Of a stretch of 64,000 bases of DNA, positions 1 to 64,000 are shown in pieces (position 1 is the first letter of the stretch; the number at the start of each line of letters is the position of its first letter). A program made the position numbers and the translations under genes. Source of the stretch: Yuukianura sp. NJ FZ-2021 (lineage: Eukaryota); assembly GCA_046563655.1 (NCBI GenBank), contig CM102290.1:7316001-7380000 (forward strand), written 5' to 3'. The notes under the pieces were generated by a model. It was not told the DNA's origin and made no database searches. It was given only the letters and a program-made list of their open reading frames with translations.

Positions 1-759
1 TGAAAGATGTTTTTCTGTTAGGTGAATTGAATTGGATTCAACCAGAACACAAAAATATGAAGGCTAATAACATTGTTTGTATAAGTTAGGTACAGAAAGA
101 GATTAGAAAATTCTAGCTTCACTTTAACATAACGCAAATAGAAAATTTGAATTAACTAAAGTTGTTGACCTGACATAAATCCTGTCGCAGTAGGTAAAAC
201 TCTTAATAATCTTTTTTCGAGGCCGGGATGAAGGTCTCTTGTGAACTTGACCTTATCATTTTGTAATGTAGTTTGTTTGTTTTTCAGTGTAAACCACCAC
301 AAAACGTAAAACCATTTTCGAATTCAATTGAGTACGGAATTGCAGAAAAATCTATGTCAGAGAAAGATGGCTAACCTTAAGTTACATTATTAATTAAAAA
401 CAGTTTCGTTTTTTAGAGATCTTTTTCTCCATCTCACCAGGATTCAAGTTAAAAATATTCAGTTTAGCACCCAAAGAAGATTCCGAGTCTCCAAAAAAAT
501 ATATAAAAGTGAAAAAGGGAATTTAGAATTGATTGATATTCTGGGTTAGAGAGTAATAAGGGTATTGGGTTTTAGTAAGGTTATTGGATTTACATAGCTT
601 TAGTTAGGCTTTGATACTTTTTTTCTTTTGCGAATAGAATTTGGAAAATATGAACCCTGGAGAGGATCCTTTCGTCAAAAATCCTCAATTGCCTAAAATT
701 TTTGGTTCTAGAGAAATTGGCCTTTGGAATTTGACACAATTTGGTTCTGTCAATGATTC

Positions 760-2078
760 TTAGGACTTCCATGCTCGGAACTTTCGGAGGGAAACTTTTT
801 TGAGACGAGCAACAGTGGATTTGAAGTCAGTATCTGTCGGCTCGTCCTCACTTAACGTTTCTCCTTCCGAATGGACATCGCGTTTTGTGGGTTTGGGTTT
901 TGTTGTAGCCTGGGATGTGGCATCATGGAGACTGTGCGCTTGGCGTTGATTTGCCAAATATTGGCGAGCCTTCTCTCGTTGTTGGGCCTTCGTATTTCCG
1001 TTTCGATGAATTTTTAGTTTGGTCAGTCGAGCTAATGTAGCTGCCCGAATGCCTCGACCTGGTTTGGACCTACTTTCAGAATTGTCAGCGGAGAGCCGAC
1101 TACTTCCGGCCGACGACGATCCGGAGGAAGCGTGAGGCTTTCGATCTCTCAAAACAAATCTAGCAATCAATAGTTTGAGAATATAATTTCATAATTATAA
1201 AAACCGACGGCAGAAGACTTACCGTCCTAAATTGTTCCACTTGAGTTGAACTTCGTAAACGTTTTCTTCGTCTTTGAGTACGCGATGAGTTGCCCGCTGT
1301 GAGGATTTTTTACGGAATGATCCAGCGCCCTCTGACGCTCCGCCTGATGTTGACGCTACAGGTTCTAGTTCTTCAACCAACACAAATTTGGTGGGATCCT
1401 CCAAGCGTCGGGCCTTCACGAGCGTCTGCGCAATGATGTCTTGGGAGGTACTTCTCACAGGCACCTTTGAAATATTTAATTTTATAACAACATTTTCCTG
1501 CTTTAATCTAAAATTAAATGAGACTCAAAATGCTGATGCCTCGACTAATGTTACCTTTAAAATGCAATATGGTATTTCCGGTGATACGTTGTGGACACAT
1601 ACAAGGAAGTTGTCATCTTCTCCCCATTGAAGTTCTTCACTATCCCGAGTGCCTTTATCTTTTGTAGGGTCAACGAAGCGATTTCCTCGTGATGAGATTG
1701 ACGACAACCAAGCTCGGCTGCTGGGATCGTTTCCGGTTCGCTTCAGGATAAATTTTCCATCTCCCTTCCAATGAGACTGCGACTGAAGCGGCTTTTCGTG
1801 GGGGTCAAGGACACGCTGTGTTGGTGGTAGTTCTTTCTCCTTCGCATCCCACCCACGAGCCACTTCTTCTATCAAAACGTACTCTCGCGCAGACTCTGCC
1901 GTTCTTCCACTCTTTTGTAGTGCATTCGCAATCACTTCTGAGGCTGTCGTGTCTTGTGTTACCTTTAGAATTGTGTATGGTTCGTCTGCAACAACTCCGT
2001 GCACGACAAGAAAAAACATCCGACGTTTGAGCGCAATCGTGGACTTGGCTGGAGAAATTCCCATTCCCGGTGGAAACC
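760..2078 (-). CDS. PLCE1: PLC-epsilon last three exons: tandem Ras-association domains RA1 and RA2, then a basic C-terminal tail
   Basis: Exons 1555-2078, 1223-1464, 760-1159. RA1: [29 protein letters not shown]...[10 protein letters not shown]...GKFILKR. RA2: [29 protein letters not shown]...[10 protein letters not shown]...GR|FVLRDR. Stop TAA at 760-762. Confidence 0.93.
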
Positions 2079-5000
2079 CTGAAAATGTAAGCGATTTTTT
2101 TAAATTGAAAAATCGTTATAATTTTTAATTTTAAGTAGTTTTGAAAAAGTAATTCAAATTCTGAAACTGCCGCTAACCCTCAATGACAGGGGTGCCTTCT
2201 CGGAACGAATCATCCTTGGAAAATTGTTTTTGTCCATTCTGCAGTTCTTCGCCTTCCTCCTCTAGTCTAGTACAAATGAAAAGCGTCGTTACTGGAAGTG
2301 GCTGATTGTGAATACTTCTGAGTCTCAAGTGTCGATAACCCTGCCGAAGACCTTTGAGGGGAATGACTCTTTGGGCTATGCAGTGACCTCCGCCGCTACC
2401 ACTGCTTCCACAGTCCAAGACGCTGAATCGAATAAAAGTTAGCTCTCTGAATTGGATCGTGAATGAGAGAACTTCGTTCCAGATTGGGTTGAGAGCATTC
2501 CTCGGAATGATCCTTGTGCGTTGCTTGGAACAGTCAATAGGAATACCGTTAATTTCCACTTCTACTTGAGGGCTAGCTTGATAATTTGTAGGTGAAAGAA
2601 ATTGTCCAGATACGATGTTGATATGAAGATGAACAGTATGGAGTCCGTCGAATTCCTTTTCAAGTGGGTTGAAACGCCGGTACATGACATGGCTTCGATC
2701 CCACATGACGCTTGGCTTTAGAACATATCCACATCGTCCATTCTGTTCAAACATTGCCGCGTTGATATGAAGGGCCGTGTCCTCAGTTTGATAATTGAGA
2801 GCCACAAGCTGGATTCCAAAAGACCAGAAAACAAGGGGATTGAAGTTGGATGAGTCAATTCGCATCCCTGCGGGATATGCTCGAATAAGCTGTGTTTCCG
2901 TATGGGCGAGTACTTGGAGAGGTTGCTTGCGAGAAAGTTTCTTGGCTGCATTTTCGTTGAGGGAGCAGCATTGATAGACTGGGTGGTTACTGATGACACG
3001 GCGTTGTTGATGATGTTCTCCACCAGAGTGGATACTGGAGGCAGTGGGGGTAACAGGGAGGCTGGAGGGTGGATTCGAAGTAGGAATTATACTTTTCTTT
3101 TGCATTATTTTATTCCGGACTGAACTACTTGGGCTCAGTGTAGTTAAGCCCCGAAATTTAATTGCTTGCAAGTATATGATGAGGTCAGACAGCTCCCGAG
3201 CAATTTGACTGCTCTGTTTTTTGGTCTTGGGAACTGATTCTTCCAATTCGACAACCCACTCTCCATGCTCGGATTGACTTGGATTTGTTAGTACTGGTGG
3301 GACAACAGTTGCCATCCGTCGAGATTGAGATGCTCCTTTTACTGATGACTCTTGGCTTGTCAACGAATCGGTTCTAGGTGTCGTCGGCAAGGCCTGCTCC
3401 GACGCTTGTCTCGATACAACCAGCCTCTCTAAAAAATAACAAAAATTCAAGTTAAGACTTAACTAATTCTTTTTTAAACTTGGAGTAAAATTACACGAAG
3501 TGAACTCCCCTTACCGTCTGGAATTTCATCTTCATAATCGGATTCAACATCATCATCCGAGTATTCGTCGTTGATTGAGCCACCACTTACGTTGCTCACA
3601 ATGCTATTTGTTCTAGCTGACTGAGGCCGACTTCCAGACCGATTTCGGGTGGCGGGATTGACTGGTGCTACAGTAGAGGTCGCAGACGGATGGATCACAG
3701 GATTTGGAATAATCTCAGCAAGTATTTTTTTGTTTTTGATTAAGATTCTATTTTTGAGTTGAGCTGGAGATGGGAGGCAAGGGTCATCAGTAAAATCTAC
3801 ATCAAATAGGAATCTTGTGACAAGCTTCTCCCCAAAAACTGTTTGGAAAGTCCAGGCCATTCTAGCTTGCTGTTGCAGAGAACAATGGTTTTCAATAGAG
3901 AGGATGACTGGGTAAGACGAGGCCAGAAATGCGCTCTTATTTATCGCATCAACGACCTGGCGGAAAGGAATTTTTGTGGTGAACGTATGCCCATGATAAA
4001 TAACCGGATCCCCGTCATCGCCGTCCCAGCAGTCAAGCTCAACGCAACGACAGCCAGTCAGCAGGACCTAAATTGTAAAGACCAATTTTTATATGCTAAC
4101 TATAGATCGATGTTTGATTTTCCGTTTTGGTTTTTGAAGTGATATTAAATTTTACTTGACTATAGAGCTCGACCGATGACTCTCCTTTGAGCTGATGACC
4201 TGTCAAATACGTATTGTGTGAGGCTGCAATAAAGTAGTGAGCGAGCGGATGGTCCAGTTCGGATTCCTGCGGAACGATGCGCTCGCTGACAAATGCTAGA
4301 TTGGACGCCGACATCATGTAACGAGCAAATCCTTCAAACGAGAAGCTGTGCTGCGCTTTGAGTACTTCGTCCGGTTCAAATTTCTATATTCAAAAAAAAA
4401 TCTCTAAAAGTTTCTAGCTTCGCTTTAACGAAATTTTACAGTACCTCAATTATAGCAATAATTTCAGACTCATATTTCCGTTCCCCTTGTGTCATTTTCA
4501 GAAATGAACCAAATGCGGGAAGAGTTAGAACGCGACCGCGTGACGTTTCTACTCCAGCACCATTTTGAACAATGCTTGCAGAAGCAATTGCATCATAGAT
4601 GAACTTGCTCTCTGGTTTAGTCCCAATTCCATAACCCATAGTCTTCCCATGCTTTGGCGTCGTACCTAAATTATAGATTATTTCAGAAATCAACTTAGCA
4701 TGATAAATGCTGCCAATCAATTACTATTAATCCATATAAAGACTCATATCAATCCGACTTGCCTGAAGCAGACGAAGAGTGACTTCTGTCAGGGGACCCG
4801 AGTTGAGGTGACTCCGTGCAATCGGATTTTTGTGGTGATGCAATGGAATCAAATAAGTCACGCAGGTCTTTTCTTGATCGTAAACTAAATTAAGCAACAA
4901 ATTGATTTAATAGTTGTCAATCCTATTAATGAAAAGTTTGACCCATATTAAGCTTACCTGAAAGCTTGGAAAAGCGATACGAAGTTGGGAAATGAAAGTC

Positions 5001-8000
5001 TAGTTTCATGGGTAAGGACCGATACTCGAGCTTGTGGAGATGGACATGCTTCGGAACCACCGGGTCCTGGAAGCATTGAAATTGCGCTTTTGATTCGAGT
5101 AAGCCCTTGCTGTTGATGAGGTGGAGTCGGAGGTGTGGAGCCTTCTGCTCCATCAGTTCTTGTGCGCATGGCTGGACTTGGAGGTCTCTCGCTTATGGCA
5201 TGATCGATAGGCTGCTTTGCAAACGAGTCCTAAATTATTCAAATTTAATTAAAATCGATTTACTTTAATTTATAGTTCATGTTTTGTTACAAAACTAACC
5301 TTAATCATATGAATGTTGGCCAACGATCTCTTCTTTCTGAACTTTGCAGAAGCCGTGCGTCGAAACGGTGGTGTATCGGGCAGACTCCCTTGAGGAGCCG
5401 AGGAAGTCCAACGACGCCCGCCAAAAACCTATACAAAAATTACATTAGTTTTATACCAACAATTTAGACACGTTACAGAAATGGAAATGTTTTTGTTATT
5501 TACTCGGATAGAGTCTGCCATCGTCGGAGCAATACAGCGGCCATCTTCGAAATAGAGTTGCAAGTATTGCTCCTTCAGCCAAAAGAGGCGTCTGTCGGGC
5601 CTTCCGATGACTCGTCTTAACGCCTTAACGACAGCTCTGAGTCCTGCTCCACAATTGTTGAGATGATTTAAACAACCTTCTGAAAATTAAGCACTAGAAA
5701 TTAAGTTATACTTGCCAGTGAGCCAAATGGAGGCGACCCGCGGAGGAAAGACAAATACTGTACTGCGGTTATCACTGAGAACCATTCCGTAGACTAGAGA
5801 AACACAAGTATCCATTGGAGCCCATGACTCAATTCCATATCTGTAAATCAAACAAAGAACCTCAAAGATGGTGGAACATAATCCACGCTTCAACTACAAT
5901 GGGAAACGTTCATTTACCGCTTCATTGCACCCGAAATGTCTACTTCCCTGCTTCCGCCTTCAACCTCCTTCACCCCATTGAGGTCAATATAGCCCTCTTC
6001 AATTCCAATTCCCGCAATGTCTGGAGCTCCGCCAAAACCCGTTGGTCCACTGCCACTTGTTCCAACGGAACTTGTCCCGCTCCCACTTCCGTACTTGATG
6101 ACAAGCCCCGGTAGCACTGGAATCAGTTCCGGTTCGACGCTGAGCAGGAAATCGGGTTGTGTATGGGAAAAGCGAAGAGAGCTCCAAACCGGCTTGCTCC
6201 AAGTTATGGTCCCACATGACCGCTCCAGCTTAACCCACACGAACGCCGCCCGTCCGTCACTGTCTATGTGAATGGCAGTACTTCCATGGTGCAGAACTTG
6301 CAAAATGTGGAGGTCAATAGAATTTTTGGAGTTGTCCAGTGGGATAAAGGACACATTGTGGTCATGACTGAGGGCTTGGACTGGTTGATAGAGATTAGTT
6401 GAACTCAAGACTTCGTCAACCAAGTCCGTTCCACCTCCGAAAAGTTCATCAGATGAATCCGGTTGCTCAGTTTCTCCGAATCCTGCTCTTTCGATGCTGG
6501 AGGTATGAATACTGAAAAAAAATTGGAAAAGATCTGCTCAAGAATTATATCGATATAACTACGACTAGTCAATGGAATATTCTATTCCAAGGAAGCGAAT
6601 GTTTGAGAAATCAAAACGTAACAAATCAATCTGTTATAAATAAAGTATTGACTGCTGAAAACTACATTTTCAATAATTTCAAAAGGCAATGAGAACCATA
6701 TTAAAACCTGTGTATTTTTACACACAAAAAGCTATTGAATATTTTTAGTCTAACCTTTTGAGTGTTGTTACCAATAAAGTACTAAAATTAACGCGAATCA
6801 CGCGATTACTCTCGGCTCTTCTCACTTTCTGTATAAACTTCATTTTAAGAAACTTGTTACTCCGAAAACTTAAAACGAAAAGCGAAATGATGGAACAAGA
6901 AATGTTCTTCCAAGTCACAAATCAAATTAAGCCTAGAAGTCAAGAAGCAAATAGTTTCTTTGCAGAACTATAAAAGGTTTTACTGCGTCCAAGAAAGAAC
7001 ATTTTGCAAAGGTTTAGTAGCATGGCATGTTGTGATTACACCATGTGCCATTAATTTTTGCTCATCATTATTTCATTTGCATTACTATGTTACTTTTAAA
7101 GTCGGACAGTTTGAGTCAAAGTCTTGTATTTTAGCATAAATGTCTGGATCCAATTTTATATCCAATCCTTACCTGAGTCTATCAGCGTGGAGAAAGGCAG
7201 CTTTTTGCTGTCGTTTCATGTGATGTTGATGCACCAGAGAAATTTTCTCGAGTACTGCCTGAACCTTGCGTAGTTTATTCATGTTCAGAAGTCCGCCTGG
7301 ACCAACTTTCGTAAAAAATTCATCGTCCGCCTCCAGCGTCGAACTCAAAAGTGTCTGAAATCCAAAAAGAAAAAAGTTTAGGGTCATGACACGCTTTTAC
7401 ACCTCGCTTTTAATTAGTTAAATCCCAACAAAAACCTTCCCGGGACATTTACCTCAATATTCTGTTTAGAATTTTGCGTTGCAAGCAGTGTGCCGTAGAA
7501 AGTGTTTTTTTAAAGTCGATGTTTAAAGTTTGTTTTTTGATGTAAATAGCTTTCTTTTATTGCTGTTACTTTCCTTGCTTTAAAAGCAGAAATCGTGCTT
7601 TAAAGCTTTACCTGCTACATAATATATCATGATATGTATATTTAGGGTAAAAACCGTGAATCTGTTTTTCCTTTTTAACTTTCTTTTTTCATTGGAAAGT
7701 ACAACCCACGCAAAGAGAAAGAAACTTGAGCCCCCTCAAAGTTAGCTATATACTTATACAAAGGTAGATAGTTACCACAGGATTTGTTCCCAGGAATTTG
7801 TGAGCTTTCCTCTAAAAGTTTTGAAACTAAATTATGAATATACTAGTTGGTATACTGGAATATTATGTTGAGCAGAATATTGAAAAAGGAAATTTGAGAG
7901 GAAAAGTTGGTTGATTAATTCTGATTTCTGTTAGAAATTAATAGAATTTTGGCTTGGGTTCTTTGATTTTGAGAGGTTTTTGAAATACTTTATACTGTCA

Positions 8001-11000
8001 CACTGGTCTTTCAATCCGAATCGTGGAAAGAGGAAAGTGACAAGCATGAAATTGAGTACAAGTAGAGCATTGGTTTCAATCAACTTAACATAATCCGACG
8101 CTGATTCAAAAGGACGACTCAGCCCCTTTGATTTCTCGTCCTCTTGCCTCATTAACTTTTGAAGCTGACACCAAAACCTCAGTCATTCCACTTTCTACCC
8201 AAAGAAAGTGGAGACAACGTCACTTCAAACAGATTAACTCCTCTCTGCCTTATGCCTAGCTGAACTACTACACTCAAGTCCCTTGGAATCAATTGAAGTA
8301 ATTGAACTTACAAATTACTGATGAGTGTGGATAACTTACTTGGAGCAGCGACGCTTCACTTCCTGGAGTGAGGACAACGAGCGAGGCCGTATTTAGCGTA
8401 CTTCTCAATTCCTTCAAGTATGCACCAAAGAAAGGTACGGCCGGACACGTAGAAATTCGGAGCGTACGTTCGAGTGCTGCTTCATAGTCTGGAGCTGACC
8501 ACTGGATGTCTTCGCCCCCCTTTGTCTCCAGCCCCCCAATTCCAATTTTTTCTCCAAGAAGTGCCTTGGTAAGAAGGTCCAACGTGGGTACTACGTCCTC
8601 CTTCTCGTGCAGCAGTAACCAGAATGGCTTCAGTTTGGACGATCTGTTTAGAATTAAATACGGACTTCAACCCTCACACTTCTTTCTTCTCCAACAAGTC
8701 AAACTGAAAACTTTCCCTAGGATCTCTAGACACTTTGAACAACACACAACCTGTCAGTTCCATTTGCAGTCTGGCACTTACAAGCCAAGCAGAAAATATT
8801 GTTTTAGTTCTGGGCCGAATTCGAGACATATATGAGACCTCAGACTGTTGACCTAACGAAGAACTTGCAGGGCAATACTTCTTTTTCTATCTAAGCGCTC
8901 TAGGCTCTACTAACTTCAAACAAAAAACAGATTTTGAGGGAAGGAAACCAAACGAAAAGAAAAATGAAATTCCTTGGCCTGAAAGATAGTAATGAATAAA
9001 TAATTTGCAGTCGATGTCTTGGAGGCAAGTCGACGGAATGACATACCACGTAAGTGTTTGCTCATCTTTTCTTTTCCGGGCGAAGATGAATTCTGGCAGA
9101 AAGACGCTTGATTTTTCGCTGGAACGACGACCACGCTGCATTTGTTCAGGAACAGCTGGGGTTCAGAGGAACAAAGTAGAGGCAAGTAGTTTCCGTCGGC
9201 CTACAACTTGGCTTTAACGGCTGGAGGCCGAAAGAAACCCCTGCCACTACTCCTCTGCGTTACTTTCTCCGCCTATCATCTTCTTCTTTTCTTCAGTTTT
9301 CATTGTGTCGACTTGCATCTAATTTTACATTTTTCACTTACAGCCGTTTTACTTAGCGCTTCACATTTCAAATTACTCCTCCCTTTTTAACACCTTTGCG
9401 CAAAAAAAAATAAAATACAACTTATAAAAAACCAGGCCTCAGAAAATTACTGCGTAAAGCCATTTGTAACTGCCATTTGTTTACAATTTCCAACAATTTG
9501 AAGATTAAGTTATGACTACATGACATGTCAGACATCTAGATATGTCGTTAAAAATGAACTCATAAATCGATAAATTTCTCTACGAATGTGAATTGGGGAA
9601 GCATTTTAATGCTTTTAGTGATCACTTAACCTTATTTGACCTACAAAAGCAATCTAATACGTTTTCCGCCAAGTATAGCCCTTGTTAATCATTTCCAATT
9701 CAGTTTTTTTGTACAAATCGATTGAGGTTTGGGAAAAAGTAAAAATTAAAACTTACTTGAGCCCAGCAATTACTTCCACGGCCGTTCCAAAGGCCCCGAG
9801 ATTCCAAGCTGTCCGGGCTACTCGTAGAAGACAAGACAGCATTGCCTTTCTCTCCTCATGACTTGGTGGAGAGACTAGAAGATGAGTGATCCACGAGCTG
9901 ATCTGTGAAGAATATAGAAAGTGAACACTATTATAATCAAGCCCATGAAATTTAAAATTTTTTTCAAATAGTTTCAACTCTTAGTTTTGGGAAAGTTAAC
10001 TAAGCCAACAAAGTTACAAATTCTGTAATGAAAAATGGCATAAGGGAACGCGGGAAGTTTTACCTCATTGAATCGATCAATTAGGGCACTGACTCCCAAC
10101 ATTGGCTGAAGCAACTCTCCCGCCGGTGGCTCTGAGCCACCAATATCCATTGTGACATGGCGTAAGTACTCGAGCGGAGCGACCTGGAACAGACAGCAGC
10201 ATCACGATAAAGCCGAAATATGAAAATTCGGAATCTGTCGACCACTCCATCACTTTCCCCTACTTCTTTTTCTTATTTGGGGAAAGTGGCGTTATACCCT
10301 TTACTAGAGTAGTTATGGTGAAATCGGTTTTGAAATCCAAAGGAAAACAACATTTCGAAAAAATGTAGGTTCCTCTGGAATGTGTGAAAAATAAAATGTC
10401 AATAATTTAATTTAGCACCTAAAATTACCTGTGAGAAGAGTTGACTCTCGGTTTCTGCTAGAGCCAGAGCCACTTCTTCAGGGAAAAACAAGACTTTCTC
10501 GAGCTGTTCCAATTCTGGACTCACCGTTGCCTTGATGTTCCACCGTTTCTTGGACGCATCTGTCATCGCACCAGAACAAACACATTAGTTATCACTTCCT
10601 ACTTTGCCACCACAACAGAACGTTGTGGAACAAGGTTTCGTCAGGTCATAATGGATCGATCAAAAAACGACGTTCTTTACGACGTCAATTTCATAAAAAT
10701 GAACGATGAGCATCAAGAGCTTCGCAGAATAAAAGACAGCAACTATTTTGGGATAACTTTTTTTGGAATGACGTTTTTTAAACTTTGAGTGCTACAAAAC
10801 TAAATTTTGGCGTCGCGATTTGAAAACTTCAAGGAGATCCTTAAGTAATTAAAGTTTTTTTTAGTTAATAAAGTTATGCCTTACCGGTGTCAGCGGGACC
10901 AGACGGTGGGGGTGGTGGGGCAAAGTCGTCTAGAAAGTGCGTATCCATTTCTCGAAGAAGAGCCCATAAGGCTCTTCCGGCTTCACGCAGTCCACCCACT

Positions 11001-14000
11001 GTTCCCAAATGTCCACAAGGTACACCACAAGAAGACGCACTACCCACCGGTGGGACTAAAGTGTCAATTTACGAAAACACTACTGTTTACCAAGGCCTTT
11101 GAAACTCGGAGGTTAGTTTAAAAAGTTAAGATAGACGGCCAAAGGAAACGCCAGAATTTGCTACCTTGTTGCGCAAATTCCATTCGCCATGTTATGACTT
11201 CTCCCTCAGACCACTTTGTTCCGCGAAATTCTAAAATGAGTCTATCATGGTTTCGTCCGCCACCAGCCCTCCACTAGGTCACATCAAAGAAACAAACAGA
11301 ATTGAGCACAGGCGTGGATCAAACCTACCTCACAACACAAGATCAAGTTCTACTTTCTTCCTTTCCCCGGACTCCAAAAATAACACTTCCTCATTATAAC
11401 AAACTACTTCGAAAATTTTAGAGTACAAAAAGAAATTTTATAGGCTTTCTAGAGTAAACAGCCACAAAATTGGAGTCAAGTGAAACCCTTCACTTTCTCT
11501 CAAAATTTTTCCATAATCCGACTAGATTTGAAAGATTTTATATTGAACTTGAAATAACAAAATTTTGGAATAATTTAGTTTAAAAAAATACTGCCTAAGT
11601 GAGCGTAGTGTTCAACGTTGAAATTCTCTTGTTTTTGTGCCACAAAAATTTTCATTGACTTTCCACAAATGTTTTTGTAAGCCGCATAACTATGCATAAC
11701 CTCCCTTGGATTTTCTCTCACTATGCCTCTCTCATCACTCGGCTTTTGTTTTGAAAATCCCAAAAATTTGGTTGTGCCCATAATGCCTACCAGTGAAACT
11801 GAATGAGACTCAAGAGGGCTATGATAAAAGAATCCTTGAAATTATTTACCACACGAAAACAGAATCAGAGAAAGGAGAAAAGAAAGAGACTATATAAGAC
11901 TAAAGAGATAGAATAAATGGGCCACAAACCTGTATGAGATCAGACGTCAGTTGAGATCTTGTAAGGACTTTGGTTCTACAGTCGAGGAGAATAATTTTCT
12001 CTTGTCCAATTCCCAGAAGGCGCGTCGCCTGTATGAAGGCAACCAAAATTAAGTTAAATTCTGTGACTTGAAAAGAAGAAGCAGAAAGTGGGGGGCGCTT
12101 GGTCAAGAGAGTCATGGCCTAAACTTTGTCGTAATGGATCCCAGTGACCCATCCTGTGCTGGGCTAACTATGGCAACCAGATGATGAGGCCGATGGCTGA
12201 TCAAGTGACAGACTGACTTGTGGAGACGGGACTTCAAGTCTTTTTATAGACACTTTCTACTTTACGAGAAAGTGACTGAACTCCCCTCTGCCCTCCGTTC
12301 CTTCAGCGCACCGATTCTGGACGACTCACACAAATCCAGGTAGAATATGCTTTTAAACAACCTCCGACCTCAGCATCTCCCCATACTTTCTCCCTCTAAC
12401 CTAACGCAACTTTTCCCCTCTATTTATTTAATTTTAGGGGAAAGGAGTGATACATAGCTCCTACTTTGGATTTCCCTCTCACATTCTCTTCACAAAAATA
12501 TTGGTAAGGACTCTGGGCGGAGTTACTAAACATCCAGTTTGGTTGGCTTTCTCGGATTGATTGACAAGGTTCATCTATAGGGACACGCACTTCAAAACTA
12601 TAATACATAACTTAAGCTTAGGTTAGGTTACGTATGGAAATAACGCAATTCTGTTTCTTCTGGCATGACGCAAGAGACAATAAGCATACTTTTCCTTAGT
12701 TTCATGTAGTTGGATTGTGGATTTCTAATCATGGCATGGCATGTAGCAATAGAGAAAGGAGAAAGGAAAAGGCACCAAATGGGAGCGGAATGGCAATTCC
12801 CTTTCATATTTCTCTAAATCTAATTCCACAACAAAATTCTCCAGAGTCATTTCCTTCGCGTTTCCTGGAACAAAATCCTTGCTATGTTTCTATCCGGCTT
12901 CTTCTTTTGATTTACAAAAATGACAAGTCCGAAATCGTTGAAAATATCATTTGTCAATGTACTTTTACTCAGAAAAAAAAAAGGAACAAAGAGGACTTTT
13001 TAGAAGTACTTTCGTAGTGGAAATCTTACAATTTTCAACCTGAATTGAAAATTGCAACGGGAGTTTGATTTTGACATTGTAAGTGAATTTTTTCTTTCAG
13101 CTTTGGGTTAGAGAAATTATTTTTAAAGGCCAACATTGTTGGATTCCGGGGCTAAAATTGATTGCCTAAATCCTAAAGACCAAAATCCAAACCCAAAGCC
13201 AAACCTAGGGAAATCAAGTTTCGTTCTGGGATTTCTGAGGGAAGGAATAAAGTATAATATTGTGGTTATGGCCTAAATCTAAGTCATTTCCCATCTAAGA
13301 CAAACACTGATTCAGCGAAGGCTGCTTACTTTAACCTAGTAGGAGAATCATTTCGTTGAGTTACAAAATTCACTTTCTTTTTCTGAAAATGTCTCCGTGT
13401 TTCCAAAAAACAATTCTAGAAAAATTTCTATGCAACTGCAAAATTTTATTTCATTCTAACCTAACCAACATTACATATAAAAGGGATTTAATTGAAAATA
13501 ACGTGTAACTCCAATGTATCTGAGAAAATAGCGCTATTTTCTTGTTGCTCTTTTTTCTATTCTATTTTATTACAAAAAGCGAAGCAAAGCTTATTTTGGA
13601 CGTCAGCCACGAGCCTTATGAGATGCTATAAGTATTAGGGGGACAGAATCGATTTCTTATTGTTGTAACGTCATATTTTCTTTTTGTCCTTAATTGTGAT
13701 TGCCTGTTTTTTCTCCAAATCCAAGCTCTACGTGACCGTCTTGCTCAAGACAACTTAGACAGACTTAGAGCTTAAGGACAAGCGCAAAAAATGAAAGTGG
13801 GTGAAAGAAAGGCAGTAGTGGTAGTAATAAGTAAGACAGAAAGTGATTGAACTTACCCTCTTCTTGGTTTTACCGCGAAGAAGTTCCTTGACCACCACAA
13901 GACGAGAACCGTAAGCTGGAAGTCTTCGGCAAGTTTGAACGTACAGTTTTTGAAGCTGAGTAGCCGATTCGTAAACGGACGTATGGAAAAGCTTTCTCTT

Positions 14001-17000
14001 TTGTTCCTGAAACACAACAGGACAAAAACGTAAAAGAATTTGAAAAACGAAAGAAAAGAAAGGGGCATGTGTACCATAGTATTGTTATATGTCTTGTTTG
14101 TTACAAGTAGCTGCGCTACAATGTAGTTTATATATACATGGATGTATTATGTAGAAATTGCACAAGGAAAACCTTCAGCTGAATCCTTAGTTAGAAAAGG
14201 CAGAAAAGAATTTCAATTTTCAAGCCGATGAAAGAACCTGCTCAAGTCAGTCATAGGACAGGGAATGCTTAGCTTATATGCATGAATAGGCAGACAGGGC
14301 TGAGGACTTGAGCGGAGACAGGCAGCAGCATCTCTGAAATCCCATATTACGTGGTTCCGGTTTTTATTTTTTATTATCTTTTTCGGAGGAAAAGGGACCA
14401 AAACCTAACTCAAAATCCCCTCAAAAGATGTGGTAAGATATTGGTGCGGTTGTTTAGCACAAGGGAACGAGAACCTAACTTCATATTAGTAGGCAACCTA
14501 TTCTTCTCAATTTTCTGACATTTGCACTTGACAAGGTCCCTTGTAGTAGTCGATGAATAAGAAAGTTACAAGGGAAAAAATCTATTCTACTCGACTTCTT
14601 ATTTTTGGTTCGCAGAAACCGTTACCACTTCCCTTTATTTACGGAATTGGAAGGAATTATACATTTCGAGGGAACCTTTCACCCTGGCCTCGTTCTTATT
14701 CTCTCAAAAGTTAGAAAGTTTTATGCTCATCCAACCTTAAGTTCAAAGAAACCCTGTCTAATAAATAGAGATTGAATAACTGAAAAGAGCGACTTCGAGT
14801 CTTATGAGAACCATGCTCTTAATAAAAAATATCACCTGACGACGAATACGAGCGCAATGATGCTTAAATTTTTTTTTTTGCGAATCAGATCAAGAGCAGA
14901 AGAGAGACTTCAAAAAATCTTGGAATCAGAAGCAGATGTTGAGAGAAATTCAAAAGTGACTATGATTTGTTGCACAATTTACACTACGCACTACCCTCTG
15001 CCTCTGATCCGCCAATAACCACGTCTTTCAAAATTCCTGCTGACTTTCACTTTTTTGAAATCTCCGTTTTCACCTTGAAACCTTTCACCTTTTCCGAGAA
15101 TTAGGAAAAACGTATACACTTAAATCACATCTCTTTTCTACGTATAAATATCAAAACCTAACTTAAAAGGAAACTGTAACATGAGAAAGAAGTACATAAT
15201 CTTTGAAACAGTTTATGTTCAATTTTCACTTTCAGGTCCCTCTTAAGGCGAAATTCGCGAGAATGAGTTTTTGAAATGACGCGTCTCTTCAGTCGAAACT
15301 TTTTCGTTTTCCATCTTTTCGTCAAAGAAGAGTTTACAGTTCCACCGGTTGTTTCTGACATTTTAACTACGAAAAGTTAAAGAGGTTTACTCTTCCAATG
15401 GGTCATTTTCCTAGAACCTATACAGAAACGGCCTCATAAGAAAATCGACACTGCATGGACTCCAGAGAGTCAAAGTCTATTCTCGACGGGAGATGAAGAC
15501 TTTCTCTTGATTTCAATACTTTGAGCCTCTCTTTAGTGGAATTGACAGGAGAGAAGGTGGGGCTAACAGAAAAGGAAAAGAAAACATCCCCCACCCATGG
15601 TTCTCGCATAATCAACTTCCCTCAAACTGTTGCTCTTTTCCAACGACAGTTTTTGATTGTGAAAGTCAAAAGAGCTTTTGCTGCCTTGAGTCTGATTAAA
15701 ATAGAGCCATACACACCAGGTGAACTCCAAAACAGCATCATCAGAAGGCTTGTCAAACGGGAAAAGTTGTCAACAGTCTTAAATTTCAGTCAAAGTTCTG
15801 TTCATGAAAATGATCAAGGGTACTCAGTTTGTCTCTCATCGAGTGGAATACGATGCTTTGAGTCCAGTGAAATCATAACAAAGGAACAACCAAAATAAAA
15901 GTCCAGCTTTGTCTGTGGGAAAACCGAGGTGATGAAAGTGAAATGCCGAATCCCCATAGAGGTTTCTGCTTTGCTCCAAAAGAAAGAAAGAGTCAAAGGG
16001 AGATTCTCGTAGAAAACCAGGATAGTCATTAGGGAATTTGTTCCAAAGGGTCTGTATGTTTCTATGGAAACAAGGATAAGGGCCTGCCCATATATATACA
16101 AACAGGCAAAATCCAGTAGTACTAAAATAATTATGAGACTCAAGGGTCAAGGGACGTCCGGGAGAATAAACACACAATGGCTGGAAGTTGCATTTGTGGT
16201 AAGATTGATACTTCCTCGCGCCAAATAGAATAACATGGAGATGATTATAATACCGTCTCCATTTTTCCTCTTTTCTGTAAAAATTTTTTGGAGAAGAAAA
16301 AAAAACCTCTGTAAGGTTCCCGAAATTCGGGAAGTTGATATTATATTCAAGTTCTCCTATTCCGATTAGCTTGCTCCTGACATCTCATTTTCAATCCACG
16401 CTTGATCTTTTTTCTAGATACTGACTTTCTCGTAGCGAGCTAAGGAAAAAGTCTAGGGAAGAAAACCAATGTCATTTCTTCTTTAGAAGAAGGCTAAAGT
16501 TGATACGTAGAAAGGAGAAATTAGATATCGTAGCCTCTTCAGCTATTTTCCACAAGACTTTGCAGTAGTCTTCCGCTGCCGCCGCGCTTTAAGTCCTTCC
16601 TCATTTCTCCCTCCTTCCTGACACAAATAGAGTACAGCATGACTCAAATTCAGTTACATTTCCCCTTCATTTCCTATGATGCAAAGCACCTGTATTCAAT
16701 AAGCACACCTTCCGCCTAACCTTGTCCAAACTTGATGGGACACGCTGTACTAAATGAAACTAATCTCCGCCAAATTTCTCTTTCCTAATTCCCTTCGCCG
16801 AATGTCAAAGTTTCTCGACTTTCTCAGGCAACTCAAATGCAAGTTTAGTTCGGAAAATCAAAAAAATAGTATGAGCATTTCGAGCTACGTATTTGGAAAT
16901 AACTAGCAAAAATATGAAATCTATAAGTTCCAAAATATTGATTTGGAGTGAAATTGAAACAGTATCTCACACATTTATAACTCTCAAAATCTACGGGTTT

Positions 17001-20000
17001 CTGTCCGTAATGAGTCTGTCAATAGCTGATTGAAAGATGTACTTTCTTACTGGGATAACTGAAGTCACCGATTCTCAGTGTCCTAAACGATTAATAAAAT
17101 CTTAGGAAGAGCAAGCAAGGTCAATTGATTTGTGTTATTTTATTTTCACAATTCTTACTCAAAAATATCAAAGTCAGAGTCCCGCTCCTGTCCCTCCTAC
17201 TTCCAGAGAGCGTCTCTTTTCTTTTTCATATTATTTTTACGACAAAGGAGCATCCACACAAACCATACGCCAACGGCCAAATTAATAAAAAAAATAGCCA
17301 AAATGACAATGAAAATCTCTTATTTACATTTTTGTATGGGAAATCACAATCTTAACGGAAAGTGCAATTAAACCGCTTAGGATTTCCAAAACTGATGCGG
17401 TGGAATTTAATACAAAAAAAAACTTACAATCTTTCGAATTACAGGAAAAATAATTTTCACAAGTCTTGTTGAAGAAAATGAAGGAAGTGAAATTTTTTTT
17501 TATAAAAAAAATATTTCAAATAATGGGTACACAGATTCAACCTCATAAAACTCAAGGTAACTAAACATAAATACCGCTCGTGAGACTACCTTAGAAAGCT
17601 CGTGTGTATTTATGTTTAGTTACCTTGATAAAACTGAAATGAAATAAACTGGCAACAATTCTGACTAAAAATTCTTTTTCCTTACCGACGTCGAAATATC
17701 AAAATATCGCAAACTACAAAAACATTGCATTTAGGAGTAATATTTTAGTCTTCATGAAAACAAAGCCCATATTAGGGCTTTAAAATAAAATCTCACAAAA
17801 AAACCAAAAAGAAAACAATACACATAGTATTCTCGCCCTTTTTAAAGCCAGGAAAAACTTAAGTTCTAATAACTAAAGCATTCAAAAACAGTAGAAAAAA
17901 TTTGAATGGAGTACTACAGGGGTATGGGATATATATTACAGAAGTATCCAAACATAAGCATTGGTACTAGGCAGGAGAAAGAAAGTATGAGGTAAGGCAG
18001 GACTCACAAATGGTAAGAGAAAGGAGGATTGTGATTTTGGAAATATGAGAAGAATATGACATGGAATTTTGGCGGTTGATTTATTTATTCTGGAAAGGAT
18101 CGAAGAGGAATGAAAGGAGAAAGTCTAATGGGTGGGTTGGGGTTTGGGAAGGTGCAGTAGTATGGCCTACACAAAGTGTTCACAAAAGTGCTAAGCTTTT
18201 GTGTACATAAAACTAGTCACACTGTTTGGAAAATATTTCCAGCACAGGGGAATGAAAGCAGCAGAGAGAGAAAGGATTTTGAGTAGAGAGAAAGCATAGA
18301 AAGTTTTTATTTGAAGTGCCTCTTCCCATGTCCCATCCTCTTCATCACCCATCAGATACGGATTATTTATGCACGGGAAAAAATGTGCTCAAAAAGAATT
18401 AGGCCAAGTGTAGAGACAAACATAACGCTTTGAAATGAGTAGGGCAATTTTTTAGAAAGTGTCAAAACAAAAAATGAATTTCAAAAAATATGTTCCTTTT
18501 ATCTGCTTATTGAAAAAGAATTTGAGGTTCACGAACCAAATTTATTTTGCTAACACGAAAAACATTCTTGAAACGTAAAGGTAAATCTAATATGATTGTT
18601 GGGACTTGAGTACAAGAGCCGTCGGTGAAAGAGGTCGTTAAATCCGTGAAACAATCAGAACTTTCAAATCAAATCTTGTATTCACTTTCGCTTTCTGATT
18701 CTAAATCTTAAAGGAGCCTCAATCTCGTGTCCCTAAGCTTCAATTCCAACAAACCCCAAGAAATCATTCGACACAAACATTCAATCTCTTTGAGAGGGGA
18801 TGCTCCGTGTTGTGAAAAGGCAACTTCACAGGCGGTAGTCTCATCTGAATTGTAAATACGATTTACTTGGAGAAAGAGGGCCTCCTCGATTTGGTGTTGT
18901 TTCAAATTTAGAATGAAAAGGCAAGACCTTAAACTTTCTTTTCCCTGTTTGACATTAGAAGTCTACGCCTGAAAATAAAGACAAACTTTATACTTGAGCT
19001 CTTTTCGACCAGGATCTTTTCTACAGACAACTTTTTTTAAAAACTGTCAAATCCAAAATGCTACTCTAACGTTTTCTAGTCAAAGTTAAGTTAAAACCTG
19101 AAAATAAAATGAACAAAAGTAACTTATATTTATTTGAGCAATCGCCCGTATTTACAATTCAACTTTACTCCGCGTGACAATTAAAATTAAGAACTTGTAA
19201 TATGAGATTTTTTTTTAAAGGCACGGCATATGAAAAGATAAATATAGTTTTCCATTGTTTGCTCCCGCTCTCTATTATACTCTTTCTCAGGTAAATTGAA
19301 TTTAAATCTGATCTCTCTCCGTTCTCTTCTTCCGGATACCGAATTTACGGAATTGAATTTTTGAAGCAAGGAGACAGGAAAAAGGTAAAGTATTATTATT
19401 ATCCTCGAGTCATGAAGGAAGTAACTATTATATGGAAAAGTTTTAATTTATTTGTCTATGCATAGTTTATCCTCGTGAGGTTGGAGTCAGTTTAGAACGC
19501 TACTTGCCATCAGAACCATATAGTAGTTCGCGAACAGCCTTTACCGTAGCGAGTGAAAGAGATCCTAAACTTTGTGTTGCCCCTGGAAAAAGTGCTGCCA
19601 GTCAGTCCCAAACAAACAACCAACTAACTTTGTTTCGAATTTGTTAGAGATTTGTTTCATATTCAGATTCCCTCAAAGTTTAGCATAGACAGCGAGTACA
19701 GCAGAGCAGAGAGTATAATATAATTATGAGATCATTTTAATTATCCTTCTGCTAGAATCCATTTCTCAACAGATGAAAATTTAGGAAGCTTGAGGCAAAG
19801 GTTGGGCTAACTGGACAAAGTCTTGTGCCTCCGATGAGTTTCAATTCTCTGAATTCACCACAAACCCTTTGATATTTTACATTTTCAGTCTCGCATCTCA
19901 TTTCACTTTCTGTTCTATTCACATTTCACAGTCAGCCATGCCCGTACTACTACTGTATGTTCCAGATCCTATTCACAAAGCATGAAATGGATACTACATA

Positions 20001-23000
20001 ACTATCTTAGGAATCAAAGCTGCAAAGGGAATTTGACAAATAATAGAGCAAGTGAAACATGTCACGATGGAGTCATACACAATGGAGCATGAAACTCTCA
20101 CCTTCAGGAATGTTGAATTTAAGAGGGAAACGAGCCTTAATTAAAAATTATGGCGACGAACCCTACGAAATCCATTCAGTTTCTCGAGGGCTCAATTTCT
20201 CAAATTTGTGTCCAAAATGTCCCTAGTTAGGTTAAAGTAGTTTCTTAGGGATTCATTTGAAGATTCATTCAAGCGGATAAATCAATAGAGGAAATTCAGG
20301 GAAACCAAATTAATTGTTAGCCTCTCATGCATTGCCTCTTGTACAGGTTAGGTAGTACTTCTGTACAAAGCCACAATGTAGCAAAATGACCTTTTGTAAA
20401 TGGACTTCTGCTTTGCCCTTTGATCTTCTGCTGTAGCACAGAAGCGGAAATCTTCAAAAAGTTAGAGTAACTTCACCTGCGGTTATTACCTAACATCTCT
20501 ACCTCCATCGCTTTCCACTTGTTGATACAAAATACAAAGGGAAAGGCCTACCTTAGTGCCAAAGTGCGGATGCGAACATTTCTTCGCCAAGCGAGTGTAG
20601 GGCTGCCCCAGACACTAAAAGTTACAATTTTTGTCGTGTGAACCGGCAGGGGCACTTTTGTCTTTTCTCTTTTTTAAGAACAAGCGGGAGACCAACCACT
20701 TTGTTGTCTAAACGAAAGCGTTGAGGTTTTTGGGCTACGACCGATGGTTCTTTGGAGAGGACTCCTTGTCCGTTTGATCTTTGTGAAAAGACTAGGGTAG
20801 GGGAAAGCAGTGGAGAAAGTTTGCCGTCTATGAAAAAGGCCTAAGATTGTGTGAGTGAGCGCACAGCAGAGATACCCGGGGCAGTTTCTTAGCTTCAGTT
20901 TGGTTAGAGTCAGTCGGTTCTTTCTCCCACACCAAATAGCCACAAGCAGAAACCTAATAGAAGTCCCTTTGCCAAAAATTGAAAGAGAAGCTAAAATAAG
21001 AGAGTGACTTGGGAGATGGGAGATAATGAAGGAGAAAAGGGCCGTTTCTAAGGGCTCAAATATTCCAATCTCCTTGGAAAATGACTAGCCTTCACTCATA
21101 GTCACTGACTCTGACACTTCCTCAAGATGGGCATGATAAAGGTAGACTTCCACTTCCTGTTCTATTCTCCTCCATTGAGTCTGAGACGGTCTTTACACGG
21201 GTGAAAGGCGGGGAAATTGGAAATTGAAACTGGAGACTACGGTAGAGGCAAAACCTTTTATCTCGGGCACAAGAGACCAAGACTTCTAAATAGAAATTTC
21301 ATCACTCCTCCAATCACCTTCTAAAGTAACCGGAACAGGAAGTATTGACTCAAAAACTTTGGATTTGGATCTCATGCAATGATACCTTTAATCTTTATGC
21401 TACCATAACTTATTCTAGAATCATGAAAAAACGAATCGTCCACAACTCAAACTGTTTAATCTGAGATGTTATGAAAACAAACTGTAGTTTTCGTTCAATA
21501 GGAATAAGGTAGAATGAGGGCACACCGTCTATCCATGATTGAAAGTAAGTTTTTTGAGTGGATGAGAAAACATAAGAGATTCTATTTGTTTCGAAAATAA
21601 AATTGAAGAACATAGCATACACTTGCTTTTGTAAGAACTAAGGGTAGGGCCTTAGATTAAAAAGAGTAATAATGTTTACAGTTTGTTTCATGAGAACATA
21701 TAAAAGGAAAAAAGTTTGTAAAAATACTTTTTTCTCCACCTGATTATCCTTCAAATTTTCTCCTCCATCAGAAATCAATCTAATTTCGAAAGTCTCTATC
21801 GCTCTCCAAAAACTTCAAAACTCAACTTTCTCAATTACATTCTAATTTCGTTGAAAATGTTCCTCAAAAATTGCTCAACTTCGCTCTGATAATCTGATCT
21901 TCCATGAACAAGAACTAGAGGTGAATCCAGTCAAATCCGAAAAATTAAAAACTAGGATGAACCATGTTAAAGTGAAGAGAGATGAAAAGGGGACAGAAGT
22001 TCTGAGTCCCAGAAACAAAGTTTTTGACTGGGAGTCAGAACAAAGCATTAGTGAAATTAAGTGTTGCTCAACTTTCTCCTTTCGTTCCCAATTTCTTAAT
22101 TTTCTCTTCTCCAACTTTAAGAAACAATAGAATCCGTTCCTTTCTTTTTGTGTAGATGACTTATTTCTACAGTGGTTCAATTATCCAAATCGTTTTGAAG
22201 CTTTGAAACTCGTTTAACTTTAACTCGGAAACTCGTCTTTTTTCTCAAAGATTGCGTAAAACGCTTGACAATCCATTAAGGATTTGACATTTCGCAAACA
22301 GTTTCGCTTTTGGAGTTTTAGAAAACCGACAGGCGTTGGTGGAGAGAAGATTTTGAAAGATGGTAAAATTGTTCTACGAAAGCATTCCCCTTCCTTTTCA
22401 ATTGGACTTTGACACGATGACTGGTAGTGGAGTGACAAAATACAGTTTTGTGTAACCTACAAACAAACTCACAACGGAACAAGTAAATACTGACTGCTTT
22501 TCCACCAAGCAAGTCATGCTAACAAATCTCAACGGGCCAAAGAGCTGTAAGCCTATTCCTTCCTTGTCTCCGTCATGCCACTTTGTACTTTTCCTTAGGT
22601 TTTTTGGCATTGTGGAAATTTGAAAATTTACTTTCACCACTTTAGAACCCGTCATCGTTGGAAGAAAGCTTTGGCAGATGTTGTTGCCTCGGAAAGGCGT
22701 AAAGCGGATGAAGGGGACATAGGCACATTGACATGGTCGTTGTTGGTGATATGCAAATACAAAGTTTAAAGTTACAAAATGAGATCAGGGCTTCAGATGC
22801 TGCAAGGACTATGGGTTCCCTTCCTTTCCATCCAAAGCGGCTCCATTCCTCATACTTTTCTTCTGATCTCATTTTTCTCATTTCCTTTTTGTATTAAAAC
22901 CAACATAACACTCGGAGAAAGTAAATGGAATTGGAAGGCAATTTCAACCGTTTGCTAAACACTCAACCACTTTTTAAAAAAGGAAGTGGCAGTAGAGAAT

Positions 23001-26000
23001 ACAGAAAGGAAATATAATTTTCTTCTTCAGAAGAAATTTGAAATCGGATTCCTTCCAGTAAAAATATAATATACAAAGAATAAAAAAAATAGTTGTGTTG
23101 GAAAACATTTGATTTTTGAAAATAACTTTTTAATAAAAGAAAAAACTCAATTCGCCTTTAGCAATAGAAAAACCAAATATAAAAAAGTTTCACGTCACTT
23201 CTACCGATGAAATTCTGAATTTGAAGCAACCTTTGACATTGACTTCTACAAAATCTACAAACACAGTTTCCAACAGTAAAATTATGAAACTTAGAATTCA
23301 AACGTCGGGAGCCGCTTTTAAAAAACTGGTTTGTTTCTGACAACAGGCATTTGCGACCTAGTCTATGTCGAACCAGAAGTTTTCCAAAAAAAAAAGTTAC
23401 TTCTGCTCAGCTATTTGTCCAGCTGAAAGTGAAAGTTGCCTTAGGAAATCATTGCTAGTGAGCGAGAGGCAACATCGAAAGCTCTCATGAACATGAGAAA
23501 CAAAAGTATAAATGAGGGATTTGTGAGCGTGAAAACTGATCCTATATTTACTCGTCGTCCCTCTTAAACATATCCTTGACTGAGTTGAGCTTCCATAGTT
23601 TTTGAATAGGACGTGTACTGACAATAGGAAATTTTACTTTCACTCCAGGGCACGACAAATTAGAAATTAACTTAAATCCAACGCACAACTTTCCAGTAAC
23701 ACCCGGGAGTTTGAAATAATTGTAAAGTTTTTGCAAAAAAAAGAGAGAAAGAGAAAACTACTTTTCACTCCTGAAAATGACAAGAGCGACAGAGCAGATT
23801 CAGGAAATCAATGAAGAGACGGCGACAGTGAATGGGCCTAGCGAGAATCCTGCATAGCAGGAACGCGTAATTAAAATTGGGCCTTACGATGAAAACACAT
23901 TGGGACACACTTTCTCCTTGCTCGCACCAGATTCAAATCACTTCGTTAAGCCTCTCTTGTTCCATTCCTCTATTTGAGAGTTCTGTAGGAATTTTTGTCA
24001 TTAAAAATTGAAAAATCCGGACTATAGATTTCCTTTGCATCAATAGATTGATACTCTGCACGCCCATTTTGAAAAAAAAAGTTCTCCTACAACCAAAACA
24101 CTTCCAGTCTGCCAACTTTCCTCAACAAATTTCCAATTTAAAAAAAAACTCATTTTGGAATTTGAGAAATTCCCTTGCTGTTCATCAGAATCGTTTAACT
24201 AAAGTTTAATTTTAAAGGTGTTTACCTCTCTTCAGCGTTAGCTGAAACTAAATTTGAAGTGAAGTCGTCAACGGTTGCTCTAAGCAAAGTTTCTCTTAGA
24301 GAACAAAAACAAGTTGGCCTGATAAAATAATCCATAAAAGTTGAGCCTCAGAAACTCTGCGGAAGGTGGGATTTAAGAGCTGTCTTCCATGAACGTCTTT
24401 TCTCCTTTCACAGTCAGAATTTTTAGTTAAGTTGAAAGATCTTTCAGAAAGTGCTTTGGTAAGCAGATTCAAAGCCTTCTCCAGCAGAGAAATTGAAATG
24501 AGGAATATTGGCATCTCATCGACATCATGATCCAGCGTTAAGACTTCCATTCCATTCACTACATGTTCATTCTTCCCTCTTACCAACCTAAAATGATGGC
24601 AGCCGAGTCAGAGAGTCCGAAATGTCAAGTACAATTCCCGTGAGAGCAGTTCCTAACATGGCTAAGAGGAACCAGGAACCGAAAGTCTTCATTCCTACTC
24701 CAACCTTAAAGTTTCCACGTAGTATTGCATTCAGTTGTGAAGCATTTGGGAGCTTCCTGCCGAAAAGATCAAGGTTGAGTCACCCTGGTCAGGCAAAAAT
24801 TGGAATAAATCCTTCTTCTTTTATTCGATCATACAGAGGGAAATCGAATTTCAGTTTGAGCAAGAGTTCTTCAAGAGGACACGATTCGATTTTTAATTTA
24901 GGTCTTATGAGTAGTGAAGCAAGAGATTGTGAAAACCATGGTCAGACAAGTCTCAATCCAAATGAAAAAAGAATGACCACTTTTTCATTTTGTTTAGTCG
25001 AAAAAATCTGCACCAGCGTCCAATTACTAGTAAACCCGCAAATCGGGTTGCTTACAAAAATCAACCACCAATCTTATTACAATCCAATTACATAGTACTC
25101 ATAAAAGTTGATTAAGCAAGATTTGTTATGTTTTGAATTTGTTGACATCAAAGTCTCAAATAACCAATACGAAACACAACACAATTTTCAACCATTTTGA
25201 AAAAAGAGAAACGATAAAAAATTGCTCGGAGATGCTGATATTCCTAAAGGGACGCAGTAAAGTTCATTCCCTTTTTATTTATTTTTTATTTTGTAAAACA
25301 AGAACGCTTACTTTTTCTAACCTACCCGAGGCACTATGATCTTCCAAAAACAAAAATTGAAGAGGAAGTGAAGAAAGGCATCTTTTGTCAAAGCTTTTTC
25401 CTTTAGAGTCGCCATAACTTTTCAATTTGGCGCCTAGGTCTACACACTACTCACCCAACTCCTATTCTGCCGTTCGTAGTTTTTCCATACCTTTTCAACA
25501 ACAACAACTCTACTTCAGTTCATAAAGGAACTTGCAAAAGGGCTTTCTCTATCTTTATAGTCAACTCATAAATAAAAATCAAGTGCTCGGATTTTCCACT
25601 TGAACCGCTTTCACATCAACTTAAACAAGCATTTAATTTCGGCTATTCCACAAAGAATCTGCTCCAGAAAGTTGTAAGGCTAAAACAACATGCGAGAGAA
25701 CACAAAACATAAACAAAAAATTGGACCAGAAGAAAAATAATTTTTAATTTGTAAACTATCCAATTACGTCGCAGGAAGGTCAAACTCAGACTGAAAAAAT
25801 AGAACCGTAATAGAAACTACAAAAGGAGCATTTCATAAATATCCAAATCAACGTCAATTCCTGAAATATCGCTGACATTTCCGAATTCAGCTTCTCGAAA
25901 TTCCCTGTGACCTTTAAATTATAAGTTGTTCTAAATTAACCTTACTCAAAACATCCTTTCACTAGCTTATATTGCCTTACTATCTAGCATAGTCCAAATT

Positions 26001-29000
26001 TTCGGTCCCTTGGTCGTTTTTTTGATTTCAAACTGAAATCTTTTCCTCGGTTTTGAAAAGGACACACAAAATTTTCTGTAGTTCCACATGAATGGACTAG
26101 AAGATATTGGGAAACGGACGTCAAAGGGGGAAAGTGAGGCAATGGAGCGGTGGTTATGCCTAGAAGTAAAAGGATAGTGCCTAACCTAACCTATGTTAGT
26201 AGTACTTGTGATACGAAAATGAAGTTAGGGAATGTGAACGCAGGAGATGACATTAGAGAAATCATATCAATAGAACCGGAAAATCAGAGGCAGAGAGGAA
26301 GAAAGTTAAAGGGAACGGCCGCTCCGTAATAACATGAAGAATAGGTTCCAAGCCATTGCATCAAATGAATTGTGTCAACAACAATTGTGTCAACTGAAAT
26401 GTACCAATTTGAATTACATCAACGGTTAATTGTATCAACGAGCCAATTGTGTCAACTGGAAAATTGAATCAACAAGCAATTGTGTCACCTTACCAATTGT
26501 ATCAACTAGAGAATTAGGCTAACCAAACCCAACGCGCGCCTTCGGCGTTGAGTTATAACAAGCAGCAATAATTGGTATCTATTGGTCGTACTGGAAATTC
26601 TCACTCTCCAGTTGACACAGTTCGCCAATTGATGCAATTCAAATCGACACATTTCAGTTGACACAATTGTCGTTGACACAATTCAATTGATACATTGACA
26701 TGCTCCCGAAGAATCGGAGTCAGCCTCTCTCCCATCATCATTTCCATATCAAATAAACCAACTAAACTTCAGAGACTGAAGAACGTAATCAAAAGAAGAA
26801 CAGAAAACAATGATCAAGCAGCCACTATTTCCATTTGACAGAAGGAGAAATGGAGGAGAGCAGTGGTCCAGAACCACTTTTGAGCCTCTCTCGCCAATTT
26901 GTTATTATGGAACCTTCATTTTTCCTGCCACAGCGTCTTTGGTTTGTTCCCTGGAGAAAGTCACGTGTCCGTCCTTACTCGGCGGTGGTGACATTCCGCC
27001 ATCTTCTAATTGCCAATTGTCTCAAAGGAAATAAAACTCCTTTTACCCTAAATCTTTTCTGTTCCACGCTTCACTAGAGATCAAATTGAAAGAAAAGTAC
27101 AACGGTAACTTTACCTCTGATACCTAATGAGGCATATTTTGAACCCCATCGTCTCCTCTGTTTACGTTTTTTAAAGGCAAAGGAACCAACTGACAACTTT
27201 GGGAAAACTTAGACTTTTCAAATGTGACTCATGTTTTGGAAGTTTGAAAAACAAAATTTTTTCGCAATGTGAGTCAGTATGAAATAATAATTGTGAAAGG
27301 TTCCGCTTTTTGCCTCGAAGTGAAGCTGAAAAAAACATGAAAAGTTCTACAAAAAAAAAAATGTGACATAACATACAGTGAATTGTGCGGATTGAAAAGC
27401 ATAAAAAAAGAGTTTTTCGTGGGTCATAATTCATTTTGACCATTCAAAAGTCACATTAAAGTGAACTCGGTGGTTGATGGGAAATTCTAAGGAAAAGGTC
27501 ATTAGGAGTCCACAAAACCTTTCCCCATCCGAGGACGCGATTGAGTAAAATTAAAAGACAAAGGTGACTGACCTTAATGAGTCGATGCATGTTGCCAGCA
27601 TGCACGTAGTATGGCGGCACAAGGTCTTCAATTCTTGTAGATGCTGAGAGTGACATTTCATTGTCATCAGATGAAGAGTAGCATGTCGTAAGGAGGTAGA
27701 CGGCTCTGCCCATTCCAGATTTCTTGGATGAAATGACTTCTTCTGGAAGATGTTCATCAGGTATGTTGTAAGCTCCGCCGCCATCTCGAGACCCAGACTC
27801 CAGTCTTCCGTGTCCTGGACTTTCTCCCACCAAAGGAACCAGAGACGAATCCTGGAAGGAGAAAAAAGAGAAAGCTTTGTTTTACTTCCAATTGAGGGCA
27901 GGGCAGGTTCGATTTAAAAACATCAAACTTTCCATGCCAAAATCATAACCAGGGTTCGGAAAAAAAGCGCTTTTTTACCCCTCTCATCAAAAAAATTTCA
28001 AATATTTTTTTTCTTCCAAACCACTCAAAACTTATTTTCGTTAAATTGAAATGAAACGTGCAATTAGCCGGGGAAAAAATAACTTTGTCGAAAGTTCCAA
28101 AGTGGACCGAGAATTTTTCGGGTCCACGTTTTGTTGTCAAGTGTCAACTATTTCGGAAATTATTTATTCGTTTTTTTTTTCACTTTTTCGATGTTTTAAA
28201 CTACTTCCGATTGTTTCCCGATTTTTTAAAAAAATTTAAACAAATATATTTCATTTTTCAATTGGATATTTTGTAGGAACTTACCTTGTCCTCGTCCGTA
28301 ACTCTCCCACTTGTCGAATTCTGTTCGGTCGTTCCTAAATTTGGCGTCTGAGGTGCTGGTGATGTAAGGGCAAGGTTTCCTGGAGGCACGGCGTTCTGTG
28401 ACCGCGGCGGGCGAGATCGAGGCCAGCATTCTTCGAGTCGCAATTGGATTCCAGCCAAAACTGAAGCTTCTTCTTTGCTGCAAGGTAAACTTCCGCTCAC
28501 CACCAGGCGTTGCATCTACAAACCCATTCAGAAAATTCTGAGCACTAATAAGTTGCATTTCGGATACACAACACCACACAATGGGCAGCACTACACTTCC
28601 AAGTCCACAAAAACTAAACATTAAAAATTATGTTCCAACTAGAACGAATCTTGTCTAGAAAAAATGCCAACTTGGCGAAAGACCGAGTCTCAAATGCCAT
28701 GAAAACGAAACCACAATCTCAAGTCTCGTTCAATGGATAACCTGTATGAAATTGAAAATTATATCTTAGAATTAAGTTTCTGAAAATTAAAATAAAGCCT
28801 AAGTAGAATTGTTTTCGTGCTCCTCACCATCTTAATGTTATTTGATCAGTTATGACAAAAAACAATGAAGCCCAAGGTAAATACAGGGTGTGGCAGCCAA
28901 AAGTAGACACCTCAATTATAAATATTTTGTGTATTTTCGTAACTATGGGAGGAAACTTGCACCGAAGCGCAAAAAGTTTTTGCGCTTCGGTAAAAAATCG

Positions 29001-32000
29001 TTTTGACTTTTGACAATTTTTGAACTTGGCTAAATTCTCCCCCCATTATTTACCATTTTTTCGTCGGTTACCCCTAACAACGAATTGAAGGTGTCTACTT
29101 TTGGCTGCCACACCCTGTAGAATACTTATAGTAAATAGAATGAAGCCTACCAAAATCCTGTAGAAAAAGATTGGCTAAACTTTACTCTGAATCCCGAAAA
29201 CAAAAAGTTATGAAAGTAAAATTTCGACAAATTGGTCTTAAGAGACCTGTCAAAAAATCTTTGTTCTTTAGGAGTTCGAGTCTTCCTGGTGCTCTTTCAT
29301 TTCTTGCCAAATTACACCAAATCATAGCTCATGTTTTTGTTTTCATTTCACCACATTTTGTTTTTTTCTACACAAATATGTCAAGTTCCGAAAAATTCAA
29401 GTTTTCAACCAAAGTATTTTTCTTAAAAATGACAAAGGAATAGCGGATAACTTCGTCTCCTACTCTTACGTTCATTTCTTTTTATCAATTTTCGTGGGTA
29501 GAAGTATAATTTGGCAATGAATTTAGTGTTTTCGTTCCGATGGGAACTTGGATCTGAGCCAATTTAGCCAAAATCAGAAATTATTGAAGGGTTAAGTGTA
29601 AAGTCAAAGTATGAGTTTTTAGCATGACGAATTTAATTCTTGCCAAAAATAACCGGTTGACTTGATGGATTGAATGACACTCCCTACTTAAGTGTAAGCT
29701 AAAAATCGGGAGAAGCCAAGACACTACTTAAGTAAAAAAAACGCCACTGCGTGACCTATTTTGATGACTCGTCAGAAGGAAATTTAGTATGCCACGTAAG
29801 CTTGCCGTCCAATAACATTGATCTTTAGCGCAGCCAATAGCGCAAAGTAATTAAGTTTAAATATGCAGCTTAGACTTGTTCACATGGAACTGTTAATGGG
29901 TTTCCGTTGAATATTGCTGCCAATGTCGTTAAAACACTTTCAAAAATTGGATTTTAAATGATATTGTTAGTTTGACACTACTATGTAGTCCATACGTTAC
30001 ACTAGTCAAACTAAAATTTCGTAACAGTCAAATCAAAAGGAGCCGATGCCATAAGAGCCAATCAAAAAGATCCACTTTCAAAAGGAGCCGATGCTAAAAT
30101 CGCCAATTTCAGAGAAATCGCCAACAGCACATGTTATTCGGGTTGATTCAAAACTGAGCTTGTCTGTAGGTTTCTTCATATATTTTAACAATCAGCGTTT
30201 TTCGACTTGTCTCTTATGGCGTCGGCTCTTTTAGAAAATTGGCTATTTTGGTGTCGGCTCTTTTTGATTTGGCTGTTATGGCATGGAACCCTAAATTTTG
30301 AAGGCGTAATGAAGTCTGATGAAATTTTAAACCATCGCCAACAATCCATCAGTAATAGACAAATTGTTCAAACCCCCAAATATTCCTTCTTTCTTCCAAA
30401 TAGACGATAGTGCAATAAAAAAAACCCACCTATAGTTGTTCCTTGTTCAATTAACGATTCGGTTAGGAGGTAAAAAATTCTGAATGTAAAGCTCACATTC
30501 AAATTTTGAGAATTGAAATTTCATTCTTAGTGTGATAGTTGTGTTGGTTTGGGTAATAAAATCTTAAATCAAGTTTCGTACGTTGGATATAATTAAATAT
30601 TTGACTCACCTCCCAATATTCTAATTCGGTGACTTCCAGCGACTCCAACTCATTTACATCCTCCTCGGACGCCTATGCATAAAGAATAAACAAAATTCAA
30701 TGAAAATAGAACGTTAAAATAAAATTCAATTCAAACGTTTTAAGTTAAACAACAACGGCAGTTCAGATTAGACTTTTTTTTAAGAAACAATACTTTTGAT
30801 CGAAACCTATGAGTGTAACATGAAAACAATTTCTTGAAATCATAAAAACTTTCTTTTAAAACTAATTTTTAGTATGTAATGCTACACTGGATTTTCAATG
30901 GCTTCGGAGTAATATTTCAGCTCTAAAAGTTTGTCTGGGAAAGTTTAAAGAATGGCACTATAGTCTCATTTGCACGACAGTAAAAATTGATAGTCTCATA
31001 TAATCTAGCCCATTTCAATGCTAAAATGCCTCATCGAGATCCAAACGCAGAAGTGTAAATTACTACTGACAAATGATCTCAAATTAAATCGTTTCAAAAG
31101 GAGACATTAGATGCACAATAACTTTTTTTAATACTTAAAAAAAACCCGCGTCTGAAACATAAGGTATTAAACACAGCTATCATAGATCCATTTTACCACT
31201 TGGAATTTTTGAGTTGAGATTTTTTTTTTCGTCAATAGGTTCTGCGTTTTGAACGAAAATATTTTTTTTACAGGACGAGTAAATCAAAAATGTGTAGAAG
31301 GTTAACCTCAAGGAGCGTTATGTAAACGGTTTTGTTTTTAATAAAGGTTGTAAAAACACAATGCTTTGGTTTAGCAAATTTTTGGCAAGCGTCGCCCTTT
31401 CAACTCATCACCTTCAACATAGCTCCTGACAAACATGGAGCTGATGAAAGCTAAAAGCTAATTCCCATTTCACAACTAAAGCCCTTCAGTTGGACAGGGC
31501 AACAAATCCATCCCTTTGTCCTGCGTCACACAAATTGGTTCAAGATCCATCGATTCCTGCTGCTACTCTCCCGCCTTTGCCAGAAATGAAAATGGGAAGT
31601 GTCAGTCAGTACTAAAGGAGAGACAACCCTGTTGCTTCTGTTCCTTCGTGTAAACACTTCGTCTACATCTGACATTGACATCCCCACTACACAACCCAAC
31701 ATATCCTTCTTTTTTAATTTACTAGACTTCCGCCATTAAATCAAGCGGAAAAGGGCTTGTCCAAGCTCTCAATGAAGCAATTGTGGCTGGGGAGCCAGAG
31801 AAAGCTTCGGTGGAGAAAGTATTTACCCAATCCGCACTCAAAGTGAAGTTCTGATGCTGAGTGTGGCCCATTATGAGACCCTAAGTGCCTCTACTGTTAA
31901 GACAGGTCTACTGTGTACTTACGAGTGAGGGACAGAGCATCCTGATGTGGTCTGTCCAACGAAGATATGGTGGCCCACAAGATGACACTCGGGCCACAAA

Positions 32001-35000
32001 GTCCTTCAACTCACGAATCACAGAGTTCCTTCCGAACGGACGACATGTCGTTATCCAATCCTGCAAACAGCGACAACAATTAGCTTGCAAAAATAAATTT
32101 GATTTGGGGTTATTTTAGGTTGGGTAACCTAAAGCTAAAATTTAATACTAAATATAAAGGTTCCATTCTGGAATTTTTAAAATTTTGAAAGTTTTTGAAA
32201 AATTATGAAACATGGAATAAATACTTGAATTTGTTTTGAGAAATTATTGCTCGAACTGCAGCGGAAATCAATTATGCCCTGAGGTTTGAACAGACAGTTG
32301 TAAATGCACACTAATGTCGTAGCACTCTGGACGGAATTAGAATTGCAACTAGACTTCAAAAACATAACGGACTTCGGAGTCGGTATAGTAAATTACTGAG
32401 GGTGATAAAATCCTTGCTCTGAACGATTACGATAAGAAAGTATTACAATGGACACTACCAAACCTATATTTCCTATTGAGCACTCCAGTCCATTCGGAAA
32501 TTGAAACCAACTTAGCAATACATCTCCCAAGAGTTCCTTGCGGTTGCGTCTTTGATTGCGTCAAACTTTCGTGCAAATTTTTAACAAGCAAAAATTTCTC
32601 CTTACTCATTTTAAAAACTTCTCTCAAAAGAATAAATAGAAAAGGAAATAAAATGGTTTGCGTTGGAATTTTTAACTGTTTGAATTAATTTTTTTAAATT
32701 CAAAATAGAATGGAAAGGAACTTACTTCGACAAACATGAGAACAGCTCTATGTACGATTGGCATGTCAGAGATGAATATACTGTCATTTCTTCTAGCAAT
32801 GGAGCTTAGTGGAGAGACGGAGCTCCTTCGGCTTCCGTCAGTACGTTCATTGTTACTTCCGGATACTGAAAGCTTGTCATCAAATGGAATGTAGCCTTTG
32901 GAAGCTACTTTAGGAGAATGCGGAGTCAGGAATCCTGGAGAGGGTGGACTGGATTGATGCGATGGTGGCTGTGGAAGACTTGGACAGCCTCTTATAGGAC
33001 TCGAAGGGCTCAGAAGATGAGCAGCCTGTGCAGGTACAGGTAGTGTTGGAGACTGTGGTGGTGACGATGTTGTTAGTCCGTCCAGAGCAAGAGGAAGCGG
33101 AGCCTCAAGGGTAACTTTCGGAACAGATCGAGACCTCGGTCTAGGAGAAGCTGGTGGAATTGCGGGAGGTGACGGTGGTTCAATAGAAGTGTCTAAAAAG
33201 TCAGGTAAATTTTGAAGGCGACGTTGGAAGGCCAAAATTTCGTCTTCCGGTGTATCTTTCGGTGAGGTCACTTCAGTTGACACGTCGAGAGACCGATTTC
33301 GACTCAGTCGCCGGGACTTGCGTTGATGAAGACTTCCGAATCGAAAACCCTGAAAGTCAAATAAAGGCACTTAGAACACGCCAACAGAAAGTCAAGAGCA
33401 GACCGTGCTTTCCAATAATCTCTCCGAATGAACTGAAGGGGAACTGGAGAAGATAATTCTTCTAGTTTCTAAACCACCCATTGTTTGTGTACATTTCCGT
33501 GCCAAAAAAACTAATGCAATGGCCCCATAACTCATTTCATCACTCTAACCTTACCTGTTTAGTAAGGAAAGACGGAGAGCCAGTAGGAGAGTTGGCTCCA
33601 CTATTTGGCCCACTCCCACCCTGCAGTAGACTTTCCCGGGAAGCTGCATTTCGAAGACCGGCAAGCGGCAACAACCCAAAAATAGAACTTTCTCTGCCCT
33701 TCGTTGAAACGGTGGTGGCGGAAGCGGCGGGGAGACTCGAATCGACTGCAGTATTCGTCGTAGACGTCGTCGGAGCTCTCTGTGTCTCTTCAACCTTGTC
33801 AACGCTTGCCTCTTGACTCGATGATCGCCACTTGGAGAAAATCCCACGCAGCGTATTGCTTCCCGCCTTTTTCGTTGGAGATGTGGGGACGGGTTCTGGA
33901 GAAGCAGTCTCCTCCATTTCGTGTAATACGAGACTTTCTTCACCCTCAGTCAAGTTGGATCCCATACCGCAGTCTACAGTGAGACTAACCTGAAAATGAA
34001 ATTTCAACAAAAAATATCAAATCAGCACGTAGTTTGAAAAAAAAAGAAGTTGAAATTGTTCATTCCGTCATGGTTCCTGGGAGCTATTAAATTCTTTTCT
34101 ACGTTCGATTCAAGTGCCTAGGTGAAAAGTTTATAGGTGACTGGAGAAAATGGGAATTGAAGTGAAAGTGAGATGCTCTGAAATGGTGGCTAATTTCCTC
34201 AAACAGTCAAAGATCAAAGCCACAAATCGGACAAAAGTCGGTTTGGAATTTCGGTCATTTAGAAAAGTTATCTTCTGATCTAATTCAATAGACTTTTGCA
34301 GATTAGATTTTAATCTAAAGTTCGGGCGATCTAAAGAAAATGGCCATAAATTTAATCCTGGCGAGATCCCGAAATCAATAAAAGTCTCTCCCGAAAAACT
34401 TTTCCATTTCTCTTTTTCTCAACTTTGTGAAGTAAAGCGGTAGTAGTAAGGATAGGAAGCGCTGGGGATAGAGCCTCCTCTGTGGCAGAATATCCATGTC
34501 TGTGCCAGAGACGGTAATCTAATAGAGGAATTCCCTTTTGCCCCACTTTGCCTTCTACATCCACCTTCCAGGTATTCCGGGCTATTTCCAGCGCGTCGTC
34601 CACCAACAAAATCCCAAGACGCTCCTCTCACTTTAATCACACAAACCAACGGATCCACTTTCTTTCATTTTTTGGTCTTCTGCTTACTTGTCTCCTGCGG
34701 CGTAATGGAATTGACTCCGTGTCAGTGCTCGATGCTCGACTTCTCGAAGTTCTTGACTCCCCCGATAAAATTGAAAACACCGAGTGACCAGAGTGCCCAG
34801 AGTAGGCTGACGCAAAAGAAGCACGAGAGGCACAACTTTTCCATCGTCGTAGCGCTAAGCCTGTACTGAGAAGCCGATGAAGAAGAAGACGCAACAGAAT
34901 TATCGGATGAACCACAGCCGAGTAGCATGTCTGGAATGTTCGTACAAAAGCTGGGTCCAGTTCCGGTCCTCCAATACTGTCTCTTCGGCCTGCTGTTATA

Positions 35001-38000
35001 CAAAAAAAATGTTTTCAGTTTGATTTGTTATTATATTTCCAAATTTTTGAAATGAACTTACAATATCGACTCTCCGCAGAGTGCCTTCGATTGTGAAGTT
35101 GACCTGGTGAGAAGCAGTTTCTACTTGGACTTTGGTTCAGCCAGCCAACGCCAGACGCTTCTCGGAGATATGGCGATCCAGGAGCAACACTGACCTGTTA
35201 ACACACAAATAAAAGTTAGCTCATAATAAATTGGTACTAGCAAAATATTTTTCTTAAATTCTTACTTCGAGCGATCTAAGAACTCTAATAAGCGTAGACT
35301 CGACTGACATGGCAATGACCGAAGAGAACCTGGTTCCCTCTGCGTCTCCATCTCTGGGGTAAAAATGGCCTAAAACTGGTGGTGGCGTTGCACAGGTCCA
35401 AGTGATGAACAAGTCTTCGTTTCCCAGCACCCCACTCTGGATCGTCGTTTCGTCTGCAATTAAATGATGACAATATTAACCTTCAAAAACGTTAGTGTTT
35501 TCGAAGAAGTTAGGTCTCACCCATAGTGACCAGGTCAAAGACGCTGACCCGAAGGGCTGACCGATGATGTAGGCCGAGGTACACAAGAAGCCTAGCTGCA
35601 TGGTGCTTGACATATCTGGCAAACAAGGTCGTGTGATTTGTATAAAAGAATTCGTCTGCCGGAAGAAGAAGTGGAGGTAGAGCCTCTGCTACGCCGGAGT
35701 CAAGTAGTGCTTTGTGATGGGCTGGGTTCAAGGCAAGTGTCGCCAAAATTTGAAGAACGAGGCATAGAAGTTGCTATGGAAATAAAAGGAAATTAAATTA
35801 GAGACACTATTACAGTTCGGAAAAGTCTTTTGTTTTATAGAAAATCAACTTGTTTTTTTCTCTTCTGCTTCCCGATTTCATGCTTATTGATAAAAGATTT
35901 TAGTGCCCTTGAACAAAATCCAATTTCAATCTCTGTAAAAAAAATGCATTCAAAAATGGAAAGGCATAGGGGAAGGTTATTTGACGGCTTCTTTTTGGAG
36001 CACAAAATGAAGTTTCTGTTGACTTGGAATTTTCAACAGCCTTTCAACTGTCTAATTAGGACTTTCTTTTCCTATTGAAAACGTTGAAATGAATGGATAC
36101 ACATTTTCTTTACTTTTCCTCTGCGTGATTTCCAATTTCCTCTCTTTTTTTCTCATGTCAAAATGAACTAAAAGTGATCAGAAACGAGAAAGAAAGCCTA
36201 CTAAGCTCAGAATACTGTAGGAACTATCTTGGCAAAAAAAAGCCAGACGTAAGGTCTCGTCATTTTACGTTTTCCCATAAACTTTCTTTGTGGCAGGTCT
36301 TAATCCCTCTTTCTCTCAAATGAAAAGGCAATTAAAGGTTTTTAGACAAATTAGATTTAGAGCACATGAAAAGTTTTCCCTGGAGGGAAATATGTAACAC
36401 AGAGAAAATCTGTCTTGAAATGAGAATAAGAGAAAGCTAAGTAATGCTGATTCGACGTTGATAAAAAGTGCAAACAAAATTCTTTATACGGTCGCTCCAA
36501 AGTTTTTCACGAACAATTGTCACCTGTTTCTGTACTTGACCATGGACGGAGTCGTATTACATTGACCATTGTTGTATTGGGTTTCTTTTTCTTTGTATTT
36601 CCTGTTTTGATATGATATTAGGCGTAAGTTTCGTAAAATCTTTCGCAGATGGGCTTGTAAGCTAAAAGTTTCTTATTTTCTGTTGGCAATACCAAAAACA
36701 AAAACTTTTCCTGAGTTTTATCTTCTCTTTTGCCCTTTATAATACTATTAGAAATCATTCTCAAGCGTTTTTCAGCCAAAAAATTTTTTGGAATCATTGG
36801 CTCTTGTTTTTCTCGGTACAGCGGTGGGAAAAATTTGCCACAGTTTGTTTGTAAAGTTAGTTACGAATTAAATAAATTGTGATCCGAAACAAGTAGATTG
36901 TTCAGTCAATATGTTTAATTTCAACGAGAAATGTTTTGTAAGCCCAGACTTTTCTGTGGCTTTTTCAAGAGTTACAAACCACCTTCAATGGTTTTTGGAA
37001 ACAAAACTTTTCAAGGTCAAGTTATTGCCTCTTTCCAATTTTTGACAGCTTCTATTTCATAAAAACCTTAGAAATTAGCAAACAAGAACACACTTCTTTA
37101 AAATTCCGAACCCTTCGCAACTTTCACCGACCCCACTTGTTCCTACACATTTTGCTTATAAATATTTTGTGCATATGTCTCGTTTGAATACTTACAGGGT
37201 CATGGGTAGCGTCCAATGCTGCAATAAAGATTCTAAGAGGAGCTTCAGCAACGAGAGATTTCTGGACGGTAGGTGCATGACAGAGGAAGACAAGGAGTCG
37301 AGCACTGAGCAGTTGGAGACAATGAGCACTGCAACTTCTCCGCCTTCAAAACAAACAAAAACAGCACCGCGGTCAATGACCTTGCCTTCCGCATGTCCAA
37401 AACTACCCGGGTATTAAGACATCTTCCCTAACTTAATTGTTGCCTCCTCCAGCCACTTACCTGACAGAGGGCGTGCAGGTTTGACGTGAGCCAATCGTCC
37501 TCTTGTACAGGGTTACAGCATTGTGTAAAATATTTACGATGGCTCCAACTGCCGGTCCCAAAATTTCTATTTGAAACAAAACAAAAGAGGTATTAGGCCC
37601 ATCAAAGTTCGTCTCGCCCTCCAAGAGTTACTACAATTCATCGTAAATTGGGATGGACTTCGACACGCAATCCAATCGATCAGCCATACTACACCTTCAG
37701 AATTTTGTTTTCCAAAAAGTATAGAGCAGCCCATTGCAATGACAGTTTCTAGATCCTATCTCTCTTTTTAGTTGAGAAAGAAGTAAGAAATTGATCTATT
37801 TTCTATTAACTGATCGAAATTAAAAAACTAGCACCTCCACGCCCCACTTGTCAGCGCAACGAAACCATTGGGGTATAACCAACCGTATAACTTGTCGCCC
37901 ATCGAACAATACGAATAAAGCTCCACCTCCCTTGGAAAGCAAGTGCTATAAAAATTTAGCAAATTTCAACCTTGTTCGTCCTAGAACCGGGGGAAAACTG

Positions 38001-41000
38001 GAGTTCAGAACAGGGCCAATCATCTCCAGTTGTGCAAGTATGAAGAATACTTGCAGAGAGACTAGTGTTGGTACTAAACTTTGATGGAGTTCCCATTTCG
38101 CCAAAGTCTACTCAACCAAACCCGGTTAGGTTAGTTTCACTCTAACGGAACATTTGCAGCAGTTGAAGAAAACTGGGGAAGTTCAATTCCCTTGGGTGAT
38201 GGAAGTATGGTTCCATTGAAATAGGGGCAGCGTGGAACTAATGTGGTGAAAGCAAGAGCGTGGGGGGAGGGGGTGGCTTGGAGGGGCCCCTTGGGATGAC
38301 ATTAAATGATTTGCGTGAAGAGTCATTAGGTTTTAAAATTAGGGAAGGAGTAGAGGAGAGAGGCAGGCGGGCAGAGATGCGTTGTTGGATTGGTGCAAGT
38401 GATTACATAAAAATGAAAATAAATTATTAGGTAGAGATTTTCACAAAAGAAAGAAAGCGCGGGTGAGCTTGAGGGCTCCCCCGCTTGGTGTAGAAAAACG
38501 GAGCTTAAGTTGCTGAGTAGTTGGAACTGTCATGAATACATTATGAGCCAGAGATCTGGAAGAGGCATAGTGGGCATTACAAGTAACAAATTCAAAAGAA
38601 AACGGAACAAAAGTGGCTGCCTCTGCTTTCTTTTGTTTTCGACAAAAAAAAATCCAAAATATGAGGCCAGATTTTTACAAAAAAAAAAAAAAAAACATAG
38701 CTTAATTTCCCGGTGCTTTCAAATGCTAAAAATTGTTTTTCTTAGGATTAGTTTAGGTTCAAGGAAGTTGCACAGGTCAAAACTAATAATTAAAATAGTA
38801 ATGAAACAATTTTTGTGGACCAAGGAAAAGGACTCGGGAGAACAGAAGCTTTCAAATGGATGTTATTATGCGAACGAGCATCTGGCACAACGGCGAAACC
38901 CTTTGCCACAACCTACACATTTACACGCGTTTTCATTCGCAACATTCCAAGATCATCCTATGCTTTCTATTTTGCAGGAGTACAAAAACTCAATTTGCAT
39001 TTTTAATGATCAGGCAGAATAGGAAGCTGGAAAATTCTAAATTATGTCAAAATAGAATCCTAGAATCCCTCCCTCCATTGCTAACAAGAAACAGAAACAT
39101 ATAACACCATTTAACGTCTGGCCAAGGAAAACTCCAACCATCGCTAAAGAGACAGCATATATTGTCACTTACAACATATTTGTGGGCACCAGGATAACGA
39201 TTTTGACCAATACAATTAGCAATGTGGCAAAACAGCTTCCAGAACCTGTGCTTCGTATTTTTTTTTATATATATAAAAACGGCACTTGTAGCGTTTAAAA
39301 TGCAAGTTTTTATGCAAAACTTACTGTCAAAGTACGGTTTTGATCCTGTTTTACATAATTTAACCCATTTTGACTTTGTTATTTAGACATTTAAATTCAT
39401 CGCCTTGTAAATGACTAGATGTTTTTGGTTTTTAATTCTAACATCTCTGTTCGGTTTTTAGAACAGTGTTCAAGGAATCTAATAAATATTTCCTAGGGAA
39501 ATGTCTATGGAATTGACTTATTTATAGCCCAAATATCGCCTAAGAGCATTGCAAAATTTGAAGTGGAACGAACCGTAGCGCCTATTTCGAACTTAAAAAG
39601 GCCAAAAGATAGTCATTTTGAAAATGGTGAAAGTTGGAAAGCGATTTCCCTATAGACTTTTCAAAGCTAGAAAAACAGAGTAGTGTAACCAAAAGTGCAT
39701 AATTATACCTGCTCCGCCCAATCCAAAGCACAAAATCATCAAATATGTAAAAAAGGGGGCCTGAGCGCTCATGTCACATTCGACAAGATTTTAATTAAGC
39801 CCTTAGCAATTATTCGTGATGTTCATGGAGGAACGGTCCGCCTTTGTTTTCTCCTTTTCCAGCAAAAAAAAAGTTCATACTAAGGGGAATACACTACGCA
39901 AAGTTCAAATTGAAAGGAAATAGTTTTCGACAAGGCACGCACGCACAACGAAGCAAAAACTAACTACAGTTTCGTTTCCCAGCAAACTGCTTTCACCTCT
40001 TGTATTCTATTTCTTTGCAAAAGGAGCTACAATGCTTAGAATTTTTTCTCTTCCTCGTAGATCTCCTAGCGTCTACACTCATTCAAACTAAATTAACTTT
40101 CCTGTTCAAAAAAAGTAACCTAACTTTCTCCGCTGAAACAGTTACACAAGTTACGATCGAATGTTAAACTACAATAGTTTTTTTTCGGGCTTACTAGAAT
40201 AACGAGGAAATTCGAAAGAACTTTTCAAGGTGAAAAAAACTCCCTTCCACTCCTAAAGTTTCCAAGGATAGTTAAAACTTTGAGAGCATTGAAATCTTCA
40301 GTTTTTGAAAACCTGTTTGAAATGCATTTTTTTTAAATTGAGCAATGGAAAAGTGCGTCTACGGATGTTATCATAACTTTCTCCTGCGGTGGTCTCTGTG
40401 GAGAAAGTTGTCGAGTGCAATTAATTGTTACAAGTACTAAGGCGGGTTTGAACCAATTTAGAAGGGTGTGACGTGTGTAAGTGGGTGAAGATGAAGAAAG
40501 TTGAGTTGAATTCAACTTTTTCTTTATTAATGTCAAAAGTTGCATGGAGTAGAGAAAAAGTCTTCTGAAATAACTGAGCTCAAACGGGGAAAAGATGTAA
40601 TCTAACCCTGGATCAGAGGATCTAAAAACCTACTCATTCCGTCTACTTCCAAGTTTCGTTTTCAATTTTGCTTTTCTACTTTCTCTCTCTACTAAAAAAC
40701 TTCCACATAACCTTGAAAACAAGCCTCTGTCGGTAAAAACTCACTGGAGAAAGTGAAGCAGATTGTAGAAATTATAAATTAATATTTAGGTTTAAATTAA
40801 CATCTCTGCGTCATCGATGTGTAATTCACTCGCAGCTCAGGACTTTCGGGAACTAAAGTCCAAAAGCGTGAGAGTCCTTTGTTGTGGTTGGGGATGTGGT
40901 CTGCCTGCCTTTGTCTCCATTTGAGGAGATGGTGGAGTTACTTAAGGGCCTCTGCACAGGGTGAAGTGAGTAATGGGTGAGTTTGAAAGGGGAAAGGCCT

Positions 41001-44000
41001 AACAGCTATCTCTCTCAAGACATCTCGCAAATGGGCCAAAGGACTTTCACAGTCATTACAGGTAAGGAAACCCTCTTAAATAATTCAATTTGTTTCAAAT
41101 GTCAGGGCACAGTCATTTGACACTCTGACATCCCCACCTTCCTCTTTCCAGAGAGAAAAGGAAATCCAATTTGTCTTTTGTAAGAACTGAATCTTCTGGA
41201 AGCTTCGCATTCACCTACTAACAATAAGTCAGAGCTTTTTCCCTCATCATCACAAAACTTATCACAAATCCACAAACAAATACTAATACAATAAACCGTT
41301 GTAATAGCAGGATATAGCGAAATAAAAATTGAATGCACGACCCGGAAGTTGTTTACTTCCGGTCAAACCGGAAGCCGATTATTCACCCCCACACTGTGTG
41401 AAATCCTGTGAGGATGAATATGTTTCATGTGACCATCGAAATTCGGTCCACCGATTCCAGAGTTGTAGTGTCTTGCAGGCAGATCGACACACTCGAGGAA
41501 AAACATAAAGTAGCGAACCACTTTCACTAAATAATGATCAAAGCTAACGTTATTAGCTCCAGTGCGTATTAGATAGAAACCGATTAAGAAAAAAATACAA
41601 GCTCAAACTCCCAAGCTAATTCCCGAGGTGCGTTGTCGAAAATTACATGTAAAAGAATCCCGCGCAACAAATTTAGGAAAATATTTCAATTCAAGCAGGT
41701 TAGGTAAAGCAAATTTTTTTCACATTATTTTGAGGACTATGGTATGTTAAGAAAGTAGTACTACTTGTTTATGAATTCATAATTCTCATCAACACACGTT
41801 TCAAGAAATGAGAAGTAAATTGCGCGCGTCAAAGCGATTTGCGACTTTTCTTGTCCTAAAAAAAATTTGAGTTAGAAATTTTACATTCGCCAATCTGTCA
41901 GATCTGAGCTCAAATTTAACTGAAAAGCGGGCATCTTATATTGCAAGCACGAGTATGGCGCCTTGTGGTCTAAACGGCTACGTTGCATTGCCAGAAAGAC
42001 GTTTTGACTCTGATAAATAATTGAGGGCGGGTGAGAGATTACAAGGAGAAAACAAATTCAGTTGTGGAGAAAGCCAAAAGCTAAACTTGGAGGAAAAGCT
42101 ACATGATGCCACTCGAGTACTCTGAAATCTATTTTCTTGCCTCGTTATAGCGTTTTCTCTCCGTTAATATTTTATTAATTGGCGGACTACGAAACAGAGG
42201 ATCGGGGTTTAGTTCCATTTGGTCGACATAATCGATTTCCCGCATCGCCGCAACTCCGCTTTGAATGTTTGTTTAAGCGCTCCTGTGCATTCTTTTTCCA
42301 TTTGAAACAATTTATAGTAAGGTAGCACCCAGCAGCGGCAGTAAGCAGAAGATGAGGTGATTGATTATGACTTTTAGGAGGCAAAACCCAACGAGGCGAG
42401 TTGAAAAGAAAGAAAGCATTCCAGCTCCACGGTCACTACTTGTCTTGAACAAGTCATCATTCATCCTAAATCAATCCCACGATCAATTCATATGCGCTAT
42501 TTCGCTGTCAAATTTGGTATGCAAAATGGCGTTCAATTTAAATTTGAAAACAAGTCTGTTCCAAAAGGAATTAATTCTGAAATACAAAATTTTGAATTCT
42601 GAAATTCTTAAAATATTTTGTGCTGACCAAAGAACGGTGAAAGCGAAAACATGCTTATCAAGATACCGTGCTGCATTTAGTGTATTTAGCTGAAATGGCA
42701 AAGTGTTTGAAACTATCTCGGCTTTTCTCGCACTACCTTTAGAACTATTCAAGTCAAAGGGAGATTACCTTAATTGGACTTTAAGTACAATTTAGGTGGG
42801 TAATTTTCAAAAGCGTTTTTAGAGCAAAAGAATACTAAATAGTCTCGAAATGGTTTTGAAAAGAGAGAAACCGAGCTACTCCAATTCCAAAACCTATTAG
42901 AGAAATATGTTAGACTAAAATTCATACCGTTGCAACAAAAGTAGCCAGGCCCACACAAAACCAAATCCTATTTCTAAAAGAAGAAAGCTTGGCTCAATGC
43001 CCTCTTCCTATAATGTGATGAAGCAGAGGAGGGAAAAGTGTGTGTGAGTTTCACTTACCGAGAAGATCCTGTCCAGAGTTGATTCGGCAGGTCTTGGCAG
43101 TCGATGTTTTTGATTTAGTTTTTCCTAGCGGACTTTTACTTGACTTCGGGAGTCCTGATCCCTTGGTTCCCAAGTCAGTTGATGGATTAGGCTGACTAGC
43201 ACTCGTCCACAACCCCTTCTCACCATCAATTTCCCGACTGAAAAAAGTTACCAGGCGAAGAGTCATTACCAAACTTTATTACATTTTGGAGAAGGCCGTA
43301 GCCACAACAAGTCAAGTCATGGCTCCTCTCCGCACATTGATTTGAAAAGGCCTTCTTCATGCATTTCTCCACCTTTTTTTCTGCCTCGGAAGAAATAACT
43401 TGGTGAAAGTTTTTGGTGGATTTAGAGCTTGTCTTTCACTCGAACCCACCGCCATATTTTGTCCATCAAAACCAATCCTGGAACATTCCTGTGGGTTTTT
43501 TTGGGAAATTCCAGACAGAAATCCCACTGAACAAAAAAACACGAAGTCTCTCACGAGGAGACACAAAACTTTATCACACCTTTCTCCTTAACCATTGTTC
43601 CGCTTTCCCTCATCCAATGTGTTTCCAGGTAAGAATTTAGCCAGTAACAAAGAATACCTTTTGCGTTGAAGCATGCTTTGAAAATAAGTTTAACAATGAA
43701 GGAACTTACCTTTCTTTGGTTAACCGGAAGACCGTTGTAACATCAATGATTTTGTTGAGAGCGACCATGGCGGTGTATTGAAGAGGGTGCGGTCCTGTGG
43801 AAAAAAGGAGACTCGCCTTGGACACCGCACACAACACATCGGACAGGTATCGCTTTGGTTCTTCCCGCGTGTGATGGCTTTGCACAGCAACCTAGAGTGA
43901 CAAACACAGTTTGAATTTAAATTTCAGCGAACAAGAATTTTGTTGAATTCAACTTACGGAAATAAGTGTGTGGAGAAGGCCGGAGAGGCATTGATCTAGA

Positions 44001-47000
44001 AAATATTGGAGTGTCATACATGGCCTTGTCTGTTTTTTAAAACTATTTTTCATACATGCCTTAACACATTTGTATAGTACTGTGAGTGCTTACGTGGATC
44101 ATTGGGGACGTCCGTGGTAGGTGGAACCTGCTGGAATCGCTTGAGCAGGGATTGACAATGGTATGCGAGTCCCTGGAGGACATCGTCAAGGCACTCGTCG
44201 TTCGTTGACAGGGATTTAAGCGTGAGAAGACAGCGGGCCAGCTCAGACCATTCCAAGCGACATGGATCTCAAAAAATAATAAAAAGAGGCACTTATAGTC
44301 ACGGAAGGGCGTGTCAAGGGTCACTCTTAGCTTAAAAGTCAGCAAAAGGCCTTCCGTTCAAACGTAATTCGGAATATGATGGGCTGAGCTACTTACCTAC
44401 TTCAATATGTGGTTTGCTCCCCTTGTCTTTTCTTTTCCTTAACTTCTTCTTCGAGTCACACAAGTCATCTCCACTCTGGAATAAAAAGCATGAGCTAATC
44501 AGCCTCCTTAAAATAACTCTATATCTTTAGAATCTAATGAGAACAAGAGTTAGTACTAGGAACCCTTGGGAATCAGAGCTCAAAAGAGAAAGCTCCATTT
44601 GACAAGACAAGGCTTACAATGGGTAACCACTTCTTAAGAATCCAACTTCAAAGGGCTCCGCGGCAGGAGAGCCCTTTTACTCCGAAAATTACCAAACGTA
44701 CTTCCATTTTCTATGACAGGACCCCCTGATCAAAGCATGTTAATTCGAGACTCTTCAAAGTCACTTTCTGTTCCACTTTCTCTAACAAAACAGTCCAATC
44801 CATAACGTATTCTTACAATCTTAGACACATGAACACTATCAAGGACTTTCTAAAAGTGGGTGAGACTGCGCTTTGAATTTTCTAAATGAAACTAATAGAA
44901 TCCAACATAAAGGAATGTTTCCACCAAACGTCCGATAACAAATCTAATTGAATCACCTTACTTCACAAATCGAACGAACATCTATGTCAAATCGAACGCA
45001 AAGGCCTTGCGTAATGGATTGTCAAACACAACAAAGTTTGCTGAAATTCGACAGTCCTAAAAAAAAAGTTCAGTCTATTTTTTTTAAAGACAAACATTCC
45101 ATTTCATTTTGCATTCCTGTCGCTGACTTTCTGCTGTTCCTGTCGCAGTAAAAATCGTCAAGAAAGACATATTTGGGTTTCTAAAGGAAAGCCATATGTA
45201 TCCTGCTGCCCAAAAAAAGTCTGTTCGGTTGGAGATAGATGTAAAGTGAGAAATCCCATTAGGATTTACTTTCTCCACATGTTTTTGGCACAGCGTATCA
45301 TAAAGCGACTACTAAAGAGCGTCAGACGCCAAGAAAGGCTGCTGCTGCGGTTTGAGCAGTTTCTCACTTAGAACTCGTGGTTAATAACACTCTCATGAAA
45401 AAGTTCTACTTTCTCCAAAGTCTAGTTTCTAAAGGTAGTTCAATACTGCAATTTCACGTAGTCCAACCACATGACAGGTCATAGGCCTAACCTGACTGTA
45501 GTTTCGAGGTCAACGGAGTGCAGCATAAGAACCATAGGTTAGGTTATTGTCCATAAATTTGAACAAACGCATCTCCACATTTTACGAGGAAAAGTAAAGA
45601 GTGAAAGCCCTACAGGTTTGTGTGTTTTAGTGCTCAGGAAGGCACAATTTCCTTTTTCCTGTCCTTGTCGGTCAGTGAAGCTAACGCTAAGGGAGTCTAT
45701 GGACGATTTTGTATTTTGACACTGAGCCCTTGTCTCATTGCCGGCTGGAAGCTGGACATGGATCAGAAAGAGCATCTCGTGGAGAGACAATGGTTAGGGT
45801 AGGCCTGTCGTCATCCATCGAGGGGTGGAGTGTGGAGATGAAGGTGAAACTTTATGACAGGAGTATTATGGTGCCAACACTTGGAAGATAATGCAAGTGT
45901 CTGACAGCTATCAGAATTTGTACTTGGACTAAAAGCTTGCCGAAGGGAAAGTTCCATCTCCGATGAAATTAAGCATCAACGACTTTAGCCTTTCTCTCTT
46001 ACGCAGTGATAGGCTATCCCTAACCTTACCTCCGCCATCTCTCTGTGTGGTTTTCCTTCTCTGTTCTAACACTAGAAGGATAACGTAAGATAGGGATTGT
46101 TTGAGACAGATTATTGTGTCATCCTTTGGGAAACGCGACAACTTAAGGGAGAAAGTTAGCTCAAACAACAAATTCCAACCACCAACATTACAGAATAAAG
46201 TTTACCTTTGGAGGACGTTGAATTGAGCCCATGGTGACTCCTGACGTTGGTCCCTCAGTTCCAGACGGTGGTTCAGGCATAATGGTGTGGTCAGTTCCAG
46301 GTTTCCAAGGGCCCTTTGAGGCCTGCACACGAGAATCTCCTTTGTCACGGTGATGTCTTGCCTCGTGCAGCTTCTTGAATAGGCGACTTGACCTTGAAGA
46401 CGGTTCTCGGGCACCTGATTGCACAAACAACAAGTTTCAGCAAAAGTCAAGGAAAAATTCAATTAATTCAGTACCGGGTTCTTGGGAGATTGAAATAATT
46501 TTTGAGCAATATATGGAAATGGAGTTTTAAAATTTGGAAATTCAATGGAACCAAAAGAGAGTGCTAAAAATGGCGAAAGAGCGCTGAAATGTGGACGGTG
46601 AACCCTAGTGCAGTAGAGAAACTAATTAGTTTCCACTGACTGACCTTGTTCTGAGTGTTCACTCATGTGAGCTGCATCCTCTAGCACTAAACCCAGCCAG
46701 CAGTCGGCAACGAGTTGCTTTTGAAGTCGACCAATGGGCGGCAAAAGGTCAACGGGCGACACGCCGCGTTCATTTCGAATTGAAATTTTCCCGCCGGCTT
46801 CCATTAGATCCAAAATAGGATCCCAGGGGGTAGGTGACTGTATCACTGCCAGATGAAGAGGAGTATTGCCAAGTGAATCCTACCAAACATTTCAAACCAT
46901 TTCACAAATAATTTCTTCAGCTCAATTTCTACTGAAAACTTCACAATTATTTTATACCTAACTTTCACTTCATTAAATCATCAAAAAAACTCAACAAACT

Positions 47001-50000
47001 GAAAAAATTCCCCCTATTGTATGTTTTCTTTTTTGTATTTTTTTCTGTTTCATATCTATCCTAAATCGGAGAATTACAACTTTCGGCAAGCTTTCTTTTC
47101 CTCTTTTATCAACAATTTTGAACTACTTTTTGTTTAAAAAATTTTTAAATTAAGTTTCCTGTCATCTGTCATTTTTCCTAAGAAAAGAGGTTTAGTGAAC
47201 GATTTCGTGATAAAACACGTTCCAAAGCCCCTCGCGGGGGACTTAGCCCCTTGAATGCTTTATAATACCAACTCATCTATCGGTTACTTGACGCATCATC
47301 ACCTCCGTGTGCTTTCTCTTCCCAAAAACTACGTCTTCCGTCTAGGTTCAAGGAAACATCTTAATTTCCCGTAAGGTTTTTTCACTTCTAAAACTTACGG
47401 CAAAAAGTGGTTTGGCCCCAAATTGAAGCAGAAGGGCGACGGGAGTGGTGCGACCACGAGATGAAGCCAGAAACAGCGGTGGAAGCGTCATCAAGTGTGA
47501 CGACGTATAGTGCTCCAGGAAAGTAATTTCACGGCCACGAGGTTCCAGAGCGACGACAAGGAGGCCCTTGGAAATGGAAGGATTGATACTGAGAGGTTTC
47601 CTTGTCACAGTTTCAGAACCTATAGACACATCCGACCAGGAACACGATGAGTACGACACACTTCGTTCTGATCTTCGACGCCCATGAGCTGCAAGAAGTG
47701 ACGAAAAACTGAGATCTTTCCCTTCCAGCTCAAACTGCTCCTCATCTGTAACAAAAACAACAACATGACGCCTTCACATCACATCTTCATGCATTTCCGT
47801 ATCTTCGTAAATGAAATTCCTTCTCTCTTAGTTCCAAACCACAGGAGACACTTCATTTACTTTCCCAGAGAAAGTTCTCAACTTTGTTTTACAAAATCTC
47901 ACGACAAAAGGGTTTGACTCCAATAATGAGTCAAATGTACACAAGGGGAACCGTATTATGTTTCCTCAAACATGCGGTGAAATTGGAAGCTAACCCTATG
48001 CATCTCAATGTCTCTCTGTGCTTAGTAAGTAGAAAAACCTCAAAAGATCTAAGTTTAGAATAATTTTAGTTTTAGAACTGTAGAACTTCAGTTTAGTTTA
48101 AACAAGGCATGAGGAGAGGTAAAAAGAAAATGAAATGCCCTGTAGACCTTAGAATGAGAAACTAAAAAAAATCAATTTAGACACAGGGGCATTAAATTGG
48201 ATTGGTTCTCTACTTTTTTTCGTTTTAGGTTTAAGTGCCTTTATAAGTATTATTTTAAGGTTCTTCTTTGGTAAGTTGTGAACAAATCGATTTCTTTTTC
48301 GAATCAAAGAAACCCAACCACCGCCTTATTCGAAAACGAAAAGGCGGAGGGTGAAAATGTAGATTTCCTTTTCCACTTTCTCTTTTCCATGTAGAATATT
48401 TTCCTCTTTTTAGTCTTCTGCTATAGTAGGTACACACTCCACAGTAATAATTAAATTTTTTCCAGTTCCAAATATTATTTGAGAACCAATTATTTTCTCT
48501 CATCAAAACCACGTTTTGAGTTTACTCACTGAAACTTTAGTGGATTTATAATTACAAGGGAAGGGAGAGAAATGGCGGAACACTAACAAACACTTCAAGT
48601 ATTCGGGAAAATTCTGAAAACTTCTTTTTCACAATTAATTTTTTCCAACAGACATTTTCACCGGTAACATTCAACAGAACTGTGAAAATGAATTAAACGA
48701 GAGTAGAGAGAAATACAATATCAATTCTGTTCCTTCCAAACAGTTTTTAATTATAATAAGTTTTCAAACCCTCTTAATAATAGCATCAAATACTTTATAC
48801 CGATTTTACTTCCTATCCGGTAGGGGTATTCCGCCCAATTAAAAAAAAGTTTTGTGTTCAGCGCTTGTTTCCATTACATTTTAAGTTTTCAACCATTTTT
48901 TTTTAATTTGTAAAAGTTAAAATTTTTTCAGCGCAAATCAACGGATTCCAAAAATTTTAAGAAATTTTTATCATTTCACAAAACCAAAATTGTTGTACCG
49001 CGAAGATGTTAACTGGAAGATGTTACCAATAAGTAACCTGGAGAAAGCATGATTTCGTAAAGAAACTTATCAGAAGTTCAGTGGGTGGGTGGGGGTAGAA
49101 TATAGTGCAATAGTTTCGCCATTTTCTCGACGCTAGGTATTAGATGTGATTTTGAGTTCAAAGTAAAAAGAATACGAAACGACCCCAACGGAATTTGACT
49201 GCATGAAGATAATTACTGACATGGAAATGGATTTGGCAAGCTTTTTCCTTTACATACTAGATCCAAAATAAAAATTATTCTTGATTCTGTGTAGTAAAAC
49301 TAATCCGTGTCCAAAAATTTCAAAAGAAAATTGATTGCGGCGAACTAATTTTTTCTTCTGTTCCAGAACATGTGTTTGTACAAGTAAGCGTGAGGTTGCG
49401 CGCCAATTTTGGCTTAAAAATGTGGAAAATGAGAAGGTTGGTTTCTTAAATGACTAAAATTACAAAGTTCAAAAACAAAATGGCTAACAACAGTTTCTAA
49501 TCACTGGAAAAACAGAACTTTTCCAACCAGGGTGTAGGCGGGAAAGGCAAATTAAATCTCAACAAAAGTTCCTCGTTCAAACGGTTTTCTTTGATCGTTT
49601 GACCTGGATTTGAACTCGAGTCGAGCCTTGTTTTTAACCGCATTTGAAGAGAGACTTTCATTCCTTGATTGGATTTTCTAATCTTGAACAGGTTTTGGAC
49701 TTGGAAAAGAAATCATTGTTTAGACAGCAGGGAGGCAGAGAGAGGGGGAATCGATCGCTATTCCCCACCATCTCCTTGTTTCTGTCATGAAAAGCAGAGA
49801 AAGTAAGGTGAGAATTAAGGTTGTAGTACCTGTGGGGGTAGACTCGTCTTTTCCAGCGATTGACAGCAGAATGTTGCGAAAGATTTCTGAGCTGCGGCGA
49901 AGTTCTGCAAAAACACCACCTTCCCGCATGGCCGAAGAACTCTCACGCCGAAAATTCCATGGAAAATGTAGTGGAGAACTTTTGAGGGAAATACTTCGGC

Positions 50001-53000
50001 GAGCTTCACGGATTGACGCTAAAGCTCCGGCCACACCAACGGCCCGTTTGGCGACAGTTCTCAGTTCCAACTCACTTTCAAGCGAAAATGATCGTTGACG
50101 GGAAAGGCGCAGCTTTTGCTTCCGTAGTCGATTTGCAAGCGTCATTCTATTCTTGTCTCCAGGTTCACGAAGGCTCGAAACCCAGCTTACACGACGATTC
50201 ATTCTTCGTGTCTGTCCTCCTACATAAAAGAAATCGGAAATCAATTCATCAATAATTGACCTGTCGTCGCCAATAATCGATTCTAAATTCAAGAAATAAG
50301 CGCTAAAATTTCTGACTTTAGTCCTTCAGTATGAGTTTTCTTATAATTTTTTAATTTTCATTTTTTTTACCTCCAGCCCAGTCTTCTCCCTGATTTTCCG
50401 CTCCAGACCCTGATCCTGATCCCGGTAGAACAATTTCTCCGGGTGGCTTACCAACGCTTGAACGTCTTCTTTCATCAGAAGTGCAGTAAACTACGGATAT
50501 TATAGGTCTCACTTCGGACGGAGCTTGCGTTTCTGGATCCCCGTTGGAAGAGTCCGTTTTATTATCGTCACATCGAGTTGACAAGTTACGGAAAGCTTCT
50601 CTTCGGAGATGAGCATTCCGTTCGTCTGCAGTGGCTTTCGTCGACCAGCGACGATCTCTGCATGGGGACACACATCTCGACGACTCACTCGACACGTTGC
50701 GAGAGGAATTGCGTGAAAATATTCTGCCAATCTCTTGGTTTCGACTCGGAGACACGTCACGGGAAATGTTGCGTGGACTCGGGGGACAAAAGACGCAGCC
50801 CGAGCCCCAGGCCGACACAGACGCACTTCGACTCCCCGCAACGGACATGTCGTAGGCCTCGGGAAGGCGACCACCCTTGTTGGGGTCAACGTTCTCACGC
50901 AGAAGGTACCGTATCACATCGTTAGCACCCCACTCCACCGCAACGTGTAGAGCATTTGTGAACACAACGGGATTCTCTTCCGGCTCGCCGGTAATCTCAC
51001 TTGTCCTGGAAAAAAGTAACATCAAAATCAACAAGCTTTCCCCACAAGTTTTCCTTCTGCCAGAAAACTGTTGTGGCCACAAGACTGGTCAAAAAGTCTA
51101 CTGTGTAGTGCTACAGAAAAGAAACTTTGTGATTCAAGTGATAGGTCAACTAAAAGAGATTTAGTGATTTCCTAGCTTTGACAAATTGGTTTCGATATCT
51201 ATGGGGGAATTACGAACAGAAAGACAAGACGTCATCCAGCACAAGTCAAGATCATTTGGCTCGCAATTTCATTTCCTGTCCCCTAACCTAACTTTCTCCT
51301 TTCTTCCTATAGGGCTTCGTCCCAACCAACCTAGAACCTACTCATGCTAATGCAAATCAATTCCGACGGTTCTGACATGCAAGAACTTTTATCTACTCTC
51401 CCAACTGTCAGGCAATCCACTTTCCTCCTAATTTCCTCAACAGCCTAATAATACTACTTCAACTCTATTGTTTTGTAATGTCTTATCATGTTTAATCAAT
51501 GTACGTTCTTATACTTCTGAATACTCAAATTCAACGGCTTTTAGGAGAAGCAGAAATGACCTAATTCCCTTTCAGTTGACTTACACCAGTTCAGTTTGAT
51601 GTTATTATGTTCACAAGTTTGCTTTTTTACAGGAAAAAGTCTTGAAGGAGTCAGTGGGCTTCCCAGAATGAGGGGGGTTTGAACCTCTTCAGAAATTTCA
51701 TTGTCCTCATAAAAAAAAGTTCTGTTTTGATGTTCCAGAAATCTGTTTTAGCATCTTCTAAGAATTTCAACAACCCGCCGTAGGAGGTTAGTAAGAACAT
51801 AGTACCTGGGCTTTGCATTGACTGAAGTTGAAGTTGGCATAGGTCCCATGGTGGGGCCATCGCCCCCACTACCCTCTCCACCTTCCTTTGATCTTGATCG
51901 ATCTATTAACTACATAGACAAAAAAAAACAAAAGAAACATTTACTTTACTTATGTGGTGGTAGTACGATTGGACATTTTCCTGCCGGAGAAAAACCAAAA
52001 CCAAAAACATTTTCCTTTGTTCTTTTCTCTCTTTTTTGTACTAATCGTTTCCTGAGATTTTCCTCTTGGGAAAAGACCGGGAGGCTGGTTGCGGAAAGAG
52101 AGAATATTCGTAAAAAGGATTTATAGAGAGACTTGGTCTTATGGTTCTGGACCAGTATAAATAAATACTGGCACAAAAAGCTGGAAGAAGACGGAAGTAA
52201 TGTGAGGTTGAGCCGCCTCCTGTCTCAGGCTCCAAATGACTCCAGGACATGGAGGTCATTTGGAAGCGGAGAAAGCAAACCTCAGCTTCCCTCCTCTGCC
52301 AGGCGGATTCCTTAGGAAGAAGACGGAGAAAGTGAAGAGGCATGAATTTCATGAATATTTGATTCGATATCGGAGGAGACGTTGTGCCTTCTCCTTTGTC
52401 AATCCAAAGACCCACCCATCGCTGCTCTCACGTTATCACAATCAGACAGTTTGAGATTTCCCACCAGACAAGAAATCCGTAGAATGAAAAAAAAAGCTAA
52501 CCTATATCTGAGTAGTCTTAGTTGTTTCTGGAGCATTGGCTCTCCAGAAGGAGTTACAGAGGTCCACGGGAGATACAAATGGATAGAAAGTTCTGGTGGG
52601 ACAGAACCATTTCCCTCTCTTTTGTTTCTCGTACTTTAAGGTGGCGCGTTATTTTTTTTTCAAAAAGAGAAGAAATGGATTTCGATTTCATGATCCAGAG
52701 TCCGTGACTCGGTTGTAAAAGGGGCCATTTCCTACTTTCCTTCGTTTTAACTTGACACTTTGGATGGTAGTGGAAAGAGGTGGGAAATGGAGTCCCTTCC
52801 AGCACTAGCCCTCTCCCCACTTTCTCTAATTCCCCATAGTCCTCTTTTCCTCTTGCACCTGAAATAGGGCCCTTCAAGGGACGGGCCTAGGCTCCAATTT
52901 AAGCCTTAGGAAACTTCAGCCCAAATTCAAAGTTATGCGCCAAAGGACAGTCCACAGACTTTCTACAAATGCTACACTGTCACCTGGAATCGGTGTCTGT

Positions 53001-56000
53001 GCTTCTCAAAGCATTTCTTAACACGGGCGACGTCGTTTGTCCTGAGGGCTCTTTCCAGAATGGCCACATCGTAACTGAGATCACTCAGAGAAGACGCAAT
53101 GCTGCTGCAACAACAAAAGAATTTCATCATTAGTTTCTGACGCATAAGATTTGTAAAGTTATAGTTATGTTTTTAAAAAGTTTGTTCAAATTTTAATGTT
53201 CTGTGAATTTTGTGAGATTTTTTAGCTTGTATTTTCTTATTTGTGACTAGTTGAAATTTATGCGATCCCCCAACTATGAAAAGTAACTCCAAATATTTTT
53301 TTTTCCATTTCCACCAGTGTGACATTGCCTCACTTTCCATGCTCCGTTGCCTCTGAATTGTGTGTATGGTGCACGTCGTGTGTGAAAGAGTGAAAGTTGA
53401 CTTTCACTTTACCAACAAAAGCCTTGCTCATTGTGTCTGATTCACCCCCAGCCCATTTCCCTTCTCTCGCTGTCGAACTACGGAGAAAAGAGCTTCTGTA
53501 AAATGGTGAGAATTATGTAAAATGTTGTTGACAAGTGTGACAGTTCCAGGAGCTTCTGAGAATAATAATGATAATGGCTGACATCATTGTTTGCTTATCT
53601 GCCCCAACGCCTACCACTCACTTGCTAACACCTCTTCTTCTTCAAATCAAAATGGACCTATTTGGGTGGAATATTCAAAAAAGACGCCCAAATATTGAAG
53701 TGGCACGTTGCTACTAGTACCAAGGAATGAGCAGCTTATTTAGAAGTCTCCTCAGTCAGCACTCCGACATCCAGAAAATCCTGAAGAAAATTGTATTTTA
53801 TTAGAGCGGCATGGTCTCAGGAATGGAAAATGGGGCTTAGAAATAAGGCCTAAGGTTGAATGACTTCAAGGGACAAAAAGGAGTCTCTGGAGCGGATGCC
53901 TTGAGATGGAGTACTTAAGGACCCTCCTTTCCCGTTTCAAGTCTCCTGGATTTCAAGACATCGCCGTCTCGTTACATTTCAGATTCTATCTCACACTTAC
54001 AATGACGTGCCTGGTAGTTAGGCGTTGGATCTTCCTGTGTACACCGACTGTCTACCAGTTCAAAAGAATGAGGAGCAAAGGACCAGACAAAATGTGAAAG
54101 TCAGAGTGGAAAGTGTTTTGGACTGCAAAGAGTAAGTGTCTTTGTTCTACTTTTTTTTCAAAGGAGGATTGTAGAATTTTAAAACTATTTCTAAAATTTT
54201 ATCATCTTTTATCCTTTTACAACGCACTGACCCATTCAGGGAAAAAAATTCCGAAATCCTGAAAGGACTTCCTCAAACCCCATCATAAATCTCATTCAAA
54301 ATCTTTCTCAAGTAAAAAAAAACGAAGTTTATCAAACAAATAAAATCAGCTTTCTCGACAATAGTTTTCCTCAAAAATTTTCTGCAACAGACACGGCCTT
54401 AAAAGCAAGAAAAACAAACAAACGACTAATTTAACCTTACGGAACTCTCTAAGCTATCAAAGCTATCAACCGATTTTGAAATAAATATGAGCAACGTTTT
54501 TGACAAAAAAAAACTCTGCTAATATTTGTGTGAAAATTAAGTCGAAATGCCCTACTTATTACGAATGACAAAAAAGATAAAAATTATCTGGAACAGATTT
54601 GATTTTGTTTTTAAGGCTCTTTGAAACGACTCCATTTGAGCTTTATAAAGTGAGGAAACGAAATGGTCGCTTGGTATCCGGGAATGTAGAAAGTAAACGA
54701 GGTTGTAATGACAATTCTCGCCACCATTCTTCATTTGAATTGCTCTAAACCGCACAGCATGGACCCCCATTTGAGAAAGACCTATTTCCCGCCCCTGACG
54801 ACGCACCAAAGAAAAGAGAAAGAGAAGGCGGATTAAATTTCTCTCGTTTCATATTTTGCTTCTCCTAAAAAAAAGACATTTTGGAAGAGAAAATCCGAGC
54901 CGGGTAGACCAGACCAACGTTCGGCCTATGAAAAAGTTAAATGCATAGCCCATTTCTCTAACCAACATCTCATCTAAATTCCACTATTCTCGGACTTATT
55001 TTTGCAAAGAACTTTCACCATTGTGTTTCTCTCATCTGGAAGTTCAGTAGTTGTCTCTCAATTCCATCTAAAAGACCTCTCAAATGCTAATTGGAAAGAA
55101 TGGGCTACACAAGTGGAAAATTGAGAAAAGAAACGAATTGAAATTGAGCGTTTTCCAAGAAACTACGGAAACTCCTGCTGGAGACCAATTTTCGACTTAC
55201 TATAGTAATTTGGGTAGTTATGGACGTTCTTCATGGTTCCCGGGCTTTCTCTTGGGGGAAAGTCATTGAAACGTATGGTTCCTTTGCGTGTGACTATCCA
55301 ACTCTTCCTGGTTAGCCACGTCGTAATTCTGAATCCACTCACTACTCAGACAAATCAGCCGCAAATCTATTCGAATCATTCCTAACTCCTGATTTCCTTC
55401 ATCTCATTAATAAAATCAACAACCTCACACAATTTTATGATTATCTGGCAAGATATAAACAGCTCCATACTTTGCACGTTTTTGGTTTCCGGAATTCCTT
55501 AATGACTACGGTTCCGAATAATGCAATATTTTTTTTAAGTTCTACAGTTTTCCAATAATTTCTTAAAAGGTTCACTGTTACGCCAAAAATACTCAAAAAT
55601 TAACAGACCGTTAATTCACCAAATTATTAAGAAACTGGCTAGTTTTTTTTTCCAGTTAATGAGAGTTGAAAAATAGAGCACAAACTAAAGCGGTGTTTTT
55701 AGATACATTCCAGAAATTTTTGAATGGTAGTTTTACAATGGTAAATTGAGTTTAAAGAGAAATCATAGCCAGAGTCCTGACTCCTGCTTTCAATTTCCCA
55801 TTATACTTAAAAATGTAAAAAGGCTAAGCAGGCCATAATGGCTTTTTCAATTTGTAAATTGGTTTTTTTCCTTTGTCAGCAAAAGAGAAATTTTTTAAGG
55901 AAACCTTTTCGAATTACTTTTTAAGAGAAAGTCAGACTTCAGTTCGCCACAAAAGCATGAAAAACCTGAAATTCTTTTTCCTTAAAAATATCGCTCTGGA

Positions 56001-59000
56001 TAACTTTCTCTCAAATGCTGAAAATCTAGGAAGCAGAGTTTGAACAACGTGACTCAGCATAAGTTGCGCGCGGATCGTATACTTCTCAACTGAGATGTTA
56101 AGCTAGGCTTACCTGTTATGACGACTGGACTGGAGTGAGAGGTGCGAGATGCTGCCAGTGAGTACTCGTGGTGAAAGTAATTCCGGTTCGTGATGACTCT
56201 GTTGCTGCGATGGGAGGCAGGATGGTGACAGAGGTGGCGGAATCGGAATAGAGGATGAAGAGAGCGGCGGTGTGAAAGGCAGAGGCGGTGTGGCCAATGG
56301 CCCTTGACCAGGCGGCCCAACATTGCTGCCTGGTGGTCCTTAGTATTACAGAAACAAGGAATAGTACTTTACTACTTATGAAACACGACGCGACTTCAAA
56401 TCCACATTTAGATTCCAAGTCGCAACAGAGTCGAAACGGAATCCTTACCTGGACAACCGTCTCCGTTCCCACGACCATCTTCTCTCGAACTCTAAAATTT
56501 AAAAGATGAACTCAAGTTAAATTTGATTTTTGTAATGTCAGCACTTATTAGTACGTTTTACAAAACTACCCCAAACGTCTAATGCACAAGATGTTAGAAA
56601 TTGTCTGCAACGAAAATAATATAAAAGCTTTTGCGCAATTGTTGTAGTAAAAGGTGTTGAAAAATGGTTTTAAATTTAAGTTAGGATAAGAAATAAAAGA
56701 GGCAAAAGTATATTCAAAAATTCTCCTCCTAAAAAGTTTTTGCGGTAATTTGACACTTTCGACAAAAAACAATTCTTGTGGCTCTCTGGCGTAAAATAAG
56801 TTTCAGGTGAATTGAAATCATTTGAAGCTCTAAAGAAAAACTTTCTTTTTTTTATAGTGTGAAAATAAGTTTTGAGGACTTTTGAAGAAAAAAATTTTTT
56901 TTCCAACTTTTGCTGTTTCATTTTTTTAAAAGTTTTTAAAAAAATTTTTAGTGTTATTAAGCAAAACTGAGAGATCGTAGTTTCTTGTCTTGTCTTGCTG
57001 ACTGACGGGTATCTCTGTCAGAAATTACTCGACAATGACTGTCTGTGAATGGAATTTCCATTTGAGAAATTATAAAGCTGAAATGTTAAGTTGTGCTCTG
57101 AAATGGAGAGTGATAAACGGAACTTTCTTTTATTTCTGTCACTCCCTCTCTCGCTCTAACATGGATTTGAACTTTTCTTCGACGTCCTGTCGTTCCTGAA
57201 ATTGACATTGACTTACAAAACAAGCGTGGGGAAATGGTGGCTCTCTTTTCAATCTTCACTTTGAGAGCCTCTTCTGACTTTTGACAAAATGGCAGAGGAC
57301 TCTGCTCACTCGGCACAAACGTATAGTAGGGAGAGTCACTCTCCGAAACTTAATTCAAAGTCATTTTCCCCCTTCAATTCCAAAATCCAACAAAACGTTA
57401 CCCCAAATTACTAGGCAAGATTAACCTTTAAGGTTCTGTGGATTCACTCTGTGAAACTTTGGAAGAAGCCCTATTCATCATTCCCAAAGACCCTCTCTCT
57501 GCCTCAAGTCAACAAAAGTAACTAATCAGAACCAGAATTGGAAGTTTCTGACAAATTGAAAGTGAAATCAAAAGAGACTGTAGATAGGGGAAGATAGGCA
57601 CGGAACCTAGAATCCGAAAGAATTTAGATCCAAACTCACCAGGTAATTAAAAAACATTTTCTACTTCAACCTCAGCTGTCTCGTCCATGGAGATCAGTCC
57701 AGGATCCATTTCAACTTTTCCAAATTCCAACATCACGTAGGAAACCTTCGATGAAATGCTTTTAGGGAAAACCGAACTTTATGAATGATGAGGGTAATCG
57801 CGGCGTTCGGATAACTTTCGGATTCGAGAAATAACCACACACCTCCGCCAGATAAAGTTCTACAGTACAAAAACACTTTCTCTTTGAAAAGTAGCTACAA
57901 AGGAAGTTCCACGTGATCCCATGAGGATTATGAAACTTTTCACAATAAAATCAGGTTTGGATTTTTTTTTTCGTTGTGAACCTGCCCCCAACTCATCTAC
58001 ATTTCTAAACTCTAAAGTCCCACGATTGTGCTGCGGTTTGGAAACTTTAGTTTCTCAAGTGATCGTTCGACCTTTGTCGTGGGAACAACAAAGACTTCAA
58101 GTGATGCCTCGAGGTACGACTCAAACTTTTGGGAAGTTGAATTTTCCAGGTTCTGAGTGAAAATCCGGAGGGAGTTAATCCCAACTTTCACTGCACAACA
58201 AGTTGACATGATCAGGCTTAGACGAGAGAGCCGCAGTGTGACCTGCTAAACCTAGGTTAGGTTAGGCTAAACCTAGGACCTCAACCTTTGACAGAAAAGG
58301 CACATGAACTGAATCGATGATGAGGCTTTGTTGAACTGATTCCTCGACAAAGAAAACACTTTTGTTTTGTACACGCACTTATTCCTGGTGAAAGTTGTGG
58401 AGGGATAGGGAGCTTGCACTTGAAAGTCTACGTGCACAACGGAGTGGAAGTCTCTGCGAAGAAGATCAGAATGGGACTGGGCTGAAACGGGACTCCTAAG
58501 TTTGGTTCCTCATCTCCGCCTGGGCCTGACCCGAGAAAGAACTTTTCCTTTGGGTGGTTGTTGGTGGTGGTGGGTTGGTTAGGTTTGGTGTGTCGGTGGT
58601 GGTGGAGGTGGGAGCAGCAGAGCCTACCTTTGGCGGGATTATGCCTCGGCAAAAAGTATAGACAAAAGGGAAGTGCAAGGATCTTTTGTGGAAATCCAAA
58701 CTGAATTTTTCCGTGGAGGAAGATGGAGGGAGCAGATACTCAACCAAATGCCGGCGGAGAAACTGGCAACTCCGTGTCCCTGTGCCTCAGCAGACAAGCA
58801 GTCGACTGGTGCTTCCTGGGTGCCACTTTGGAAGGTTAGGAGAACCTAACCTAGAAAGCGGAGAAAGTTAGACACTACCATCCGCATCCCTGTTCCCTAC
58901 TGTCACTTTCTCCCTTCAACTGGACTCTGAACGCTCCCCGGAACAAAGCCACAACCTCCTTCGTCCCAACCTCAATAATTCATTCCACGGACCTCCATCA

Positions 59001-62000
59001 AAAAACCATGACTCCTCGAGGGGCAGTAGGGAAAGTGGGGAAAGCGTTGGCCATGTCCTAAATCCACAAAACACTACGACAGTCAGCATAACATCGATTC
59101 ACTCCTACCTAATCTTTTATGAAACATACTCTTTTTAAAATCCAATAACATCACACCTAACCACGCCACCTAGATTCAAATCTTACATTCCAACATTTTA
59201 AAAATGTTTCAGCATAATTAAACTTATGAAGAAGAAAATAACAAATAAGATAAAGCAAACCCGCAAAAAATGAAACTTTTTTTTTTTGCACAATTTTGAA
59301 TATTTACGAAATTATAGGCGAGCTGCTACAACTGCTGTTTAACTACATCACCAAAATAATTTTATTATACAACATCCCGCCCTGCATGCAACGAATTTTA
59401 AGTTGTTAGTTTCACCTAAAAGTGGATACATTTAACCTATTTTTTTCTAGTCCGGTGTATAATTCGTGTCACTAACCACCCACCTAGTGAACTATTCGAC
59501 TAACTTTATTAATCAAATAACACAACGGAACCTGACAACCGAAAACTGCAGAGATATCCCAAACTATTTAGCTGGAAACACAAACCAAAGCATTATTAAC
59601 TCCGGCTGTTTTGTTCCTGTTAATAGGTATTTGACTTTACAACCTAAATAAACAATTGCGATGTTATTAAATGTGTTAAAAAATTTACATTTAAACAAAC
59701 CCGACCTCTCGTGAGCTTTGACCTTGAAGAAATCCCAGGTTGAATTATATTTCATGGAAAACAAACGAAAAGTGTGTCATTCGACACGACTAGACTTGGA
59801 AATTCATCTAACGCTAAGTTGGGTAAATTCCAAAATGTCATCGAAGGCAAACAGTTTGTTTCTTTGAAACTTCTTTCGGAAACATGTTTGAATCAACTTA
59901 AAAGATCCATAAAACCTAGTCAACATGACAGGATTTGGCAGAAGGCTTTTACAGAAAAACGGAAAAAAAAAAGTTCCAACCAGTCAACACCAATCTTTCT
60001 CTGAAAAACGTCTGCTTCCATAGACTTTTTGACTGCTGTATACTGTATTTTGAGCAATAAAATTGGTTTTTATTACCAAAGTAAAGACTTTTTCCCTCAT
60101 TTTTTTAACTTTTTGAACATAACTGGACGAAACAATTCTGTTTGATTTAAAAAAAGCTTTCTCAAAACAGAAGAAAGTAATGGACCAAAACGGATGTGAT
60201 TATTAGAGTTGAATAATGAATAAATTTTCACAGTTGTTAAGAAAAAAACCTTCTTGGCGTTTTTGTTTCGAACTTTTTCTGCTTTTACTTAAGTTGAGTG
60301 ACTGAAACGAAGAAAGTTTTGCTTTTCCTAAAATTGAATATACCATTCTATCAAAAGAGAAAAAATATTGAAGGAAAAAATCAAGACGATCCTTGTATAC
60401 AAAAGACGTTCGATTTTTCCTTACTATTTTCTCTATTCAAAATCTCAATTTCAGTATTCTGTTACTCCTTGTAATAGATGGAAGGAGTAGAGCAGAAGGA
60501 AAAGGTGATTCATGTAAAATGCATTGCTTTTACTCTCTAACCTTAACCTGACACGTCGAACTATCAAAAAGCAAAAATGGAATTTACTCTCGAGTAAATA
60601 AACTTTCACAGAAAAATTGTTTTCTTTTTCCATGCGATCGAAACTTCAATTTTTTTTGACTTCATTCAGCTAGAACGTTCCAATGGAATTTGTTGTCAAA
60701 ACGAAAAATACAAAAAAATTCATAGTGTTTTTGTTAACCTTTGGTTTTTAGTTAGTTTTGAACAAAAACTTGCACTTTACCAAAGTTATTTTACTAATGT
60801 TAAAGTGTGCGAGTTTTCATAATCCATTTTTTTTTTGGAAAAAATGTTTTCCAAATTTTATCCTAGACCACTTATTATTAACGTATTTATCTCCATACTT
60901 TTGAAGTTTTCCGTGCTTTTAAAATAATTTTGAAGTTGTCAAAACGAAATGCTCCTTCAACTTCAGAAAAGCTTCCGAGTCCATACTTCTGTTTTTGAGC
61001 TTTTAAGCCAATCTGCCAAATTGTTCCAAAGTGTTTACAAAGGACATCAAAGGTAGAGAGCAAAAGTAGAGCCAGAATGACGAGAAGAAGAGAAAATTTT
61101 AGATTCAAAGAGAGACAGGAACCAAAACTTTTTCTAAATCAACATTTTCTCAATTTATTGAGACAAATCCTTTCTCCAGTTTCGAATTTTACTCCCCGTT
61201 TCAAATTCTCTTCTTCAGAATCGAATATCTCAGACAGCTTTCCTACACTACTTTTTCCTTGGAGAGTCAAGTGGAAAAAAGAAAGAAGTAGTTGGGTTTA
61301 GAATGTCTAGAAAAGACGAAATAAAGGAACAACAAAAAAAAAGCAAGATCAGGAAAGCTAGATTAGTCTAACCTAACCTACCATAAATGATTCTTGGGAA
61401 ACAAGAACTAATCACCCAAAATGAGCCTGAATGATTCAAGTCCAAAGGATCCTGGGTGGATAAAACCCTTCAACCAAAACAGAGTTGGAAACGCGGTATC
61501 TCAAGCAGCACAATTTCCTTTTTTTTTTGCTCCGGACTAATCAGATCCGAATGTAAAGAAAAGGCGCACAAGAGATTTCGAATGAAGACTAATGTCAGTT
61601 GCGGAGAAAATCCATTCATCAAAGGTGCATTGCCTTCTAGCTGCTTTTATATGGCGAAGGAAAAGTTGCTTAGAGATTCTCATGCATGATCCAAAAGATG
61701 CCACGAAAATCATCTCATACTTTCACTTTTTTGTAGATAAAAGAAAAAAAAAGGAATATTAAAATTTGAAAATAAAATTTGAAAAGAATTTGAAAATACA
61801 AAAGTCTCTGGAAACTAAATCTGACTATTTTCTGGAGATGTACCCTTAATAATAATTACTTACAAAAAATGGCAACAGTTGTGCCTAATTAGTTTTGTCT
61901 ATTATGTTTGTGAAGTCACTTTGCGCACACCAGTGACCAAATTCAGCTTGTTTTGTTAAAATTCGTTCACGTTCTTTCCAACGTTGTTTTCCATGTCATG

Positions 62001-62166
62001 TTTTCTTGATTTAAAGTTGAACTTTGCTAGTGCTTACCTTTGCGTTCCGAGTGAGGACGACGTGTCCTAAATCATTTTGAACTCCGAAGGGGTAGACCAC
62101 TTCACTCGTACTCCGCACATTCGGGTCTTTCAAATTTGTTGCGCGGGGTGGAACTCCTGGCTTCAT
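760..62166 (-). CDS. PLCE1: Giant phospholipase C epsilon-like protein (ANK - ARM-like - REM - FERM - CDC25 RasGEF - PH - EF - PI-PLC X/Y - C2 - RA - RA), multi-exon, ~4,100 aa
   Basis: Manually spliced model, all junctions phase-compatible, listed 5'->3': 62038-62166, 56449-56491, 56113-56338, 52984-53104, 51806-51909, 50371-51005, 49830-50282 (or -50219), 47399-47745, 46645-46879, 46206-46414, 44397-44475, 44094-44267, 43958-43995, 43710-43891, 43059-43237, 37461-37566, 37196-37343, 35521-35773, 35266-35453, 35062-35194, 34688-34989, 33555-33989, 32726-33349, 31923-32060, 30610-30672, 28285-28515, 27573-27851, 13857-14006, 11930-12028, 11165-11273, 10885-11055, 10429-10559, 10064-10183, 9757-9902, 8340-8643, 7173-7354, 5918-6511, 5716-5840, 5504-5643, 5300-5428, 4958-5229, 4763-4884, 4445-4665, 4156-4383, 3515-4067, 2178-3428, 1555-2078, 1223-1464, 760-1159. 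CDC25 + PLC X/Y + C2 + two RA domains is diagnostic of PLC-epsilon. The 5'-most exons are the least certain. Confidence 0.8.
2178..3428 (-). CDS. PLCE1: PLC-epsilon exon: X-Y linker, catalytic Y box and C2 domain
   Basis: [43 protein letters not shown] (PLC Y box), then IVSGQFL...NALNPIWNE...[10 protein letters not shown] (PLC C2). GT-AG boundaries at 3428 and 2178. Confidence 0.97.
3515..4383 (-). CDS. PLCE1: PLC-epsilon exons: catalytic X box
   Basis: Exons 4156-4383 and 3515-4067: [64 protein letters not shown]...[12 protein letters not shown]...[17 protein letters not shown]. Both catalytic His and the Ca-binding N/E/D/E residues are present. Confidence 0.97.
4445..6511 (-). CDS. PLCE1: PLC-epsilon exons: PH domain and EF-hand region
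   Basis: Exons 5918-6511, 5716-5840, 5504-5643, 5300-5428, 4958-5229, 4763-4884, 4445-4665. LQVLHHGST...[14 protein letters not shown]...EEGYIDL...WLTGLRAVV is PLC-epsilon-type [27 protein letters not shown] and [11 protein letters not shown] are EF-hand-like. Includes two GC-AG introns. Confidence 0.88.
7173..10559 (-). CDS. PLCE1: PLC-epsilon exons: CDC25-homology RasGEF domain
   Basis: Exons 10429-10559, 10064-10183, 9757-9902, 8340-8643, 7173-7354: [26 protein letters not shown]...[17 protein letters not shown]...[12 protein letters not shown]...[14 protein letters not shown]...[13 protein letters not shown]...GLLNMNKLR. Confidence 0.9.
10885..14006 (-). CDS. PLCE1: Exons encoding the end of the FERM F2 lobe and the FERM F3 (PH/PTB-like) lobe
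   Basis: Exons 13857-14006, 11930-12028, 11165-11273, 10885-11055: [24 protein letters not shown]...|[16 protein letters not shown]...DLIQ|WRAGG...DRLILEF. This matches the FERM 'Y...C..LP.YG' and 'LLGI...I.LLD' signatures. Confidence 0.82.
15418..16350 (-). pseudogene. Intronic 311-codon frame interrupted only by TGA codons (pseudogene or TGA-recoded insert)
   Basis: ORF-track pieces 16147-16350, 15814-16143 and 15418-15615 are all in one frame. Internal stops at 16147, 15814, 15802, 15790 and 15622 are all TGA, with no TAA/TAG until 15418. Confidence 0.4.
17553..17627. mobile_element. 75-bp MITE with CA...TG ends and an 8-bp TSD (P-element/hAT-type)
   Basis: Perfect 22-bp TIR CAAGGTAACTAAACATAAATAC / GTATTTATGTTTAGTTACCTTG, flanked by the direct repeat ATAAAACT (17545-17552, 17628-17635). 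Confidence 0.88.
24226..24960 (-). pseudogene. Decayed coding-like segment, possibly LRR-type
   Basis: The minus frame reads ...[15 protein letters not shown]...[24 protein letters not shown]...[18 protein letters not shown], then shifts frame into MEVLTLDHD...[13 protein letters not shown]. The 157-aa plus ORF is its shadow frame. Confidence 0.3.
26344..26707. mobile_element. Foldback/MITE with long imperfect TIRs built from AATTGTGTCAAC subrepeats
   Basis: The ~80-bp left arm (ggttccaagccattgcatcaaatgaattgtgtcaacaacaattgtgtcaactgaaatg...) aligns to the reverse complement of the right arm. Flanks gaagaata/gaagaatc look like an 8-bp TSD with one mismatch. Confidence 0.75.
27573..30672 (-). 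CDS. PLCE1: Exons encoding the FERM central (F2) lobe with a low-complexity insertion
   Basis: Exons 30610-30672, 28285-28515, 27573-27851: [35 protein letters not shown] ... IEDLVPPYY...LIK. All junctions are phase 0 and join 14006 across the 13.6-kb intron. Confidence 0.8.
28884..29117. mobile_element. Tc1/mariner-type MITE
   Basis: Perfect 29-bp TIR CAGGGTGTGGCAGCCAAAAGTAGACACCT, TA target duplication at 28882-28883 and 29118-29119, and an internal perfect hairpin at 28961-28991. Confidence 0.92.
30021..30291. mobile_element. Degenerate foldback/MITE with AAAAGGAGCCGATGCC-type subrepeats
   Basis: Left taacagtcaaatcaaaaggagccgatgcca is inverted against right tggtgtcggctctttttgatttggctgtta. 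The right end reads GGGTTCC on the minus strand, like the element at 26344. The left terminus is eroded. Confidence 0.6.
31923..34989 (-). CDS. PLCE1: Exons encoding a split REM (RasGEF-N)-like domain with a Ser/Pro-rich insertion
   Basis: Exons 34688-34989 ([28 protein letters not shown]), 33555-33989, 32726-33349 (S/P-rich, ending HRAVLMFVE) and 31923-32060 (DWITTC...IRELKDFV). The two halves match the REM consensus 'D..F..TF...Y.....P..LL.LL..R' and 'RVL..L..WI'. Confidence 0.75.
35062..44475 (-). CDS. PLCE1: Exons encoding an ARM/HEAT-like alpha-helical region
   Basis: Exons 44397-44475, 44094-44267, 43958-43995, 43710-43891, 43059-43237, 37461-37566, 37196-37343, 35521-35773, 35266-35453, 35062-35194. 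Leu-rich amphipathic helices, e.g. [50 protein letters not shown], which is ARM-like. Confidence 0.72.
41338..41512. repeat. Possible Helitron/Helentron-associated (DINE-1-like) short repeat remnant
   Basis: Inverted ccggaagt...acttccgg, then aaattcggtccaccgattccagagttg and a cagatcgacacac stretch, a layout resembling arthropod DINE-1/HINE-type elements. Recognised by eye only. Confidence 0.35.
45686..45751 (-). CDS. Candidate 66-nt symmetric cassette exon
   Basis: ttctgatccatgtccag|CTT...AGC|gttagc encodes [22 protein letters not shown], phase 0-0 inside a phase-0 intron. Confidence 0.35.
46206..53104 (-). CDS. PLCE1: Exons encoding ankyrin repeats interrupted by long insertions
   Basis: Exons 52984-53104, 51806-51909, 50371-51005 ([27 protein letters not shown]), 49830-50282/50219, 47399-47745 ([26 protein letters not shown]), 46645-46879 ([12 protein letters not shown]...[21 protein letters not shown]), 46206-46414. 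Confidence 0.8.
56113..56491 (-). CDS. PLCE1: N-terminal Pro-rich coding exons
   Basis: Exons 56449-56491 ([15 protein letters not shown]) and 56113-56338 ([24 protein letters not shown]...SSRHN). Donors are gtaag; the phase-2 exit matches the acceptor at 53104. Confidence 0.65.
57640..57709 (-). CDS. Candidate alternative first coding exon (isoform B)
   Basis: Donor CTG|gtgagt at 57639. The ATG at 57657 gives MFFNYL in phase 0 to exon 56491. An overlapping upstream ORF at 57647-57709 encodes [20 protein letters not shown]. Confidence 0.4.
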
Positions 62167-62167
62167 T
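62038..62167 (-). CDS. PLCE1: Candidate first coding exon (isoform A)
   Basis: ttctag|A ATG AAG CCA...AAC GCA AAG|gtaagc encodes [43 protein letters not shown]. The phase-0 exit matches the acceptor at 56491. An upstream exon at 62770-62813 is also in frame. Confidence 0.55.
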
Positions 62168-62769
62168 CTAGAAATTAAAAATTATTATCAAAAGAATGAA
62201 TTAGGAATATTTTGCAAAAGAAAACTAAAAAAATGGGTAATTTTTAGGGCTAGAATGGTTTTGAAACTTTTAGAGTTCAATAGGCTTTTAAATAAGTTAG
62301 AACCGTTTCTAAAATATGAGTAGGTTTCATTTATACTTTGTCTACAGTACTTAAGCGCGAGATTATTAATTTGAATGGTTAGATGAAACAGTAATCCTTT
62401 GGGTTACAGAGTACTATAAAGAGAAACGAGGTCATTCAAGGCCACCGAAAGTATTAAACTAAAACTTGAGGCTGTGTTAACAGTTTTTTAGGCTTTTAGA
62501 TTGTATTGGAGAAAACTCCAAGGGGTTTTTCCACCTCGCTGAACCTAATACGATTTGCGGATAGGTTCTGTACAACAGCAGCACAACTTTTCACCGACCA
62601 CTTTCTCCGTAAAATGCTTTTTTTTTAAATAGAACTTGAAAATAAAAACCCGCGGAAGTCTAACGGTTTTTCAAAAATAAAATTTAACGTACAAATCGCA
62701 ATGACTCAATAGAGCAAAAATATTTAAAATTCTAATAAATTGTTTCCGTTTAACTAATTGTGAACTTAC

Positions 62770-62813
62770 TCTTCCACGCAACCACTAGACAGGCAGTTTC
62801 TAGGTACTTTCCT
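62770..62813 (-). other. Upstream small exon (5'UTR or coding RKVPRNCLSSGCVE)
   Basis: Strong acceptor ttttttttcttag and donor gtaagt. A further donor at 63939 suggests the transcript continues toward or past the window end. Confidence 0.5.
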
Positions 62814-64000
62814 CTAAGAAAAAAAACTTTCGCTTTGGTACAGTTCCAAAAACTTTGGCTCGTTTTCCTATTTGAAAGCCCTCGTTGCAAAAAAAAGAAC
62901 TTGCAGTTGAGGGAAATGCAGATGGTGAGAGTCTAGCAAGGTGATTTGTGTAAGTTCCCTTTCTAAATGTGGCTCGCGTTTTCTCGAAAATACTTATTTC
63001 GAGGATTTACATCAGAGACTACTTGGTAACTACAGTTTAATGGGCACAGGACTTGTATAGGACAGTACCCTCTACTAAATTAATCTCTCTCTCCATCCAA
63101 ACAACAATTCAATTCCTAACAAAAAATTGTTCACAAAGTTTCAAAAGTCACGTTCAAAAATGTGAAACATTGTCCTAAAATGAACTTGTAAAACCATTCG
63201 ACCAATCGAAAGAGAAAAACATAAACTTCTGTGAACAAAAATAAAAATTGTGTATTATTTCTGCTTTAGTGTATATTAACTTTTAAAAAAATCAACTTTT
63301 AGTTCAAAATTAATTCGTTCCAAAACACATTCTAAAAGAAATTGGAAAAATTGTTAATTTGGGTACTTCATTGTTGTTTATGGCCTCATTTCGTCGTACA
63401 CAGGCTTTGAAATTGCTTTCTAATAAAAATTTTGAACAAGCAAAACGGAATGGTTAAGAACGCCTTTTGAGGAAGTTGGCGGAGGGAACAAGGAAATGGA
63501 AAGTGCTAAAATACTAAAAGTTTAAAACTCGAAGAAGATGAGAACTATGCATGCATGACTCTCTGCTTTTCCCTTCGTTTTGAACTTAAAAAGTCGACGG
63601 AAACAAAAGTTTAGAAGCGACGAATAAGGCCTAGCGGAAGCAACTTCATTTTCACGTCAACTTTGTAATCGACGACTTTAATTTTACCCAGCACAAAAGG
63701 CGAGAGAAACGCTCAGGAAAACAGGAAAGAGAGAAAGCCGTTAATAGTAAGGATAGAGAGCCACTCCTCCTTTCCTCAGCACATAACCTAACCAGAATCA
63801 GGAAAGTTTCTAACTAGGAGAAGAAAAGGGCCTCCCTCTCCTTGTTTAGAAGACCCCATTTCATCTTTCTCTGGAAACGACTAGGACCAGAGAACCCTTA
63901 ATCCATTCGAGCAACAAATATTATTAACAGGAAACTTACGATTAAGTTTTAGAAGACATATTTTCAAGGGGCAAGAAATGCGTTTTTTCTTTCTCCAGTC

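What the first reader, a model, noticed from the sequence alone, without database searches (positions are those of the whole stretch)
760..62166. ~4,100-aa PLC-epsilon carrying ankyrin, ARM-like, REM and FERM modules upstream of the catalytic core
Seen: about 49 exons splice in one open frame from an N-terminal Pro-rich segment through ankyrin repeats, helical repeats, REM and FERM lobes into CDC25-PH-EF-X-Y-C2-RA-RA. Established: vertebrate PLC-epsilon (~2,300 aa) and C. elegans PLC-1 are described as CDC25-PH-EF-X/Y-C2-RA proteins without ANK or FERM domains, and Drosophila lacks PLC-epsilon. Inference: this is a scaffold-fused PLC-epsilon that could couple membrane or adhesion-receptor binding (FERM, ANK) to Rap/Ras GEF activity and PIP2 hydrolysis in one chain. 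It may be a widespread but uncharacterised invertebrate architecture; I cannot confirm novelty without a search.
Basis: partly seen in the sequence, partly recalled or inferred. Interest (0 to 1): 0.8.

Follow-up and report, generated by a model that had tools for sequence, protein, structure and literature searches.

The report
Giant springtail PLC-epsilon with extra domains
This is a real 50-exon gene for a roughly 4,060-residue phospholipase C-epsilon whose front half carries ankyrin, armadillo-like, REM and FERM-like domains, a long form that many invertebrates share and that none of my literature searches found described.

Summary
Observation confirmed. My spliced alignment joins 50 minus-strand exons, 62166 to 763 with the stop at 760-762, into one 12,192-nt frame of 4,064 aa.

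The 3' half is a textbook PLC-epsilon (CDC25, X, Y, C2, two RA; Pfam). The 5' half is colinear with a 4,035-aa springtail protein (79% identity).

The extra domains were tested mostly on relatives:
- ANK: Pfam and a PDB profile.
- FERM central domain: Pfam. F2-F3 fold resembles talin.
- REM: split, but the six best of 48,161 folds are GEF REM domains.
- Armadillo-like solenoid: Z about 14, a borderline value.
- No F1 lobe was seen.

It is not a local fusion. Long forms of 3,000-4,400 aa occur in chelicerates, crustaceans, hemipterans, mayflies, nematodes and an acanthocephalan. Models that split the gene cut the FERM domain in two.

No RNA evidence exists for this species. Nine literature searches (nine listings, passages of four papers) found no description. 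Function is inferred. A mir-2796 hairpin lies in a CDC25 intron.

The parts
760..62166 (-). Whole coding span of the long-form PLC-epsilon gene: 50 exons, 4,064 aa; ATG at 62164-62166, stop at 760-762
   Evidence: Spliced alignment; colinear tblastn of P0124, P0121 and P0126; 79% identity to P0124
56113..62166 (-). Exons 1-3 (aa 1-132): conserved start MKPG..., then a Pro-rich low-complexity segment
   Evidence: M1 and G4 invariant in 7 long forms
46645..53101 (-). Exons 4-9 (aa 133-742): ankyrin-repeat module. Repeats lie in exons 4 and 6 and in exons 8-9, interrupted by a Ser/Arg-rich insert of about 340 aa
   Evidence: Window exon 6: Pfam Ank E 6.4e-4, 20.4 bits against a 21.1 cut-off; exon 9: E 0.044. 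Relatives are above the cut-off. Family profile against PDB ankyrins E 3e-46
35266..44267 (-). Exons 13-20 (aa 839-1261): helical, armadillo-like solenoid. The block at aa 1041-1200 (exons 17-19) is as conserved as the CDC25 domain
   Evidence: Conservation profile. phmmer of the matching P0124 stretch finds only 185 clusters among 1.84 billion. In the spider relative's model this region matches beta-catenin at Z 14.7 and plakophilin and APC-ARM at 13.8
34688..35194 (-). Exons 21-22 (aa 1262-1404): N-terminal half of a split REM domain, including the motif [30 protein letters not shown]
   Evidence: Sequence. Fold of the matching stretch of P0287: the six best hits are REM domains of RasGRP2, RasGRP1, SOS1, Epac2 (two entries) and SOS, Z 11.4-8.9
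32786..34687 (-). End of exon 22 to exon 24 (about aa 1350-1737): disordered Ser/Pro-rich insert inside the REM. It carries two conserved short motifs, [13 protein letters not shown] (aa 1586) and [11 protein letters not shown] (aa 1619; it fits the RSxSxP pattern, which I recall as the 14-3-3 mode-1 pattern)
   Evidence: With strict patterns, the first motif is found in 15 and the second in 16 of 26 further stored relatives, all of them arthropods. pLDDT is below 50 in the models
30610..32785 (-). End of exon 24 to exon 26 (about aa 1738-1824): C-terminal half of the REM domain
   Evidence: Aligns to P0287 aa 983-1050. Fold. One weak Pfam RasGEF_N hit at the equivalent place in the scorpion protein (E 0.034)
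13857..28515 (-). Exons 27-29 (aa 1825-2044): FERM lobe F2 (FERM_M) with a disordered insert (exon 28). The lobe is split by the 13.5-kb intron 14007-27572
   Evidence: Window exon 27 matches FERM_M profile positions 21-46 (E 0.075) and exon 29 positions 88-111 (E 0.13). P0124 scores 25.0 bits, P0121 31.6 and P0287 36.9 against a cut-off of 23.8
10885..13900 (-). End of exon 29 to exon 32 (about aa 2031-2170): FERM lobe F3, a PH/PTB-like beta sandwich
   Evidence: Spider model residues 650-741: talin F3 Z 12.6, rmsd 1.6 A, 24% identity; merlin and 4.1R FERM Z 13. Talin F2-F3 Foldseek E 4e-6
7173..10559 (-). Exons 33-37 (aa 2171-2464): CDC25-homology (RasGEF) domain
   Evidence: Pfam RasGEF on ORF 9756-9980, E 3.6e-05; P0124 E 1.7e-14. 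Fold Z 19 to the CDC25 domains of RasGRP2, RalGPS1a and RasGRF1
9174..9252 (-). mir-2796 precursor hairpin, same strand as the gene, in the intron between exon 35 (9757-9902) and exon 36 (8340-8643)
   Evidence: Rfam RF03381, 75.1 bits against a gathering score of 72, E 1.2e-15. Fold energy -50.5 kcal/mol, z -6.3
4156..6511 (-). Exons 38-45 (aa 2465-3075): PH domain and EF hands of the PLC core
   Evidence: EF-hand_like E 9.5e-4 on ORF 4099-4383. The family profile aligns to the solved PLC-epsilon PH-to-C-terminus chains 9ax5 and 9b13
3726..4252 (-). PI-PLC X box (exons 45-46), with the motifs [19 protein letters not shown] and SIENHC
   Evidence: Pfam E 5.8e-11 and 6.1e-44. Invariant columns in 7 long forms
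2710..2994 (-). PI-PLC Y box (exon 47)
   Evidence: Pfam E 1.3e-37
2332..2631 (-). C2 domain (exon 47)
   Evidence: Pfam E 7.2e-13
1735..1986 (-). RA1 domain (exon 48)
   Evidence: Pfam RA E 5.4e-15
1234..1467 (-). RA2 domain (exon 49; it begins at the end of exon 48)
   Evidence: Pfam RA E 1.1e-05

Best explanation
The window holds one gene. It is the springtail orthologue of phospholipase C-epsilon in a long form of about 4,060 residues.

Domain order: Pro-rich start, ankyrin repeats, armadillo-like helical solenoid, REM (split by a disordered insert), FERM lobes F2-F3, CDC25, PH, EF hands, X, Y, C2, RA1, RA2.

Shown here:
- the continuous frame and its canonical splice sites;
- the domain identities, in the window for the core and mostly through relatives for the front half;
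- the same order of blocks in arthropods, nematodes and an acanthocephalan. This makes it an old protostome form, not a local fusion.

Inferred mechanism:
- The core works like known PLC-epsilon. The X/Y barrel hydrolyses phosphoinositides, Ras or Rap binds the RA domains, and the CDC25 domain activates Rap.
- The REM gives this CDC25 domain the usual partner that stabilises its helical hairpin in SOS, RasGRP and Epac.
- The talin-like F2-F3 pair between REM and CDC25 holds the enzyme at PIP2-rich membrane or on receptor tails.
- The ANK and ARM-like parts dock further partners.
- A conserved RSxSxP site in the REM insert is a likely phospho-switch.

Shorter isoforms from internal starts, or an early end after F3, probably exist beside the long one.
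For: One frame. 50 exons, 4,064 aa, no stop, 49 GT/GC-AG introns.

Colinearity. P0124 (4,035 aa, springtail), P0121 (mayfly) and P0126 (Daphnia) all map in order across 62166 to 763.

Core domains in the window.

Long forms elsewhere.
- All 9 proteins found in the 3,753-5,000-aa range carry the PLC X and Y boxes. 8 of the 9 have ANK and 7 of the 9 have FERM_M in the precomputed lists.
- 13 of the 26 hits carry both ANK and PLC-X.
- Of 16 proteins of 1,000 aa or more that hit the ARM/REM block, 7 carry PLC X and Y.
- Their names cover aphid relatives, spiders, Trichinella, Auanema, Mesorhabditis, Steinernema and Pomphorhynchus.

The FERM_M domain straddles the only plausible break point.
- Window exons 27 and 29 match the two ends of the profile.
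- Front-half-only models end at profile position 46-50 (P0132, P0302, P0304, P0146).
- Short PLC models begin at model aa 1825 or 1941-1995.

An ENA protein (P0231) runs from the ARM block to the Y box, and a Logan protein (P0163) runs from ARM to CDC25.

Folds. Model of the spider relative, pLDDT 73.6. CDC25 Z 19; ARM-like Z about 14; F2-F3 Z 12-13; talin Foldseek E 4e-6. REM: the top six of 48,161 chains.

Motifs in the REM insert.
Against: No transcript evidence for this species. The one RNA run offered held 8% of the sampled words of the 3' exons. When laid on 8516-28515 it gave only two short, poorly matching pieces inside the long intron.

In the window alone the upstream domains are weak. 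Ank scores 20.4 bits, under the cut-off, and the two FERM_M halves score 13.8 and 13.1 bits. The domain calls therefore lean on relatives that are 30-80% identical.

Pfam RasGEF_N hit only 1 of the 12 relatives scanned at a loose threshold, and below its cut-off. Foldseek found nothing for the REM model. In the large model the REM did not align onto SOS together with the CDC25 domain.

The ARM-like Z of about 14 lies in the range that helical repeats can reach without kinship (note).

Several species have separate front-half and PLC-half models (Apolygus, Schistocerca). Steinernema has a 1,741-aa isoform identical to the first 1,735 aa of its 3,089-aa form. So part of the output may be shorter proteins.

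I could not check how the ENA and Logan proteins were called, so calling them 'uninterrupted frames' is an assumption.
Confidence: 0.82

Rival explanations
1. Two neighbouring genes, an ANK/ARM/REM gene and an ordinary PLC-epsilon, have been strung together by reading across a 13.5-kb gap. The long protein is never made.
For: Some annotations give separate front-half and PLC-half proteins. Apolygus has P0131 (1,540 aa) and P0014 (1,382 aa), which share no overlap. Schistocerca has P0132, P0302 and P0303. There is no RNA support in this species.
Against: The break would cut the FERM_M domain in two. It would also part the REM from its CDC25 domain. Long single models recur in several arthropod orders, several nematodes and an acanthocephalan, with the same block order. 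P0231 and P0163 bridge the break. Reading frame and splice phase are kept across the long intron.
Confidence: 0.05
2. The locus is one gene, but its main products are shorter isoforms. One would be a PLC-epsilon of about 2,240 aa starting at the Met that opens exon 27 (28515), or at a first exon hidden in the 13.5-kb intron. Another could be a front-half isoform ending after F3. The 4,064-aa protein would be rare.
For: Exon 27 begins with ATG, and an in-frame stop lies directly upstream: the stop-to-stop ORF 28258-28515 begins at that codon. P0015, P0022 and P0300 start at exactly this position, and many RefSeq 'isoform' models start at aa 1941-1995. The Steinernema 1,741-aa isoform equals the first 1,735 aa of the 3,089-aa form.
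Against: A start at exon 29 would leave half an F2 lobe. The front half is under clear constraint: 75-90% identity to Allacma in the structured exons, and the ARM block is as conserved as the CDC25 domain between arthropods and nematodes. That constraint implies the front half is translated. This reading does not exclude the long form.
Confidence: 0.12
3. The front half is a recent, springtail-specific addition to PLC-epsilon by exon shuffling.
For: Most PLC-epsilon proteins listed are 1,600-2,140 aa. That search could not see longer proteins.
Against: The same front half is present in chelicerates, crustaceans, hemipterans, mayflies, nematodes and an acanthocephalan.
Confidence: 0.01

Closest known systems
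Vertebrate PLC-epsilon (PLCE1; solved fragments 6PMP, 9AX5, 9B13)
   Same: The order CDC25-PH-EF-X-Y-C2-RA1-RA2 is the same. The family profile aligns to the solved PH-to-C-terminus chain over about 1,400 residues with E 0. The catalytic motifs are kept.
   Different: A 2026 review (PMC13022664, passages read) describes the vertebrate N-terminus as about 500 residues before the CDC25 domain. It reports no homology to other proteins and no predicted structure there, and the words ankyrin and FERM do not occur in it. Here about 2,170 residues precede the CDC25 domain, and they hold ANK, an ARM-like solenoid, REM and F2-F3. None of the 150 listed proteins that hit the ARM/REM block is 2,000-2,500 aa long. 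I had no vertebrate sequence, so remnants were not tested.
C. elegans PLC-1 (PLC210)
   Same: It is the founding invertebrate PLC-epsilon, a Ras effector with CDC25, X/Y, C2 and RA domains (cited in PMC13022664).
   Different: I recall it as about 1,900 aa without ANK or FERM. That figure is from memory and comes from no call. Other nematodes have long forms: Auanema 3,482, Mesorhabditis 3,532, Trichinella 3,268, Steinernema 3,089, Aphelenchoides 3,920 and Heterodera 4,398 aa. The worm protein was not examined here.
Epac / RAPGEF family Rap exchange factors (REM, inserted domain, CDC25)
   Same: A REM separated from its CDC25 domain by another folded domain. The REM model matches the Epac2 REM (Z 8.9) and the CDC25 part matches the Epac2 CDC25 domain (Z 17-18).
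   Different: Here the inserted domain is a FERM F2-F3 pair rather than an RA domain, and the REM itself is split by a disordered loop of about 390 aa. The account of Epac's domain order is recalled.
Talin head F2-F3 and KRIT1 (ANK + FERM, binds Rap1)
   Same: The best Foldseek matches of the F2-F3 part are talin2 and talin1 F2-F3 (E 4e-6 to 5e-5, 19-24% identity). The KRIT1 FERM follows at 1.3e-4. KRIT1 also combines ankyrin repeats with a FERM domain.
   Different: No F1 lobe is seen, and F1 is part of the Rap1 site in KRIT1 (recalled). The ANK and FERM parts are about 1,100 residues apart here. No binding was tested.

Membership tests
PLC-epsilon | PI-PLC X and Y catalytic boxes with the conserved catalytic motifs | tested here: met
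   Pfam X E 6.1e-44 and 5.8e-11; Y E 1.3e-37 on window ORFs. SHNTYL, ELDCWDG, YHGHT, SIENHC and RIDSSNFNP are present. The matching columns are invariant in 7 long forms.
PLC-epsilon | CDC25-homology (RasGEF) domain N-terminal to the PH-EF-X-Y-C2 core | tested here: met
   Window ORF 9756-9980: RasGEF 24.1 bits against a cut-off of 23.1. P0124 E 1.7e-14. Fold Z 19 in the spider relative.
PLC-epsilon | Two C-terminal RA domains after the C2 domain | tested here: met
   RA E 5.4e-15 (1528-2115) and 1.1e-05 (1222-1524); C2 E 7.2e-13.
PLC-epsilon | Closest relatives are PLC-epsilon proteins rather than other PLC classes | tested here: met
   Among the 120 best hits of the Y-C2 exon, every name legible in the listing is PLC-epsilon, a generic phospholipase C name or a non-specific label (hypothetical, unnamed); no other PLC class appears. 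The best is Orchesella at 73% identity. In PDB, PLC-epsilon chains score far above the zeta, beta, gamma and delta classes.
Ankyrin repeat | Match to the 33-residue ANK profile, in tandem copies | tested here: met
   In the window alone the match is just under the cut-off: exon 6, 20.4 bits against 21.1; exon 9, E 0.044. Relatives are above the cut-off (P0121 Ank_2 49.7 bits, P0125, P0131 and others). The family profile against PDB ankyrins gives E 3e-46 with 9 stretches.
FERM domain | Central lobe F2 (FERM_M) | tested here: met
   P0124 25.0, P0121 31.6, P0125 30.5 and P0287 36.9 bits against a cut-off of 23.8. In the window the two halves fall in exons 27 and 29 and are each sub-threshold.
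FERM domain | C-terminal lobe F3 (PH/PTB-like sandwich) directly after F2 | tested here: met
   The spider model has strands at 650-720 and a helix at 723-740. Talin F3 Z 12.6, rmsd 1.6 A; merlin and 4.1R FERM across F2-F3 Z 13. Talin F2-F3 Foldseek E 4e-6. This was tested on a relative 39% identical to the window in this region.
FERM domain | N-terminal ubiquitin-like lobe F1 | tested here: not met
   The spider model shows only helices between the REM (466-515) and F2 (522-642), and no strands anywhere before residue 650. No FERM_N or RA-type Pfam hit falls in that region in the 12 relatives scanned at E up to 5. I therefore describe an F2-F3 module, not a complete FERM domain.
REM (RasGEF N-terminal) domain | Match to the RasGEF_N sequence profile | tested here: inconclusive
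   1 of 12 relatives gives a weak hit (P0289, E 0.034, 14.8 bits against a cut-off of 28.3). The others give none. No hit on window exons 22 or 25.
REM (RasGEF N-terminal) domain | REM helical fold | tested here: met
   Model of P0287 aa 756-1050 (pLDDT 66.8). Among 48,161 chains the six best are REM regions: RasGRP2 (Z 11.4, rmsd 2.7, 114 aligned), RasGRP1 (10.3), SOS1 (9.2), Epac2 (8.9, twice) and SOS (8.9). Rlf scores 7.9. Caveat: these Z values fall in the range where helical bundles can match by chance, and Foldseek gave nothing.
REM (RasGEF N-terminal) domain | REM packs against the CDC25 helical hairpin | tested here: inconclusive
   In the 1,025-residue model only about 200 residues (the CDC25 domain) superpose on the REM-CDC25 structures of SOS, RasGRP and Epac. 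I could not read the model's coordinates.
Armadillo repeat | Tandem three-helix repeats forming a superhelix, or a match to the Arm profile | tested here: inconclusive
   No Pfam Arm hit. Fold matches: beta-catenin Z 14.7 (rmsd 3.4, 209 aligned), CNOT9 14.4, APC-ARM 13.8, plakophilin 13.8. For helical repeats this level can be reached without kinship. The protein-atlas leads are mixed ARM/HEAT-type families at 0.86-0.89. 'ARM-like solenoid' is as far as the evidence goes.

The most novel reading that the evidence does not exclude
The long ANK-ARM-REM-F2F3 form is the ancestral PLC-epsilon of bilaterians, or at least of protostomes. The conserved but unexplained N-terminus of vertebrate PLC-epsilon, which a 2026 review calls homologous to nothing and of unknown structure, would then be the eroded remnant of this REM/FERM region. 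In the long form the enzyme would be a complete REM-CDC25 Rap exchange factor. A talin-like F2-F3 module would clamp it to PIP2 or NPxY receptor tails, so that adhesion-type receptors recruit a lipase and a Rap activator in one chain. An arthropod-wide RSxSxP site would act as a 14-3-3 switch.
Probability: 0.25. Interest if true: 0.7.

Novelty: new variant of a known kind. Interest (0 to 1): 0.45.

Why it matters
PLC-epsilon is studied almost only in mammals. There its first 500 or so residues are an acknowledged blank: conserved, needed for full activity, without homology or predicted structure (PMC13022664).

Many invertebrates keep a version in which that position holds recognisable domains, namely a REM, a talin-like F2-F3 pair and, further upstream, ARM-like and ankyrin repeats. 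This gives the field a concrete hypothesis for what the N-terminus once was. It also offers testable handles: does the REM raise Rap exchange, and does F2-F3 bind PIP2 or receptor tails?

The finding also corrects annotation. Many database entries split this gene in the middle of a FERM domain, or call the long form 'uncharacterized protein'. An older survey reads PLCE1 as eliminated in insects (PMC3141262).

For this window itself the result is a sound gene model of a conserved orthologue, not a new kind of system.

Tried and rejected
RNA evidence. The only run offered was a metatranscriptome holding 0.08 of the sampled words of 763-6511. Laid on 8516-28515 at 80% likeness, it gave two pieces of 37 and 69 nt inside the long intron, both under 90% alike. 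It gave no joints and nothing on any exon. It says nothing either way.

Own genome. None is held, so I could not look for a second copy of the front half.

Earlier findings of this scan. Three look-ups found nothing.

Nested genes and transposons. Pfam on 117 plus-strand ORFs of 62 aa or more gave 0 families. Minus-strand ORFs outside the exons gave only two sub-threshold chance hits, KH_DTX3L and DNA_repr_REX1B. No tRNA was found.

REM model. Foldseek gave no match at E <= 0.001; SOS and RasGRP2 appear only at E 6-7.

REM-CDC25 packing. It could not be shown from the large model.

Protein atlas.
- For the F2-F3 part it points to MyTH4-FERM families at 0.76-0.80.
- For the ARM part it points to mixed solenoid families at 0.86-0.89.
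- Both are leads only.

miR-2796 target site. The 3p seed has one 7-mer match in the CDS (exon 19, at 35576) against 0.79 expected, so it is not significant.

Calls that had to be repeated.
I used another stored protein instead.
- One Pfam call exceeded the size limit and was resent with 12 proteins.

Full report
WHAT IS THERE

The window is eukaryotic DNA of 32-44% G+C. One large gene on the minus strand fills it.

Pfam on 140 stop-to-stop minus-strand ORFs finds the whole PLC-epsilon core in the expected order towards low coordinates:
- RasGEF in 9756-9980
- EF-hand-like and X box in 3477-4383
- Y box and C2 in 2176-3462
- two RA domains in 1222-2115
Upstream it finds only one near-threshold ankyrin repeat, in 50354-51088.

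The best relatives of the Y-C2 exon are arthropod PLC-epsilon proteins. Closest is the springtail Orchesella at 73% identity.

GENE MODEL

A search restricted to very long proteins returned nine PLC-epsilon proteins of 3,780-4,398 aa. One of them is a 4,035-aa protein of the springtail Allacma fusca (P0124). It maps colinearly on the window in 37 tblastn pieces from 62166 to 763. A mayfly protein and a Daphnia protein map in the same order.

I wrote a protein-to-genome aligner with explicit GT/GC-AG introns in all three phases and ran it between 37 anchors. The result is 50 exons, 12,192 nt and 4,064 aa, with no stop. All acceptors are AG; 47 donors are GT and 2 are GC.

Exons in window coordinates, in gene order:
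- 1-10: 62038-62166, 56449-56491, 56113-56338, 52984-53101, 51806-51909, 50371-51005, 49830-50219, 47399-47745, 46645-46879, 46217-46414
- 11-20: 45721-45733, 44397-44473, 44094-44267, 43958-43995, 43710-43891, 43059-43237, 37461-37566, 37196-37343, 35521-35773, 35266-35453
- 21-30: 35071-35194, 34688-34992, 33555-33989, 32726-33349, 31923-32060, 30610-30672, 28285-28515, 27573-27851, 13857-14006, 11930-12028
- 31-40: 11165-11273, 10885-11055, 10429-10559, 10064-10183, 9757-9902, 8340-8643, 7173-7354, 5918-6511, 5716-5840, 5504-5643
- 41-50: 5300-5428, 4958-5229, 4763-4884, 4445-4665, 4156-4383, 3515-4067, 2178-3428, 1555-2078, 1223-1464, 763-1159

Identity to the Allacma protein is 79% over 3,974 aligned residues. 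The window is therefore from another springtail, not that species.

Four tiny exons depend on the guide alone, although their peptides match it. The end of exon 31 may be 36 nt too long.

THE FRONT HALF: DOMAINS

A joined protein could not be handed to the tools. I therefore tested window exons singly and used relatives that align block for block.

Ankyrin.
- Window exon 6 scores 20.4 bits (cut-off 21.1), and exon 9 has the GNTPLHLA start of a repeat.
- Relatives are well above the cut-off.
- A profile of seven long forms hits PDB ankyrins at E 3e-46 in up to nine stretches.

Conserved helical block.
- Model aa 1041-1200 (exons 17-19) is as conserved between arthropods and nematodes as the CDC25 domain.
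- phmmer with the matching Allacma stretch against 1.84 billion representatives finds only 185 clusters at E <= 1e-3.

Fold of a compact relative.
- I folded residues 371-1395 of the compact spider form, with 29 relatives as the alignment. Mean pLDDT is 73.6, with long confident stretches.
- In a search of 48,161 chains, the first 270-355 residues match beta-catenin (Z 14.7), CNOT9, APC-ARM and plakophilins. This supports an ARM-like solenoid, at a level that helical repeats can reach without kinship.
- Residues 528-752 match merlin, 4.1R and talin F2-F3 (Z 12.4-13.2). Talin F3 alone matches at rmsd 1.6 A and 24% identity.
- Residues 778-1017 match CDC25 domains at Z 16-19.
- Foldseek ranks talin F2-F3 at E 4e-6. 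Myosin-X, kindlin, KRIT1 and merlin FERM domains follow.

FERM_M by Pfam.
- It is above its cut-off in P0124, P0121, P0125, P0287, P0289, P0170 and others.
- In the window, its two ends fall in exon 27 (profile 21-46) and exon 29 (profile 88-111).
- No strand-rich lobe precedes F2 in the model. This is an F2-F3 module without F1.

REM.
- The stretch before F2 looked like a REM by eye: ...[23 protein letters not shown]..., then about 390 disordered residues, then ...[13 protein letters not shown]...[11 protein letters not shown].
- Pfam gives only one weak RasGEF_N hit among 12 relatives.
- Folded alone from the Trichonephila protein (aa 756-1050, pLDDT 66.8), the two halves form one bundle.
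- Its six best matches among 48,161 chains are the REM regions of RasGRP2 (Z 11.4), RasGRP1 (10.3), SOS1 (9.2), Epac2 (8.9 twice) and SOS (8.9). Rlf scores 7.9.
- Foldseek alone found nothing.
- The large model did not superpose REM and CDC25 together on SOS.
- I take the REM as supported by fold and its packing as open.

Motifs in the REM insert. Two short motifs are conserved across arthropods: I[LVA]AFQ+xLQNLP and RPRS[RC]S[VM]P[RK]VT. In the window they lie at aa 1586 and 1619. The second fits the RSxSxP pattern that I recall as the 14-3-3 mode-1 site. That reading is inference.

ONE GENE OR TWO

The only plausible break is the 13.5-kb intron 14007-27572, and it lies inside the F2 lobe.

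Front-half-only database models end there:
- Schistocerca, Parthenolecanium and Syphacia models end with FERM_M profile positions 16-50 only.
- On the window model they end at aa 1826-1860, 1994 or 2040.

Short PLC-epsilon models begin at model aa 1825, or at 1941-1995. Split models are thus halves of one domain.

Long single models exist in the following:
- mayflies, phylloxera and adelgids, planthoppers, psyllids, Rhodnius;
- a crayfish and Daphnia;
- a scorpion, four ticks and spiders;
- the nematodes Trichinella, Auanema, Mesorhabditis, Steinernema, Aphelenchoides, Heterodera and Globodera;
- the acanthocephalan Pomphorhynchus. That model carries a catalase at its end, surely a prediction artefact.

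Two unnamed proteins bridge the break: P0231 runs from ARM to the Y box, and P0163 from ARM to CDC25. I could not verify how they were called.

Shorter isoforms are likely as well:
- Exon 27 opens with ATG directly after an in-frame stop.
- Three relatives start at that position.
- Steinernema has a front-half isoform identical to the first 1,735 residues of its long form.
- The scorpion has two paralogues 62% identical, one modelled long and one short.

RNA evidence for this species could not be had.

HOW IT LIKELY WORKS

Shown: the lipase core is intact, with its catalytic motifs, a CDC25 domain and two RA domains.

Inferred from the known families:
- The protein hydrolyses phosphoinositides under Ras/Rap control and activates Rap through its CDC25 domain, as mammalian PLC-epsilon does (PMC13022664, passages).
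- The REM should stabilise the CDC25 hairpin as in SOS, RasGRP and Epac.
- The F2-F3 pair, nearest in shape to the talin head, should bind acidic lipid or short receptor-tail motifs and place the enzyme at its substrate.
- The ANK and ARM-like parts offer further docking surfaces.
- The long disordered inserts, with their conserved motifs, suggest phospho-regulation.
None of these inferred points was tested.

WHAT IS KNOWN

Nine literature searches were run.
- Combining PLC-epsilon or PLCE1 with ankyrin, FERM, REM, arthropod or Collembola found no paper whose title or abstract start describes this architecture. I saw listings only for most of these.
- The 2026 JBC review (passages) contains neither 'ankyrin' nor 'FERM'. 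It calls the N-terminus unexplained.
- A 2011 survey (passages) reads PLCE1 as eliminated in insects. It mentions neither domain.
- Papers outside the held library were not searched, and no supplements were read.
- The long proteins are in public databases, mostly as 'uncharacterized protein' or 'hypothetical protein'.

VERDICT

This is a sound, conserved gene. For this window it is a new member of a form that databases already hold. The form itself is an undescribed variant of PLC-epsilon, of moderate interest for the open question of the enzyme's N-terminus.

Noticed in passing
window 9174-9252, minus strand: A mir-2796 precursor hairpin lies in the intron between CDC25 exons 35 and 36, on the gene's own strand (Rfam 75.1 bits against 72; fold -50.5 kcal/mol, z -6.3). 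A bumblebee paper names PLC-epsilon as the host gene of ame-mir-2796 (PMC6835379, passage read), so the pairing of this miRNA with its host gene reaches back to springtails.
   Followed up: partly
window 9176-9244, against protein P0002: Residues 3-25 of the Orchesella cincta PLC-epsilon model match the translation of the mir-2796 hairpin at 100%. That model's first coding exon is probably the miRNA read as protein.
   Followed up: no
window 35576 (exon 19): A single 7-mer match (8-mer with position 1) to the miR-2796-3p seed lies in the codons for the conserved LLVYLGLH of the ARM block. With 0.79 expected by chance it is not significant, but a honeybee paper reports that the miRNA binds the phospholipase C coding region (PMC10217982, passage read).
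   Followed up: partly
window 26349-26702: An inverted repeat with 74-nt arms (86% complementary, 206 nt apart) encloses a 17/33-nt tandem repeat at 26428-26509, inside the 13.5-kb intron. It may be a small foldback or MITE-like element.
   Followed up: no
window 28516-28518 and 28513-28515: Exon 27 starts with ATG immediately after an in-frame stop. Three relatives' proteins (P0015, P0022, P0300) begin at this very position. This may mark the start of a shorter isoform that opens at FERM F2.
   Followed up: partly
stored proteins P0016-P0082 (Hymenoptera), not in the window: About 30 hymenopteran PLC-epsilon models begin at residue 1 aligned to window model aa 2296, inside the CDC25 domain, and most lack a RasGEF Pfam hit. 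Either the models are truncated or the front part was lost in that order.
   Followed up: no
stored proteins P0063 and P0289 (Centruroides): The scorpion has two PLC-epsilon paralogues 62% identical. One is modelled at 2,090 aa and the other at 3,477 aa with the full front half.
   Followed up: no
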